Source of the DNA: Phyllobates terribilis | Lineage: Eukaryota | Direction of reading: 5' to 3' | Assembly (NCBI RefSeq): GCF_046119375.1 | Contig: NW_027362761.1 | Coordinates: forward strand, 494,202,001-494,266,000 | DNA length: 64,000 bases | In this document: positions 1 to 64,000 of the stretch, in pieces | How the letters are laid out: each line of letters begins with the position of its first letter | Position numbering within the stretch: position 1 is the stretch's first letter | Program-made: the position numbers and the translations under genes | The notes under the pieces: model-generated | Database searches by the model: none | The model's input: the letters and a program-made list of their open reading frames with translations, nothing else | What the model was told of the DNA's origin: nothing

Positions 1-679
1 TCCAATATTCGGATCGCACTTGGCCATGCAAATCAATGAGTAAGTAGAAATCAACGGACTGCACTCGGACGACATCTGAATGCAGTCTGTTTTCCGTGCA
101 CTTACAGAATGGAGAAGATAGAGAAATTTTGTTCTCCTCATTGAATCACACTATGCTGACACTCGGATCAAACTCTGAGAGTTTGATCAGAGTGTAATTT
201 GCATAATCGGCTTAATTCTCTCTGTTGTGAGAATATTCGGCCGTTTGCTCAAGCCTTGAAAGTCATGGCATATTGGTAAAGGGAACACTTGTATCTATGC
301 TTATCATACGAGTGCAACGTGGTGCGGTGTGGTAGCCGTGGGCGAGCTGCCCGTCTCTTAAGCATCGGCATGTTACATGAAAGCCTGGTATTTTACAGTT
401 CAATGAGGGAGACAACCAGTCAAAATTAAGCTTTTTATGGGCACCACGGTGGCTCAGTGGTTAGCACTGCAGCTTTGCTGCGGTGGGGTCCTGGGTTCAA
501 ATCCCACCAAGGACAACATCTGCAAGGAGTTTGTATGTTCTCCCCGTGTTTGCATGGGTTTACTCCAGGTTCTCCAGTTTCCTCCCACACTCCAAAGACA
601 TACTGATAGGGAATGTAGATTGAGAGCCCCAATGGGGACAGCGATGATAATGTATGTAAAGTGCTGTGGAATATGTTGG

Positions 680-1035
680 TGACTCGCCCCCTGGGCCGTG
701 GGGCAGTAGTGGCAACCCAGTTCCGTGGCTCAGGGTGGTCAGACCATTGGTAGTCTGCTTCGCGCTGTTGATGTGTCCGACTACGCCACCCGTGGATTGC
801 GGTCAGTGCGGACTGCCGCTGCCAGGTAGACCGCTGGGGCTGATGATGTATGCAGCTGGGATAGTGTCACTCCCCACGGGAAGAGTGTGGCCCTATGGCA
901 GTATAATGGAAGATGGGGGTGATGGTGCAGGACGTCCCAGTACCATTAGTGCTGGAGGAGCAAGGAGCACACAGACAACAGGTTGCAGTCCAGGGTCTTT
1001 ACTAGACCAGGTGAACTGACCCACAAACAGGCCGG

Positions 1036-1098
<63 letters not shown>

Positions 1099-1671
1099 AG
1101 GCCTACCATGCTCTCTGCGCTCCTTCTGGCTATCTCCTCCTGGTAGGGTAACAGCCCACCGTTCCAAGCTCACCGTGTCCTCTCGCCCGTATGGTTTGCA
1201 ATGTGGGTTCCTTTCTACTCCCGGCCTGTATGGCTCTGCTGGTCCCTTCTGCTGTGGCGGGGCCTCCGGGCTTCTTAGGCCAAGGAACGTACAGTCCCCT
1301 GCGGACTGGTTATCTGCTGTAGGACGTGGAATCCTCACAGCCTCAGACACCAAAGTCTGGTAGAGTAGTCTCTTTGTCTGCCAGGACAGGTGTACTTCAC
1401 CTCTTGTCCGTGGCTCTCCTACTGCCACACGTCCTCTTAGGCTGCAACACAACTGTCTCTCCCTGCTCTGGGACACCTCTCAATGCAGAGACAGGTCGTC
1501 CAGTTCTCCCTAACCCTGCCCTCAGTACCAGCTTTTATAGGGGCAGCCAGCTCCCCCTACTGGCCTGAGACAGGAGGCATTGCATGCTAATGTTCCCCTG
1601 ACCAGAGAACCTCCCCCTTGCTCTCAGACACAGCTTTATTATATTTGTGGCATCCAGCCAAGGGTGACACA
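680..1671 (-). mobile_element. Solo Gypsy-type LTR related to the element B LTR
   Basis: Termini TGACTCGCCC...GGGTGACACA with 4-bp TSD TTGG (676-679, 1672-1675). TATAAAA on the minus strand (~1533-1539). Shares GCAGTCCAGGGTCTTTACT and CGACTACGCCA motifs with the LTRs at 53624. Confidence 0.85.
1034..1099 (+). repeat. (GGGTGA)11 microsatellite inside the solo LTR
   Basis: Perfect hexamer repeat read directly from the sequence. Confidence 0.95.
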
Positions 1672-4600
1672 TTGGCACTATATAAAAATAAAGATTATTA
1701 TTAGTTTATTGAATGGAAAACTTGTTAGGGAATATATACAAGAGATAACAGGCACACAGACTTATGAACGTATCCTTTACAACTTAAAGCATTTTCCACA
1801 CAGTTTCCTTCCTTCTTTTCTCTATTGTTCTCTATCTTCACTTTTCCTCTTTACTGTCTCTATAGGTCCTTTGTATTCGCTGTTCCTCACTACTTCACCA
1901 CAACCCAGCTTAACACTACAGTCCTGCTTAGGAAGAGTCATGTAATCGTCCCGTGGTTCCGCATCTTCTTTCCCCTAATGGTGCCAGTATGACTGGTACT
2001 TATCTTCTCTAGTAATGATGCACTGGAACTTCCATCCGGGGCATTTTACTTATCTCACATACTCTTTGAGTTGTAAACTCTGGACCTTGCAACTAGGTGT
2101 CCACTCTCATGACCTGTCTCTGGTAGTTCACACTGTCTATCAGTCACTTCTGCTCTGGATCTCGCTATCTTTTCCTTTCGGTCTCATCTCAGTTTAGGGA
2201 CACCCCAGACTGTGGCACTGCTCACATTTTACCTTAGGTCCTCTTTTTATGCACTCTGGGCCCTGTCTGACTCACTACCAGGAAATTGTCACTTTCCCTT
2301 CAACATAGCCCCTCCCACTATGAGTTAGTCCCAAACATTAACTCTATCCATCCCTGCTGTCAAACTACTCTCATTATCAATATTACTAACATCTTTAACG
2401 CACATCACAATTCACATTACATCACATAACATTAAACTTGTTTCTTCAAGCAAGAACGTGGGCAACATATCCATCTCCTTACACGGGACTTTTTTTTTTT
2501 CTATAGGGCTAATAACTTACTGGCAGATATTTGATATCTACCTGCCTGTGCTGCTTTGCAATGATATTTTCTGGTTCAGTTCGGTCATGCATCACTCCTG
2601 ACTGTGATTCTCCTGTTCCCTGTGACGGCACATCAACAGAGCAGGTTCTTCTATTCTGCTGCTTCCTTTGACCTCACGTCGACAGAGCACCTCTTTCTTC
2701 ACCGCTCTGCTTTGTCAACGGGGTGTCACCACCAACGTCATACTGATTGACAGTCGGCTCCCCGCCGCCTAACTGTGGGAAGCTGGCTGTGAATCAGCAT
2801 GACTTTAGCAGTGGATGTGTGACGCCTCTACTCGTAAAGCCCCTGTTTTACCCTGGGTGTTGGGGCACTCTGTGTCGGGCCCTGTGATGGAGAGGTGGGA
2901 TGCAGCCGTGGCCCGGGCCCGACCCGCGCTCAGGGCCGTCACATTAGAAAGAGATGGTATGGGCTTGTCCGGGTTGAGTGGCTGATTAACAACTACGCCA
3001 CCTGTGGTGCCTGATGAAGGGTCACCAACGCCGCTGCAGTCCGCTGAGGCATGGTGTTATGGCGGCCAAAGTTCTTACTACTCCCCACAGGCGGAGCAGG
3101 ACCTCAGGGCAGAGGGACAGGATGGAGGGGGTAGTAGTTGAGGAGAACGGGCTCCGCGTCTCGCGGTGTGGCGCAGAAATAACAGTCCGGAGGCCATAGG
3201 GGTGAACTTCCAAGGCTTTACTCACTTCAGAGATGGCAGAAGGAAGGCGACTCCCTGCTCCCCGCGGAGTCCTGCGGTCTCCAGGGACAGGGGTCCGACA
3301 ACCTCCGAGTAAGTCCAGCATTCAGTCGCGGCCCTACAGCAGAGTGTTCCTGAACTACAGACCGAATCCTTTCCTGTCCGTGTGTGTGCAAATAGGCCAG
3401 GTCTCCCTCTGAGCTCCTCTCAGAACTAGGGCACGGGTGGCAATTCCTCTCCATCCGATACCCGGTGGGATCCTCTGGGCCTAACCGGGCTTTCCCGACC
3501 AGGACATAGAGTAGCAAGGTCGGGTGTCGGGGGCCGGTACCCCTCTTGCAGCCGGAATCCCTCTGAATAGATCAGCTAGGCGAGGACAGGTGGCGTACAC
3601 TGCTCCGTCTGCATCCTCCCCGGGACCCATTTGCTGTGGAGCCACACTCTAGAGCTCCCGGGCCTTCTTGCTCATGGTCCTCGACCGGGCTGAGATAGTC
3701 CTTATCTCCCACCTGCCTATCATCCCAAGGCCTAGGGACTAGGGTCGTGTCTCCATCCCCTGCAGGACCACACAGGATCCACTTTCAGGGTAGGAGATAC
3801 GTTCTGACACCAGTCAGGGCACAGCCGAAAGACCCATCAAAAGACCAAGATCAAAGATGGCTTTACATTAAATAATAGATTAGAAGCGTAACTAATTTGT
3901 AAGTCCTCCACCCTCACCCACTAACTGGTTCCTACCACTTTGTGTTCCCCAGTCTCCCTGTAACCAGGGGAGCAGCACCTAGTGCATACTAGCCCCCCTT
4001 GGATGCAAGAGATTTGGTCACGACTATCACACTGACCTTACCTCAGAGGAGGAACACCACACTCCATTGAAGATAGTGCAGCATCCCTGTGGCGGTCGAA
4101 CCCTCAGGGGCGCCACATTCCCCCCTGGTAAAACACAGCACGTCCGCGGGCTGCAAAAGAAGTAACACCCAGGAAATTTCTTTTTATAATAACAAGAAAA
4201 CTATCATCCCTTTATGGGAGGCACCATTTCTTAAACGTTGCATAACAGGATATACAGTATAAAAATCTAAAAGTATAAAATTACAAAAGTGCTAGCATTT
4301 TTCCAGAGACATTAGTGCAAACAGACAGATAAAAGTGCAAGGACGCAGAGTCAGTTCAGAAGTGCGAGGGACCTGCCCTAAACCCTCAACGTGGGCCCTG
4401 GGATGGCTGCAGGGCATGAAGATCCCGAGTTGGACCTTCCGGAGAGCCACCCTGACAGGTTTTTCTTCTGATGTCTTGAGGTAGAAATATCCGCGGTTTT
4501 TGTATAAAACCAATGTGGAGCACCTAAAGAGATGCAAACTATTTACAATTTAAAGAGTCTGTCTGCTGCCAGTCCGCAGGGATACGTGTCTCTAGAAGCC

Positions 4601-4676
4601 GGTTAAGAAATTAAGCAATAATAGAAAAAGTCAACATTTAAACTTGTAAACAAAACAGAAACAGCCGGAGGCTGCT

Positions 4677-5765
4677 TTACACCTCGGGCTCCCTCCTTGG
4701 AAAGGGCTCATTCCTCCCGACGGAGGCTAGCCGGTCCCCTGAGGCTGAGTGCGGGGTGGCGTCGCTCCCGGACACTTTGTGCACGTCCAGGGCGTACCAC
4801 CCTCGCTCCCCCTGGTGGCGAGAGAAAGTCACTGTATCGCCCGGGAAGAGGTTCCGACCAGGGTGTCCCTTCTTGAGGCGCGGCTCGACGTCCCGCCGGC
4901 TGACGAACACATCATCCTGGTAATGGGGACACCGGATGAACCCCCACCCCGCCTCATGGTGAAAACGGACGACTTTGCCTTCCAATCGGGGACTGGAACG
5001 GATGGCCTCCTCCTGACGGGCCCGGGATTTGGCAGCTTTGGCCCGTACCTCGAGGTGCTCGCAGCGCTGCTCCCGCTGACCCCGCTCCCGAGCGAGCTGG
5101 AAGATCTGGCCACTGCACCACTGGCTCCTCCTCCACGCTTGAGCCCGGGTCTCCCGGGGGAAGCCCATCAGGTCGCCACCCTGGTTTTCCCAGGCCCACT
5201 CCTCAGCCTCGGGCCAGGTTACTGTTGGTGCGGGTAGCGGGGTAAGAACAGGTTGCTGCGGGTCCTCCACGGACCAGTCCAGGTTGGAGCCGGTAGTTTC
5301 CTCCGCAGTTTCAGGCACCTCCGTGTCAGGGTTTGGGCGGCATCGCAGGTCCCCACCCATAGCTGCCGATTGCAGCTCTGGAGCTAACGCTTGCTCCCAG
5401 GAGACCGCGTGGGGAATTAGATACTCCGTCATGAGGTCCAGGATAGTCACGGTAGGCTCTGCAGCCGGGGCAGGGGTTGCACGCTCACCCGCCTCTAGGC
5501 TGCCCTCGACCTCTGTCACCGCGTCGACTTGTCCCGGGACCTCGACTCCTTGGCGGCGGTCCCGGATACGCAGCAGCATCTCCTCCTGCCACGCAGCCGT
5601 CGCCGCCTCCTGGGCCTCTCTTTGCTTTCTCAAGTGTCCCGGAGCTTCCTGCCGGAGAAATGCAAAATCTCCCGAGGTCAACACGCTGCCGCCTTCCTCT
5701 CTGCCGGGTGAAGGGCCTGAACCGGGTTCAGAAGATGCATGGACTTGCTCCCCAGAGGCGTCCAT
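4677..5765 (-). CDS. 362-aa protein: acidic/low-complexity N-terminal part, putative coiled coil, C-terminal cold-shock domain (aa ~260-331, nt ~4773-4988)
   Basis: Segment LEGKVVRFHHEAGWGFIRCPHYQDDVFVSRRDVE...LFPGDTVTFSRHQGERGWYALDVHKV aligns by eye with the CSD consensus (G.V.WF....GFGFI.......DVFVH...I......L..G..V.F....G..G..A..V). RNP1-like GWGFI and RNP2-like DVFVS are present. The ORF is uninterrupted. Confidence 0.85.
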   Translation of the reverse strand: MDASGEQVHASSEPGSGPSPGREEGGSVLTSGDFAFLRQEAPGHLRKQREAQEAATAAWQEEMLLRIRDRRQGVEVPGQVDAVTEVEGSLEAGERATPAPAAEPTVTILDLMTEYLIPHAVSWEQALAPELQSAAMGGDLRCRPNPDTEVPETAEETTGSNLDWSVEDPQQPVLTPLPAPTVTWPEAEEWAWENQGGDLMGFPRETRAQAWRRSQWCSGQIFQLARERGQREQRCEHLEVRAKAAKSRARQEEAIRSSPRLEGKVVRFHHEAGWGFIRCPHYQDDVFVSRRDVEPRLKKGHPGRNLFPGDTVTFSRHQGERGWYALDVHKVSGSDATPHSASGDRLASVGRNEPFPRREPEV

Positions 5766-6125
5766 GTCTGCCTCTGTTGATTGCCAAGCTCCGACTGCAA
5801 TGGCCGCACCTTGTTGCTTTTCTTCTTCCTCCTCTTTCGGGGCGGTTCCTGGGCGGAATGCTGACCGGCCAACCTTCGTTCAGCCCATCCAGTTTGACGG
5901 GCATTACCCCGCGGACAGTCTCTGATGGAAGGGGCCGTCCACATTTTTGGCGCCAAGCGGGAGCCCAGTCCACGATGGGAGGCGTTCAAAGACAGTCTTT
6001 TTACAGCACTATGGCGTCTGTACTTCTTGGGCGGGCGCCATTTTAAGTGTAAAACAACAGTTCAAGGTGTAAGGCACACAGTACCCGGTAGCAATGGGTA
6101 ATTCTTCCTTTGCTGCGGGCACGAG

Positions 6126-6143
6126 ATCCTGCCGACTACGCCA
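6126..6143 (-). other. Primer-binding site, tRNA-Ser (AGA/TGA type), element A
   Basis: Minus strand TGGCGTAGTCGGCAGGAT is complementary to the vertebrate tRNA-Ser 3' end ...ATCCTGCCGACTACG-CCA (tRNA sequence recalled, not searched). 3-nt spacer to the LTR. Confidence 0.88.
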
Positions 6144-7952
6144 GGTTGTGACGCCTCTACTCGTAAAGCCCGTGTTTTACCCTGGGTGTTGGGGGACTCT
6201 GTGTCGGGCCCTGTGATGGAGAGGTGGGATGCAGCCGTGGCCCGGGCCCGACCCGTGCTCAGGGCCATCACATTAGAAAGAGATGTTATGGGCTTGTCCG
6301 GGTTGAGTGGCTGATTAACGACTACGCCACCTGTGGTGCCTGGTGAAGGGTCACCAGCGCCGCTGCAGTCCGCTGAGGCATGATGTTATGGCGGCCAAAG
6401 TTCTTACTACTCCCCACAGGCGGAGCAGGACCTCAGGGCAGAGGGACAGGATGGAGGGGGTAGTAGTTGAGGAGTACGGGCTCCGCGTCTCGCGGTGTGG
6501 CGCAGAAATAACAGTCCGGAGGCCATAGGGGTGAACTTCCAAGGCTTTACTCACTTCAGAGATGGCAGAAGGAAGGTGACTCCCTGCTCCCCGCGGAGTC
6601 CTGCGGTCACCAGGGACGGGGGTCCGACAACCTCTGAGTAAGTCCAGCATTCAGTCGCGGCCCTACAGCAGAGTGTTCCTGAACTACAGACCGAATCCTT
6701 TCCTGTCCATGTGTGTGCAAATAGGCCGGGTCTCCCTCTGAGCTCCTCTCAGAACTAGGGCACGGGTGGCAATTCCTCTCCATCCGATACCTGGTGGGAT
6801 CCTCTGGGCCTAACTGGGCTTTCCCGACCAGGACATAGAGTAGCAAGGTCGGGTGTCGGGGGCCGGTACCCCTCTTGCAACCGGAATCCCTCTGAATAGA
6901 TCAGCTAGGCGAGGACAGGTGGCGTACACCGCTCCGTCTGCATCTACCCCGGGACCCATTTGCTGTGGAGCCACACTCTAGAGCTCCAGGGCCTTCTTGC
7001 TCATGGTCCTCGACCGGGCTGAGATAGTCCTTATCTCCCGCCTGCCCATCATCCCAAGGCCTAGAGACTAGGACCGTGTCTCCATCCCCTGCAGGCCCAC
7101 ACAGGATCCACTTTCAGGGTAGGAGATACGTTCTGACACCAGTCAGGGCACAGCCGAAAGACCCATCAAAAGACCAAGATCAAAGATGGCTTTACATTAA
7201 ATAATAGATTAGAAGCGTAACTAATTTGTAAGTCCTCCACCCTCACCCACTAACTGGTTCCTACCACTTTGTGTTCCCCAGTCTCCCTGTAACCTGGGGA
7301 GCAGCACCTAGTGCATACTAGCCCCCTCTGGTGGAGAAGTGTGGTGTTGGATGCAAGAGGTTGGGTCACGACTATCACACTGGCCTTACCTCAGAGGAGG
7401 AACACCACACTCCATTGAAGAAGTGCAGCATCCCTGTGGCGGTCGAACCCTCAGGGGCGCCACAGATGCACTGTCGACAACAGAGCAGAAAAGAAAGAGA
7501 GTAAGCTGCTCGATCGACGTGAGGTCAAAGGAAGCAGGATAATGGCACATGAGCCTGGAGAGATTGTAACAGGCAGAACAGACAAGTAGTTAGCAACTAC
7601 CTGCTTGTAAGCTCTTAGCCATATAGGAAAATAAAACAGTCCCAGATATGCTGGCTTTGCAGCATCTTGCTGACATCACTGTCAAGCACAGAGCTATGAT
7701 GCCTGTAATACAGCAGGTGATGGCTGAGGACACTGATCGGCTGCAGTGGTCACAAGGTAACAGGAGTATCTGCATTGCATCAGCTGGAAAAGAAGTAGTG
7801 AGCACTTTTTTTTCCTGTACTATTTTCAGCTGTTTTTTAGGTTTTTCTTTTTTCTGTTTTGGAAACTGATAATCCCTTCTTAACTGCTTTAGGCAACTGG
7901 AAGTGTTCATATTAACCCTTTCAGTAGTACTAATAATAATATGTAAAGCTAC

Positions 7953-8375
7953 TGTTATGATCTGCTACAAGCACTAAGGAAAGAAAGGAGATCTGTCCCT
8001 ACAATAGAACTAAGCTAGATCCCTACGATGTAATGGGGAACCTGATCCTGCGATCAGACCCGCTAAAGTCCTCGGCTAGTCTGTACGAAGACCTATAGAT
8101 GCAAGGGAGGGATCCCTACAAGAACTAGGGACTGGGATAAAGTTGGGCACCTCTTAGCAGAAATTGTAGCAGTAAAAGACAAACACACAACATAGAACAT
8201 AAAGGTCCGAAGACCAAGCTAAACAAACTGAGAAAGGTAACTAAGCACCAGGCTAACTTAAGAGTAGAAATTACAATGAAGTCCAGCAAGGCCAGGAGGG
8301 CGGAGCAGGATTAAATAGGCAAACAAGGTCATGTGACCAGCAAGATAGAAGAAACCTAACAGGAGAGTTCTAACA
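7953..8375. mobile_element. Solo LTR of an unrelated family (same family as 47469-47903)
   Basis: TGTTATGA...TTCTAACA termini, perfect 5-bp TSD GCTAC. Clear similarity to 47469-47903. Confidence 0.85.
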
Positions 8376-8440
8376 GCTACACCACAAAGTTCACTTTTTA
8401 CACAGCTGATACTCTTTGTTGGAAGTTGTTGTAACCTTAT

Positions 8441-9426
8441 TGTCGTGCCCAGGGGATGCGGACAACTCGGTACCCGGGCCTTTACCTGGTTTGGGGATGT
8501 CACGGTGGTCGGCTCCCAGGCCCGTAGCCTGGGGTCACTCTTGAAAAAGGGGATTGTAACTTGGATAGAAAAATAAAAATAAAGTAAATAGTTTGTGACG
8601 CCACCTGTGGTACCTGGTAAGGTTTACCAGATCTGCTGCAGACCTCCGGGGGGGTGTTGGGATGTCAGCTGAGGTGTTTCTGCTCCCCACAGGTGGAGTG
8701 GGCCCCAGGGGCAGTGTGGAGTTTGATGGTGGGTGGTGATGCTGGGGCTTGTAGTGCAGGCGGGATGGCGCAGCAGGAGTAACTGACAGAGACAGGGGAT
8801 TCGCTTCAATACCTTTACCAATGCGGATGTCAGGTACGTTCCAGGGTACTCAGTAGGATGGGTGCACTTCAGGACTTCTCCCCAGTGAGCGGGTATAAGG
8901 CCTCCTGGTCCGTGTCTGCCTCTCTGTATGCTCCTGGCCAGCCTGCAACTGGGCCTAGCTTATGTGTCGTGCTGTTCCTTCACCTGTCGCTCGGTAGTAG
9001 GACCTTCAGGTCAGCCAGGGACTTGTAGTCCTCCTGGAATGCCGGTGATCCCTACTGGGTATAAAGGACCCTGTAGGCGCGGACCCGGTGTCCGGTTTGT
9101 ATATCGGGGTGAGCCTTTGATACTCCTCTGCCCCCTCAACTCCTCTCTCCTTTCTCCTCTTGCCTTCGGCCACACTCGGGGCCCTCAAAACGGCAGCAGA
9201 CGTGCTGCGTCTTCGCTGCTCTCAGCGTAAGCACGCTCTCTCAACTACTAACTCTGACTGAACTGAACTGCCTGGCTCCACCCTCCATATATATATCCCT
9301 AACGGGCTCCCTCTGGTGGTGTGAGGTGGAAGGGTGGAGGTGTTTGTATGTAACGAGGGCCTCTTGTGGAGAAGTCCGTCCATGCACCCTGGGTCCTGTG
9401 GTACCTGTGAACAGCAGGGTGCCACA
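8441..9426 (-). mobile_element. Diverged solo LTR related to the autonomous Gypsy at 29072
   Basis: The first ~200 bp align to 29072 onward (CCCAGGGGATG...ACTCGGTACC...GTGACGCCACCTGTGG). Ends GGTGCCACA. TSD is not clean (TTAT/TTGG). Confidence 0.75.
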
Positions 9427-9772
9427 TTGGTGCAGACTGCTGGACTAAAACTCCGGCAAGTCAAGTCTGCAAGTTGTGAACATGACCTGCTCCGTGTGCA
9501 GCACATGAGTGTAGGAGCTGCCTGTTATTGACATGCACTAGCCTGGTCCATACATCAGACCAGATTAGCACATGGTGCAAATTTTTTTCACACTGATAAT
9601 TGGTCCATGGGAAAAATTGATGATCAAAGACAAACAGGTTATTATTGCATCAGCATGCCATACATTGAGCACATGGACAGAACACTGACCTAAAATGTGG
9701 CTTTCTGAATGAGCCCTAATAGAGTGCTCAGAGAGTCCATTTTGGCTGCTATCACCAATATACTTTTATTAA

Positions 9773-10138
9773 AAGGGTTGTCCGGTCCAAATCGATAAGT
9801 CTGCAGTGACTCTGTGTGACTGCACTTATGAATTCCCCCAGCGCGAGCACTTTGCACTGCGGGCATTTGCCGGTTTCTGAGCCTGGACCGCAGGGTATGA
9901 GTTATACATACTCCTGGCCAGAGCCCGTATAGTGGGCGTGGCCTTGCTCCATACCAGTGTATGGAAGCGAGGCTGTTCCTCCCTGGCCGGGAGTATGTAT
10001 AACTTATACATACCCTCCGGTCCCGGCTCAGATACCGGCGAATATCTGCAGTGCACAGTGCATGCGCTGGGGGGGATTCATAAGTCTGCATTCACACAGA
10101 GTGTCTGCAGATTTATTGATTTTGGCCAGACAACCCTT
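9773..10138. mobile_element. T2/Kolobok-type MITE
   Basis: TTAA flanks on both sides; inverted termini AAGGGTTGTC...GACAACCCTT; internally palindromic. Confidence 0.75.
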
Positions 10139-13100
10139 TTAAGGAACTGCTATTTATGCAATTACCTAATACTGTTAAATCCAGGGGAAGCCAATCAAAA
10201 TGATCTGGTTCTTTCACTCTGGTATTAGAGGTTGTGCAATGGCCTGCTCAACCAGTTGTTTTAGAAAGTTAGTGAAAATCCAGCCCGTTTCCAGTGTGAA
10301 ACATCCAAATTAAAAACATTAAAAAACAGGACTTTCTGGGGAAAGTAGCAAAAAAATCTACGCATTTCGAACTGTCATTTCTGTGCGGTTCTTATTCACA
10401 GCATGAATGCCGGTTTCAAACTTGTAGGTTTTTTTGTAACTTTCTGGCGGATGTCCTATTTTTTAATGTTTCAATAAAAGTCTGTTTTTATTCACATTGG
10501 AAAACAAGTGCTGGATTTTCACTAACTTCCACTAAGTCCTATCCATTCTTTCCCAACCGGCATTTTCATCTAAGCACTTTCTATGGATTTAACCAAGCAT
10601 TTGAGAGGTGAGCTGAAAGCACACAATTTTTCCACCAGTGGTTACAGATCTTCTCAGCAAAAACTGCACAGTGCCCTCCTGATCTGTGGAGCAAAGTCAT
10701 ATCACGGAGTTTATTTGGCCCTTCAGGCACTTAGTGTGACCTTAGTACTAATGTTTTATTACTAGTTTCGCCTTCACGTTTTATTACTTTTTTTACTTTT
10801 GTCGTTTGAGGAAGCAAATAGAGAAAAACCTGTCATGTTAGGGTTTGCTGTTTTTCAATATACTTTTTATTACATGTTCAATTTTAACATACACTTTAAT
10901 ATTTGTACATGATGAGGTACAAGAGCCCCCAGCTACCCTGTAATTTATGATGATTTACTAATATTTGGGTTCCTAAACATCTGTCTAAGATTACATGAAA
11001 AGACAAAAGTATTTGTGCAATCCTACATCCACAGGTCTGTGGTTAGTTCTCCAAGATGTTGGGAACAACCTCTCTGCCGAGTTCCTTCACAAACTGTTTT
11101 GCAAGTGTCCCTAGAAGAACGGATACTGTTTTGATTTAGATTTCTCTTTTGTTTATTCACTTTGCATTTTAATTGATAAAAATAAACTATTAACACTTCT
11201 ATTTTTGAAAGCTTCTTACTGTGCAGTACTGTGTATATGTATACATGTGTATATATACGTTGATCTCTGTCATAGCAAATAAATAAAGTGATCATTGAGT
11301 GCCAAAGTTCATTATCTCGTTGAATAGAGTATGGCAATGTTTGCTTGCTGGGTGCGGCAATTCACTAGTAATGAAACACTGCACAAGTAAAGTCTGTGTC
11401 TTGGCAGCAAGCTGTAGAATAAGTACAGATATTCAGTTTGAGTCTGTCTTTGCTTATATGAACATATTATCCTATCTAAATACAAGTTAGTTCAAATGCG
11501 TTGAAGCAAAAATGTGATGTTCAAAAAAAAGGCAAAAGGAGCCAACAAATCAAGACTGGTGAGGGTTACATACTAGTGTAAGGAGATGGACATATTGCCT
11601 ACATTCCCCTTTGAAGAACACACAGATTTCTGTATTGTATAATGCATATCACAAATCACATTAATAGTGTTGGCGTTGTGTTCTGCCTGACAGTAGAGAG
11701 AGTTACAGTTAATATTTGGGACTAGCCCAGAGTGGAGGGGGCCAAGGGACAGACACAGTTTCCTGTAAGGACATCAGATAGTGCCAGTGTGTGTCAGAAG
11801 CAGACCTAAGGTCTGAACAGTAAGCAGTGGCACATGATGCGGGTGTCCCGAAGTGAGAGGAGACCAAGACAGTGGTTAGCATGAACTGGAGTAAAGAGGA
11901 AGGAAAACCGACAGAAGAACAGAATGGTCAACCAGAGACGGGTCCTGGGAGAGGACGCCTAGAAGTATGGCCCAGAGTTTATAACTCAGAAAGGTAACGG
12001 GCCAGGACTGGACAGGTAACGTGAGACGAACTGAGGGTTGAGAATAGGACTCTGACTAACTGGTCTGTAGTACTGAGCTAGGTTTTGGTGAAGGAAGGTG
12101 AAACAGTGGAGATAGAGAACAAACAAGTTAAGAGAAAGGAATTGAGACTGTGTGAAAATGCTCTGTATTTTGAAGGAAATGCCCATCAAGCTATGTACCT
12201 GCTACCTGTTGAACATAATCCCCACCAAGTTATCGTTCAGTAAAAACTTTATTTTTGACTGGTGGTCTCCCTCATAGAACTGTTCAACATCTGGTCCTGG
12301 CCAACCAAAGTCATCCGTAACATGCGGACTGCAAGGGCTTAGCGCCTCCACAGCACAAGTCCAAACCCTCACCCTCACCTTTATGTAAAGTGTCAGGGCA
12401 TAAGAGACGAGTATCCTACGCAATGTTACACTAGTGATCAACATTTCTCACCAGAAAAGTAGGTGCTCTAAGCCACAGTCAGTATGTTGCTAAGACGCAG
12501 ATTCTCTAGAATCGCCTTCTTTTTCAGCTTTACAGGGGTTGTTCCCTTTCAATTTCGTTTCTACCTTGGAGTAAAGAAAAAGAATGAAGAGCTCACCTTC
12601 CTTGCTGGTAATGGAGTCAGCTGAAAGGAATCTTTACCAGTGGGTGCTGTGTTCAGCTGGTGTGTACAGCAATATGGGAGATGAAAAGTAATTCAGCACA
12701 TCCATCCAGTAAGGGCTCTTTCCCGAAAAACCAGTACTGGAGATATCTGTGTCCGTGTGTACCTGTGTAGCATACGTGTGGCAACCGTGTGCCGTCTGTG
12801 TGCCGCATCAGGAGCACACGTACCGGCGTTTGGGAATCAGTGGTACAGCTAGCGCTGTTCCCAAGTGCCGGGTGCTGAACGCTTTTCTCATCATTGTCCC
12901 CTGCCAGCGCTGTGATCAGCACCAGCAGGGGACCATGATCAGAGTAGTATTCTGCTCCTGCAGTGTCCAACTGTTAAAATAAGAATAAAATTTAAAAAAT
13001 CCATATACTCACCGGTCCTAAGTGTCTTCCGCTGTAATCCATGCAACTGCTCATGCCAAGGAGCTGTGGAGAATGACTCGCTCCAGTGAGCGGGGCCCTG

Positions 13101-15386
13101 GAGCGGCGCTCAGCGAGTGGTGTCCTGTCACTCAATGATTGCAGTGAAGCTTCGGGGCCTGCTCGCTGCAGGAGTTATTCTCCCTGGCTCCTTGGCGTGT
13201 GCGGTCTCATGGATTACAGTGGGGGGCACTTAGAACAGGTGAATATATGGATTTTTTTATTTTATTCTTATTTTTACAGGTGGAGACACCGGGAGCAGAA
13301 TACTACTCTCATCATTATCCCTTGCTGGTGCTGATTGCAGCTCTGGCAGGGGACTATGATGAGGACAGTGCTTGGGAACAGCGCTAACTGTACCGCTGAT
13401 TCCCAAACGCCGGTAAGTGTCACACGGATGACATCCGTGTGCGGTATGTGTTTACATGTACCCATTGACTTGAATGGGTCTGTGTGATCTATGTTGCCGG
13501 ACAAAAATGGACACGTCTACGTGTGGATCACATGGTCCGTGGAAACACACTGACATGTTCACAGACCCATTCATTTGAATGGGTCTACGTGTGTCAGCGT
13601 CTCCGGTATGTGTGGAAACTGTCACCACATGAACCGGACACACTGACGTGTGAAAAAGCCCTAATATATATAAAATGTTCAACCCACCCTTAATCATCGT
13701 GTAGAGAGATGGACGAGAGAGACTAAGTAACTGTAAGTAAACACCACCCTCTGCTGGAACAAACTGAAAGTGAAACAAAGAATTGTGTTAGCAGGAACCA
13801 AATGTTCCTGGCAGTTTTTGCAGGGGGAGAGACTTTTGTGTGATGGACCTGATCATGTGACCCAGAGAGTTTCCTGGGTATAAAGGCCATGTGTGCCAGA
13901 TTGCAGGGGCTTTTTGTACCAAGAGAGCGCAGGGTGCAGATGTGCACCGCAGGAGACGCTGCAGCCAGAGAGTTTTGGTACCAAGCTGCAGAGTGGAGCA
14001 GACGTGCTCCAGAGGGACAGCAGAGCCCAACGCGACAGGCCCCAGCTGGAGGGCTGCGCTGCACCAGAGCTGGACATCACCTGAAAAGCTCTGCACTCCT
14101 CACAAAAGCCCCCCTGAGCCCTGCACATGTTGGTCAGAGTCAGGACCTGCGCCCCACATTGAGTAAGTTCCCGGGATCCGACGCTGCCTGTCAAGAGCCA
14201 AGGTCAGGACCCCCTTCCCCCAAGCGTGAGAGACTACTCTCGAAGGTCAAGCCGAGAAGAGCTGAGAGAGGACCGCGACAGGAAAGACACACCAGCAGCA
14301 GCGGAGGAACTGCGCAAGTGAACAGAGCCGTCACAACTCTCACCTACGGTACAGGGGACAGTTGGGATTAGGATCTCAGGTTGGGTGGGGGCTGTTTGGT
14401 GCGTGGGAGGCTAAACGGGATCTGATAGACTTTATCTGGAAGAGACGTGTGGCCTAGCGGGAAGAACCGGTGACTCACTCTAGGTCGGTGACCTGCATTA
14501 CAATCGTATACTATGATTAAGGGTGGGTTCAACAGAAAGGCGTCAGTTTTTTAATGCTACCATGGATGTTTGTGTTTTAATGGATTAAAAATAAAGATGA
14601 ACTTTTTTTATTTATTGCCAGATAGATGTGCTGAATTCCTTTTCCTATCCTACGTTTATACCTTGGCTGCATTTTGTTGTATTAAAAAAAACTAACCGCG
14701 CTCTACTTACCTTTTCTGAGTCCACCAGCGAGCCTTTGCCGCTGCTCCTAGTGTCTGGCATTATTTGTGGCGCTGCCTCCACCTTGACAGCGCAGCTGCC
14801 AATCAGTGATCTCAGCGGCTCTGTCAGTGTAGACGCAACAACCCCTTCAGAGATGCTGAGCTCAGTGATTGGCTGCTGCAGTGTCGAGCCCCTGGGTTGA
14901 GATGTTTATTAATGTCTTTAATAAGTTTTCACTGTGGCAAAGTAGCCTCTGCTCTGTTGGGTTTTCACTGCATTTAGAGGGTACAAAGGCTTTTGGGCCA
15001 TTGACATTGGAAGCCTATGATGGCGTGAGAGCATAATGAGCCTTTGATTGTCAGATAAAGGACATGAGTATGCTAGGACATTGTCTGATCTGTTACCTCC
15101 TCCATACTAAACATTGTGACAAATGACTAAATTTGTGTATTCTCTACCCCAGTATCCAGTATGTGCAGTTTATATCTGCAATGTTAGCTTAATGGGTTAT
15201 ATACAATTCTTAAAAAAAACTATGGTTTTCCAGACCAGGACATTATAAAAAAAAGCATCTTTAGAAGCTCTAAACATTAGGTACATACAACCGCACATGA
15301 ACAACAAGATATGACATATTACACCTTGTCATTATTTATTTATCAAAAGCTAGGACAAAATGCAGAGGCAGTGTGTAAAAATTTAA

Positions 15387-15700
15387 AGGGGTTATCCGAG
15401 ACTTTTACATTCATGGCCTGTGTTGGCGGCGGCCAGATGTCCTGAGTTGCAGAGTTGCACAGCACAGCTCCGTCAACTGCATAGTGACCCCAGATACTGC
15501 ACAGCCGCCCCCTATTGTGCAGTACCCGCCCGCGGCCACCATACCATTGATTGTGCTGTGTAGCTCCGCAACTCGGCACATCTGGCCAGCACCTAGAACA
15601 ACTGATCAACGGAGGTGCCAGGTGTCGCACCCCCAACGATCAGATGTTGATGAGCTATCCTAAAGATATGCCATCAATGTAAAAGTCTCGAACAACCCCT
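15387..15700. mobile_element. T2/Kolobok-type MITE
   Basis: TTAA|AGGGGTTATCCGAGACTTTTACATT ... AATGTAAAAGTCTCGAACAACCCCT inverted termini; the right TTAA is mutated. Confidence 0.7.
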
Positions 15701-16592
15701 CAAAGTGCACTCCATGAATCAATCGCTCACAGAACCACCTTCAGCAACAGTAACAATAAAGTTTGCTTTCTTTGCTAAGGTTTGTTACTCATCCGTGTCC
15801 TCTCTCCTTTTGGTTATTAGACAGATCCAAAAAGCATCCACAATGTAGTAGTTATACAGTAATATGGTGACTCATAGTAAAAGTGTCAGACTCATTTCTC
15901 TTTGTGGATGACTGGATAAAAGATACCGTTGAATCATAATCTCTGACTCATACACTCTCATTCCTGGTGGTGTGAGAATACATTGGACAAAATGTACAGT
16001 TTAAAGCGATATTCTGACCTACTGTCACTGGATAACCTAAATTACAATATGGATTATTTTCTGTAACTGTATCCACCCCCAGGGGAAGCCTCTGCCAACC
16101 ATAATAAAAATGGTGCAATCTCTAGATCAACAATTAAGAAAGTTGGCCGCCGTCACAGCTCCCACAGAGATTGTAGCTGAGCTTTCCCACACTTCTGAAT
16201 TTGGCCTGTTATTTTCATTTATTGACACTTTTATTTTTTATTCTTCAAAACTTGGTGAAAATAGTGTGACCATAGCCAACATTAAAACTTGTAGCCCCCT
16301 TACAGATAAATAGTTAGGGCTCGTTGAGAAGTTTTGGCTAAGGTCTTTATCCCAAAAACTGCATATGGATTTTTTTAGCTCTGATGCTAGAAAAGTGCTA
16401 CTTTAAAGGGTTTTCTGGGACTTACATATTGAAGAGCTGTCCTTGGAAAGGTCATAAGAATGAGATCTGTGGACGTTCTACACCCAGCACCCCAATAAAA
16501 CAGCTTGTTACATGCATCGTTGACATACATAAGCAATGTTGAAGGTGGAACACATCACAGCTCCGTTCATTGTTTATCTTCAAAGTTTTTAA

Positions 16593-17663
16593 CCCCTAAA
16601 TTACCAGACCATTTTCCGTTTTTGAGTTTTCTCCCCATCTTCTCAGAGCCATAACTTTTTTATTTTTTGGTCAATATGGCCGTGTGAGGGCTTTTTTTTT
16701 GCAGGACGAGTTGTACTTTTGACCGACACCATTGGTTTTACTATATCGTGTACTGGAAAACGGCAAAAAAAGTGCAATTCCACAGTTGTTTTTTTTTAAT
16801 TTTTTTACCACGTTCACTGAATGCTAAAACTAACCTTCCATTATGATTCTCCAGGTCTTTACGAGACCCATAGCGTCTCTATTTCTTGGGATCTGGGGCC
16901 GGGTGAGGGCTTATTTTTTGCGGCGCACCAAGCTGACATTTTTATTGATACCATTTTGTGGTAGATGCGATGTTTTGATCGCCCATTATTGCATTTTATT
17001 GCAATGTAGCGGCAACCAAAAAAAACTTAATTCTGGCATTTTGAATTTTTTTCTCACTATAACGTTTACTGATTGAATTAATTATTTTTGTATATTGGTA
17101 GATCGGGCGAATCTGAATGTGGCGGTACCAATTATGTGTATATTTGATTTTTTTATTGTTTTATTTTGAATGGGCGAAAGGAGGGTGATTTCAACTTTGA
17201 TATATTTTTTATTTTTTTTTTATATTTTTAAAAACATTTTTTTTTTACTTTCTGAATGCTTCAATAGTCTCCATGAGAGACTATGAACTGTAATTGTCTG
17301 ATTGCCTCTGCTACACACATGCGATGATCAGATCGCCTCTGTGTAGCAGAATTGCTCACTTGCTATGAGCGCTGACCGCTGGGTGGCGCTTATAGCAATC
17401 TGGCAATGACAAACGTAGGGATCTCCTGCAGACACCGGATTGTCATTCCAACCCATCGGCGACCCGCGATCACATGACGGGGTTGCTGATGGGCGGGATT
17501 AGTGATGTGCTTCCGGTAAGCGCGAGTTAAATGCCGCTGTCAGAGATTGACAGCGGAATTTAACTAGTTAACAGCCGCGGGTGGAATCGCAATCTACCCG
17601 CAGCTGTTAGGGGCACATGACAGCTGTACAGATCGTAACAGTATGGCACATGTCGGAAAGGGG
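16593..17663. mobile_element. Non-autonomous piggyBac-like element
   Basis: TTAA|CCCCT ... AGGGG|TTAA termini with an AT-rich interior and no ORF. Confidence 0.7.
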
Positions 17664-18290
17664 TTAAAGTTGAAGCAGGGTCGGACTGGGGTGTCTGGGG
17701 CCCGCAGGGGGAATTAACTCTAGGAGCCCTCCTACAGCAATATGCAAATATCTGTTATCCGCTATCCCTGTTATAGTGGAGCATTGACTGGCGGCTCCTG
17801 CACATCTACTGTGCGACACTATAACTGGGATGTACATGTTTGCATTAAAGGGCTTCTTTGGTTAAAACACGTTATCACCGATTCATGGGCTTTACAGGAT
17901 AGGTGATCACTTATTGAGCGTTTATATCCGAACATTGGAAAACGCACCTATCGGAAGAATGGGGAAGTTTTATCCCTGACAGGACACTTATCCCCATTTT
18001 AAAATGCAGTGACAGGTGGGACGTCTGACCGCAGCTTCATTCATTCTCTTGGGGACTTCCAAAAAAAGAGCAGCGCTCACAGCCACTGAGGGAATGAATG
18101 AATCAGTGGTCGCATCTCACATGCCGCTCCAGTCTAATGGGGAGCTCCACATTCTGCCGGTGTGTGCCAGCAATCAGACCCCCACCAATCAATATTATCA
18201 TTGATCCTGTGGAGAGATGATTACTTGTTTTCACCGAAGAACCCCTGTAAGTGCATCTCTGCCTCTCTGGTCCAACTATTTAATCGCTAA

Positions 18291-18492
18291 GGCCACGGCT
18301 CCACTATCAGTATTTAGTCAGTATTCGGTCAGTATTTTTTCTCAGGAGTGGGAGCCAAAACCAGGTGAGGAACACTCAGAGAAAGGGCTAATAGAAACAC
18401 GTCACCAATTCTGCATTTATCACCCACTCCTGGTTTTGGCAGCCACTCCTGAGAAAAAATACTGACCAAATACTGATGGTGGGGCTGTGGCC
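18291..18492. mobile_element. PIF/Harbinger-type MITE
   Basis: TIRs GGCCACGGCTCCAC / GTGGGGCTGTGGCC, TAA target duplication, palindromic interior. Confidence 0.75.
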
Positions 18493-19308
18493 TAATGGAA
18501 AAAAATATTTTCCTAGTTAATATCAGCGAGAACAAAATGACCGCCATACACAACACAGTCCACTATATCAACACCAATAATACCACATACAAAAGGGACA
18601 AATATCGCCACACCATGACTAGATCACATATTACCACCACATAGTGACCGAATAACACCACATACAAGGAACAAATACGGCCACACCATGACCAGACCGT
18701 ATATTACCACACCAACATGACCAAATACTACAATACTGATCATGAATACAAAACACAATACTAACAACACTGTTATTACCACCAGCGACATTATACACAG
18801 GAGCTCTGTATATAGTGTCAGTGTACAGGTAACACAGTGATCACCAGTGACATTATACACAGGAGCTCTGTATATAGTGTATAGGTAATACAGTGATCAT
18901 CAGTGACATACACAGGAGCTCTGTATATACTATATACACACGTGGTCAAAATTGTTGGTACCCCTCGTTTAATGAAAAAAAAAAACACAATGGTCACAGA
19001 AAAAACTTGAATCTGACAAAAGTAATAATAAATTAAAAATGTATGAAAATGAACAAATGAAACTCAGACATTGCTTTTCAGTCCTGCTTCCAAAGAATTT
19101 AAAAAAAAAATGAAACTCATGAAATAGGCCTGGACAGAAATGATGGTACCCCTGAAAATAATGTGACAAAAGGAACATGTTAAATCAAGTTGTGTCCACT
19201 AATTAACATCACAGGTGTCTACAATCATGTAACCAGTCAGTGGGCCTGTATATAGGGCTACAGATACTCACTGTGCTGTTTGGTGACATGGTGTGTACCA
19301 CACTCAAC

Positions 19309-20316
19309 ATGGACCAGAGGAAGCAAAGGAAAGAGTTGTCTCAGGAGATTAGAAAGAAAATTATAGACATGCATGTTAAAGGTAAAGGTTATAAGACCAT
19401 CTCCAAGCAGCTTGATGTTCCTTTGACTACAGTTGCCCATATTATTCAGAAATTTAAGATCCATGGGACTGTAGCAAATCTCCCTGGACGTGGCCGCAGG
19501 AGGAAAATTGATAACAAATCAAAGAGACGGATAATACAAATGGTAACAAAAGAGCCCAGGAAAACTTCTAAAGAGATTAAAGGTGAACTTCAAGCTCAAG
19601 GAACATCAGTGTCAGATCGCACCATCCGTCGTTGTTTGAACCAAAGTGGACTTCATGGGAGACGACCAAGGAGAACACCATTGTTGAAAAAAAATCATAA
19701 AAAAGCCAGACTGGAATTTGCCAAACTACATGTTGACAAGCCACAAAGCTTGTGGGAGAATGTCCCATGGACAGATGAGACAAAAATGGAAATTTTTGGC
19801 AAGGCACATCAGCTCTATGTTCACAGATGGAAAATGAAGCATATCAAGAAAAGAACACTGTCCCTATTGTGAAACATGGAGGAGGCTCTTATGTTCTGGG
19901 GCTGCTTTGCTGCATCTGGCACAGGGTGTCTTGAATCTGTGCAGGGTACAATGAAATCTGAAGACTATCAAGGGATTCTAGAGATAAATGTACTGCCCAG
20001 TGTCAGGAAGCTTGGTCTTAGTCACAGGTCATGGGTCTTGCAACAGGATAATGACCCAAAACACACAGCTAAAAACACCCAAGAATGGCTAAGAGGAAAA
20101 CATTGGACTATTCTGAAGTGGCATTCTATGAGCCCTGACCTAAATCCTATTGAGCATCTTTGGAAAGAGCTGGAACATGACGTCTGGAAAAGGCAACTTT
20201 CACACACAAGACAACTGGAGCAGTTTGCTCATGAGGAGTGGGCCAAAATACCTGTTGAGAGGTGCAGAAGTCTCATTGACAGTTACAAGAATCATTTGAT
20301 TGCAGTGATTGCCTGA
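19309..20316 (+). pseudogene. Tc1 DD34E transposase, frameshifted at ~19830-19890
   Basis: Paired-like HTH (ELSQEIRKKII...GYKTISKQL), GRRRK, WTDETK, QQDNDPKH and [11 protein letters not shown] motifs split over two ORFs. Confidence 0.92.
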
Positions 20317-20473
20317 AAAGGCTGTTCAACAAAATATTAAGTTAAGAGTACCATCATTTCTGTCCAGGCCTATTTCACCAGTTACATTTTTTTAAAAATT
20401 CTGTGGAAGCAGGGTTGAAAAGCAATGTCTGACTTTCATTTGTTCATTTTCATAGATTTTTAATTTATTATTA

Positions 20474-21661
20474 CCGTATTTTTCGGACCATAAGACGCAC
20501 TTTTTTTCCCCCCAAATTTGGGAGGAAAATGGAGGGTGCGTCTTATGGTCTGAAAGTAACTTACCAGTGGCGGTGGAGCGGGATCGGCGGCGGCAGCGGC
20601 GACAGCGGCAGCAGATGGCGGCGGCAGCAGAAGCGGTATCTGCCCGGTATCGGGGCCGGTTTCTTGATGTGAGCAGCGTGAGCTGCTTCAGGTGAGCACG
20701 GCCATCTTTCTAAAGCTGATCTACAGGAAAATGGCCACCGGAGCTGGCGCATGCGGTCTACTACGCCGGCGGCCATTTTCCTGTAGATCTCAGCTTCAGA
20801 AAGATGGGCTTGAGCATCGGAAGCCGCTCACGCCGCTCTGCCACGCTACTCACAGCAAGACACCGGCCCCAGTACCAGGCCCCAGGGCCCCAGCCACCTC
20901 TCACCCAGGCCCCAAGCCCCAAGCCCCCAGCCACCACTCACCCAGGCCCCAAACCCCAGCGCCAGCCATCACTCCCCCAGGCCCCAAGCCCCCAGCCACC
21001 ACTTACCCAGCCCCCAAGCCCCAGCGGCAGCCATCACTCCCCCAGGCCCGAAGCCCCCAGCCACCACTCACCCAGGCCCCAAGCCCCAGTGCCAGCCATC
21101 ACTCCCCTAGACCCCAAGCCCCCAGCCACCACTCACCCAGGCCCCAAGCCCCAGCGCCAGCCATCACTCCCCCAGGCCCCAAACCCCCAGCCACCACTCA
21201 CCCAGGCCCCAAGCCCCCAGAGCCAGCCACCACTCACCCAGGCACCAAGCCCCCAGCGCCATCCACCACTCACCCAGGCACCCAAACCCGCAGCGCAAGC
21301 CACCAGGCCCCCAGCCCACCAGCACCAGGAGCCCAGGTCACCAGGCACCCAGCCCCAGGCCACCAGGTGCCCAGTGCAGGCCACCAGCACCAGGAGGCCA
21401 GGCCACCAGGCGCCCAGCCCCAGGCCACCAGCGCCAGGCACCCAGGCCATCAGGCGACCAGCGCAAGCCACCAGCGCCAGGCACGGCTTCCTGAAGGACC
21501 TTGCCTCCTGTGCCCCAGCTACATGGCCCATCCAGGTAAGATACCTATTCAGACTATAAGACGGACCCCCATCTTATCAAAAAATTTTTTTTCCTGTTTT
21601 CCACCCCAAAATTTCGGGTGCGTCTTATGGTCCGGTGCGTCTTACAGTCCGAAAAATACGG
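20474..21661. mobile_element. Tc2/pogo-type MITE (CCGTATTTT termini) with GC-rich internal tandem repeats
   Basis: TIRs CCGTATTTTTCGGAC.ATAAGACGCAC, TA on the left. A second copy lies in opposite orientation at 51086-52074. Confidence 0.85.
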
Positions 21662-22189
21662 TGCTTTCGTCAGATTCAAGTTATTTCTGTAGCTATTGTG
21701 GGTTTTTCTTTCATTAAGCGAGGGGTACCAACAATTTTGACCACGTGTGTAGTGTAAGTGTACATGTAATACACTGACTCACCAGTGATGTCTCTAGGTG
21801 AAGTCCTTCATCTTCGCTTTTCTTCTTCATCTGGCACAGACGGCCATCACTTCTTCCAGCCAGGAATCATCTCTGCAGAAAATAACACACAGTTATCCTT
21901 AACTGATCTCTTCTAGAGAATATTCCCACTTCCCCCCGACTTCTACACTACACCAGTTGAAGAAAAAAAGCGATATAGTGCCGCCCTGCACAGTAACAGG
22001 AGCCCTCTTTTGTCCCATCCCATGGAAAACCATTTCCTAAAAAGTAAATTATATTACAGAAGTAATAATGTTCCTAATTGGACCCTAAAATAATAATGTT
22101 CCCCACTGGCCACCATAAACTAATAAAGTATGTTCCTCAATCTGGCCCCCAAACAGTAATTAAGTCCCTTGTCCAGCCTGGCACCCCCA

Positions 22190-23894
22190 TATATCCATTC
22201 AGGCCGCCCCTTCCTTGCATATATCCATCCTGACTCCCCCCCATCTATCCCTTCGGGCCCCCATATGTACAGTGTGCCCCTTCCATATATTTATCTTAGC
22301 CCACGTGTATCGAGCCTTCCCCCTCCCATATACCCATCCTAGCCCCCCATGTGTCCAGCCTGCCCCACCCACATATCCATCCTGGCCTCCATGTGTCCAG
22401 CCTGCCCCCTCCCATATATCCATCCTGGTCTCCATGTGTCCAGCCTGCCCCCCCATATATCCATCCTGGCCTCCATGTGTCCAGCCTGCGACCCCATATA
22501 TCCATCCTGGCCTCCATGTGTCCATCCTGGCCTCCATGTGTCCAGCCTGCCCCCCATATATCCATCCTGGCCTCCATGTGTTCAGCCTGCCCCCCCACAT
22601 ATTCGTCCTGGCCTCCATGTGTTCAGCCTGCCCCCCTTATACCCATCCTGCCCCCCCTTCCCATGTGTCCAGCCAGGCCCCCCCCTTATGTGTCCATCCA
22701 GGCTCCCCCCCTTGTTTGTCCAGCCAGGCTCCCCCCTTAATGTATCCAGCCAGCCCCCCCTCTCGTGTGTCCATCCGTGCTCCCCCTTTGTGTGTCCAGC
22801 TGGGCTCCCCCCTCATGTGTCCAGCCAAGGTTCCTCCTCGTATGTCCAGCCAGGGTTCCCCCTCATGTGTCCAGCCAGGGTTCCCTCTCGTGTGTCCAGC
22901 CAGGGCCCCTCCTCGTGTGTCCAGCCAGGGCCCCCTCTCATGGGTCCAGCCAGGCCCCCCCTCGTGTGTCCAGCCAGGGCCCCCCCTCATGTGTCCATCC
23001 AGGGTTCCCCCTCATGTGTCCAGCCAGTGTTCCACCTTGTGTGCCCAGCTGGGCCCTCCCTTGTGTGCCCAGCCGCAGTTCCCCCTTGTGTGTCCAGCCA
23101 GGGTTCCCCCTTGTGTGTCCATCCGGCTTCCCCCTTGTGTGCCCAGCCTGGCCCTCCCTTGTGAGTCCAGCCAGGGTTCCCCCTTGTGTGTCCAGCCAGG
23201 GCCCTCCCTTGTGTGTCCAGCCAGGGTTCCACCTTGTGTGTCCAGCCGGCTCCCCCCTTGTGTGCCCAGCCGGGCCGTCCCTTGTGTGCCCAGCCGGGCC
23301 CCACCTTGTGTGTCCAGCCAGGGTTCCCCCTTGTGTGTCCATCCAGGGCCCCCCATTGTGTGTCCAGCCAGGGCCCCCCCTTGTGTGTCCAGCCAGGGCT
23401 CCCTTTTGTGTGTCCAGCTGGTCCCCCCTTGTGTGTCCAACCAGGGTTCCCCCTTGTGTGTCCAGCCAGGGCCCCCCCTTATGTGTCCAGCTAGGGCCCC
23501 CCCTTGTGTGTCCAGCCAGGGCCCCCCCTTGTGTGTCCAGCCAGGGTTCCCCCTTGTGTGTCCAGCCAGGGCCCCCCCTTATGTGTCCAGCTAGGGCCCC
23601 CCCTTGTGTGTCCATCCAGGGCCCCCTCTTGTGTGTCCAGCCAGGTCCCCCCTTGTGTGTCCAGCCAGTCCCTCCATTGTTTGTCCAGCCAGGGTCCCCC
23701 CTTGTGTGTCCAGCCAGGTCCCCCCTTGTGTGTCCAGCCAGTCCCCCATTGTGTGTCCAGCCAGGGCCCCGCCTTGTGTGTCCAGCCAGTCCCCCCATTG
23801 TGTGTCCAGCCGGCCCCCCTTGTGTGTCCATCCAGGCCCCCCTTGTGTGTCCAGCCAGGGCCCCCCCTTGTGTGTCCAGCCAGGGGCCCATCCC
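22190..23894. repeat. C-rich minisatellite (~39-bp units grading into ~24-bp CCCCCCTTGTGTGTCCAGCCAGGG units)
   Basis: Visible tandem repeats; the source of the long repetitive ORFs on both strands. Confidence 0.92.
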
Positions 23895-24026
23895 NNNNNN
23901 NNNNNNNNNNNNNNNNNNNNNNNNNNNNNNNNNNNNNNNNNNNNNNNNNNNNNNNNNNNNNNNNNNNNNNNNNNNNNNNNNNNNNNNNNNNNNNNNNNNN
24001 NNNNNNNNNNNNNNNNNNNNNNNNNN
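23895..24026. other. Assembly gap (132 N)
   Basis: Run of n characters. Confidence 1.
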
Positions 24027-24289
24027 CTGCGCTCCAGTGTGGCGAAGGGAGAAGCGCAGCTGCTTCACTGGGACTTGCGCCGCGGCGGTTCAAGTAATGA
24101 ACGCTGCGTGCGCGCTTCCCTGCATACACTGTGCCTGCGCTTTTAAAGGGCCCGTGCCCCTTAAAACCACATGTTTTTTTGTTTTTTTTTCGTTCTCTTC
24201 TCCCCCTCTCCTCTGCAGCAGGGGGCGGGGCCCACCGGGAAAATTCCTGGTACCCCGCCAGCCCAGTCCGACCTTGGGTTGAAGGTAGA

Positions 24290-25142
24290 AATAAATCCGT
24301 CTATTTGAACCTATACCCTAACATGTTGATCCAGTGTAAGGCAAAAACCCTATAAGACAGACACTAATTGCCCCATATTAGGGGAAAAAGTCTTTCCCAA
24401 CTCCACATACGGCAATCAGACAACGTCCCATCACAGAATCTAGAGCCCATAATCTGTAATATTATAATTTTTAAGAAAGGCATCCAGGCCTCCTTATACT
24501 TTTGTAGTGAATCAACCATTACAACACCATGCGGCAGAGAGTTCCATAGTCTCACTGCTCTACAGTAAAGAATTTGCATCTGCGATTATGATTAAACCTT
24601 CTTTCTTCAAGATGTAGAGGATGCCCTACGAAGGGGTAAAGGAAAATCCAGCAACCGGTCAGCTGATGGTTGTTTTTCATCACATGTAGAGGATACTCCC
24701 TTGTCTTCGTTGCAGGTCTAGGTGTAAAAAGATCATTAGAAAAACCTCTATACTCTTTCCTCTTATATTTGTATTTTGTAATAAAATCAATCTTAACCTA
24801 AGCCTTTGTTTTTCAAACTTCAATAACCACAGATTTGATAACCTGTCTTGGTATTGCAGCTCACCCATTCCCTTAATAACCTTGGTTGCTTTTCTCTGCA
24901 CCCTTTCTAGTTCAGCTATGTCCTTCTTACACACTGGAGCCCAACATTGTTCACAGTATTCTAAGTGTGGATGCACTTGTTCTTGTCATGGGCATCTATG
25001 TCACTTCTATTGCATCTCATGATTGTATTTGCCTTGTCAGCAGCTGCCTGGCACTGGTCACTAAAGTTTAGTTTGACATCCACCCATATGCCCAAGTCTT
25101 TTTCAGTGACAGTTTTACCCAGTGTTCTACAATTTAGTACCT
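24290..25142 (-). mobile_element. CR1 LINE 3' fragment (RT C-terminus, degraded)
   Basis: PHLEYCEQCWAP..KKDIAELERVQRKATKVIKGM and RAVRLWNSLP motifs typical of CR1 ORF2. Confidence 0.88.
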
Positions 25143-25371
25143 TACATTTATACAGTACAGACCAAAAGTTTGGACACACCTTCTCATTTAAAGATTTTTC
25201 CGTATTTTCATGACTATGAAAATTGTACATTCACACTGAAGGCATCAAAACTATGAATTAACACATGTGGAATTATATAGTTAACAAAAAAGTGTGAAAC
25301 AACTGAAAATATGTCTTATATTCTAGGTTCTTCAAAGTAGCCACCTTTTGCTTTGATGACTGCTTTGCACA

Positions 25372-26343
25372 TGTGACACCCCAGGGGTCTGGTTGCCACA
25401 GTGATAGAGATATTATGTCTGAGAGCAGGTGGGAGGTCCTTTGGTCAGGGATCCTGTGCATGCCACACCTCCTGCCCAGTCTTGGGAGGGGAAGAACTTC
25501 CCCTGTATAAACCCGGGGCTGAGGCAGGGTGAGTCAGACAAGGAGAGTGGAGAAGAGAAGCAGCATAGGAAACAGCAGAGTTACAAGGAGTCAGGGGCTG
25601 GCAGCTACAGAGCTCGCCCTGACTAAGAAGATTCTTTACCGGACCCGGAGTCCGAGGCTGTGGGGACTAACTCCTACCCAGCAGCAGAATCCGTCGGGCA
25701 GGGGATTTCAGGTCCTCTGGCCCAGAAGCCCGAAGGCACGGTCACACGCGTGGGACCAGCACCGCCATCGTGGAGCGGAAGCCACTAGAAGGCCCCGAGT
25801 CACCGGCCATACGGGTGAGCACCACACGGTACACTCAGGGACGTGGGCTACTTACATCAGCTTCTAGCAAGGTAGCCAGAAGAGTACAGTCAGTTTGGGA
25901 GGCCTACAACTACGCCTGGCCAGGGGAGATCCCATCTGCTCAAAGACTGACCAGGCCCCGTTTGCTAGCAAGTACTCCGGGAGGGTCTGTCGTTGTTACC
26001 AGTAAAGACCCTGAACTACACCGTACCGTCTCTGAGTGGTTCCTGCTACCCCCATCATCCACGTCGGCTGCCCTGAGGCCATACCCCTCCCGTTGGGGGT
26101 TATACTATCACGCTGCACAATCCTACCACCGGCCTCAGCGGTCTGCCCTGCAGCAGCAGCTTCCCGGCTGCACTCAACGGGTGGCGTAGTCATCAACTAT
26201 TTACTACTAATAGACTGCCGTCTAGTTTGACTCCCTGGGCACGGACCGGGTCACCGCCACGAGATTGCAACCCTCCACGGATCCGGCTCCGGGTAAGCTC
26301 CCGCGTGCGCACCGCAGCGCGACACAGGCCCAGGGGCGCGTCA
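25372..26343 (+). mobile_element. Solo LTR, diverged member of the element B LTR family
   Basis: TGTGACACC...GGGGCGCGTCA with TSD CACA. TATAAA ~25506. AGTAAAGACCCTGAAC and CTCAACGGGTGGCGTAGTC...CCCTGGGCACGGACCGGGTCACCGCCAC match the reverse complement of the 53624 LTR. Confidence 0.88.
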
Positions 26344-26542
26344 CACACTCTTGGCCTTCTCTTGATGAGCTTCAAGAGGAAGTCACCGGAAATGGTTTTC
26401 ACTTCACAGGTGTGCCCTGTCAGGTTTAATAAGTGGTATTTCTTGCCTTATAAATGGGGTTGGGACCATCAGTTGTGTTGTGCAGAAGTCAGGTGGATAC
26501 ACAGCTGATAGTCCTACTGAATAGACTGTTAGAATTTGTATT

Positions 26543-27537
26543 ATGGCAAGAAAAAAGCAGCTAAGTAAAGAAAAACGAGTGGCCATCATTACTTTAAGAA
26601 ATGAAGGTCAGTCAGTCCGAAAAATTGGGCAAACTTTGAAAGTGTCCCCAAGTGCAGTTGCAAAAACCATCAAGCGCTACAAAGAAACTGGCTCACATGA
26701 GGACCGCCCCAGGAGAGGAAGACCAAGAATCACCTCTGCTTCTGAGGATAAGTTTATCCGAGTTACCAGCCTCAGAAATCACAGGTTAACAGCAGCTCAG
26801 ATTAGAGACCAGGTCAATGCCACACAGAGTTCTAGCAGCAGACACATCTCTTCAACAACTGTTAAGAGGAGACTTTGTGCAGCAGGTCCTCATGGTAAAA
26901 TAGCTGCTAGGAAACCACTGCTAAGGACAGGCAACAAGCAGAAGAGACTTGTTTGGGCTAAAGAACACAAGGAATGGACATTAGACCAGTGGAAATCAGT
27001 GCTTTGGTCTGATGAGTCCAAATTTGAGATCTTTGGTTCCAACCACCATGTCTGTGCGACGCAGAAAAGGTGAACGGATGGACTCTACATGCCTGGCTCC
27101 CACCGTGAAGCATGGAGGGGGAGGTGTGATGGTGTGGAGGTGCTTTGCTGGTGACACTGTTGGGGATTTATTCAAAATTGAAGCCATACTGAACCAGCAT
27201 GGCTACCACAGCATCTTGCAGCGGCATGCTATTCCATCCGGCTTGCGTTTAGTTGGACCATCATTTATTTTTCAACAGGACAATGATCTCAAACACACAG
27301 GCCAGGCTGTGTAAGGGCTATTTGACCAAGAAGGAGAGTGAGATGGTTTGGGGTGAGCTGGACCGCAGAGTGAAGGCAAAAGGGCCAACAAGTGCTAAGC
27401 ATCTCTGGGAACTCCTTCAAGATTGTTGGAAGACCATTTCCGGTGACTACCTCTTGAAGCTCATCAAGAGAATGCCAAGAGTGTGCAAAGCAGTCATCAA
27501 ACCAAAAGGTGGCTACTTTGAAGAACCTAGAATATAA
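26543..27537 (+). pseudogene. Tc1 transposase, frameshifted/deleted
   Basis: MARKKQLSKEKRVAIITL..., GRPR, WSDESKF, VKHGGGGVMVW and QQDNDLKH motifs in three frames; the SPDLNPIE segment is deleted. Confidence 0.9.
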
Positions 27538-27817
27538 GACATATTTTCAGTTGTTTCACACTTTATATAATTCCACATGTGTTAATTCATAGTTTTGATG
27601 CCTTCAGTGTGAATGTACAATTTTCATAGTCATGAAAATACAGAAAAATCTTTAAATGAGAAGGTGTGTCCAAACTTTTGGTCTGTACTGTATATATAGT
27701 ACAATGCCGAATATTTCACTTCTTACATTACATGACCGATATCTATTGTAAATTCCACAATAGCTCAGAAACCGGCGAATCCTCGCAGCGCAAAGTGCAG
27801 ACCGGACAGTATAGTCC

Positions 27818-28780
27818 TCAATACAGTATTATGGGCACCACATAGTCCTCCATACAGTATTATGGGCACCACATAGTCCTCCATACAGTATTATGGGCTC
27901 CATATAATGCTCCATACAGAATAGTGGCCCCCATAAAATGCTCCATACAGGATACTGGCCCCCATATAACGCTCCATACAGGATACTGGCCCCCTTATAA
28001 CGCTCCATACAGGATACTGGCCCCCATATAACACTCCATAAAGGCTGTGCCCCCACATAATGCCTCATGCAGGCTGTTCCCCCCATATAATGCCCCACGC
28101 AGGCTGTTCCCCTCTTATAATGCCCAATGCAGGCTGTTCCCCCCATATAATGCCCCATGCAGGATGTCACCCCCTTATAATGCCCCATGCAGGTTGTCAC
28201 CCCCCTTATAATTCCCCATGCAGGATGTCACTTCCCCCCTTATAATGCCCCATGCAGGATGTCACCCCCCTCCCTTATAATGCCCAATGCAGGAGGTCAC
28301 TTCCCCCCCTTATAATGCCCCATGCAGGATGTCACTTGCCCCCCATATAATGCCCCATGCAGGATGTCACCCCCCTTTTAATGCCCCATGCAGGATGTCA
28401 CCCCCCTTATAATGCCCCATGCAGGATGTCACTCCCCCCCTTTTAATGCCCCATGCGGGATGTCACCCCCCCCCTTTTAATGCCCCATGTAGGATGTCAC
28501 CTCCCCCCCTTTTAATGCACCATGCAGGATGTCACTCCCCCCCTTTTAATGCCCCATGCAGGATGTCACACTCCCCCCCATTTTAATGCCACATGCAGGA
28601 TGTCACCCCCCCACCCTTATAATGCCCCATTCAGTATGTCACCCCCCCCTTTTAATGCCCCATGCAGGATGTCACTCCCCCCCTTTTAATGCCCCATGCA
28701 GGATGTCACACTCCCTCTCCCTTATAATGCCCCATGCAGGATGTCACACACACCCCCCCCTCCCATATAATGCCCCATGC
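27818..28780. repeat. Minisatellite array (~31-33-bp units, CCCCTTATAATGCCCCATGCAGGATGTCAC)
   Basis: Visible tandem repeats; reverse complement of the unit at 48905-49650. Confidence 0.9.
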
Positions 28781-30786
28781 CTCCATACATAAAAAAAAAA
28801 AAAAATCAAATACTCACCTCACTTCTCACCTGCTGCCGCTGCTCAGGACTCCTCAGCCGCGCTGGTGTCTCCCCGCTATGCGCTGCCTGTGACGACTCAG
28901 GAGAGGGCACAGTGTAAAGACATCACCGCGCCCTCTGACCTGAGACGTCACAGTGCAGCAGCCGTGGAAGAGACCGGAGCTGCTGCTTAGGCACGGGGAG
29001 AGGTAAGTATTGTGCCGCCGGCTGCCGGGGACCTGAGCAAGCGAGGAGGGAGCGGGCGCTGACACCGCTCTTGACCCGCCCAGGGGATGGGGATGACTCG
29101 GTACCTGGGCCTTTGCCTGGCCTTGGGGATGTCGCGGTGGTCGGCTCCCAGGCCCGTACCCTGGGGTCTCTCTTTAAAAAGGGTGTATTTTTTGTTAATT
29201 TTTATAAAAGTTCGTGACGCCACCTGTGGTATCTGGTGAGGATCACCAGCGCTGCTCAGTCCACTGAGGCCGATGATATGGCAGCTTGATGGTATAGCTC
29301 CCCACAAGTGGAGCTAGGCCTCAGGGCAGCGTATGAAGGGGGATGCAGGACAGGCGAGACCCAGCAGGGTCAGAGCAAGAACAGGGACAGACACGATAGT
29401 CACTTCAGTACCTTTTACTGATGGAAATTCAGGCACATCCCGGAGCACTGTAGGGTGAAGGGTGCATGTCAGGATCCTCCCCAATGAGCGGGTTTAGGGC
29501 CTCCTGTTTCTTGCCTCTGCGTAGTAAGTTTCTGACCTGCCTGGAGCTAGGCCTAACTTTGTCTATGTCCTGCGCTGGCTGACCTTGTGGTAGAGCCTTC
29601 TCTTGGAGTACACGCTGCTCAGCTTGCGGGGCCTATGTGTCTCCCGGCTCTGTTACGTATCAGCACTTTAGCGATCCTGGGACCTGTAGTTCTCCAGGGA
29701 TTCTGGTTATTTCTTACTGGGTCATAGAGATCCCAGTAAGCTTCGGACCCGGTGTCCGGTAAATTCTTCAGGGTGAGCTCCTCTGCCCCCTATGTACTAA
29801 CTCTCCACTTGCCTTCAGCCTACTCGGGCCCTCACTAGGCTACTCACACTAACGGCAGCTTGCTGCGCTTCACCGATCTTATGGCGCTGGCACACCTAAA
29901 GCTCACTTCTCTGAGCTACACCGAAGTCTTGATCTGGATAAGCTCCACTGCAGGATAGCAATTGCAGGAGCTGGAACAGGCTTTTGTCCTCTGAGGTAAC
30001 TCTTCTCAGACTGTACTGGACTCACTGCTAAACCAGACTGAACTAGACTCTTGACTCTGACCGACTGCTGCCTGGCTCCACCTTCCCTTATTTATCTATC
30101 CCTAACGGGCTCCCTGTGGTGGTCTGAGGTGGAAGGTGGAACTGTGTGAATGATTATGGGGGCCTCTTGTGGAGGAATCCATCAATGCACTCTACTAGGA
30201 TCTGTGATACCAAGCGCAGCTGGGCGTCACATTCGCCCCTAGTTAAGCTCAGCACTCCCAGGCTGAAGTACATTTTTTTTTTTTATAAAACAATAATAGG
30301 ATATATGAACAATGCAATAACAATCTTCCCTTTATGGGAGGCACCAATCTTAAACGTTGCATAACAATAACAAATATGAAGTGTCCTCAAAACTCAAGTC
30401 TCTTATGGTGAGGTTCCCAAGAAGGATGTCCATCTCACAGGGTAGAGTACTTGGTGGTTTGAGGGACCTGTCCCAAACCCTCAACGTAGGCCCTGGGGTG
30501 GCTGCAGGGCATGAAGATCCCGTGTTGGACCTCCAAGGGAGCCACTCCTGACAGGTTTTTCTTCTGAGGTCACCTAAAGGGGCACTTCAGGGAGCTCAAT
30601 TATATACAAAAGCAGTTTTTGGGCTGCACACAGTCCTCAGGCACGAAGTTCTTAGGTAAGCAATAAAGGAAATCATTAGGTAAAACGCAAAGTAATATAC
30701 ATATGCATGACAGTACACAATTTATTCAGTGCATTACAATTTTAATACCCCAGGGGTAACTATCTACATTCCAGAAAGTTAACTAT

Positions 30787-33700
30787 TTACTGAGTGTACC
30801 TCACAGGGGGTTTACCTCTCGTGCTACGTGTTGATCTGCGTAGTGTGGTGGTCTGTGGGGTATCAGAGTCTGCATTGTCAGTTACCCTACCAGTTCTACG
30901 TGTGACCAAGTTGTAAAACTGCCTTAACCTCTCTCTTGGACTGGCAAGTTCACCATTGGCTGGGCCCTCTTGCTCTGCTCCTACCGGGGATCCTTCATCC
31001 TCGGATACTTCTTGAGCTGGCTCTTCTGCAGCACTTACAGGTTCAATTTGCTGTGGAGGGTTTTCTGGCTGTTCATAGAATTGGAGTACTGGGATGATTA
31101 TTACTCCTCCTATTTGAGGCCAATCTGTTGGGAAGTCTCCTAGGTCAGTGTGTATCACCGCTTCTTTAGGCTCTTCCGGTTTGGTGAGAGGCACTTCATC
31201 TTGGGATTTCAGTAGGTCTGGACACAACTTTAGGTGGTCCCTGGACACTGTTGTAGACGTTTTTCCTCCATCTCGACTGATTAAGCATGTCTTCTTATTG
31301 TCAAATCTTGACGGCAACACAGTGTAGTGTTCTCTCTCCCACTGGTCATCAAGTTTGTGATTACTTCTTTTCCTTTTCAATACTGTTTCACCAGGTGTGA
31401 AAGGTTCTGCAGGCGCGTTTTTGTTGTAGTGCGCCTCCTGCTTTTCTCTCACCCGAGTGAGACTGTCCTCGACACAGGCTTGTACTCTTCTGTACTGCTC
31501 TTGTCTGGTCGTGTCCCAGTCTTCAGTGGTCATATCAGCTTCAGGCTCGACAACACCAAGCTCCAGATCCATGGGCAGCTTTCCTGGCCTTGCCCGCATG
31601 AGATATGCCGGAGTGCAATTGGTGGAACTTACTGGTATATGATTATACAGATCCACTAGGTCAGGTAGTAGGTCTGGGCGCTGGTTTCTCTTCTCAAGTT
31701 GTATGGTCTTTAGCAGGTCGATGATGATGTTGCTCATCTTTTCGCAGAGACCGTTGGTTTGTGGGTGGTACGGTGTAGTTCTTATCTTTTTACAACCGTA
31801 TAAATGGCAGAACTCCTTGAACAACTCGGCCTCAAAGGCAGGGCCTTGGTCCGTCAGCACCTGCTCAGGATAACCATGGGGTCTACAGAAATAAGCTTGG
31901 AATGTCTTTGCTGCTGTCTCTGCCGTCAGGTCTTTGACGGGGGCGACCACCAGGAAACGTGAGTATTGATCCACCATGGTCAGAGCATAAGAGTACCCTG
32001 ACCAGCTGGGGGACAACTTGACATGGTCCAGGGCCACGATCTCCAGGGGCCGAGTCGTCTTGATGGGTTGCAGGGGTGCCTTGTGGCTGCTGTAGTCTTT
32101 TCTTCTAAGGCCACAGGGTCCACAGTCTCGGCACCACCGTTCAATGGAGCTGCGCATTCCTACCCAGTAGAATCGGCACTTCAGCAGGGTCTCTAGCTTT
32201 GTCCAGCCAAAGTGCCCCGCCTGATCGTGGTAAGCTTCTAATACCATCTGGATGTCTGTCTTCGGGACCACTATCTGCCACACCATCTCATGGGTCTTTG
32301 GATTGACGTACCTCCGACACAGTTTCTCACGGTAGATAAACAGCTGGCTTCTCTCGTTACACAGCTGCTTTGCTTGGAGAGACGCTTCCTTCTCCAGGGA
32401 GGCACGTTCTTGGGTTATCAGCTCCTTGATGCGGCTGACAACCGGGTCGCAGTCCTGGGTCTCTTTCCAGCTGTGGTGAGGCAGGGGGTTTAACGTCTTT
32501 TCACGCTGCTTCCTGGAGGCTCGTTGCTCGTGGATCATCCCACTCCGGTGAAAGGCAGGTAGCTCTATCTCTTCCAGGTCATCCACTTCTTCTTCTGTGT
32601 CTGACTGGTGAGGCATCCTAGACAGGGCATCGGCATTGGCGTTCTTGCAGCCCGCCCGGTATTTAATTGTAAATTGGTAATTTGACAGCCGAGCCATCCA
32701 TCGTTGTTCCAGTGCCCCCAACTTAGCTGTTTCAAGATGGGTTAAGGGGTTATTATCAGTGAAGGCAGTGAACTTACTGGAGGCTAGGTAGTGCTTGAAC
32801 CTTTCAGTGATGGCCCAGACCAAGGCCAGGAACTCCAACTTAAAGCTGCTATAGTTCTCTGGGTTCCTCTCAGTCGGGCGGAGCTTCCTGCTTGCGTATG
32901 CGATCACTTTCTCTTGGCCATTCTGCTTCTGACTTAGAACAGCGCCCAGCCCTTCGTTGCTGGCATCTGTATACAGCAGGAACAGTTGGCTCTAGTCAGG
33001 GTAGGCTAGGATCTCATCGCCTGTCAGGATCGCCTTCATCTCCTGAAACGACTCGGCTTGCTCCTTACTCCAGTGGAATGGGGGATTTCTGCCTTTGGGG
33101 GACTGCCCTACCAGGAGGTATTGCAGAGGAGCTGCTTTCTTAGTGTAGTCTTTTACAAACCTCCGATAGTATCCTACGAGTCCCAAGAACTGACGCACCT
33201 CCTTGAGGTTCTTCGGCTCTGGCCACTTGTGGATGGCAGTGATTTTCTCCAGGTCTGGTGCTACCCCTTCTGGACTGACAATGTGCCCGAGGTACTGTAC
33301 CTTTCTCTTGAGCAGGTGGCACTTTGAGGGCTTAAACTTCATCCCGTACCAGGACAGTGACTCAAATACCTCTGCCAGGTGTTTCAAGTGGTCCTCGTAC
33401 GTTTTGGAGTACACTATCACGTTGTCCAGGTAAAGTAACACAGTCTCGAAGTTGCGGTGTCCCAGGCAGCACTCCATCAATCTCTGGAACGTTCCAGGGG
33501 CATTGCAGAGTCCAAACGGCATACTGTTGAACTCGCTGAGTCCCATCGGGGTGGTGAAGGCCGTCTTCTCCCGATCCTCCTCAACCACAGCTACTTGCCA
33601 GTACCCACTAGTGAGGTCAAGGGTGGAAAAGTAATTTGCAGACTTTAAGGCAGCTAGGGACTCCTCTATGCATGGTAAAGGGTATGCATCTTTAAGTGTA

Positions 33701-34890
33701 ATGCGATTTACTTGACGGTAATCTACACACATTCTCATGCTCCCGTCCTTTTTCCTAACTAGCACTAGGGGAGCTGCCCAGGGACTACAACTATCACTTA
33801 TTACTCCCACCTTTCTCATGTCCTGCAGCATTTCCTTAGCCTTCTGGTAGTGAGCTGGTGGTATAGGCCTGTAACGTTCTTTGATTGGGGGATGGTCGCC
33901 TGTGGGGATATGATGTTGAACCCCCTTAATCCTCCCGAAGTCAAGTGGATGTTTACTGAACACCTGCGAGTATTCTTGAACCACCCGGTGTACACCCTGT
34001 TTTTGATGGGCAGGAGTGGTGTCTGTCCCAACATGGAGCTGTTGACACCAATCCTCCACCTGGGTTGCAGGGTCATTATCCTCCACTTCATCTGGTGAGG
34101 TTAAGGACTCCGCCTTGTGAATGCAGTTGTTATTGACAGCATGTAATTTGGCAACAGTGGCATAACGTGGCAGTCTGACCTCATCTTCCCCTAAATTGAG
34201 AAGACGGATGGGCACCCTCCCATTACGTACATCTACCACTCCTCTGGCGGTTAAGAGCGTGGGTCTGTGCTCGGAGCAAAGGGGTTCTACTACCGCCTGG
34301 TAGCTCTGTCCTCTAAGACCTATAGCAGCTCTACACCAGATGAGAATTTCACTCATTGGGGGGAAGACAATGGGTATGGGGTCTGTTACCCGCATGTTAC
34401 CGATTTCACCGTCTGTTAACTTTACTTGCTGCTGATACATCAGGACTCGGATCTCCCTCTGCTGTGCCCTCCTCTGTCTTGGTCTGGCAGTGTCGGCTAT
34501 CTGTTGGAGCAAGAACACAACTTCTCCCAAACAGTTACCAACAATGTTAGTGCCTAGTACCATATACGGATTGGTGTCATCAGGATTAGTCTCTACTACA
34601 ATTAGCCCTTCAGCTCCACTCTCCCCACCTTTACAGTCACATTCTTAACCCCGAGTAGGTTATGGGGGAGTCCATTTGAGGCATATACAGAAAGATTTGG
34701 AGCTGGCGGACGTAGGTCGTCCATGAACCAGAACCTCTGTGTCCAGCAGGGCATGCGTCGGGATCCCATCCAACAGAATGGACAGGAAAGGTCTTCCTCC
34801 GACGAACCTGTTGTACCAGTCTGATGGGCCTGGTGAGTTTACTCCTGGGTGTCGGCCCTCGGACCCAGGGTTTTCTCGTTTAAAGGACAA
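30787..34890 (-). pseudogene. pol: pol: protease (LLDT, then deletion/frameshifts), RT (YLDN at the YxDD site), RNase H (YTDAS), integrase (HDQAGH..C..C, D,D35E); in-frame TAG at 32992-32994
   Basis: Motifs SPWAAPLVLVRKKDGSMRMCVDYR, FSTLDLTSGYWQV, MPFGLCNAPGTFQR, ENYSSFKLEFLAL, LTDQGPAFEAELF, TTPYHPQTNGLCE. ORFs 32992-34563 and 30787-32907 are in frame and separated by one stop codon. Confidence 0.95.
34826..34884 (-). promoter_or_regulatory. Putative gag-pol -1 ribosomal frameshift signal (UUUAAAC plus H-type pseudoknot)
   Basis: Heptamer at 34878-34884 where the gag (CPLNEK) and pol (SFKREN) frames overlap in -1. Stem CCUGGGU/ACCCAGG; loop GGGCC can pair with downstream GGCCC. Confidence 0.75.
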
Positions 34891-35872
34891 TTCTGGGCCA
34901 TGTGTCCGGTCTTGCGGCAGCGGTAGCAGGTAGGGTCCTTCGGTGGACGGCGCTGGTCACTGGTCCTCGAAGAGGGTGATGTTGGCCTCCTCCTCCTTCG
35001 CATCCAGGGGACATTCTCAGGGCTATCGGCTAACAGGATTTTCCCTCCTTCCTCGGGCTCTGTCCGCAGCTGCAGAGCACTTAGCACAGTGGTCAGGGTT
35101 TTGCTCAACTGACGCACTTCAGAGCGCAGACTGTCCAGCTCTCTAGGGGACATTGCTGGAACCTTGGCTTCAGCAGCCACTGGGGAAAAGGTGGGTGTAG
35201 CAGGCACTGGGGTAGCCCCACCCTGGTAACGTTGGATGGCATTTGTTTCCAGGGGCTGCAGTCCTTTTATAGCCATGTCCTTAAGATTGTCAAAGGTGGC
35301 ATCTGGATGATCCAGGGACCAACAACGCACAGTCCTGCTCTCCTCTGGAGACCTCAGTCCCCGGACAAACTGGTCCTTTAGCATTTTGTTTTCGTTTTCA
35401 ATGCTGGTTGGACTGACCTGTTTAAGAGCCCGCAGAGCCCCCTGTAGACGCCAGGCGTAGTCCCGAACATTGTCCTCCGGCTGTTGGGAACAGCTGTAGA
35501 ACCTCATCCGGAGGTCTGCCTTAGTAAGATCCTCAAAGACAGTCTGTAGTTTTTGGAATATTGTGGACAGTGACTCCTGGTCTGCGGCTGACCATGTTTC
35601 CACTTCCCGTTCCGCAGCACCGGTCAGTTGTCCTAATACGACAGAGGCTCTTTGCTTGCCAAGATACAACATATCTTCCGTTTGAATCCAGACAGGGTAT
35701 CTGGTTTGCCGTTGTACTGGGGGAGCCACTTTGCTCCAGGCAGAGTCATGGGAATGACAGGGGTTACAGGCGCTGCTGGTGGCGCGGCCGCCTCGGCCTG
35801 CCCGGCGTCGGGCGCGGGTTGAACCTCAGGGACGTTGACCAGCATATCGGCGTTCTGCTGTTCGTCGGACAT
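34839..35872 (-). pseudogene. gag: gag (PNMA/Ma-like capsid plus CCHC knuckle CYRCRKTGHMAQNC), frameshift at ~35665-35690
   Basis: ORFs 35633-35872 and 34839-35729 join into a gag (WLPQYNGKP..., QLTGAAEREV, QQPEDNVRDYAWRL, LKDQFVRGL). Confidence 0.9.
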
Positions 35873-36236
35873 TCTGGCGCCCCCCTAGTTAACCGTGGCC
35901 TACCTTCGTAGTTTTTCTTCGGGTAGGCCGCAGCTCCTCAGGTGACGATCGTCTTCAGGACCTTGCGTCGCTTGCGTCCTTCATCAGAGCGTTCAGAGAC
36001 GCTCCTTACAGGACTTGGCGCTTCCTAGTTTGACGTCAAGGCGTGGGGCGTGTCCGGGGCTTCACGCTCTTTTGCAGGTACGCCCCTCAGTTTCCCGCGG
36101 TTACGCCCTTATTCTCGCTCGGCGGCCCAACAATGGCGGCAATCTTCACCACAGTTAAAACACACAGTTTCTGATTAAAGGCGCACAGTACCCGGTGGCA
36201 ACGGGCAAAACACGGCGTCGTTGCAGCGGGCACGCT

Positions 36237-36254
36237 ATCCTGTTCGTGACGCCA
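36237..36254 (-). other. Primer-binding site, tRNA-Ser(CGA type), autonomous Gypsy
   Basis: Minus strand TGGCGTCACGAACAGGAT is complementary to the tRNA-Ser(CGA) 3' end ...ATCCTGTTCGTGACG-CCA (recalled). 8-nt spacer to the LTR. Confidence 0.85.
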
Positions 36255-39044
36255 GTTGGAGATGACCCGCCCAGGGGATGGGGATGACTCGGTACCCGGG
36301 CCTTTGCCTGGCCTTGGGGATGTCGCGGTGGTCGGCTCCTGGGCCCGTACCCTGGGGTCTCTCTTTAAAAAGGGTGGATTATTTGTTAATTTTTATAAAA
36401 GTTCGTGACGCCACCTGTGGTATCTGGTGAGGATCACCAGCGCTGCTCAGTCCGCTGAGGCCGATGATATGGCAGCTTGATGGTATAGCTCCCCACAGGT
36501 GGAGCTAGGCCTCAGGGCAGCGAATGAAGGGGGATGCAGGACAGGCGAGACCCAGCCGGGTCAGAGCAAGAACAGGGACAGACACGATAGTCACTTGAGT
36601 ACCTTTTACTGATGGAAATTCAGGCACGTCCCGGAGCACTGTAGGGTGAAGGGTGCATGTCAGGATCCTCCCCAATGAGCGGGTTTAGGGCCTCCTGTTT
36701 CTTGCCTCTGCGTAGTAAGTTTCTGACCTGCCTGGAGCTAGGCCTAACTTTGTCTATGTCCTGCGCTGGCTGACCTTGTGGTAGGGCCTTCTCTTGGAGT
36801 ACACGCTGCTCAGCTTGTGGGGCCTATGTGTCTCCCGGCTCTGTTACGTATCAGCACTTTAGCGATCCTGGGACCTGTAGTTCTCCAGGGATTCCGGTTA
36901 GTTCTTACTGAGTCATAGAGATCCAGGTAAGCTTCGGACCCGGTGTCCGGTAAATTCTTCGGGGTGAGCTAGTTAAGCTCCTCTGCCCCCTATGTACTAA
37001 CTCTCCACTTGCCTTCAGCCTACTCGGGCCCTCACTAGGCTACTCACACTAACGGCAGCTTGCCGCGCTTCACCGATCTTATGGCGCCGGCACACTTAAA
37101 GCTCACTTCTCTGAGCTACACCGAGTCTTGATCTGGATAAGCCCCACTGCAGGATAGCAATTGCAGGAGCTGGAACAGGCTTTTGTCCTCTGAGGTAACT
37201 CTTCTCAGACAGTACTGGACTCACTGCTAAACCAGACTGAACTAGACTCTTGACTCTGACTGACTGCTGCCTGGCTCCACCTTCCCTATTTATCTATCCC
37301 TAACGGGCTCCCTCTGGTGATCTGAGGTGGAAGGTGGAGCTGTGTGAATGATTATAGGAGCCTATTGTGGAGGAATCCATCAATGCACTCTTCTAGGATC
37401 TGTGATACCAAGCGCAGCTGGGCGTCACACTCTCCTCCGCTCATGGGTCCCATAGCGCGGCAGGGTTCCCGACTGTGAGTGGGCCCCTCCGCCTGCTCAG
37501 GGCCCCGGCACTTGCCCGGGTGCGGCGGGTGCTGATGCCGGCCCTGTCTCCCTGCAAGAGTTTTCTTATACTATAGATAATTGGATGGAGACACTGACAG
37601 TATGATACGTACTTGAGACAATGACTAGTTTTGTGTACAGTGTGTGTCTATGTGTGAGACACGTTAGATGCCCAGAGCATTTTTTCCACCTGACTTATGG
37701 TCTGGCACAAACAATAGGTATTTGCCATGACCCTGACTTAAACTTGACTTAGTTATTATTTCACCCTTGTACTCTTAGCTTAATAGGGATTTGTGTAATA
37801 ATATACCAGGCAGTAGAAAAGAGGTAAAACCGGAATCCTTGGGAATATGTTTTTACAGAGGACTGTGCCACATATAGATGTTTATATTGGTGGATAAGAA
37901 GTTCTGTCTCACTGTAAGGGCTCCTAAACTCATCAGTTTTTCTCATACAAGTGCTATCCGTGTTTTTCTTTCACAAATTAAACTAATACCTGTGATAGTT
38001 TAAGGGGAAGTTGACGTGTCTGATTTTTTTCCTCGGACCAAGGGATCCACACAAAAGTTTGGAGACTTTTCTGTTATTAATCCAAGTGTTGGATCACACT
38101 CACCAATGCAATTCTGTGGGACCGTAAATTGGACAGCACTCGAATGCCAACCACGTGCTCTCCATTTATCAAGGACCGTTTGATAGGAGAAGCTTGAGAA
38201 ACCTCCATTGTTTATTTTTTTCATCTGTGAAAAACTGATAAAACTCTGGCCAAACTCTGATGACACTCTGATGAAAAACACTGATGAATGTCAGAAGACC
38301 ATACTTTGTATACAAGAAAATGACTGATGTGTAATTTACTATTTAATTCAGTCATTTCTAGTGATGAGCAAGCATACTCGCAAATACTCGTTACTCGACT
38401 GAGCATCTCAGTACTCGAGATGCTCGGAGCTCGCCGAGTACTTGCGAGATGCTCGGGCGGATGCTCGGGTCCCCTCCCTGCATGTTTGTCGCTCTTTAGA
38501 GCGCCAATTAACATGCAGGGATTGCCTGTCACTCACTGTAATGCCGCAGCCATGTTGGTTGTGGCATTACAGCGATTGGCTGGCCGCACAGCGCCATCAG
38601 GTCTATATCAGACCTGGCGCCGCTGTGCTCGTCAGTCTACTCCGCAATCAGGCAGTATAGGGAGAGGTGCTGCTGAGCTAGGGAGAGATTTGGTTGTGTA
38701 TTAGGTAGTGTAGGGAGAAAACAAGTACATTACACTTATCCATCTCAACAAACAGTCCTTCTGAGGACTAATCCATCTGCAGAGATATCAGGCAGGCAGG
38801 GTGTATAGGCAGGCAGTGTATATAGCAGACTGCAGTGCATATAGCACAAGAGGCTCCATTCCAGTTCTGCCTTCTGCTGCTGTTAGACATTTCTAGACAA
38901 AGGCACAGGTCTCAGGGGCCAGGAATTTTTTTTTTTGGATCTTTATCCTCATTATTTGCTTAAAAAGCAATCCAGAGAACACCGTTTTTCTGCGCCATTT
39001 GCTTGTTGGCCCTGCAGAATACAGCCAGGTCCTTTCCATATTAC

Positions 39045-39420
39045 AGCACTAAAAATCCAGCTATTTAAAACTGTGGTTTGTCTGTCACACGGATCACATA
39101 TAATTGCGCTGAAAATACTGCCATTTTTGGCCTCCATTCAAATTTTTTTTCAGTGTGTCAGCAAAGTTTTTCACACCGGTTTGCTGTTCAAAATAGTTAC
39201 CTACAGGCCAGGTGTTTAAAACTGTGGTTTGTTGGTCACACGGATCACATATACGTTTTCTGAAAATTCTGCCATTTCTGGCCTCCATTCTAATTTCTTT
39301 TTCAGTGTGACAGCAATGTTTTCGACACTGGTTTGGTGTTCAAAATAGTTACCTACAGGTCAGGTATTTAAAACTGTGGTTTCTCCATCACACAGATTAC
39401 ATATAACTTCGCTCCAAATG
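39045..39420. repeat. ~150-bp tandem repeat (about 2.5 copies) in the hAT 5' region
   Basis: TTTAAAACTGTGGTT recurs at ~39066, 39216 and 39368. Confidence 0.8.
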
Positions 39421-39626
39421 CAGCCATTTGTAGTGAGCGTGGAAGATATTGTCCTCCATTTAAAATGGGCAAGGAGCGTGGCAAAGGACGGGGAACTGAA
39501 CGTGATGGCGATGGTGCATGCCGAGGCCGAGGCTGTAGGCAAGATGAAATTGTGCCACAACAAACACCCACATCTTCTCGCCCGACCTTCCTGTCCTAAT
39601 TCTTAGGGGACCGCAGCACACCACTA

Positions 39627-42600
39627 TTGAACCCAGAGCAGTGTCAAAATGTTGTTGGTTGGATAGCGGATAATGCTTCCAGTCACTTAGCCACCACCAC
39701 CACCACCCTGTCTTCCACACGGTCAAGTCTTAGTAGCCGTGAGTCTGGACTGCATATTCCTCACCCTGATCCTCCTTCCTCCCACCATTCCGAGTGCCCG
39801 GAGACAACTGATCCCACACTTGGACACTCTGAAGAGCTGTTCACTTTTCCATTTATAGATTCGGGCTTCTCGCCCGGTCCACTTGAAGCAGGGCAAGAGG
39901 AGATCGCATGTAGCAATGCCCAAATATTTGAGCAGCCACGGTCACACAAAGGCGACGGTGGGAAAGTGTCACAAGAGTTGGACGATGATGAGACACAATT
40001 GCCAGAAAGTCAGGAGGAGGACCAGGGTGCGGAAGTGCAAGACGAGGTGGTGGATGATATAGTAACTGACCCAACCTGGCAGGAGGACATGCAGAGCGAG
40101 GACAGCAGTATACAGGGGGAGGGAGGCAGAGCACCCCAACAGGCAGGAAGAAGCAGTGTGGTGGCCGCAGACAGAAAGCAGGCAACCGTTCCCCGTAACA
40201 CCAACACGAAGGAAGTTGCCAGTACAACTGTTAGGTCTTCCCGAGTCTGGTTGTTTTTTAAGGACTCTGCCGATAACCCCAAAAAGGTCATTTGCACCAC
40301 CTGCCAGGCCAGCATCAGCAGGGGTGGCAAAACTAGCAGCCTGACCACCACCAGCATGATCAGGCACATGGCAGCAAAGCACCCGACTTTGTGGGCCGAA
40401 CCCCAGGGTCCAGGAACAATGTCTGCGGGTGGCACCATTGCTTCTTCCACTGTTGTGCATGCAAGCCAATCCCCTGTCCATGGTGCATGCGAAGATGCCT
40501 CCTGCCCTGCACCTGTCGTTGCACACTCTCAAGTAGCAGCATGAGGAAGCATGTCCACGTCCTTGTCCCAGTGCAGCGTTCAGTTGTCCATACCCCAGTC
40601 CTTGGAACGCAAGTGCAAATACGCAGCCAACGCCCCACAGGCCACACTACTAAATTCCCACATTTCACGACTGCTTGTGCTCAAAATGTTGCCTTTTAGG
40701 CTCGTGGAGATGGAAGCATTCCGCAACCTGATGGCGGAGTCCATTCCTTGGTACTTGTTCCCCTGCCGCCACTATTTCTCCCGGTGTGCCATCCCCGCAT
40801 TACACAAGCACGTGTCCCAAAACATTAGCCATGCCCTCAACAATGCCGTTACCGGGAAAATCCACCTAACCACAGACACGTGGACAAGTGCTTGTGGGCA
40901 GGGATGGTACATCTCGCTGACGGCACACTGGGTTAACATAGTGGAAGCTGTAACCCAGTTGGACCTTGGCATGGAACACGTCCTCCCGACGCCAAGGATT
41001 GCGGGCCCTACGTCAATCAGGGTTGCCCCCCAGTCTACAGATCCTGCACCTCATCCTCCTCCTCCTCTTCAGCCTCCATCTCTGAAATGACCACATCAGT
41101 CACAAGCTGGAAGCACTGCAGCACTGCCTCAGCCAAGCGGCAACAGGCTGTGCTGAAGCTAATATGCTTAGGTGAAAAAACGATCAATGCTGAAGAGTTG
41201 TGGACAGCTCTGAGAGAGCAGGCAGATCTGTGGCTCACACCGCTGAACCTACAGCCAGGCATGGTCGTGTGTTACAATGGCCGGAACCTGGTGGCGGCTC
41301 TGAGGCAAGGCGAGCTCACACACGTACCATGCCGGGCCCATGTGCTTAACCTCGTGGTTCAGCGGTTTCTCAAATCCTAACCGTAGCTTCCGGATCTGCT
41401 TGTTAAAGTACGCTGCCTGTGTTCCCATTTTAGAAAGTCACCTACAGCTTCCGCCGCCCTTGCCGTGTTTAAGCAGCGTTTGCAGCTTCCGGCTCACAGA
41501 CTGGTGTGTGATGTCCCCACATGTTGGAACTCTACACTGCAGATGTTGGGAAGGATTTGTGAGCAGAAGAGGGCAGTTGTTGAGTACCAGCATCAACAAG
41601 GCCGTCGGTATTCAGTTCAGACTCCACACATAAGACCTCAGGAGTGGACAAGGATGTCAGACATATGTACCATCCTCCAAAACTTTGAGAACTCCACCAA
41701 GATGGTGAGCGGCGATGACGCCATAATTAGCGTCACCATCCCGCTTCTCTGTCTTCTGAAATGCTCTCTCCTCACAATCAAAGAGAATGCATTGCAGGCA
41801 GAGGACAATGAGATGGAGCAAGGAACCATACAGGGTGATTACACACAGCCCAGCCTCATCTCATCCCAACGTGGATTGGGTGACAAAGAGGAGGAGGAGG
41901 AAGAAGAACAGGAGCTAGTTTCATGCGCTATAGACGGTACTACCTGCACAACTGTCAGACCGTCTGTTCAGCGTGGATGGCCAGAGGACAGAGAGGAGGA
42001 GGAGGAGAGCATCGTCAGTCAGACTCTTGGTGAGGACACGGAAGTCTTGCCTGTTAGCAGTCTGGCACGCATGGCTGAGTTTATGTTATGCTGCCTTTCC
42101 CATGACCCTCGCGTTCTAAAAATTTTGGGTGACAGTCCTTACTGGTTGGTGACACACGCTATAAGGAGAACTTTACATCTCTTATTCCTGAGGCGGACCG
42201 GTCTACAAAAATGGGGCAGTACTAGAAGGCCCTTGTTGCGGAACTATTAAAAAAATTCCCATCTGAAAACGCTGGCGGCAGAGGTCACAGTTCGTTGGAC
42301 AACCAAGGACTACAGGCGAGAGAGACATAACTTCAATCCAGCAGAGGCAGGGGAACACTGTCTAAGTTCTGGGAGAATTTTCTCAGCCCCTCCCATCGCA
42401 CAGGCCCTGAGGCACGAGGTACTCTCACAAGGAGTGCAAAGCTGGGGAAGATGCTGAGGGAGTACCTTGCCAACTGTACCAACGTCCTCCTTGATTCCTC
42501 TGTGCCTTATAATTATTGGGTACCCAAGCTGGAATGAACTGTCTCTCTACGCCTTGGAGGTCCTGGCCTGCCCTGCTGCCAACGTTTTATCAGAGCGGGT

Positions 42601-42745
42601 TTTTAGTGCCGCTGGTGGAATTATAACTGATAAGCGCATCCGCCTGTCAACTGAAAATGCTGACAGGCTGACTCTTATAAAAATGAACAAGGGCTGGACT
42701 GGGCCAGACTTCTCAACACCACTGAATGTTAGCAGCGTAACATAA
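39627..42745 (+). pseudogene. hAT transposase with BED zinc finger and C-terminal dimerisation domain; multiple stops and frameshifts
   Basis: SRVWLFF...ICTTC...MIRHMAAKH (BED finger), HLTTDTWTS, CRAHVLNLVV, CDVPTCWNSTL and LACPAANVLSERVFSAAG motifs over five ORF pieces. Confidence 0.92.
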
Positions 42746-43080
42746 ACTCAAATTCAGTGTCTTTTTTTGGGAGGTGTATTCTCATGCACCTCTTCACATC
42801 CACACATGGGTATACGAGTCCTGATTTTGGCTATTTGCTCTTGTCCTCCTCCTTCTCCTCATCCTCATCCTCCACCACCATATAACCAGGGTGACCGTGG
42901 TCCGTGATGCAACATCCACATAATTTTTTTAAAGGGTGTTTATGATCCCCGTAAAAAATTTTTTTATACAGTATGTTCATATATACCCCCCAGGTGTAAA
43001 TGTTTGCCAGCCCATACACTTAGTGCATGGGCATTACAAGTATAAGAGACCCGCTCCTTTCTAATGGAAACATTTTTTAT

Positions 43081-43690
43081 GAGGCCCTCCTCCACGTCTC
43101 TTCCAAGGGGCATTGGAGTGCCTCCCAATTATTGGCAGCCCTTGCATTCACTGCATAGGCCAACACTATGAGAGACCCACTTCCTAATAATGGGAACATT
43201 GTTTTCAGGAGGCCCTCTGACCTCCACGTCTCTTCCAAGGGGCATTGGAGTGCCTCCAAATTTTTTGCGACCCTTGCATTCACTGCATAGGCAAACACAA
43301 TGGGAGACCCACTTCCTAATAAAGGGAACATTGTTTTCAGGAGGCCCTCTGACCTGCACGTCTCTTCCAAGGGGCATTGGAGTGCCTCCAAATTTTTGGC
43401 AACCCTTGCATTCACTGCATAGGCAAACACAATGGGAGATCCACTTCCTAATAATGGGAACATTGTTTTCAGGAGGTCCTCTGACCTCCACGTCTCTTCC
43501 AAGGGGCATTGGAGTGCCTCCAAATTTTTGGCAACCCTTGCATTCACTGCATAGGCAAACACAATGGGAGACCTACTTCCTAATAATGGGAACATTGTTT
43601 TCAGGAGGCCCTCCTCTAAGTCTCTTCAAAGGGGTATTGGGGTGCTTCCAAATTTTCAACGTGGTATTGGTGTGCGTCCAAATTTTGGCA
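43081..43690. repeat. 132-bp tandem repeat (about 4.5 copies) in the hAT 3' region
   Basis: GGAGG(C/T)CCTC starts at 43208, 43340, 43472 and 43604. Confidence 0.92.
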
Positions 43691-44781
43691 GCCCTGCCAC
43701 TCATTGCATACGCAATAACAGTATAGGAGACCCACTCTTTAGTAATGGTAACAATAAAACATAGCCGGCTGATGGCTCTCTAAGAATAGTGAGGGCCGAC
43801 TGCTGGCCCTTTAAGAATAGTAAAGGCCGCCTGATGGCCCTATAATAATAGGCTTTGTGACTTTCAGAGTCCCTCCTTCCTAAATGAAACACGATGTGTC
43901 TTATGATATCTCACACATGGCCAGATAAGGTTGTAAAATGTTAAAATGACATTTCCTGGTGAATGCATTTGTCACGGTTGAAAGCAATGCAAAAGTGCAA
44001 AAACGCATCAAAAAACGCTAAGTGTGAACAGAGCCCAAGGTGTGGAGGAGTATTTTTGTTTTTTGGTTATTTATTTTGCTTTATATACAAGTCATTACCC
44101 TGGAAAGGATGTTCCTTAACATATTTCCCAGGAAAATCCATTTTGGTTTAGTTTTTGTATGTTTTATTCTGAGTCCGTAAAAGTGGCGTAATACCTCTGA
44201 CAACGTTGTTGACAGAAGTGAACTGGGAGTCAGAAATGCTTCCAGGGGTCTTCCCCATGCTGTTCCCATGTCATTTGAGCACTGTTCCCATCGATTTGGG
44301 CAATTTTTAGGCCCTCCGGAGACCGCCGGGGGGAGCCGCCTGAAAAATGCTCAAGTTTCCCATAGACTTACATTGGGCTCGTTCCTCGGGTCGAGCACCC
44401 GAGTATTCCAATGTGCTCGACCTGAGCATCGAGCACCCGAGCATTTTAGTGCTCGCCCATCACAAGTCATTTCTAATGCTATAGTGGTATAATTATCAAA
44501 GCTGTATTTTAACCCCTTTTTGAGCAGGCAAATTTTAGCATTATATTGCAATCACCAACATTCTGATCTGTGATCCTAAACTTCTAAAGTCTCCCCACTC
44601 CTTTTGCAAACACACAAAAGGGGAAGAAGGTGGGAAGTCAGACCAATGGAGCAGATCCTGACCACATTTACTGCAGTCATAATGAGAGCTAGCAGAACAA
44701 CTGTTTTTTATATGACAAATGTCAGCAGCTGTTCCTCTTAGTGTTTGAAAGTTGAAAATATCAAAGCTTAAAAAAAAAATG

Positions 44782-45916
44782 TGTGGCGCCCCTGAGGGTT
44801 CGACCACCACAGGGATGCTGCACTTCTTTAATGGAGTGTAGTGTTCCTCCTCTGAGGTAAGAACAGCGTTGTGGTTGTGGTCCTTGTAGTTTAGTTCTTC
44901 GACGGTCTTGGTTAGTCAAATTGCCTGGCTGTCATGTACTGTGATCTCCTACCCTGAAAGTGGATCCTGTGTGGGCCTGCAGAGGATGAGGATACAGCCC
45001 TCGTACCCTGGCCTTGGGACGACGGGCAGGTTGCAGACGAGGAATGTCTCAACCTGGTCAAGGACCACAACCAAGAAGGCCCGGAGCTTAGGAGTGTAGC
45101 TCCACAGCAAATGGATCCCGGGGAGGATGCAGATGGAGCGGCGTACGCCACCTGTCCTCACCACCTGATATATTCAGAGGGAGTCCGGCTGCAAGAGGGG
45201 TACCGGCCCCCGACACCCGACCTTGCTACTCTATGTCCTGGTCAGGAAAGCCCGGTAGGCCCTGAGGATCCCACCGGGTATCGGAAGGAGCGGAGCTGCC
45301 ACCCGTGCCCTTGTTCTGAGAGGAGCTCAGAGGGAGACCCGGCCTATTCACACACACAGACAGGAGAGGATACGGTCTGTAGTTCAGGAACACTCTGGTG
45401 CGGGGTCCCGACTGAATGCTGGACTTGCTTGGAGGTTGTCGGACCCCCGTCCCTGGTGACCGCAGGACTGCGCGGGGAGCAGGGAGTCGCCTTCCTACTG
45501 CCATCTCTAATGTGAGTAAAGCCTTGGAAGTTCACCCCTATGGCCTCCGGACTGTTTATTCTGCGCTACACCCCACGACGCAGCACACGGTCTCCTCTAC
45601 TACTACCCCCTCCATCCGGTCTCTCTGCCCTGAGGCCGTGCTCCGTCTGTGGGGAGTAGTAACAACGACGGCTGCCCTAACACCAGGCCTCAGCGGACTG
45701 CGGCAGTGCTGGTGGCCTTCACCAGGTGCCACAGGTGGCGTAGTCGGAATCAGCCACTCAACCCGGATAAGCCCACACCATCCGTTTTAATGTGACGGCC
45801 CTGAGCATGGGTCGGGTCCGGGCCACGGCTGCACCCCATCTCTCCATCACAGGACCCGACTCCGAGTCCCCCATCTCCCTGGGTAAAGAAAAGGGCTTCC
45901 GAGAAGAGGCGTCACA
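44782..45916 (+). mobile_element. Solo LTR of the element A family
   Basis: TGTGGCGCCCCTGAGGGTTCGACC...GGCGTCACA aligns to the reverse complement of the element A LTR. TSD AATG. Confidence 0.92.
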
Positions 45917-45998
45917 AATGTATTTGTTATACCATAAATAAAATAAAAATTAATCATTTACATTTTTTAAATTGTTGAAAAATGTTTTTTTTATAATA

Positions 45999-48047
<2,049 letters not shown>

Positions 48048-48076
48048 TACATCCTTCACAAGTATTGACATACCTA

Positions 48077-49711
48077 TCTACTATATAATTGTCTTATCCC
48101 GTCTGTCTGTCTGTCTTTCTGTCTGTCTTTCTGTCTGTCTGTCCTGGAAATCACGGGTCGCTGATTGGTCCGGCCTTGGCCAATCAGCGGTGCGGCATTT
48201 CTGAAAAACATGGCGGCCGTTAGCGGCTCATGTGCGGCACGGAGGTCAGCGTCGATGCAGCTGGGAGATGAAGCCGGCTACTCGCAGCATAAGTCCCCCG
48301 ACCGCAGGCGCCGCTGACCTACATGCGGCTATCGTCGGGAGATCAGCGGCTAGCGCCGCTTATCTCCCGAGGACAAGTGTGACGCCCCTCCCCTCCTTTC
48401 CTCTCCTCTCCCCTCCCCTCTCCTCCCGTCCCTCCCCCCCCGCTCGATCAGGACCCCGGCACCCGGCGTCATACTTACCCCTCCCCTCCTCTCCTCTCCC
48501 CTCCTCTCCTCTCCTCTCACCTCCCCTCTCCTCCCGTCCCTCCCCCCGCTCGATCAGGACCCCGGCACCCGGCGTCATACTTACCCTTCCCCTGCCCTCC
48601 TCTCCCCTCCCCTCTCCTCTCCTCCCGTCCCTCCCCTCTCCTCCCGTCCCTCCCCCCGCTCGATGAGGATCCCGGCACCGGCATCATACTTACCCCTCCC
48701 CGTGCCTCCGCAGCAGCTCCTGTGTCTTCCGCTGATGCTCTGTGACGTCTCAGGTCAGAGGGCGTGGTGACGTCTTTACACCGCGCTCTCTCCTGACCGG
48801 TCACAGCGCACAGCTTCAACATGCCGGCTACGCTGGAGTCCAGAGAAGCAGCTGAGAAGGGAGGTGAGTATTGGATTATTTTTTTTTTTGTATGGGGCCA
48901 TAGGGGACCTGCATGGGGCACTATGGGGGGATGGATATACAGGGGATATGACTTCCTGCATGGGGCATTATATGGGGGGGGGGAGGTGACATCCTACATG
49001 GGGCATTATATGGGGGGGAGAGGTGACATCCTACATGGGGCATTATATGGGGGGGAGAGGTGACATCCTACATGGGGCATTATATGGGGGAGAGGTGACA
49101 TCCTGCATGGGGTATTATATGGGGGGAGAGGTCACATCCTGCATGGGGCATTATATGGGGGAGAGGTCACATCCTACATGGGGCATTATATGGGGGAGAG
49201 GTCACATCCTACATGGGGCATTATATGGGGGGAGAGGTCACATCCTGCATGGGGAATTATATGGGGGGAGAGGTGACATCCTGCATGGGACATTATATGG
49301 GGGGGTGACATCCTACATGGGGCATTATATGGGGGGGAGAGGTGACATCCTACATGGGGCATTATATGGGGGAGAGGTGACATCCTGCATGGGGCATTAT
49401 ATGGGGGGAGAGGTCACATCCTGCATGGGGCATTATATGGGGGGAGAGGTCACATCCTACATGGGGCATTATATGGGGGAGAGGTGACATCCTGCATGGG
49501 GCATTATATACGGGGGAGAGGTGACATCCTGCATGGGGCATTATATACGGGGGATGTGACTTCCTGCATGGGGCATTATATGCGGGGGATGTGACATCCT
49601 GCATGGGGTATTATATACGGGGGATGTGACTTCCTGCATGGGGCATTATAAAGGAGGGTCGGGAGACATATGCTAGAATACCCGACGCGTTAGAATCGGG
49701 CCACCATCTAG
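48077..49711 (+). mobile_element. Non-autonomous Helitron carrying microsatellite and minisatellite arrays
   Basis: A|TCTACTATATAATTG 5' end; 3' hairpin CCCGA-CGCGTTAGAA-TCGGG followed by CTAG|T; no TSD. Confidence 0.8.
48905..49650. repeat. Minisatellite (~33-bp units, GAGGTGACATCCTGCATGGGGCATTATATGGGG)
   Basis: Visible tandem repeats. Confidence 0.92.
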
Positions 49712-49807
49712 TATATCATGGTCATGAAGAAATATAGGTATGTCACAGCGTTCATGTGGGGCGCAGGAGCTGTGTCTGGACGATCGCCGCCGGGAGCTCG
49801 GCTTAAG

Positions 49808-50686
49808 CATACCTCCTAATTTTTGAAGAACAGAAAAAAAGAAACATCATGCTGGCCACACCCCAATCCACACCCATTTACCATTATCTTTCCCCCCTGC
49901 AAGAGGAATTGTCAGAGAGGCGCTGGTAATAAGGGTCATTCAGCAGATGCTCGAGACTGAATGGCACAGACCCAAATCCAGGACTGACCGCTGTATCCGG
50001 GACAGTTGGGACTAGAGATGAGCGGATGTATTCACAGGTCTCTGGTCCAGCGTCCAGGTCAGTGCTACCTGGCGGCTGGATGGGAGGTCATGAATCTCTA
50101 ACTTTCCGACGTTCCTGGCACGGCTCTTGATCGCTCGGGCAGTGCGACATCATCTGTGCATCCTGCTCATCTCTAGGTGGGACCTGTGAATTATTTTTTG
50201 TTCCTTCATTCACAGACGAAGCCGCCAGAACTTTCTCATCTTTATGTAGCTTCACTATATGACATCTGGCTGCTTTGTGTCTGTAAGGCCGTGTTCACAC
50301 GTTGGAGAAATACTGTGCTTTTTGTTTTCAGCAGATGTCCGCATCCAACTACATAATAACAATCTTCTCCCCCTTATTTGATGCGTTTTTGGTGCAGATG
50401 TTAAGCCCGGTTTTTAATGTGATTTTTTTACACACTGTCACACTGTGATGTGATGGAGTCCTGGGTGAGACCCATTAGCAGGAGTGAGAAGAGGTGAATA
50501 TATAATTTAATTTATGCACTGAGAAGAGATGAGCGGCCCCATCCACTGAGGAGGAGAAGCTACGAAGCAATGAAAATGTCGGAGAGGTGAATATAAGCCG
50601 GGAAAACAGCTGTGCTGTGACGGGACACGGGACTGAGCCCTCAAATCGGGACAGTCCTGTCAAAACCGGGACGGTTGGGAGCTATG
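49808..50686. mobile_element. Probable non-autonomous DNA transposon (CATACCTCC/GGGAGCTATG termini)
   Basis: Imperfect inverted termini and repeated CGGGAC subterminal motifs; TSD is imperfect. Confidence 0.45.
50013..50175. mobile_element. 163-bp hAT MITE
   Basis: TIRs TAGAGATGAGC / GCTCATCTCTA, 8-bp TSD GTTGGGAC / GGTGGGAC. Termini match the 38359 hAT. Confidence 0.85.
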
Positions 50687-51085
50687 GCTAAGTGATAGCC
50701 GAGCCCCAGCTCTTAAATAAATAGCGATCACAGGATTTAGAAGGTGGGGAGACAGAAGGGGCTCCCTCTCCCACGCAATTGGCACCCCCATGACATCATT
50801 ATAGGCTGACGATTGTTGTCATGGCAACCCAAGGTCATCATGATGACCTTCGGGTCTGCCAGCTATGGTGACCTATTAGACCATACCAGGAGCATGGTCT
50901 AAAAGGCATTCTGTCAGTATAACACTATACAATGCATTATACCAGTGAGCAGAGTAATAAAAATGAAAGTCCCATAGAGGGACTAAGTAAAAATATTTAA
51001 AAAAAATCACAAAATAAATTAGAAAAAAAAATTATACCAATAAATAGGAATATTTATGTAAAAACAAAAATAAACAAAAAAAGTA

Positions 51086-52074
51086 CCGTATTTTTCGGAC
51101 TATAAGACGCACCGGACCATAAGACGCACCCGAAATTTTGGGGTGGAAAATAGGAAAAACATTTTTTTAATAAGATGAGGGTCCGTCTTATAGTCTGAAT
51201 AGGTATCTTACCTGGATGGGCCGTGTAGCAAGGGACACAGGAGGCAAGGTCCATCAGGAAGCCGGGCCTGGCGCTGGTGGCTTGCGCTGGTGGCCTGGGT
51301 GCCTGGCGCTGGTGGCCTGGGGCTGGGCGCCTGGCGGCCTGGTGCTGGGGGCCTGCAGTGGGCACCTGGTGGCCTGGGGCTGGGCGCCTGGCGGCCTGGT
51401 GCTGGGGGCCTGCAGTGGACGCCTGGTGGCCTGGGGCTGGGCGCCCGGTGGCCTGGGCGTCTGGTGCTGGTGGGCTGGGGGCCTGGTGGCTTGCGCTGGG
51501 CGTCTGGTTGCTGGTGTTAGGGGCTTGGGTGTCTAGGTGAGTGGTGGCTGGCGCTGGGGTTTGGGGCCTGGGTGAGTGGTGGCTGGGGTCTTGGGGCCTG
51601 GGTGAGTGGTGGCTGGCGCTGGGTTTTGGGGCCTGGGTGAGTGGTGGCTGAGGACCTTGGTCCTGGTACAGGGGCCGATGTCTTGCTGTGAGCAGCGTCG
51701 CAGAGCGGCATGAGCGGCCATCTTTCTGAAGCTGAGATCTACAGTAAAATGGCCGCCGGTGTAGCAGAGCGCATGTGCCGGCTCCGGTGGCCATTTTCCT
51801 GTAGATCAGCTTCAGAAAGATGGCCGCGCGCACCGGAAGCCGCTCACGCCGCTCACATCAAGAAACCGGCCCCGGCTCCCAGGCAGATACCTCTTCTGCT
51901 GCCGCCACCACCTGCTGCCGCTGTCACCGCCGCCGCCACCTGCTGCCGCTGTCGCCGCCTCCGATCCCACTCCACCACCACTGGTAAGTTACTTTCGGAC
52001 CATAAGACGCACCCCCCATTTTCCTCCCAAATTTGGGGTGGAAAAAAGTGCGTCTTATGGTCTGAAAAATACGG
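51086..52074. mobile_element. Tc2/pogo-type MITE, inverted copy of 20474-21661
   Basis: CCGTATTTTTCGGAC TIRs, TA TSD. Confidence 0.88.
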
Positions 52075-52408
52075 TACACATATTTGGTATTGCCACGTCC
52101 GGAATTAACTGATCTATTAAACTGTTATCTTAACCTCTGCAAGGAACACCATAAAGAAAAAAAAGTTGACAAACTATGCTTTTTCATCATACCGTCAAAA
52201 AAAGTGGAACAAACGTGATCAAAAATGGTATAGCTGCCAACATCATCTTGTCCCACAAAAAAACAAGCCGCCAAACAGTTCCATCAGTGGAGAAATAAAA
52301 AAGCTCCAGCTCTCAGAATATGGCGATGCAAAAACAATTCTTTTTTTTTTAAAATATTTTTAGTGAGTAAAAGTACTCTTCACCCGCTCCCACTAAAGGT
52401 TGGGGGAC

Positions 52409-52917
52409 TGTTACAGAGCCCTTCTCAGGTGCCAATAGCAGGGTGGCTGGCGGCTGGGCACACTGGGCATAGTTGGGTCAAACACACCATCCAGTCACCT
52501 GGCCTCATGGAGATGTTTGGAGAAGCCAGGTTGCGACAATCCGATCACCTGATTCCATGGAGACATTTGGGGAAGCCAGGTTGGGATCAACAGGTCAACC
52601 GGTCACCTGGCCACATGCCTCAATGGACTGTCAGCTTCCTAAGCTTGTCGTTACCTCCTCTGTTTTGGTGCCCACCAAAAACGGGGTGCCACTGGTGGGG
52701 GTAGTTGGCCCTGGAAGCCCCAGAGTCACAGTTGCTCTAATCCCGGAGAGTCAGCGGAAGGGTGAGACTCTGTAATTTTGCACCATCTTGTGTATTTGCT
52801 GGGACTGTTCTATATATTATTGTCTGGTGGTTCAATAAAGTTTTGCCACACTGTTTTACCCTCACACTGTGTTGTCTGAGTAGTGTTCTACACACGGGAG
52901 ACCCCTGTGTCTCCACA
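52409..52917 (+). mobile_element. Probable solo LTR
   Basis: TGTTACA...CTCCACA termini, AATAAA ~52834, TSD GGAC/GGAT (3/4 match), inserted in a GGGGACATTATTACAGGAT minisatellite. Confidence 0.55.
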
Positions 52918-55518
52918 GGATGGGAACAATATTAAAGGATGGGGATATTATTACAAGATGGGCAACATTATTATAGGATGGATACAGTATTACAGGATGG
53001 GATAGTGTTACAGCATGGGGGATGTTATTACTAGCTGGGGGACATTTTTATAGGAAAGGGAACATTATTACAGCAAGGGGGACATTATTACAGGATGGGG
53101 GACATTATTACAGGGGTTTGAAATCAAAGTAAACACAAAAAGTACACATTTAGTATTGCTGAGTCTGGAATGACCCAATCTATAAAACCATACTGTCCAT
53201 AACCCATACGATGAAGAAAAAACACTACAAAAATGTTCATTATACTTACACACAAAAAAATGAACAAAAAGTAATCAAAAAGTTGTATAAAAAAAAATGG
53301 TATCACTGAAAATGTCATCTCATCCCGCAAAAAATGCTGCCTGTCAATTTTTTTTTATATATGTGGCCCATTTACCCCGCCGAGTTTGAAGCCTCTTTTG
53401 TAGTCCCTTCATCTTTCCAGAAATTTCTACCTCACCATTTGTCAAGGTCAATAAACTACCTAAAAGTTCTTCCACTGCATCTTGCTGGATTGTCTACATG
53501 CAGCTGGTCAGACTAGTGAAGAGCGGATAGCAAGTACCTAACATTGCCTGTACAGAGATTTGTGCTCACATCCGTTGGACACATCTCACCAACATAAATA
53601 GGTAGAAAAATAAGCTGTGTATGTGACGCGCCCCCTGGGCCATATTCAGGGGATACCCGGAGCCGGATCTGGATAGGGGTAGTAGTCCTTGTGGCGGTGA
53701 CCCGGTCCGTGCCCAGGGTGTCAAACTAAGTGGCAGTCTATGGCAGTAGATGTTAACTTGGATGTCGACTACGCCACCCGTTGAGTGCGGCTTTGCAGCC
53801 GCCGCTGCAGAACAGTCCGCTGAGGCCAGTGGTATGGGTGCAGCGATGATGTTATAACCCCCAACGGGAGGGGTATGGCCTCAGGGCAGCAGGGATAGAT
53901 GATGGGGGTGATGGTGGTACACGAGCGCAACAAAGACAACTCGGAGTCTTGGTGGTGCAGTTCAGGGTCTTTACTCACGGTTACTCGGTTACTGCTCCAG
54001 GCCACCTCTCCAGAGGTGGCCGCCTGTGTCGCGCTGTGCTCACCAGGTGAGGGGCTCGGTTAACTCCCAGGTCTTTCTGGAGTGCTTTGCAGGACCCCCT
54101 TTATGTCCCCTGTCTCTGGTCTTCAACCCCACTAGTGACCACGCTTATGTCCAGCTGCCTCGGACCTTCTTGGTGGGCAAACGTTGGCCTGCGTTTCCCA
54201 GGTCCTATGTGGTGCCTTTCTAGCGGGTGTGGTGAGGGGCTGCTCCACATGTAATGTCGCAGCCTCCGGTTCTTAGTTGAGGGTAGTTTCTCTCCTCCAC
54301 TAATTTGGGATCCGGTTCCCATCTTCTTGACCTGACCCCCCTACTCAGGTAGCGGCGGGCGTGTGGTGGCTACCAGCCAGTCCACACCCCTGGGGTCCCC
54401 TCTGTCCTTTCTGGAGCCCAGTCTGCTCCCCTTCCTCCTTCTTCCCTCCTCCAGGCTCAGGCCTCCTGACAGGGCCTGCCTGTGGAGCAGAGCCCATAAA
54501 GCAGCTCTGCTCCCTGTCTTCTCCTCTCTCAACTCACTCCCTTTCCAAGATGGTGCCTCCCTTTATACTCCTGTACAGAGTGCACCCAGGATCTACTTCC
54601 CCCACGCACACACTACCGGGTTCCCTTCTCTAGGTGTTCCCTCCCCCCACTCCAGCCAGGGACATGCTCACTCGTGCCTGCATAACTAATGGGAGCACCG
54701 TCAAGCTGTCCCCCGGAAATGTGGTGTAGTGCATGTGGGTGTTAGGGTCCTGAGCCACACTCCATCCTTACCTGGAAGTGAGATATCGCACATCTGGGTG
54801 AGATGCAATACCTCTGTAGCAACCGAACCCTCGGGGTGCTACATTCCCCCCTGGCAAAACCCAGCACGTCCGCGGGCTGGAACTAAGCAAAAGACAGGGT
54901 ATACATTAGAACATGCAAATTTTTCATAAACAACAAGTATAACAGGTATCAACATTCAGTTTCCCTTTATGGGAACGGCTCTCTCTTAAACGGTATAAGT
55001 GCATATGTACTGTTCTGGAACTCTTTTTCATAGTAACACATTCTAGCATATAAATTTTTCATATAAAACATTTCTAGCAGCAGATCCACGAAGAAGTCTC
55101 TTTATAACAGGTCACAGTTATTCTGCAACCATGTGTCCATTTTCCTAAAACAGGGAGACGTAACCAGGTAGGGGTCTGTCCTGCCCCGAGTCCTTAACAG
55201 TCTTTTAGTCCATCCTGGGTTACGCTCCACTAACTGTACAAAGGATTCCCGGTAAATCCACCAAGGACTCCTATACATTACTAGAAACACATAATTATTT
55301 ACAGGATATGGCCGCTCTCAGTCCTCGGCCAGGTAGGGGTGGCTGTTCTCAGTCCCCAGCCAGTTAGAGGGAAAAAGGGGTGGCTGTTCTCAGTCCCCAG
55401 CCAGGTAGGGGGTAAGGGAAACAGTTCTCTTTCTGTCCCAACGGGGACCACACTCTTAGTGGAAACAGTCCCACAACAGTCCTTATACCCGGTCGGGTAA
55501 CTATTTACATCTCCTCTT

Positions 55519-55938
55519 TTACCGTTTACGATTAACGGTGTGCTCCACACGCTCCTTTCTCTTTCTCAGGTTCAGACCCATCCGGGCCCTCTTGGTACTC
55601 GGGGTCTGAGTGGTACTGTTAATGACGCCCGGGGTCAGGGGGTGCGACTTTGGGCCTGGGCGCGGGCTGGTGGTGGCAGTGCCCAGGTCTGGAGGGCTCG
55701 GCTGCAGGGCTTGTTGCGGGGTCCGGAGCAGGTCTGCGTCTGCAGCGCCCGGGATCGGCGGCTCCACCGGGTGGCCCGGGAGCAGGCTGACGCTGGCAGC
55801 GTCCGGGACAGGGAGACTCCTCTTACCTGCTCCCGCGACCGCTCCTGCGTCACGCGTCTTCTCCTGGTGCTGGTCGGGGCCCGCGACGGCTGGGGCGCTG
55901 CCGATGCTGGGCAGCTTAGTCTGCTGCCGGTCCGCCAT
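55519..55938 (-). CDS. 139-aa Pro/Ala-rich ORF with basic C-terminus in the gag position of element B (copy 1)
   Basis: Good Kozak context AAGATGGCG, position analogous to the gag start, intact in both copies. No recognisable domain. Confidence 0.4.
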   Translation of the reverse strand: MADRQQTKLPSIGSAPAVAGPDQHQEKTRDAGAVAGAGKRSLPVPDAASVSLLPGHPVEPPIPGAADADLLRTPQQALQPSPPDLGTATTSPRPGPKSHPLTPGVINSTTQTPSTKRARMGLNLRKRKERVEHTVNRKR

Positions 55939-58297
55939 CTTGCTGTCCGTTCCTGGTGTCCTCCTCCCCCCTGGTGGACCGTGGCCTACCTGGCGATGAT
56001 CCTCTTCCGTAGGCCGCGGCTCCGCAGTTGATCATCAGGGTCGAGGACCTTCTGTCGCGCTCCAGTGACGTCGGCGTCTGCTGGGCTCCTTCCAGGACCT
56101 TACGCAACGTCCGGACGTGAGGCGGGGCTTCAGTTCTCGCGCACTTTCGGAGTCCACGCACCTCTTCTTCCCGCGCGGCGTCCTCAAGATGGCGCCCAAT
56201 GGCGGGAAAACTCCACAGATGGCGGGAAGAAGGCTGAAGATGGCGCCGGATGGCGGGAATCTTCACGGATGGCGGGAAGAAGGCTGAAGATGGCGCCGGA
56301 TGGCAGGAAAACTTCACGGATGGTAAGTTTTAAAAGTCTCTTTTTCAGGCACGCAGTACCCGGTGGTTGCGGGCACGAAATCCTGCCGACTACGCCAAAA
56401 GTTGACGCGCCCCCTGGGCCATATTCAGGGGATACCCGGAGCCGGATCTGGATAGGGGTAGTAGTCCTTGTGGCGGTGACCCGGTCCGTGCCCAGGGTGT
56501 CAAACTAAGTGGCAGTCTATGGCAGTAGATGTTAACTTGGATGTCGACTACGCCACCCGTTGAGTGCGGCTTTGCAGCCGCCGCTGCAGAACAGTCCGCT
56601 GAGGCCAGTGGTATGGGTGCAGCGATGATGTTATAACCCCCAACGGGAGGGGTATGGCCTCAGGGCAGCAGGGATAGATGATGGGGGTGATGGTGGTACA
56701 CGAGCGCAACAAAGACAACTCGGAGTCTTGGTGGTGCAGTTCAGGGTCTTTACTCACGGTTACTCGGTTACTGCTCCAGGCCACCGCTGCAGAGGTGGCC
56801 GCCTGTGTCGCGCTGTGCTCACCAGGTGAGGGGCTCGGTTAACTCCCAGGTCTTTCTGGAGTGCTTTGCAGGACCCCCTTTATGTCCCCTGTCTCTGGTC
56901 TTCAACCCCACTAGTGACCACGCTTATGTCCAGCTGCCTCGGACCTTCTTGGTGGGCAAACGTTGGCCTGCGTTTCCCAGGTCCTATGTGGTGCCTTTCT
57001 AGCGGGTGTGGTGAGGGGCTGCTCCACATGTAATGTCGCAGCCTCCGGTTCTTAGTTGAGGGTAGTTTCTCTCCTCCACTAATTTGGGATCCGGTTCCCA
57101 TCTTCTTGACCTGACCCCCCTACTCAGGTAGCGGCGGGCGTGTGGTGGCTACCAGCCAGTCCACACCCCTGGCGTCCCCTCTGTCCTTTCTGGAGCCCAG
57201 TCTGCTCCCCTTCCTCCTTCTTCCCTCCTCCAGGCTCAGGCCTCCTGACAGGGCCTGCCTGTGGAGCAGAGCCCATAAAGCAGCTCTGCTCCCTGTCTTC
57301 TCCTCTCTCAACTCACTCCCTTTCCAAGATGGTGCCTCCCTTTATACTCCTGTACAGAGTGCACCCAGGATCTACTTCCCCCACGCACACACTACCGGGT
57401 TCCCTTCTCTAGGTGTTCCCTCCCCCCACTCCAGCCAGGGACATGCTCACTCGTGCCTGCATAACTAATGGGAGCACCGTCAAGCTGTCCCCCGGAAATG
57501 TGGTGTAGTGCATGTGGGTGTTAGGGTCCTGAGCCACACTCCATCCTTACCTGGAAGTGAGATATCGCACATCTGGGTGAGATGCAATACCTCTGTAGCA
57601 ACCGAACCCTCGGGGTGCTACATTCCCCCCTGGCAAAACCCAGCACGTCCGCGGGCTGGAACTGAGCAAAAGACAGGGTATACATTAGAACATGCAAATT
57701 TTTCATAAACAACAAGTATAACAGGTATCAACATTCAGTTTCCCTTTATGGGAACGGCTCTCTCTTAAACGGTATAAGTGCATATGTACTGTTCTGGAAC
57801 TCTTTTTCATAGTAACACATTCTAGCATATAAATTTTTCATATAAAACATTTCTAGCAGCAGATCCACGAAGAAGTCTCTTTATAACAGGTCACAGTTAT
57901 TCTGCAACCATGTGTCCATTTTCCTAAAACAGGGAGACGTAACCAGGTAGGGGTCTGTCCTGCCCCGAGTCCTTAACAGTCTTTTAGTCCATCCTGGGTT
58001 ACGCTTCACTAACTGTACAAAGGATTCCCGGTAAATCCACCAAGGACTCCTATACATTACTAGAAACACATAATTATTTACAGGATATGGCCGCTCTCAG
58101 TCCTCGGCCAGGTAGGGGTGGCTGTTCTCAGTCCCCAGCCAGTTAGAGGGAAAAAGGGGTGGCTGTTCTCAGTCCCCAGCCAGGTAGGGGGTAAGGGAAA
58201 CAGTTCTCTTTCTGTCCCAACGGGGACCACACTCTTAGTGGAAACAGTCCCACAACAGTCCTTATACCCGGTCGGGTAACTATTTACATCTCCTCTT

Positions 58298-58717
58298 TTA
58301 CCGTTTACGATTAACGGTGTGCTCCACACGCTCCTTTCTCTTTCTCAGGTTCAGACCCATCCGGGCCCTCTTGGTACTCGGGGTCTGAGTGGTACTGTTA
58401 ATGACGCCCGGGGTCAGGGGGTGCGACTTTGGGCCTGGGCGCGGGCTGGTGGTGGCAGTGCCCAGGTCTGGAGGGCTCGGCTGCAGGGCTTGTTGCGGGG
58501 TCCGGAGCAGGTCTGCGTCTGCAGCGCCCGGGATCGGCAGCTCCACCGGGTGGCCCGGGAGCAGGCTGACGCTGGCAGCGTCCGGGACAGGGAGACTCCT
58601 CTTACCTGCTCCCGCGACCGCTCCTGCGTCACGCGTCTTCTCCTGGTGCTGGTCGGGGCCCGCGACGGCTGGGGCGCTGCCGATGCTGGGCAGCTTAGTC
58701 TGCTGCCGGTCCGCCAT
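58298..58717 (-). CDS. 139-aa ORF of element B (copy 2)
   Basis: One amino-acid difference (P/L) from copy 1. Confidence 0.4.
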   Translation of the reverse strand: MADRQQTKLPSIGSAPAVAGPDQHQEKTRDAGAVAGAGKRSLPVPDAASVSLLPGHPVELPIPGAADADLLRTPQQALQPSPPDLGTATTSPRPGPKSHPLTPGVINSTTQTPSTKRARMGLNLRKRKERVEHTVNRKR

Positions 58718-60673
58718 CTTGCTGTCCGTTCCTGGTGTCCTCCTCCCCCCTGGTGGACCGTGGCCTACCTGGCGATGATCCTCTTCCGTAGGCCGCGGCT
58801 CCGCAGTTGATCATCAGGGTCGAGGACCTTCTGTCGCGCTCCAGTGACGTCGGCGTCTGCTGGGCTCCTTCCAGGACCTTACGCAACGTCCGGACGTGAG
58901 GCGGGGCTTCAGTTCTCGCGCACTTTCGGAGTCCACGCCCCTCTTCTTCCCGCGCGGCGTCCTCAAGATGGCGCCCAATGGCGGGAAAACTCCACAGATG
59001 GCGGGAAGAAGGCTGAAGATGGCGCCGGATGGCGGGAATCTTCACGGATGGCGGGAAGAAGGCTGAAGATGGCGCCGGATGGCAGGAAAACTTCACGGAT
59101 GGTAAGTTTTAAAAGTCTCTTTTTCAGGCACGCAGTACCCGGTGGTTGCGGGCACGAAATCCTGCCGACTACGCCAAAAGTTGACGCGCCCCCTGGGCCA
59201 TATTCAGGGGATACCCGGAGCCGGATCTGGATAGGGGTAGTAGTCCTTGTGGCGGTGACCCGGTCCGTGCCCAGGGTGTCAAACTAAGTGGCAGTCTATG
59301 GCAGTAGATGTTAACTTGGATGTCGACTACGCCACCCGTTGAGTGCGGCTTTGCAGCCGCCGCTGCAGAACAGTCCGCTGAGGCCGGTGGTATGGGTGCA
59401 GCGATGATGTTATAACCCCCAACGGGAGGGGTATGGCCTCAGGGCAGCAGGGATAGATGATGGGCGTGATGGTGGTACACGAGCGCAACAAAGACAACTC
59501 GGAGTCTTGGTGGTGCAGTTCAGGGTCTTTACTCACGGTTACTCGGTTACTGCTCCAGGCCACCACTGCAGAGGTGGCCGCCTGTGTCGCGCTGTGCTCA
59601 CCAGGTGAGGGGCTCGGTTAACTCCCAGGTCTTTCTGGAGTGCTTTGCAGGACCCCCTTTATGTCCCCTGTCTCTGGTCTTCAACCCCACTAGTGACCAC
59701 GCTTATGTCCAGCTGCCTCGGACCTTCTTGGTGGGCAAACGTTGGCCTGCGTTTCCCAGGTCCTATGTGGTGCCTTTCTAGCGGGTGTGGTGAGGGGCTG
59801 CTCCACATGTAATGTCGCAGCCTCCGGTTCTTAGTTGAGGGTAGTTTCTCTCCTCCACTAATTTGGGATCCGGTTCCCATCTTCTTGACCTGACCCCCCT
59901 ACTCAGGTAGCGGCGGGCGTGTGGTGGCTACCAGCCAGTCCACACCCCTGGGGTCCCCTCTGTCCTTCCTGGAGCCCAGTCTGCTCCTCTTCCTCCTTCT
60001 TCCCTCCTCCAGGCTCAGGTCTCCTGACAGGGCCTGCCTGTGGAGCAGAGCCCATAAAGCAGCTCTGCTCCCTGTCTTCTCCTCTCTCAACTCACTCCCT
60101 TTCCAAGATGGTGCCTCCCTTTATACTCCTGTACAGAGTGCACCCAGGATCTACTTCCCCCACGCACACACTACCGGGTTCCCTTCTCTAGGTGTTCCCT
60201 CCCCCCACTCCAGCCAGGGACATGCTCACTCGTGCCTGCATAACTAATGGGAGCACCGTCAAGCTGTCCCCCGGAAATGTGGTGTAGTGCATGTGGGTGT
60301 TAGGGTCCTGAGCCACACTCCATCCTTACCTGGAAGTGAGATATCGCACATCTGGGTGAGATGCAATACCTCTGTAGCAACCGAACCCTCGGGGTGCTAC
60401 ATATGATCATAAAACTGGGGCACTTCTTATTTATTTGAGTAGGAGGTTCTTGGCTTGAAAGCATTACTTTACATGTTGGATTTCCAAAAGTGACAACCCC
60501 AAACAACATCTAGTAAAATTTTGTTAATGTGTTCTCCACAGGAACAACACGGCACAAGAGCAGGCGGACCAGTCACCACCTATTGGAGCGTATTGGACAT
60601 TTATGTGTGACATGTCATCTCTATGGATTTTATTTTGCTGGCAAACACAGCGAATGGGAGTCAGTAGTTTTAA

Positions 60674-62210
60674 AGGGGCCTGTCACATGCAAAAAATGCT
60701 TTTAACCTGCAGATATGGGATTAATCTGCAGGCCTATAGCGTTCTGAACCTCCCACAGCACTTTTAGCCTCACTGCCAGGAGGAAATTAACTTTTTTCCT
60801 CCCAGCAGCGTTCGGGTTTCAGTCACTTGGGTGGTGCCTGGACATTTTCAGTCACCGCTCTGTGTACAGTATAGCAAGCAGTGGCTGTAGCCGCATCCTT
60901 GGCACTGGCTGACAGCTCACTCAGCATTAGACGGTGACTGGACCTCTCCCAGCACCGCCCCCGAATGCTGTCAGGAGGAATAAAGGTAATTTCTTCTTGG
61001 CAGTTGGGGTCTAAGTCTGGGCAACAGGCAGGTTCAGAATGCTATTAAGTTAACCTGCAGATTAACCCCACGGCTCATTGAGTCTCACGGCTTTCAGTAT
61101 CATCTCTATGCTAATGATAAACAGATCTACCTCTCTGGACCCGATATTACATCCTTACTAACCAGAATCCCACAATGTCTGTCTGCTATTTCATCTTTCT
61201 TCGCTGCTATATTTCTAAAACTTAACATGGACAAAACAGAATTTATCATCTTTCCCCCATCTCACTCAACCCCCCCAACAGACCTATCCATCAATATCAA
61301 TGGCTGCTTACTCTCCCTAGTCCCGCCAGCTTGCTGCCTTGGAGTAACCCTTGACTCTGATCTCCCCTGCAAACCACATATCTAAGCCCTTTCCACTTCT
61401 TGCCGACTCCAACTCAAAAATATTTCCCTGATCCGCTCATTCCTTAACCAAGAATCTACAAAAACACTAGTGTATGCCCTCATCATCTCCCGTCTTGGCT
61501 ACTGCAACCTCCTGCTTTTTGCCCTCCCCTCTAACACTCTTGCACCCCTCCAATCTATTCTAAACTCTGCTGCCCGACCTATCCCCCTCTCCCCCCGCTA
61601 TTCCCCGGCTTCTCCTCTCTGTCAATCCCTTCACTGGCTCCCCATTGCCCAGAGACTCCAGTTCAAAACCCTAACCATGGCATACAAAGCCATCCACAAC
61701 CTGTCTCCTCCATACATTTGTGACTTAGTCTCCCGGTACTTACCTGCACGCAACCTCGGATCCTCACAAGATCTCCGTCCCTACTCCCGTCTTATCTCCT
61801 CTTCCTACAATCACATATAAGATTTCTCCCGTGCATCCCCCTACTCTAGAACTCTCTACCCCAGCATATCAGGCTCTCGCCTACCGTGGAAACCTTCAAA
61901 AGGAACCTGAAAACCTACCTCTTCCGACAAGCCTACAATCTGAATTAACCCTCGTTTCACCATACCACTGCATGACCAGCTCTACCCCCACCTACTGTAT
62001 CCTCACCCATCCCATGTAAATTGTGAGCCCTTGTGGGCAGGGTCCTCTCTCCTCCTGTACCAGTTGGTGACTTGTATTGTTCACCGTTATTGTACTTGTT
62101 GCTTGCTATGTATACCCCTTTTCACATGTAAAGCGCCAAAATGACGCTATAATAGTAATAAATAATAATATCTGCAGGTTAATAGCATTTTTGCATGTGA
62201 CAGGTTCCCT
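60674..62210. mobile_element. T2/Kolobok-type MITE interrupted by an L2 fragment
   Basis: TTAA|AGGGGCCTGTCACATGCAAAAA ... TTTTTGCATGTGACAGGTTCCCT termini. Confidence 0.75.
61071..62168 (+). mobile_element. 5'-truncated L2 LINE (RT C-terminus and 3' UTR)
   Basis: LKLNMDKTEFIIFPP, ALIISRLGYCNLLL, LQSILNSAAR and LHWLPIAQRLQFK motifs; (TAA)n-like tail. Confidence 0.9.
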
Positions 62211-63104
62211 ATAAAAGTGACAGGTTCATTTTTTTTAAGTTTGACTTATTTAGACTCCTTGAAAGGCTGTTTCCACTTTTGCAACCATATTTTTTATCAT
62301 CGCAATACATTTAATACATACAATTAAATGGAAATTATATTACAATTTCAACATTGCAAAATGTCTTTCTTAAAACTTTTCTGCTATTCCCTGTGTGCGT
62401 CTCCCGTGCTTCCATTGTAACAGACTACAAACATTCTCGGAATAGTCTGATCAAGCATATTCCTTTCGGTTTGTTTGCTACTTATTATTGGAATCTGAGG
62501 CCTCTGGTACCAATTCTCTGATTGATACCTTGTTTCATAGCAGTTATTTCACATACAGTATCTTATAAAAATTCAATAAAGTTAATTTAAAAAGGAAGCA
62601 GGGAATACAGGGCTGTCTAGCTGTGGGGAGCCGGCTGTCGATCAGCATGACGTCGGCAGTGAAGCCCCGTGAACAGAGCAGACTGGAAAAGAAGCCGCTG
62701 CTCTGATGACATGAGGACAAAAGGAAGCAGAGGAATTGCCTCCTGAACAAGAGATCTTCGTAGGGCAGAAGATGTACCGTAGTTAATGAGCAACTTTATT
62801 CCCTTTCCTTTAGTACCAAATAAGGGGGAGAGGAAAATAGGTGTAAAGGAAAGGGAATAAAGGGGTTTCCAGGGTTAGAAAACAAAGACATGCCTGGATT
62901 GTGTGTGTTGTACAAACTGATTCATTTTTCGTCTATTCATCATTTACACAATAGAGGCATCCGGTCTGCTAGTGTTATAAGAACACGGGGGAATGAATCA
63001 AGGCATTTTTTTTACAGCTTTTCACACACATTGCTGTAGGCTATATTTGCTCAGAAATGTGTGACTTTTGCCATTTTTAATACTTTTTAAATGGGTGAAA
63101 AGAT

Positions 63105-63576
63105 TTCAAAGATTCCAAGATTTCTCACGTGCTGCCCCAATTCTTTGCAATGCACTACCCAGGACAGTTCAATTAATTACCAATACCCACAGTTTCAAGA
63201 GGACCCTAAAAACCCATTTCTTTAGACTGGTGTATCGCCTCAACACACTATCTATCTATCCCAGTTTTGGCCCATATTAAAATCTTCTTCAATTTAAGGT
63301 TCATACTATCCATGCACTTAATAGCCTCGGTCAGGACTGTACACATACTGGCTGGCGACCAGTCCATGTATTATTTATCCTATATAGTATATCAAGGCTG
63401 CATTATACAATATATGTACATTTTACCTTTTGTGTCTCCCCCATTTCCTCATAGACTGTAAGCTTGCGAGCAGGGCCCCTCACTCCTTTCGATATGAGAT
63501 ATGCTTATTCTGTATTGTCTGTATAAGTCCCCACTAAAATTGTGCTGCGGAATAGGTTGGCGCTATAAAAATAAAA

Positions 63577-63610
<34 letters not shown>
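63105..63610 (+). mobile_element. L2 3'-end fragments with (TTA)n tail
   Basis: QDFSRAAPILCNALP...FKRTLKTHFF; tail TGTGCTGCGGAATAGGTTGGCGCTATAAAAATAAAAA(TTA)n. Confidence 0.75.
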
Positions 63611-63612
<2 letters not shown>

Positions 63613-64000
63613 AAAAGCAAATGTGGTTAGCTATGCAGATAAGGTTTAAGCTAGATTGATGAATTGCAAGTTTTTAAAAAGTAGCAAACTAGTATGAGCA
63701 AGGAGGAAAATAAAATGAATAATCGCTCCAGACCAATGTGTAATACTTAAAGATGCAACAAATTTATCAAACATTGTGGGGTACTTTGGCACAAAAGTTG
63801 GCAACGCAGCAACAAGCAAAACTGACAAAACATTCCACTCACACTATCTCTCGTCCACCGGTGTTGTTCACACTGGTCTTAACGAGTGGGCATGTTGGAG
63901 TAAGAGGCACCTGATTTATTAAGTGGTACACTCCTCTTAATGAATCTGACGTATGTGAAAAGTGGCGTGCGCCTCCTTGTACCATGCGACAAATCTTACT

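Follow-up and report, generated by a model that had tools for sequence, protein, structure and literature searches.

Do long terminal repeat (LTR) elements without gag-pol, lying close to a Gypsy retrotransposon and sharing its replication signals, depend on that Gypsy, and what do their own open reading frames (ORFs) contribute? The question is raised by 64,000 nucleotides of the Phyllobates terribilis genome (assembly GCF_046119375.1, contig NW_027362761.1, positions 494,202,001 to 494,266,000; hereafter the window), in which a preliminary description had read two elements, A and B, as parasites of one autonomous Gypsy, G, that exchanged gag-pol for unrelated cargo ORFs. Its observations are confirmed and its helper-satellite interpretation is supported in part, since A and B lack gag-pol and have replication signals in common with the clade of G. 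We consider it likely that A and B are members of a single old LTR lineage without Gag and Pol, whose intact members encode one conserved protein composed of a helix and a cold-shock domain (CSD) and which is copied by the particles and enzymes of autonomous Gypsy relatives; this trans-mobilization is inferred.

Structure and shared signals of the three elements

A, B, and G are all minus-strand elements, with the ends and 4-bp TSDs originally proposed. Element A (2818-7464; 4.6 kb, TSD GATG) is bounded by a 5' LTR of 1318 nt (6147-7464) and a 3' LTR of 1300 nt (2818-4117) with an LTR-LTR K of 0.027. Its PBS (6126-6143) is complementary to a tRNA-Ser(TGA)-type 3' end, and a second, PBS-like site lies in U5 (6321-6330, also 2992-3001). 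Downstream follow a post-PBS motif with two complementary arms that may form a stem (6079-6123), a single ORF (4677-5765; 362 aa from the first Met), a 110-nt trailer block (4366-4475), a trailer box (4207-4237), and the PPT together with the PPT-proximal motif that characterizes the CSD lineage (4118-4156).

Element G (29072-37429; TSD CTCT on the plus strand), of family G1, is a Ty3/Gypsy retrotransposon with TG...CA LTRs, PBS, PPT, TSD, and gag followed by the order RT-RNase H-integrase. Between its 5' LTR (36263-37429; K 0.028) and 3' LTR (29072-30231) lie a PBS complementary to the tRNA-Ser(CGA) 3' end (36237-36254), a gag-proximal leader hairpin (35895-35931; z -2.6) that is present in B and absent from A, a PNMA-like gag with a CCHC knuckle followed by RT, RNase H, and integrase (30787-35871, by Pfam), and its own 110-nt trailer block (30461-30571) and trailer box (30327-30356). 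This copy is broken, with stops and frameshifts in both gag and pol, so that its ORFs are not intact and the label "autonomous" does not fit it now; its Gag profile matched nothing among PDB sequences.

Element B (53624-60401; TSD TATG) is a three-LTR tandem inside one TSD, built from 4.0-kb units that share a middle LTR (56403-57622) between the 5' LTR (59182-60401) and the 3' LTR (53624-54843), all 99.4-99.75% identical. Its PBS (59159-59176) opens a 440-nt leader (58738-59181; second copy 55959-56402), followed by a 139-aa ORF (58298-58717; second copy 55519-55938), a 170-nt trailer block (57912-58082; second copy 55133-55303), and a trailer box (57741-57771; second copy 54962-54992). The window also contains plus-strand solo LTRs of family A (44782-45916; 87%, TSD AATG) and of a second Gypsy family, G2a (25372-26343; 97.7% to the G2a copy L156, TSD CACA).

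The proposed shared signals were recovered. The distance of the trailer box from the 3' LTR is 90 nt in A (box start 4207), 96 nt in G (30327), and 119 nt in B (54962; a further copy starts at 57741). An exact search of the genome with the box pattern gave 4,240 matches, compared with 0 for a reversed control, which excludes chance. A, B, and G all have the PPT motif and the post-PBS arms (the latter in 60/60 sampled copies under a loose pattern, with a folding z of about 0), and AGTAAA occurs once per LTR, 348-405 nt from its 3' end. Two points needed refinement. The LTR bodies are unalignable on the U3 side, where 850 nt score 22-26 in the A/G, B/G, and A/B pairs and shuffled sequences reach maxima of 27-32, but about 115 nt of U5 align at 71-80%. 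The PBSs all match tRNA-Ser but correspond to two different genes, TGA-type in A and B and CGA-type in G, so that A differs in its primer from G1, its inferred helper. What had been overlooked is the 110-nt trailer block, in which A and G are 90% identical. An Rfam scan of the window gave no match at gathering score and one chance-level match in the A trailer.

A cold-shock domain protein under purifying selection

The ORF of A consists of a low-complexity N-terminal half, a W/DLMGF motif, a predicted 50-residue helix (4998-5147; residues H15-64 of the structure model, pLDDT 71-91 by block), and a Y-box-like CSD (4776-4982; Pfam PF00313, 32.3 bits at a cut-off of 27). Across 22 open-frame copies its 133-aa module shows zero indels. 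For the CSD, dN/dS is 0.08-0.15 within subfamilies, and values span 0.08-0.2 (approximately 0.1-0.2) for A and two further subfamilies, S1 and S2, between which synonymous differences are saturated (pS 0.72-0.84 vs pN 0.24-0.32). This signal is gone in the shifted and reverse frames used as controls, and pN is below pS in the low-complexity half as well. The CSD protein is thus under strong purifying selection in all three subfamilies, and describing A as a parasite with cargo understated its case. That the ORF is merely neutral captured cargo therefore deserves next to no credence; it is largely refuted for A by these values and holds solely for the vestige in B, whose ORF shows no clear selection (pS about equal to pN). 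Three sequencing runs with contigs on element A are no more than guessed to be RNA and are uninformative about transcription.

Homologues of the ORF product were found in poison frogs only, namely in two species of Ranitomeya, in Phyllobates, and in Anomaloglossus. The predicted model is a CSD-type beta-barrel (fold-search TM to target up to 0.90), and with the family profile the best matches of solved structure are YBX1/YBX2 (E 2e-7 to 7e-5), to which the frog domain is similar in loop length and in the GxGFI and VFV motifs. It differs from them in its low identity (about 30%), the 50-residue helix that precedes it, and the small number of residues (only about 30) that follow it. Two YB-1 residues, the Trp that precedes the first Phe and the His in VFVH, are replaced in the aligned frog domain, and its nucleic-acid binding may therefore differ. 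The CSD may well derive from a host Y-box gene: profiles rank YBX first, but a single-sequence search favors bacterial CspB over YB-1, and the fold search likewise ranks bacterial Csp first. Further searches yielded P0001 as the sole return from a large protein set (by profile), low-score leads from the ESM Atlas, and generic CSD matches from a viral fold library.

Could A and B simply have arisen by internal deletion, from an autonomous parent that had the CSD ORF in addition to its other genes and is now rare, extinct, or unsampled? Bird endogenous retroviruses (ERVs) are described as bearing CSDs inside otherwise retroviral genomes (PMC12287698), and our sampling covers tens of loci where the genome has tens of thousands, with the search for longer proteins, which found none, counting as weak evidence. 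One 1354-aa frame containing the CSD was ruled out as such a parent since it is read-through of a simple repeat. An autonomous element with A's ORF was not encountered among the sampled loci, which were the first 30 matches along one contig or best hits rather than random draws: gag/pol lay within 1.5 kb of 0/30 CSD loci, the CSD lay inside 0/19 gag-pol loci, and RNase H or integrase lay upstream at 0/30 loci with the PPT motif of the A/B type, 23 of which had a CSD ORF and 2 of which were B-like. Also against this origin, A, S1, and S2 have the same gag-less interior of 2.0-2.6 kb despite divergence to synonymous saturation, and their CSD ORF starts 0.4-0.8 kb past the PBS, at the usual place of gag. 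We regard an internal deletion as quite improbable.

Proposed exchange of noncoding blocks with two probable helper families

By sequence, B is a CSD-deleted offshoot of A's lineage. Its ORF, far from being unrelated cargo, is homologous to the N-terminal half of the CSD-lineage ORF (55% over 62 aa, E 9e-13; 68-76% DNA identity), and in its relatives L118 and L132 the ORF still ends in the last CSD strand. Clear selection on this vestige is not seen, either against S1 (pS 0.30-0.36, pN 0.26-0.39) or among close B copies (pS 0.0082, pN 0.0073). The CSD protein is not required for spread, because B spreads without it.

A role of the window's Gypsy as helper of both satellites is not supported either, and there are likely at least two helper families, G1 and the younger G2a. 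The leader of B is 93-96% identical to G2a, which equals the level among G2a copies (95%) and exceeds that between G2a and G2b (86%); with G, a single 93-nt piece aligns at 74%. The leader of A matches G over only about 80 nt at 72%, which, like its different tRNA-Ser primer, counts against the proposed relation. The 170-nt trailer block of B is 87-94% identical to the G2a 3' UTR, and the 5' LTR of B starts in U3 like those of the CSD lineage and has a U5 like that of G2a (82%). LTR-LTR ages agree for A, which matches G1, but B matches the younger G2 and is approximately 5- to 10-fold younger than G: K is 0.028-0.039 in G1 (4 pairs) and 0.019-0.052 in A (8 pairs), with medians of 0.004 in G2 (8), 0.0033 in S2 (9), and 0.0042 in B (7), where LTR pairs were recovered in only 3/10 fetched G1 loci and 1/9 S1 loci. 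In these small and biased samples, A with G1 and B with G2a thus each share family-specific cis sequence and age.

The 110-nt trailer block follows the same pairing, the A type being 87% identical to G1 and 69% to S1 satellites. It is a candidate nested double pseudoknot with 96% of base-pairing kept across families, and single-sequence folding of the shared blocks under a model without pseudoknots gives weak z scores (-0.7 for the A block, -0.3 for the G block, -0.6 for the B block). Such conservation, together with PBS, PPT, and termini found clade-wide, could reflect ancient inheritance under selection on RNA structure, with common ancestry and neither exchange nor a present helper relation, and the block tree is built on few columns and weakly supported. 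Nevertheless, an AU test on this block (52 rows) rejects the satellites as one clade (p-AU 0.00045), B's leader is no more distant from G2a than the G2a copies are among themselves, its 170-nt G2a block is missing from its relatives L118/L169 and L132, and elements without Pol require a helper anyway. Inheritance without exchange is therefore very improbable.

Under the helper-satellite reading, helper Gag would package the satellite RNA, tRNA-Ser would prime, and helper Pol would reverse-transcribe and integrate the copy. Through template switching in mixed particles, helper and satellite would swap leader, U5, and trailer blocks, and satellite sublineages would consequently track whichever helper is active. 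The leader hairpin was present in 0/64 CSD-bearing records (some counted twice), 27/43 gag/pol records, and 21/25 CSD-deleted records (4 lacking it), counts that amount to about two independent events, since 20 of the 21 hairpin-bearing CSD-deleted records are of the B lineage. B lost the CSD and carries the leader hairpin and trailer block of its presumed helper instead.

As for the CSD protein, probably of host Y-box origin, it is plausible, if somewhat short of probable, that it mainly binds the RNA of its own element and stabilizes it or steers it into helper particles; YB-1 is described as supporting HIV RNA metabolism and particle production (PMC6040738). The frog protein might instead work in trans, on the RNA of helpers as well as satellites, for instance by shielding it from host decay or silencing, as one half of a mutualistic two-part system on both members of which B would be a free rider. 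Consistent with this, the sampled autonomous elements are without a CSD gene, yet CSD elements accompany both helper waves, CSD-less B amplified recently, and one autonomous G1 subfamily (L085/L270) bears the S1-type trailer block. But a freely shared protein should erode through deletion derivatives, and since purifying selection persists in all three subfamilies, a benefit in cis seems to fit better; we consider the mutualist version unlikely.

A fuller form of the cis reading is more speculative, and we give it a minority chance. The satellite lineage would predate the divergence of two poison-frog families, would have replaced gag-pol with a single captured Y-box-type gene as its own packaging or RNA-protection factor, and would hop between helper Gypsy families by recombination of cis blocks, among them a double-pseudoknot RNA not described before and, in U5, a second site for tRNA binding. 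It would account for roughly half of the clade's young elements in a 10-Gb genome. B's PBS has 69,769 exact matches genome-wide, and in a sample of such elements, which exact matching biases to young copies, 14/30 were of CSD type and 14/30 of autonomous type.

The frog lineage among known nonautonomous elements

The soybean elements SARE and SNRE reportedly form a partnership of an autonomous and a nonautonomous element with swapping of LTRs (Du et al. 2010). The frog lineage resembles SNRE as a nonautonomous LTR lineage that exchanges cis sequence with autonomous partners, but it exchanges leader, U5, and trailer blocks with U3 kept distinct, lives in a vertebrate host, and encodes a host-like protein under selection.

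Captured CSDs are known from 46 bird ERVs, attributed to several captures; the authors suggest that the domain is adaptive there (PMC12287698). Both cases are LTR retroelements with a captured CSD. In the bird elements, which are retroviruses, the position of the CSD varies, whereas the frog CSD lies in the sole protein of a presumably Gypsy-dependent lineage, which has very many copies, shows purifying selection by measurement, and has homologues in different poison-frog genera. Nonautonomous grass pararetroviruses have homogenized noncoding regulatory sequences, and their partnership is likewise upheld by region-specific recombination of noncoding signals, but they are a different element class in plants, and their abstract-level description mentions no captured host domain (PMC5491270). 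TRIMs, including Helenus, Ajax, and Cassandra, are described as elements of <1 kb, with tRNA- or 5S-derived LTRs in these three (PMC10886601). The same account parallels the frog elements in PBS and PPT, 4-bp TSDs of animal Helenus, switching of primer and helper, and no requirement for LTR homology to the helper; unlike TRIMs, A has 4.6 kb with a selected ORF, B a unit of 4.0 kb, and the LTRs no Rfam match. The hammerhead ribozyme by which retrozymes are recognized was not found in the window by Rfam scan.

Nonautonomous LTR elements are usually viewed as non-coding or decaying. In the frog satellite, a host-like and presumably RNA-binding protein is retained under strong selection, and the question arises of what such an element gains from a protein of its own. 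The helper-derived blocks that satellites keep are likely cis-acting RNA signals of this vertebrate Gypsy clade. Surveys restricted to long elements with Pol, such as that in PMC12822217, would overlook this share of poison-frog genome growth.

Three LTR elements and their clade

The window, from a genome of 10.57 Gb, holds three minus-strand LTR elements: A (2818-7464) and B (53624-60401), both without gag-pol, and the Gypsy element G (29072-37429). Self-comparison of the window placed their LTRs where the preliminary description had them, with pair identities of 95.9% in A and 96.2% in G, and with three LTRs more than 99% identical in B. TSDs, AGTAAA signals, PPT and post-PBS motifs and the positions of the box (a conserved trailer motif near the 3' LTR) were likewise as described, and the sharing of motifs exceeds chance (4,240 genome matches to the box pattern versus 0 for its control). 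The LTRs had been called largely unalignable, which applies to their U3 sides (no better than chance) but not to about 115 nt of U5. G has the domain order of a Gypsy element, but the copy in the window is broken. We refer to the autonomous family of G as G1 and to a second, younger autonomous group as G2 (G2a and G2b), whose Gag is about 36% and RT about 70% identical to that of G. The window also holds four further LTRs of this clade, each solo or partial: one G2b-like (705-1670, minus strand), one G-like (8447-9428, minus), one of G2a (25372-26343, plus; solo) and one of the A family (44782-45916, plus). ORF fragments that we take to be Tc1 transposase-, hAT transposase- and LINE RT-like lie at 19207-20316, 26525-27073, 39600-42250 and 60990-61820, and a stretch of 132 N bases (23895-24026) falls within a simple-repeat array outside A, G and B.

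A cold-shock gene under selection

The ORF of A encodes a cold-shock domain (CSD) above the Pfam cut-off, and the predicted model of its protein shows a 50-residue helix followed by a barrel that matches solved CSDs in a fold search. Family profiles rank YBX1/YBX2 on top, and single-sequence search ranks bacterial CspB on top. Named homologues come from Ranitomeya variabilis, R. imitator, Phyllobates terribilis (95.6% identical to one genomic copy) and Anomaloglossus baeobatrachus; a 38-row tree puts those of Anomaloglossus and Ranitomeya on long branches outside the copies found in the genome studied, with weak root support. The CSD query gave 36,436 first-look candidates in the genome, a figure distinct from copy number. 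Around 47 CSD-pattern matches with recurring spacings (about 3.4, 5.4, 22 and 25 kb) fall within 1 Mb at G000:C1:438859492-439879406, which suggests that CSD elements form a large array there, tandem or segmental.

Among the fetched loci, a 133-aa module runs without indels through 22 distinct open-frame copies that form three groups, A (14) and the further satellite subfamilies S1 (3) and S2 (5). This gene is under selection: within groups, dN/dS ranges over 0.11-0.20 in the module and 0.08-0.15 in the CSD alone, and between groups, where synonymous sites are saturated, the CSD is still 51-67% identical. The excess of synonymous change is absent in the other frames, and picking copies for open frames takes out stops but cannot produce such a contrast.

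Autonomous parents with the same ORF, the alternative raised in the preliminary description, did not appear among 30 CSD and 19 gag-pol loci; the locus samples in this paragraph are non-random, made up of the matches that come first on contig C1. Gag/pol was absent within 1.5 kb at all 30 loci chosen by CSD-coding pattern, and none of the 19 gag-pol loci had a CSD ORF inside the element; at L227, where CSD matches flank a gag-pol element, LTR positions identify a nested insertion. Of 30 loci picked by the A/B PPT motif, 23 had an upstream CSD ORF, 2 were B-like and 5 were without match, and RNase H or integrase lay upstream at none. Box loci (n = 30) were of gag/pol type in 18 cases, of CSD type in 9 and without match in 3; loci with the PBS of G gave 23 gag/pol, 6 CSD and 1 none, and 30 with the PBS of B gave 14 G2 autonomous, 14 CSD, 1 B-like and 1 without match.

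Probable sequence exchange, priming sites and candidate RNA structures

What A shares with G is a block of 110 nt (90% identical), 49 nt of the box region (92%) and a portion of U5 (80%). Its overlap with three G2 copies amounts to only 30 nt of interior around the PBS and a U5 piece of at most 69 nt in the LTR. Across 56 copies, block identity is 87% between A-type and G1 versus 69% between A-type and S1, and one autonomous copy groups with S1. Forcing the 33 satellite rows together in the block tree was rejected (p-AU 0.00045), in a test run after the first tree had been seen, with rows grouped by ORF type, 4 rows without a demonstrated CSD-lineage ORF dropped and a quick tree of about 100 columns. 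LTR-LTR divergence (K) falls into two waves, with G1 and A near 0.03 and G2, S2 and B near 0.004, from pairs recovered at 3 of 10 (G1), 7 of 9 (A), 1 of 9 (S1), 8 of 9 (G2), 9 of 10 (S2) and 7 of 11 (B) loci. Helpers and satellites frequently lie inside or beside one another (L227, L271, L016, L017).

The cargo ORFs had been described as unrelated, which is not supported: the 139-aa ORF of B matches the N-terminal half of S1 proteins, and in its relatives L118 and L132 the ORF still ends in the last CSD strand. The ORF of B is under no clear selection, its 9 synonymous and 10 non-synonymous differences from L118 being a weak hint at most. The interior of B is a mosaic of G2a leader (interior 1-444), S1-like (473-696) and S2-like (803-1110) parts and G2a 3' UTR (1100-1270), after which come the box and the PPT motif of the CSD lineage. 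B-like tandem multi-LTR layouts seem to occur repeatedly in CSD-lineage elements (L070, L141/L142, L146/L147, G000:C1:246415982-246421226).

The A/B-type and G-type PBSs have 69,769 and 8,117 genome matches, respectively, each versus 0 for the control. The tRNA-Ser PBSs proposed as common to all three elements do give Ser-type matches, but to different tRNA genes: one of four scanned G-type loci was called tRNA-Ser(CGA), and ten A/B-type loci included two called Ser(TGA), one Ser(GGA) and one Ala. Every clade LTR carries in U5 a second PBS-like site of 10-14 nt, about 150-180 nt upstream of the PBS (6321-6330 in A, 36401-36414 in G, 59326-59335 in B). Its type equals that of the element's own PBS in 51 of 51 called cases from 60 loci (L090-L119, L170-L199), an agreement that reflects few switches since the sampled loci are related. 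A literature search for bipartite PBSs matched only Ty1/Ty3 reviews.

Four possible helices in the 110-nt block of the 3' UTR (4366-4475 in A, 30461-30571 in G; L152:7266-7383) would build one pseudoknot inside another. This candidate structure occurs in G1, A and S1 and in a single G2b copy, and is matched by no Rfam family. Pairing holds in 96.3% of cells over 56 rows (30-50% in slid controls), scored on the same sequences from which the structure was derived. Both sides change in 5 of 26 pairs; 21 of the 25 double changes belong to one pair, a single inherited event, and CpG decay could explain the many one-sided G-U changes. G and B both have a gag-proximal leader hairpin (35895-35931, 55981-56017, 58760-58796), which A lacks. 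Among records with gag/pol, 27 of 43 carry it, as do 21 of 25 from which the CSD is deleted but 0 of 64 that bear the CSD; this amounts to roughly two independent gains and includes two CSD-deleted lineages.

A putative helper-satellite mechanism

Beyond the observed anatomy, selection, sequence sharing and ages, helper proteins would package, prime and integrate satellite RNA, and helper-satellite recombination would take place in mixed particles. This scheme has precedent, as passages of one article describe yeast mini-Ty elements that are mobile on terminal cis sequences alone with proteins supplied in trans, and a pseudoknot employed by Ty1 (PMC4974528). Least certain is the role of the CSD protein; that selection persists on a gene of a non-autonomous element suggests that the protein benefits its own element's RNA. 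In frog oocytes, maternal mRNA is stored by Y-box proteins. YB-1 is described as assisting HIV RNA metabolism (PMC6040738). We favor that the CSD protein may stabilize its own RNA or sort it into helper particles, and the main rival explanation is that it acts in trans.

An autonomous-nonautonomous partnership with LTR swapping, soybean SARE/SNRE, was reportedly described by Du et al. in 2010. Non-autonomous grass pararetroviruses with exchange between partners (PMC5491270), TRIMs (PMC10886601) and CSD capture by bird ERVs (PMC12287698) are already published. Full-text searches of sources other than Repbase, Dfam and subscription journals yielded no account of a CSD-coding non-autonomous LTR lineage. 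The signals observed in common among the three elements are real, and the present analysis adds the pairing with two putative helpers, the origin of B, a test for exchange and candidate RNA elements.

Follow-up and report, generated by a model that had tools for sequence, protein, structure and literature searches.

A cold-shock-domain protein as the only gene of a non-autonomous Ty3/Gypsy-type LTR retrotransposon in Phyllobates terribilis and other dendrobatoid frogs

Cold-shock domains (CSDs) are already known from reverse-transcribing elements, since 46 bird ERVs carry them; the domain was acquired several times, and this convergence has been read as adaptive (Mol Biol Evol 2025, msaf171; PMC12287698). 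Non-autonomous LTR elements, such as LARDs, TRIMs and the gag-only BARE-2 of barley, depend on a related autonomous element, and the usual view of them is that they either encode nothing and hitch-hike or have kept no gene but gag. Among the RNA-binding proteins of retroelements, LINE-1 ORF1p uses an RRM plus a CTD, and the nucleocapsid (NC) uses CCHC knuckles. Poison-frog genomes measure 6-12 Gb, a size that they owe chiefly to the expansion of Gypsy elements. The element described here comes from the poison frog Phyllobates terribilis. As the capture of CSDs by LTR elements has been published for bird ERVs, the part that is likely to be new is the presence of a CSD protein as the only gene of a frog Gypsy-type element.

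The window, i.e. the whole stretch of 64,000 nt that was analyzed, contains a complete LTR element, element A, at 2818-7464 on the minus strand. Its 5' LTR (6147-7464, minus strand; 1,318 bp) starts with TGTGGCGCCCCTGAGG and ends in ...GGCGTCACA, and its 3' LTR (2818-4117, minus strand) measures 1,300 bp; both were delimited by self-BLAST and by MAFFT alignment to each other. The LTRs have TG...CA termini (TGTGG...GTCACA) and differ by 34 mismatches and two indels of 1 and 19 bp, with a K2P of 0.027. The element is flanked by a 4-bp target-site duplication (TSD), CATC, whose upstream and downstream copies lie at 7465-7468 and 2814-2817 (both minus strand). The primer-binding site (PBS; 6126-6143, minus strand), TGGCGTAGTCGGCAGGAT, is complementary to the 3' end of tRNA-Ser(AGA/TGA), as it agrees at 18/18 positions with the reverse complement of the 3'-terminal 18 nt in human tRNA-Ser-AGA-1-1 / Ser-TGA-2-1 (3' end sequence from PMC10359600). 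After the PBS comes the leader (5766-6125, minus strand), which contains four upstream ATGs and, within its first ~100 nt, a box, CGTGCCCG...CCACCGGGTACTGTGTGCCTG, that is common to Gypsy G, to element B (both described below) and to the CSD elements of other frogs. RNAalifold predicted a stem in this post-PBS region, but without compensatory pairs. The trailer (4127-4676, minus strand) is non-coding and includes the boxes GCAACGTTTAAGAAATGGTGCCTCCCATAAAGGGA and GCAGCCCGCGGACGTGCTG (4136-4154), which are common to Gypsy G, and the polypurine tract (PPT; 4118-4126, minus strand), AGGGGGGAA, adjoins the 3' LTR. With its LTR pair, TG...CA termini, TSD, PBS and PPT, element A satisfies the structural definition of an LTR retrotransposon. 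Rfam and tRNA scans of the whole window gave no matches.

Leader and trailer together account for 940 bp of the 2,029-bp interior, and the remainder is a single ORF. A tblastn search of this interior with the Gag, RT and RH-IN of Gypsy G found no match, so that element A can only be a non-autonomous derivative of Ty3/Gypsy; the order that defines an autonomous Ty3/Gypsy element, gag followed by protease-RT-RNaseH-integrase, is not met. Membership among the LARDs or TRIMs was ruled out by the conserved ORF and by the omega of ~0.05 in its CSD. In element A, a single gene takes the place of gag-pol; the protein that it encodes has an acidic disordered N-terminus, followed by a basic helix of considerable length and by a CSD that is divergent. 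The ORF (4677-5765, minus strand) is intact, encodes 362 aa and starts in a good Kozak context (GACATGG). Its product is arranged as an acidic disordered N-terminal part with a helix at aa 43-73, the basic helix, the CSD and a short tail. The long basic α-helix (codons 207-256; 4998-5147, minus strand) directly precedes the CSD, and it is modeled by AF2 with a pLDDT of 78-97 and has a pI of 11.4. The N-terminal 200 aa show no homology to anything. No Pfam Gag match and no BLASTP or hhalign similarity to the Gypsy G Gag were found in the ORF, and the idea that its N-terminal region is a hidden Gag was rejected, as BLASTP, hhalign and AF2 all gave nothing. The CCHC zinc knuckle is absent from every member of the family.

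The CSD (codons 260-330; 4776-4988, minus strand) is supported as a five-strand β-barrel by Pfam, PDB matches, AF2 and Foldseek. The ORF scores 32.5 bits against Pfam PF00313, above the gathering cut-off of 27, as do its homologs P0001 (36.9 bits) and P0009 (32.1 bits), while P0002 (24.1), P0005 (23.7) and P0127 (26.8 bits) fall just under it. The PDB matches are Csp and YB-1. In the AF2 model the strands run over residues 260-269, 274-278, 285-289, 311-318 and 323-330, with pLDDT >90, and the top Foldseek matches of the modeled domain are Csp structures (target TM 0.85-0.89, rmsd ~2 Å). The domain is therefore predicted to adopt a five-stranded antiparallel OB-type barrel, although this rests on the model and not on a solved structure. 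Of the seven residues with which CspB contacts nucleic acids (W8, F15, F17, F27, H29, F30, F38), only three are aromatic in element A: in the HMMER alignment, F15, F17 and F27 correspond to W274, F276 and F287, and W8, H29 and F30 are replaced by the non-aromatic R267, S289 and R290. On the RNP surface, the positions of W274, F276 and F287 stay aromatic across the dendrobatoid family, R290, H301 and R304 are invariant, and the RNP2 motif is changed from VFVHF to VFVxRR, within the signature GWGFI...DVFVxRRDVExHLpKGHPGRDLyPGD...GWYAL. Given this altered RNP2 and the small number of aromatic contact residues, the ligand of the element A CSD could differ.

The window also contains Gypsy G (29072-37429, minus strand), with LTRs of 1.16 kb that are 96.3% identical, the TSD AGAG and a PBS that matches tRNA-Ser-CGA. 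It encodes a Gag with CCHC (34839-35729), an RT (32992-34563) and an RNaseH-integrase (30787-32907), all on the minus strand, in which CCHC Gag, RVT_1, RNaseH and rve domains are recognized; the pol frame is interrupted in the window copy. Positions 1024-1415 and 2990-3357 of element A (element coordinates) align with Gypsy G at 65-68% identity. The trailers measure 559 nt in A and 555 nt in G and are homologous over ~370 nt, at 68% identity. The leader of A has 381 nt and that of G 533 nt to its listed GTG start or ~590 nt to the first ATG, and their alignment is limited to the first ~100 nt after the PBS. Element A belongs to the Ty3/Gypsy lineage by non-coding descent, as it shares homologous U5, PBS-region, trailer and PPT sequences with G. 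It has retained the cis-acting sequences of an autonomous Gypsy lineage, i.e. LTR ends, tRNA-Ser PBS, post-PBS box, trailer boxes and PPT. Since the start of the leader, the trailer boxes and the PPT are homologous to those of an autonomous element, mobilization in trans is likely. G itself is not the partner of A, because the PBS types differ (Ser-AGA in A, Ser-CGA in G) and the pol of G is interrupted; it is inferred to be a candidate for the type of autonomous partner, not the actual partner copy.

Element B (53624-60402, minus strand) is a CSD-less relative that forms a tandem LTR-interior-LTR-interior-LTR array with a period of 2,779 bp and 99.65% identity. It has the same tRNA-Ser-AGA PBS and the same pre-PPT box as element A, and between its LTR and that of the Phyllobates CSD element the identity is 66%. 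An ORF of 139 aa in its 1.5-kb interior gave no Pfam match, and the interpretation of this ORF as a truncated CSD protein was discarded because it shows no significant similarity to one. As this element, with the same cis signals, has persisted and been duplicated, the CSD is not needed for mobilization as such.

Much of this anatomy had been proposed in a first-pass annotation made from sequence alone, and most of it held: the 1.3-kb LTRs, the TSD, the tRNA-Ser PBS, the PPT and the interior without gag or pol, the ~30-35 differences between the LTRs estimated by eye (34 mismatches when counted), and the intact ORF with a C-terminal CSD, for which the Pfam, AF2 and Foldseek checks were all positive. 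It had also taken a solo LTR at 44782 as a sign that the family has moved, which is confirmed, as this LTR (44782-45916, plus strand) is 87% identical to those of element A and has its own 4-bp TSD, AATG. The claimed match in length between A and G was right for the trailers, which are moreover homologous, and only partly so for the leaders, where the lengths differ and only the beginning aligns. The proposal that the ORF sits in the gag-pol slot of a non-autonomous element is supported.

Homologs of the ORF were found by an exhaustive protein search that covered 1.84 billion representatives. They come from frogs only (P0001, P0002, P0005, P0009, P0015 and P0127), specifically from the genera Phyllobates, Ranitomeya and Anomaloglossus, and from nothing else. 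A word-indexed protein search with the whole ORF or with region 196-335, complemented by a profile of the family alignment, added no new member; the profile returned P0009 alone, which was already part of the query alignment. Four other complete CSD elements with TSD, tRNA-Ser PBS and PPT were recovered from three other species, and the identity of their LTR pairs is 100% (L001), 99.5% (L003), 99.8% (L004) and 99.7% (L006). The occurrence of CSD ORFs between such LTRs, with TSDs, in three genera indicates a mobile family of dendrobatoid frogs; it is found in Dendrobatidae and Aromobatidae, and the sister copies are very recent insertions. One copy, L005, has an in-frame stop, and L002, a copy from Ranitomeya variabilis, retains the ORF although the PBS, the leader and the greater part of the 5' LTR are missing. 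NCBI annotates the CSD ORFs as single-exon protein genes. A Penelope-like identity of an insertion within L004 was not accepted, as only YIDD and GIY-YIG-like motifs were seen by eye and Pfam gave no match. Full-text literature searches, which did not extend to Dfam or Repbase, turned up no published account of a frog element of this kind.

Strong purifying selection has acted on the CSD in the lineages of the transposing elements. Comparisons of the domain give a pN of 0.23-0.39 versus a pS of 0.66-1.0, and a maximum-likelihood codon model estimates omega at 0.045 (lnL -1701.2 vs -1817.9 with omega fixed at 1). This value is rough, given that synonymous sites are saturated, and the comparison includes seven CSD copies only, all reached via gene annotation and thus biased toward intact ORFs; L005, with its in-frame stop, is one of the seven. 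The conservation of the CSD protein in spite of that saturation implies that selection acted in the transposing lineages; each of the compared copies lies between near-identical LTRs, so that their divergence predates insertion and arose in replicating lineages. The acidic disordered N-terminal part evolves fast (pN 0.46-0.63). The intactness of the ORF in element A is not evidence of selection, as neutral simulation leaves an intact ORF in this copy ~24% of the time (P ~0.24), and the earlier caveat that intactness alone is weak evidence was right. Of the outcomes that had been named beforehand as refuting the first-pass annotation, none of the testable ones was observed: instead of no significant CSD match, copies without the ORF or a dN/dS near 1, the CSD match is significant, the four other copies keep the ORF and omega is far from 1.

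The origin of the domain, for which a CSD phylogeny had been suggested in that annotation, remains unplaced. In the CSD tree, which did not include the canonical YBX, LIN28 and CSDE1 of frogs, the dendrobatoid family is monophyletic (support 96/99 for a clade of its own), without a resolved sister group; P0103 falls inside the family clade on a long branch, which is probably an artifact. The high rank of multi-CSD dinoflagellate proteins was rejected as evidence of origin, since it comes only from summed domains; per domain they reach <=39 bits, whereas a YBX1-like frog protein and a small Csp score 47-48 bits. The features of the Y-box family (YBX1/2/3) are not fulfilled either, as the CSDs form a clade apart from the YBX1-like Pseudophryne sequences in this tree, which lacks canonical frog YBX, and as there is no similarity outside the CSD.

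A parallel case exists in another frog, Pseudophryne corroboree. In its protein P0154, a capsid region of Gypsy Gag type is recognized (PNMA, 27.9 bits, cut-off 25), with 33% identity to the Gag of Gypsy G (E 3e-23), and the protein carries a YBX1-like CSD (81 bits) where the Gag of G has its CCHC, with no CCHC of its own; it is encoded by an LTR element with a 2.1-kb interior and without pol. These Pseudophryne Gag-CSD elements (XP_063807823, XP_063786618; L007, L008) resemble element A in their ~2.1-kb interior, in the absence of pol and of a zinc knuckle, in their LTR ends (TGTGAC...) and in a related type of PBS. They differ in that their capsid region is recognizable, whereas the family of element A has none, and in that their CSD is plainly YBX1-like (81-85 bits against PF00313, and by NCBI name), whereas that of the family is far more diverged (24-37 bits). 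The two groups of CSDs are also separate in the tree. The uptake of CSDs by retroelements appears to be a repeated event, seen in bird ERVs, in the Pseudophryne Gag-CSD elements and in the dendrobatoid family.

While the anatomy and the selection described above are very likely right, the role of the CSD protein is inferred. The reading that is favored, by a small margin, is that element A is a non-autonomous Ty3/Gypsy-type retrotransposon whose CSD protein functions in its trans-mobilized copying. In the proposed model, a Gypsy of the G type would supply reverse transcriptase, integrase and capsid in trans, and the CSD protein would raise the chance of the element being copied, probably favoring the RNA that encoded it. 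The most likely of the roles considered is a nucleocapsid-like one, in which the basic helix and the CSD would bind the single-stranded RNA of the element and the protein would be a chaperone or an adaptor for packaging into the particles of the partner, following a logic comparable to that of LINE-1 ORF1p, which joins a helical multimerization region to an RNA-binding domain. Whether the mechanism is nucleocapsid-like is a balanced question, on which no experiment or expression data bear; RNA binding and cis preference are likewise inferred without such data. The N-terminal 200 aa, lacking homology, leave room for the protein to do something unrelated to packaging. The nucleocapsid mimicry suggested by the first-pass annotation is still an inference, which the Gag-CSD fusion of Pseudophryne supports only indirectly, and for the two other suggestions of that annotation, shielding of RNA in oocytes and antagonism of small-RNA silencing, the present analysis provides no evidence. 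A bolder version is possible but less likely, in which the capsid was abandoned and a CSD-coated, ORF1p-like RNP hijacks the particles and enzymes of a partner Gypsy from within an LTR element; if true, the CSD would be a module that can generally stand in for a nucleocapsid with zinc knuckles and be interchanged with it.

It could be argued that the ORF is a much-degenerated Gag in which the nucleocapsid was swapped for a CSD and the capsid decayed to disorder, so that element A would be a gag-only, BARE-2-like Gypsy with no foreign gene replacing gag-pol. The Pseudophryne fusion shows that a related clade of Gypsy elements, with similar LTR ends and PBS, has taken such a route; the ORF begins at the expected gag start, and the CSD loop that joins strands 3 and 4 is as long as in Y-box proteins, its hhalign alignment to P0154 having a single gap. 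However, the N-terminal 250 aa have no similarity to the Gag of Gypsy G or of P0154 by BLASTP or hhalign, AF2 gives disorder and two helices but no capsid fold, and the family CSD does not group with that of Pseudophryne, which makes this explanation unlikely. The remaining three are even less probable. In the first, the CSD gene is a passenger, a transduced host sequence like the oncogene of an acutely transforming retrovirus, with no role in spread and kept because the copies are young. The intact ORF of A fits neutrality, element B spreads without a CSD and the gene-annotation route favors intact ORFs, but the CSD protein is 50-60% identical among very recent insertions despite saturated synonymous sites and an omega of ~0.05, and a neutral gene would be unrecognizable at such divergence. 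In the second, the protein acts on the host, stabilizing or masking its own mRNA in germ cells or interfering with small-RNA or other RNA-based silencing. Selection tells that the protein matters to the element, not how, the fast-evolving acidic N-terminal part would suit an arms-race interface, and Gypsy transcripts are reported to be highly expressed in poison-frog ova (PMC6278860); against it, specific evidence is lacking, a benefit in trans to all elements is hard to keep by selection in one non-autonomous family, and the position of the CSD inside the Pseudophryne Gag suggests particle and RNA functions. Finally, a small family of frog CSD genes that merely lie inside or use LTRs, selected for the frog, would agree with the NCBI gene annotation and with the ORF retained in L002, but five copies lie between LTR pairs with TSD, PBS and PPT, four of these pairs are 99.5-100% identical, and near-identical pairs with TSDs at unrelated loci denote new insertions rather than conserved host loci.

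If the favored reading, a CSD protein that serves the copying of its own element, is correct, a family with a selected, non-Gag and putatively RNA-binding gene would mean that a parasite of a retrotransposon can invest in a factor of its own, and the CSD family would be a natural system for the minimal requirements of a nucleocapsid. Like LARDs, TRIMs and BARE-2, element A lacks RT and integrase while its LTRs, PBS and PPT are intact; a conserved protein-coding gene is missing from LARDs and TRIMs, and BARE-2 encodes a true Gag, whereas element A encodes a conserved non-Gag CSD protein. By analogy, its helical region and basic, putatively single-strand-binding module recall LINE-1 ORF1p and the retroviral or Gypsy nucleocapsid, but there is no homology to either, and element A, an LTR element without its own RT, uses a CSD as this module. 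With Y-box proteins and bacterial Csp it has in common the predicted fold, an RNP1-type GxGFI and an RNP2-type VFV, and its loop is Y-box-like in length, but the His and Phe of RNP2 are replaced in the family, and a C-terminal domain of the A/P-rich or Y-box kind is lacking. Bird CSD-carrying ERVs are, like element A, reverse-transcribing LTR elements with a host-type CSD (PF00313). They are of Retroviridae type, identified by their RT (ERV-A/B, ERV-G), and their CSD is an additional domain whose position varies, whereas element A is a Ty3/Gypsy-type frog element without gag, pol or env, whose CSD protein is the sole gene and in whose family the lineages of the element show selection on the CSD. 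Element A cannot be placed among those ERVs, as it has no RT, its relatives are Gypsy-type and it shares only the carriage of a CSD. Taken together, the dendrobatoid family, the Pseudophryne fusion and the bird ERVs suggest convergent recruitment of CSDs by reverse-transcribing elements.

Element A, an LTR element at 2818-7464 on the minus strand, is bounded by direct repeats that a self-comparison of the window places at 2818-4117 and 6147-7464. The MAFFT alignment of these LTRs contains 34 mismatches and two indels of 1 and 19 bp (K2P 0.027). Read on the minus strand, they start with TGTGGCGCCCCTGAGG and terminate in GGCGTCACA, and the 4-bp duplication CATC is found on both sides of the element. 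The PBS, TGGCGTAGTCGGCAGGAT (6126-6143, minus strand), lies three bases past the 5' LTR and is exactly complementary to the 3'-terminal 18 nt of the human tRNAs Ser-AGA-1-1 and Ser-TGA-2-1 (sequences from PMC10359600); the PPT, AGGGGGGAA, directly adjoins the 3' LTR. The interior of 2,029 bp consists of a 381-nt leader, a 1,089-nt ORF and a 559-nt trailer. This single ORF (4677-5765, minus strand) encodes 362 aa and has the Kozak context GACATGG. At 44782-45916, on the strand opposite to A, stands a solo LTR that belongs to the same family (87% identity) and has a TSD of its own, AATG. Since LTRs, TSD, PBS, PPT, ORF and solo LTR were all confirmed by sequence comparison, the description of A in the first-pass annotation as an LTR element with a lone ORF is correct.

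The position of this ORF is best understood from Gypsy G, an autonomous-type element of similar age (29072-37429, minus strand; 1.16-kb LTRs 96.3% identical, TSD AGAG), whose three separate ORFs encode a CCHC-knuckle Gag, RVT_1, and RNaseH together with integrase. Sensitive BLASTN aligns the U5, the PBS region and the first ~100 nt of the leader of A with the same parts of Gypsy G, and also ~370 nt of the trailer, up to the PPT, all at 65-68% identity, and multiple alignments reveal post-PBS and pre-PPT boxes that are common to A and its relatives, including Gypsy G. Because these flanking non-coding parts align, the ORF of A occupies the gag-pol position of a related autonomous element, as had been claimed at first reading, and A keeps the signals that the enzymes of a partner would require. 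The claimed match in lengths held for the trailers (559 nt in A, 555 nt in Gypsy G) but failed for the leaders, where the 381 nt of A compare with 533 nt in Gypsy G if counted to its listed GTG start and ~590 nt if counted to its first ATG. Gypsy G exemplifies the candidate type of partner and is not itself the partner, as its pol is interrupted near 32907-32992 and its PBS, TGGCGTCACGAACAGGAT, is complementary to the 3' end of a different tRNA, a human tRNA-Ser-CGA isodecoder (tRF-Ser-CGA-013, PMC9659620). About 1 kb from element A, fragments at 8447-8551 and 9251-9387 match the beginning and the end of the LTR of Gypsy G at ~82-90% identity and are probably what remains of a solo LTR of that family. 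The window also contains minisatellite arrays with units of 65 bp (20890-21366 and 51270-52076), 31-35 bp (27848-28747 and 48949-49650) and 25 bp (22236-23889), two of them present twice in inverted orientation; the 25-bp array, of ~50 copies, extends to an N gap (23895-24026). Two imperfect palindromes of 374 bp (9769-10142) and 605 bp (12816-13420), each 78% self-complementary, could be foldback or MITE-like repeats.

The protein encoded by A carries a true, though divergent, cold-shock domain (CSD). Pfam places PF00313 at aa 262-330 (32.5 bits, cut-off 27), and a PDB sequence search matches CspB, CspD and YB-1. An AlphaFold2 model, built from the six-sequence family alignment, predicts an N-terminal half that is acidic and disordered and contains a single helix (aa 43-73), then a long helix of basic character (aa 207-256, pI 11.4) and a five-strand barrel at aa 260-330 (pLDDT >90), for which Foldseek against the PDB ranks cold-shock proteins first (target TM 0.85-0.89). 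In the HMMER alignment, three of the seven nucleic-acid-contacting residues of CspB are still aromatic (W274, F276, F287), and in the family S/T/N/A and an invariant Arg take the place of the RNP2 His and Phe, respectively. Nucleic-acid binding is likely, as an inference from sequence and modelled fold.

An exhaustive HMMER search of 1.84 billion representative sequences yielded six relatives that share the family signature GWGFI ... DVFVxRRDVExHLpKGHPGRDL ... GWYAL, all of them frog proteins annotated as uncharacterised, from the Dendrobatidae and Aromobatidae: Phyllobates terribilis (XP_073514116), Ranitomeya variabilis (XP_077147014, XP_077135778), Ranitomeya imitator (CAJ0923454) and Anomaloglossus baeobatrachus (XP_075187427, XP_075194515). 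When 10 kb either side of each gene were inspected, four proved to lie in complete elements, one in P. terribilis (L001, LTRs 100% identical), two in A. baeobatrachus (L003, 99.5%; L004, 99.8%) and one in R. variabilis (L006, 99.7%). All four carry a PPT and share the box before it, their TSDs are 4-5 bp long, and each PBS is of one or the other of two tRNA-Ser types. Three interiors measure 2.3-2.6 kb and hold no gag or pol; that of L004 is larger through a nested insertion in its leader. Because four complete elements with near-identical LTRs exist elsewhere, the architecture of A recurs, as a recently mobile design, in no fewer than three frog genera (Phyllobates, Ranitomeya and Anomaloglossus). 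The second R. variabilis locus (L002, 9521-14100) keeps an intact ORF and has lost the PBS and leader, and its 5' LTR is reduced to the initial 339 bp (95.6% identical to the 3' copy); it may be dead, or expressed from the U3 remnant. In the R. imitator locus (L005, 9600-10500), an in-frame stop precedes the CSD; the CAJ0923454 gene model begins after this stop and is spliced across ~20 kb, probably an artefact of annotating a decayed element. The L004 insertion (4.6 kb, 5367-9983) is bracketed by a perfect 263-bp duplication (5104-5366 and 9984-10246) and creates a 1,142-aa ORF without any Pfam match, in which the N-terminus of the CSD protein is followed by RT-like (YIDD) and GIY-YIG-like sequence; judged by eye, it might be a Penelope-like element.

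The intact ORF of copy A by itself says little on selection, as the first-pass annotation had cautioned: simulation with LTR-derived rates gives it a neutral probability of 0.24 of staying open. Comparison between copies is informative. Over the 71 codons of the CSD, pS is 0.66-1.0 (randomised) and pN 0.23-0.39, and third-position differences are about twice the second-position ones. The dN/dS check that followed from the first-pass annotation gave, across seven sequences, a CSD omega of 0.045, not near 1 (ML codon model GY+F3X4; lnL -1701.2 vs -1817.9 at omega fixed to 1), a value made rough by synonymous saturation, which leaves its direction unaffected. Because every compared copy inserted very recently, this divergence arose in lineages of replicating elements, so that the elements with a functional CSD are those that left descendants, under purifying selection. 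Evolution is much faster in the N-terminal part (pN 0.46-0.63), which conserves only short motifs, such as DLMGFPxE ~60 aa upstream of the CSD.

A relative without the CSD, element B (53624-60402, minus strand), is a non-autonomous element in a tandem LTR-interior-LTR-interior-LTR array with a period of 2,779 bp and units 99.65% identical. Its Ser-AGA PBS and pre-PPT box are of the same type as those of A, and its LTR is 66% identical, over the full length, to that of L001, the Phyllobates CSD element. No CSD is present in its 1.5-kb interior, where homology to L001 resumes just past the CSD; a 139-aa ORF without any Pfam match is kept in both interiors (58298-58717 and 55519-55938). The CSD is thus not needed for mobilisation as such, and the gag-pol slot seems exchangeable among elements with common cis signals. 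Such free-riders would be expected should the CSD protein also act in trans.

Among single-domain matches outside the family, the family-CSD HMM ranks highest a Csp of 71 aa and, from the myobatrachid frog Pseudophryne corroboree, a protein named 'Y-box-binding protein 1-like'. A cluster-mate of the latter, XP_063807823 (589 aa), has a capsid region of Gypsy Gag type (PNMA, 27.9 bits, cut-off 25), 33% identical to the Gag of Gypsy G (E 3e-23), and, downstream of it, a YBX1-like CSD (81 bits), with no CCHC knuckle. Its capsid-like block lies ~125 aa from the CSD, comparable to the ~107 aa between capsid and CCHC in Gypsy G. Two P. corroboree loci encode this knuckle-less fusion within LTR elements that have a ~2.1-kb interior and no pol: L007 (6997-15695), with one in-frame stop between gag and CSD and insertions in both LTRs, and L008 (9914-17585), of two tandem units 99.97% identical. 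This arrangement, with the CSD in a CCHC-like position behind a capsid, shows on sequence evidence that a CSD can replace the nucleocapsid in a related Gypsy clade. These elements resemble the family of A in their LTR ends and PBS; in hhalign, the CSDs alone align (36% identity, one gap), and the CSD tree does not join them. Independent capture in dendrobatoid and Pseudophryne elements is modestly favoured over common descent, without being settled. In the same tree, a long branch (1.26) within the clade of the frog family belongs to one domain of P0103 (705 aa, seven CSD-like stretches), a placement probably due to long-branch attraction.

Beyond the anatomy, the family, the common cis signals, the purifying selection in element lineages and the CSD fold, which are shown (the fold by a predicted model), the mechanism is inferred. 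Element A would be mobilised in trans by a G-type Gypsy, and the basic helix and CSD would play a nucleocapsid-like role, binding and chaperoning element RNA, and may aid packaging or tRNA-Ser annealing. The protein would have some preference for its own element in cis, because selection could not otherwise hold the gene. Rival explanations of the ORF were considered, namely that it encodes a host-directed factor; that it is a neutral passenger, set against which is the low CSD omega; that it is a degenerate Gag, set against which neither BLASTP nor hhalign finds similarity to the Gag of Gypsy G, and the CCHC knuckle is absent; and that it is a host gene, set against its place inside mobile LTR elements.

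No frog or Gypsy element with a CSD came up in full-text literature searches, Dfam and Repbase being outside their scope; with that reservation as to novelty, A is classed as a non-autonomous LTR retrotransposon that has captured a domain of host type, known as a class and new in this form. The searches did bring up a precedent, 46 bird ERVs that carry CSDs, captured several times (PMC12287698). The family of A differs from them in its Gypsy-type carrier, in having the CSD protein as its sole gene, and in the demonstrated selection on the CSD.

What the first reader, a model, noticed from the sequence alone, without database searches (positions are those of the whole stretch)
6319..6329. Second PBS-like motif inside every LTR (U5), co-varying with the primer tRNA
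Seen: each LTR carries an 9-13-nt copy of the start of the PBS ~100-180 nt from its 3' end, downstream of the AGTAAA signal and therefore in inferred U5. Elements with the Ser-AGA-type PBS carry TGGCGTAGTC(G) (6319-6329, 2992-3000, 53766-53776 and repeats, 777-788, 26182-26191, 45736-45747). The element with the Ser-CGA-type PBS carries TGGCGTCACGAAC (29210-29222, 36401-36413; 8591-8603 with one mismatch). The internal motif thus switches together with the true PBS, and in A and the autonomous element it follows CCACA-GG, like an LTR end. Inference: either a functional second tRNA or 3'-tRF binding site (primer loading, alternative priming, decoy for tRF silencing) or a fossil of LTR extension by read-through past an older LTR/PBS junction.
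Basis: partly seen in the sequence, partly recalled or inferred. Interest (0 to 1): 0.75.

Follow-up and report, generated by a model that had tools for sequence, protein, structure and literature searches.

The report
Second tRNA dock inside retrotransposon LTRs

Summary
The motif is real and follows the primer. In this 10.6-Gb, probably frog, genome there are 60,096 Ser-AGA and 4,530 Ser-CGA concordant motif/PBS pairs against 4 + 4 discordant ones, with at least two independent switches. It is not a fossil LTR end: 'CCACAGG' is the 3' strand of a co-varying 7-bp pseudoknot helix, and PBS bases 14-18 are not kept. A third site, complementary to tRNA bases 1-11, switches too. The same module (CC...GG helix, then TGG plus 8-13 tRNA-complementary bases) occurs in a SCAN-gag clade with a Leu-type PBS and in 11 of 26 distant relatives with Ser, Leu or Lys PBSs. 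One insertion has the site overwritten to the full 18-nt tRNA copy in one LTR only, best read as a tRNA bound and extended there. Best model (inferred, 0.5): a tRNA capture and opening site that hands the primer to the PBS, with T-box-like stacking geometry. U5 position, hand-over and charge sensing are untested. Nine literature searches and two look-ups in this scan's notes found no description.

The parts
6319..6329 (-). Site 2: 11-nt complement of the tRNA-Ser(AGA) 3' end (NCCA plus acceptor 3' strand) in the 5' LTR of element A
6330..6336 (-). 3' strand of the 7-bp stacking helix S2 (CCACAGG), directly abutting site 2
   Evidence: 99.6% of cells paired, two pairs with changes on both sides
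6414..6420 (-). 5' strand of helix S2 (CCTGTGG), in the loop of hairpin S1
6409..6426 (-). Hairpin S1 (stem 6422-6426 with 6409-6413); with S2 it forms a predicted H-type pseudoknot
   Evidence: 98.8% paired, three compensatory pairs
6373..6436 (-). Helix P1 (6430-6436 with 6373-6379) enclosing S1
   Evidence: 97.8% paired, three pairs with changes on both sides
6340..6395 (-). Further predicted helices: P3 (6391-6395 with 6359-6363) and hairpin P4 (6351-6357 with 6340-6346)
   Evidence: seen in alignments; not confirmed, where subtypes align out of register; loose P3 pattern in 86 of 92 copies
6231..6242 (-). Site 3: 12-nt complement (two G-U) of tRNA-Ser(AGA) bases 1-12
6126..6143 (-). Canonical 18-nt PBS, tRNA-Ser(AGA)
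6546..6551 (-). AGTAAA, probable poly(A) signal
   Evidence: positionally conserved; use not shown
6147..7464 (-). 5' LTR of non-autonomous element A
   Evidence: 95.9% identical to 2818-4117
2818..4117 (-). 3' LTR of element A; site 2 at 2990-3000, S2 at 3001-3007 with 3085-3091, site 3 near 2902-2913
36401..36413 (-). Site 2 (13 nt, tRNA-Ser(CGA)) in the 5' LTR of the gag-pol element C; S2 at 36414-36420 with 36493-36499
36322..36332 (-). Site 3 of element C, complement of tRNA-Ser(CGA) bases 1-10 with one mismatch
36237..36254 (-). PBS of element C, tRNA-Ser(CGA)
29072..37435 (-). Element C: Ty3/gypsy with PNMA-type gag, RT, RNase H, integrase; frames broken by stops and shifts; 4-bp target duplication; 3' LTR site 2 at 29210-29222
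53624..60402 (-). Tandem array of non-autonomous family B (three LTRs); site 2 at 53766-53776, 56545-56555, 59324-59334; PBS at 56380-56397 and 59159-59176; site 3 near 56460-56474
45736..45747 (+). Site 2 in a solo LTR of family A (about 44780-45917); S2 at 45729-45735 with 45646-45652
26182..26191 (+). Site 2 in a truncated B-type LTR; S2 at 26175-26181 with 26089-26095
8591..8603 (-). Site 2 in a solo C-type LTR; S2 at 8604-8610 with 8687-8693; site 3 at 8499-8509
777..788 (-). Site 2 in a solo B-related LTR; S2 at 789-795 with 874-880

Best explanation
The motif is a second site complementary to the primer tRNA's 3' end, set flush against a conserved 7-bp helix in the LTR, and it likely captures and opens the tRNA before the primer is handed to the canonical PBS. 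Inferred steps: (1) the tRNA's single-stranded NCCA pairs with UGGN and stacks on the CC/GG end of the helix; (2) pairing runs on through the acceptor 3' strand and stops near the T stem (9-13 nt); (3) in the Ser families, site 3 catches the freed tRNA bases 1-11; (4) the opened 3' end moves to the 18-nt PBS, predicted to be 9-18 kcal/mol more stable, while the helix makes extension from site 2 unfavourable. Shown: sequences, covariation, helix support, and one genomic copy best read as extension from site 2. Not shown: binding in vivo, hand-over, U5 position.
For: Concordance 64,626 against 8; at least two independent Ser switches, forced by starred branches, in a tree built with the tRNA-matching columns masked. 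Site 2 bases 1-11 are conserved (0.96-0.99), bases 14-18 do not match the PBS: the match is about the length of NCCA plus the acceptor strand. Helix S2 is fully paired in 82 of 92 copies, has compensatory changes, and shows G-U 12 times against A-C twice, which points to the sense RNA strand (copies not independent). The same helix-plus-site module is in a SCAN-gag clade of this genome with a Leu-type PBS (11 of 20 loci are of this type, 9 of 11 with a helix of 6 bp or more) and in 11 of 26 PBS-bearing distant relatives on separate branches; 9 of 22 testable loci have an exact match of 8 nt or more against 0.067 expected. Site 3 prefers the cognate tRNA in 46 of 48 CGA and 35 of 50 AGA elements and in L162 (0 of 500 shuffles as good); its order and its C opposite tRNA G7 fit the tRNA 5' strand, not the PBS. 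L232: 4-bp target duplication, 5' LTR site 2 reads as the full 18-nt tRNA copy, 3' LTR normal. No consistent intramolecular partner for site 2 across families.
Against: No experiment. Folding without the tRNA predicts the TGGC toehold mostly paired (unpaired probability 0.09-0.17 at positions 2-5), and the PBS no less open than site 2, so the need for a pre-docking step is not shown. Site 3 is bulged in most AGA families (13 of 50 scored the other tRNA better), weak in L178 (56 of 500 shuffles), not tested in the Leu and Lys groups, and a similar match occurs in L161, in whose 130 available upstream bases no site 2 was found. Nine of 26 distant relatives with at least 220 nt upstream lack the module, so it is dispensable for many lineages, including the nearest RT sister L154. 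The L232 reading rests on one insertion. Rarity of site-2 products (3) may reflect failed integration of short-U5 DNA, not blocked extension.
Confidence: 0.5

Rival explanations
1. A second tRNA stays bound at site 2 as a structural part of the RNA (packaging tag, dimer bridge with its 5' end on site 3 of the partner RNA, or lock on the pseudoknot); there is no hand-over.
For: All covariation evidence fits equally. Predicted site-2 duplexes of -18 to -25 kcal/mol are stable on their own. tRNA bridging of RNA ends is reported for gypsy and Ty3 (PMC1635307, passages).
Against: A tRNA left in U5 would stand in the path of minus-strand synthesis from the PBS; the stop of complementarity near the T stem suggests a weaker, transient state (inference).
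Confidence: 0.2
2. T-box-like sensor: the helix next to the tRNA's A76 rejects aminoacylated tRNA, so the site picks uncharged tRNA as primer or switches the RNA between translation and packaging.
For: Same local geometry as the T-box antiterminator, where NCCA pairs with a four-base site and stacks on helix A1, and charged tRNA is excluded sterically (PMC8704770, passages). The terminal CC/GG pairs are kept in all module-bearing lineages, and a U precedes CC in most of them. B-type families have a downstream sequence able to sequester site 2.
Against: The base before CC varies in the frog Ser clade (T 51, A 34, G 11, C 3). No equivalent of helix A2 or Stem I was identified; no Rfam match.
Confidence: 0.12
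3. Site 2 works only within the RNA: it pairs with site 3 or another anti-PBS sequence and so keeps the PBS free; no tRNA binds it.
For: Sites 2 and 3 can form 5-6 bp; folding often pairs site 2 internally.
Against: It does not explain the conserved TGG flush against a helix, the module in lineages without an evident site 3, or L232; predicted partners differ between families.
Confidence: 0.07
4. Decoy for 3' tRNA fragments that would otherwise block or silence the PBS.
For: 3' tRFs target PBSs (PMC7472051, passages), and the site would co-vary with the primer.
Against: Site 2 pairs only with the fragment's 3' part and lacks the seed match that the same review calls required for silencing; the PBS outcompetes it; the helix would not be needed.
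Confidence: 0.05
5. Regular alternative priming site that yields a short minus-strand DNA with a role of its own.
For: L232 is best read as extension from site 2; L233 and L234 have a full PBS directly after the helix.
Against: Only 3 such copies against about 78,000 exact PBSs; L233 and L234 could be deletions between the two repeats (no matching short 3' LTR was found within about 9 kb).
Confidence: 0.04
6. Fossil of an older LTR end and PBS, left by LTR extension.
For: CCACA-GG-TGG resembles an LTR end in families A and C.
Against: The upstream bases are a co-varying helix strand and often lack CA; PBS bases 14-18 are lost while 1-11 are nearly invariant; in the 8 discordant copies the PBS changed alone and such copies did not expand; the module recurs with five tRNA types.
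Confidence: 0.02

Closest known systems
Multipartite primer-binding sites of Ty1 and Ty3 (PMC5371799, passages) and the two tRNA-Lys sites of Drosophila gypsy (PMC1635307, abstract and passages)
   Same: Extra tRNA-complementary sites outside the canonical PBS in an LTR retroelement; the gypsy sites are also 11 nt.
   Different: There the extra sites pair with other parts of the tRNA (T arm, D arm, anticodon stem) and can be bound together with the PBS. Here site 2 pairs with the same 3' end as the PBS, competes with it, and abuts a conserved helix.
HIV-1 primer activation signal and tRNA-like element (PMC8473020, PMC11181671, passages); FIV pairing of U5 with the tRNA 5' end (recalled, not read)
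   Same: U5 elements that help load or activate the primer. Site 3 resembles the recalled FIV contact with the tRNA 5' end.
   Different: PAS pairs with the T stem and the TLE recruits LysRS; neither duplicates the 3'-end site.
T-box riboswitch antiterminator (PMC8704770, passages)
   Same: tRNA NCCA pairs with a UGGN-type site and stacks on an adjacent helix.
   Different: Bacterial; 4 bp only, acceptor stem stays closed, specificity comes from the anticodon. Here pairing invades the acceptor stem, and the GG strand is the 3' strand of the helix.
3'-tRF target sites at PBSs (PMC7472051, passages)
   Same: Complementarity to the tRNA 3' end.
   Different: No seed match; the site is shorter than the PBS and structurally embedded.

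Membership tests
Ty3/gypsy LTR retrotransposon (host element) | LTRs with TG...CA ends, target duplication, PBS, PPT, gag and RT-RNase H-integrase order | tested here: met
   for element C; A and B are non-autonomous with the same LTR type
Multipartite PBS (Ty1/Ty3/gypsy type) | Additional tRNA-complementary site outside the PBS, specific for the primer tRNA | tested here: met
   sites 2 and 3
Multipartite PBS (Ty1/Ty3/gypsy type) | Additional site pairs with a tRNA segment other than the one bound at the PBS | tested here: not met
   not met for site 2, which matches the same 3' end; met for site 3 (tRNA bases 1-11)
Multipartite PBS (Ty1/Ty3/gypsy type) | Annealing shown and effect on cDNA synthesis measured | not testable with these tools
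   only indirect: L232
T-box riboswitch | Match to the Rfam T-box model; Stem I with specifier loop | tested here: not met
   no match near any gathering score in 6100-7500
T-box riboswitch | NCCA:UGGN pairing flush against a helix | tested here: met
   by sequence and covariation only; stacking is inferred
T-box riboswitch | Discrimination of uncharged from charged tRNA | not testable with these tools
   needs a binding assay
Fossil LTR/PBS junction | Decayed 18-nt PBS after a CA end, no more conserved than its neighbours | tested here: not met
3'-tRF seed target | Pairing with bases 2-7 of the fragment | tested here: not met
   PBS positions 14-18 are not matched in site 2
Known self-cleaving ribozyme or other Rfam family | Covariance-model match | tested here: not met
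   best E-value 1.2; cleavage activity itself not testable
U5 element | Lies downstream of the poly(A) site | tested here: inconclusive
   conserved AGTAAA upstream; the contigs laid cannot show RNA ends

The most novel reading that the evidence does not exclude
Several lineages of Ty3/gypsy retrotransposons use an RNA-only, T-box-like device in the LTR that catches the primer tRNA by its CCA end, rejects aminoacylated tRNA at a helix junction, unzips the acceptor stem by strand exchange and passes the uncharged, opened tRNA to the PBS. This would be a eukaryotic counterpart of the T-box discriminator and would answer how these elements obtain a free 3'-OH primer.
Probability: 0.2. Interest if true: 0.92.

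Novelty: new variant of a known kind. Interest (0 to 1): 0.78.

Why it matters
How LTR retroelements select, open and load their primer tRNA is understood in few systems and is credited mostly to proteins. Here a compact, recognisable RNA module (7-bp CC/GG helix, TGG, 9-13 tRNA-matching bases, often a tRNA 5'-end site) tracks the primer across five tRNA types and several lineages, in over 60,000 copies in one genome. It makes primer capture, hand-over and charge discrimination testable on short RNAs. It may explain why mis-primed PBS switches almost never spread (8 discordant copies), and it warns that PBS-finding tools can mis-call such internal sites.

Tried and rejected
Rfam scan of the LTR: nothing. 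Search for a third tRNA type in the frog Ser clade: 2,770 hits; the 30 inspected were point variants, many in duplicated solo or 3' LTRs. Sequencing runs: no RNA holder listed; four runs of contigs laid on the LTR said nothing on starts or poly(A) sites. The column-pair covariation scan was swamped by family structure and was not used. Helices P3 and P4 failed in the pair count (62%, 47% and 33% paired) because subtypes align out of register; they remain predictions. Duplex energies over the whole region between site 2 and the PBS discriminated poorly for AGA families (33 of 52); the anchored test was used, with 6 loci lacking the anchor. Viral contigs gave 4 distant relatives, none with the module. 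Of 79 metagenome loci, 53 had no PBS that my motif list recognised and were not scored. An HDV-like, twister or hammerhead reading was considered from recalled topologies and dropped: the helix order does not fit. CTCF or E-box resemblance of CAGGTG was dropped because the bases change with the helix partner. Two T-box papers (PMC6899168, PMC4104367) are not held; a review was used. No supplements were read.

Full report
Setting. The window holds several related LTR elements. Element C (29072-37435, minus strand) has 96% identical LTRs, a PNMA-type gag with zinc knuckle, and RT, RNase H and integrase in Ty3/gypsy order, in broken frames. A (2818-7464) and B (53624-60402, tandem) are non-autonomous. 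The genome has 10.6 Gb; the closest named RT relatives are from frogs (76% to a Dendrobates protein), so the host is probably a frog (inference).

Observation. The two PBSs equal the last 18 bases of a tRNA-Ser(CGA) gene and a tRNA-Ser(AGA) gene of this genome with CCA added. Twelve of the 14 loci fetched by the tRNA patterns were not tRNA genes but elements whose PBS runs on into more tRNA sequence, which shows that these tRNAs are the primers in use.

Covariation. The genome has 8,117 exact CGA-type and 69,769 exact AGA-type PBSs. With an exact 12-base motif 100-200 nt upstream: 4,530 CGA/CGA, 60,096 AGA/AGA, 4 and 4 discordant. In 103 elements read in detail, 98 carry the cognate motif at 9 or more of 11 bases, 3 at 8, 2 lack it, none has the other type. 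These copies are related, so the counts are not independent events. A tree of 32 diverse copies (33 chosen from 70 with an intact region, one with a deletion dropped), with the tRNA-matching columns masked, needs two changes of tRNA type, forced by well-supported branches: family A of this window is an AGA user nested among CGA users. In the discordant copies the LTR sites belong to one type and only the PBS to the other. So the PBS can be switched by mis-priming, the motif is not rewritten automatically, and such copies have not spread.

Not a fossil. Among the 32 copies, motif bases 1-11 have pairwise identity 0.96 (CGA) and 0.99 (AGA); the next 25 bases 0.31 and 0.49. Matches to PBS positions 14-18 fall to 0.0-0.43. 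The kept part is about NCCA plus the seven acceptor bases. The seven bases before it (CCACAGG, CCACGGG, CAACGGG) pair with the loop of a hairpin about 90 nt upstream. Helices P1, S1 and S2 are 97.8, 98.8 and 99.6% paired, with 3, 3 and 2 pairs changed on both sides; sliding the partners drops overall pairing from 80% to 38-53%. S2 is complete in 82 of 92 copies. G-U outnumbers A-C 12 to 2 in S2 and 22 to 4 in S1, pointing to the sense RNA. S1, one linker base and S2 form a predicted H-type pseudoknot whose free end touches the TGG of the motif. Two more helices seen by eye (P3, P4) were not confirmed. Rfam has no match.

A third site. Between motif and PBS lies a sequence that also switches: GCCAC(C/T)GTGAC or ACCACCGCGAC in CGA families, GGCCACGGCTGC in family A, GCCAC-(1 to 4 extra bases)-GACTAC in B-type AGA families. 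It is the complement of tRNA bases 1-11. Its order fits the tRNA 5' end as one helix but fits the PBS only as two separate halves, and in CGA families it has C opposite tRNA G7, where the PBS has A. The cognate tRNA scores better in 46 of 48 CGA and 35 of 50 AGA elements (13 worse, 2 ties; 6 loci had no anchor).

Breadth. A second clade in this genome, with SCAN-domain gag (Gmr1-like by recall) and a Leu-type PBS (tRNA identity recalled), has the same module 120-230 nt upstream: 11 of 20 fetched loci are of this type, 9 of the 11 with a CC/GG helix of 6-9 bp whose inner pairs vary together. Among 79 RT relatives in metagenome contigs, 26 had a recognisable PBS. Eleven carry the module: L162, L166, L178 (Ser-type), L194 (Leu-type), L196, L209, L211, L222, L223, L225, L231 (Lys-type); L222 and L223 are near-identical, L166 is cut before its helix, L225 has one mismatch. 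Nine with at least 220 nt upstream lack it, L186 is borderline, five are too short. Nine of 22 testable loci have an exact match of 8 nt or more, against 0.067 expected from shuffles; 7 also have GG and a helix of 5 bp or more, against 0.0. Module-bearing elements fall on separate supported branches of an RT tree, with lineages lacking it in between; whether this is one origin with losses or several origins was not tested. In distant elements the helix is a simple 5-8-bp stem, so the pseudoknot is a local elaboration and the helix-plus-site junction is the core.

A trace of binding. Three genomic copies have the full 18-nt PBS directly after the helix. L232 is an insertion with a 4-bp target duplication; in its 5' LTR site 2 reads as the full tRNA copy and continues in register into the rest of the LTR, while its 3' LTR has the usual 12-base site. 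The same 5' LTR lacks everything between base 90 and the 3' strand of hairpin S1. The simplest reading is that a tRNA annealed at site 2, RT extended it about 90 bases to S1 and jumped, and the plus-strand copy of the tRNA then replaced the site (inference from one case). L233 and L234 may be deletions between the repeats.

Mechanism. Predicted duplexes are -18 to -25 kcal/mol for site 2, -14 to -26 for the best tRNA 5'-end match, -34 to -36 for the PBS, against about -8.6 for the acceptor stem. This allows capture at UGGN with stacking on the helix, invasion of the acceptor stem, holding of the 5' strand at site 3, and downhill transfer to the PBS. Against it: the free RNA is predicted to bury the toehold, though with different partners in different families; many lineages do without the module; nothing here measures transfer. 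A stably bound second tRNA is the main rival; charge sensing is the boldest reading. U5 position rests on AGTAAA conserved 150-250 nt upstream and TATAAA hits clustered 700-900 nt upstream; the laid contigs could not test it.

Literature. Read as passages: PMC1635307 (with abstract), PMC5371799, PMC8473020, PMC11181671, PMC7472051, PMC8704770, PMC13524379. In these passages extra tRNA sites pair with tRNA parts other than the 3' end. Nine searches (listings only, apart from the papers above) showed no description of a second 3'-end site on a conserved helix; the library lacks most subscription journals and Repbase reports, and no supplements were read, so absence from print is not proven. This scan's notes gave no finding with all the words and no look-alike sequence; two neighbouring notes concern opposite-sense tRNA mimics and an unrelated shared LTR motif.

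Verdict. Real, selected and widespread; a new variant of the multipartite primer-binding theme with an undescribed architecture. Binding of the primer tRNA at site 2 is probable (about 0.9, inference); capture and hand-over 0.5; interest 0.78.

Noticed in passing
window 4677-5879 (-): Non-autonomous element A carries a 400-codon open frame with a cold-shock domain (Pfam CSD, E 9e-8) in place of gag-pol; cold-shock domains are RNA chaperones, so this may be a captured helper.
   Followed up: no
L091, L092, L094-L103: Elements whose PBS is extended by up to about 30 further bases of tRNA complement: read-through of RT past the usual stop in the primer.
   Followed up: partly
L239, L242, L247, L249, L251, L256 and many rows: Tandem arrays of an about 52-nt unit made of the LTR end plus a Leu-type PBS in the SCAN-gag clade.
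   Followed up: no
window 53624-60402 (-): Three LTRs and two internal parts in tandem, period 2,779 nt, 99.4-99.7% identical.
   Followed up: no
window 4366-4475 and 30461-30571: Elements A and C share a 110-nt stretch of the 3' untranslated region at 90% identity although their LTRs are far more diverged; possible packaging or recombination signal.
   Followed up: no
window 6147-6310 (-) and homologues: The last 110-130 nt of the LTR look like a second folded domain closed by a long stem ending at the terminal CA, with a possible pairing to the conserved CGTGCCC just after the PBS.
   Followed up: partly
L154, L161, L162 LTR ends: The terminal bases of the LTR themselves match the tRNA-Ser 5' end (L162 0, L161 6, L154 32 of 500 shuffles as good), so site 3 may be more widespread than site 2.
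   Followed up: partly
L186, 297 nt upstream of the PBS: Borderline module: 6-bp helix ending CT/AG, then 8-9 matching bases.
   Followed up: no
window 26525-27073 (+) and 39600-40544 (+): Tc1-type transposase fragment next to the truncated B-type LTR; a BED-finger frame further on.
   Followed up: no
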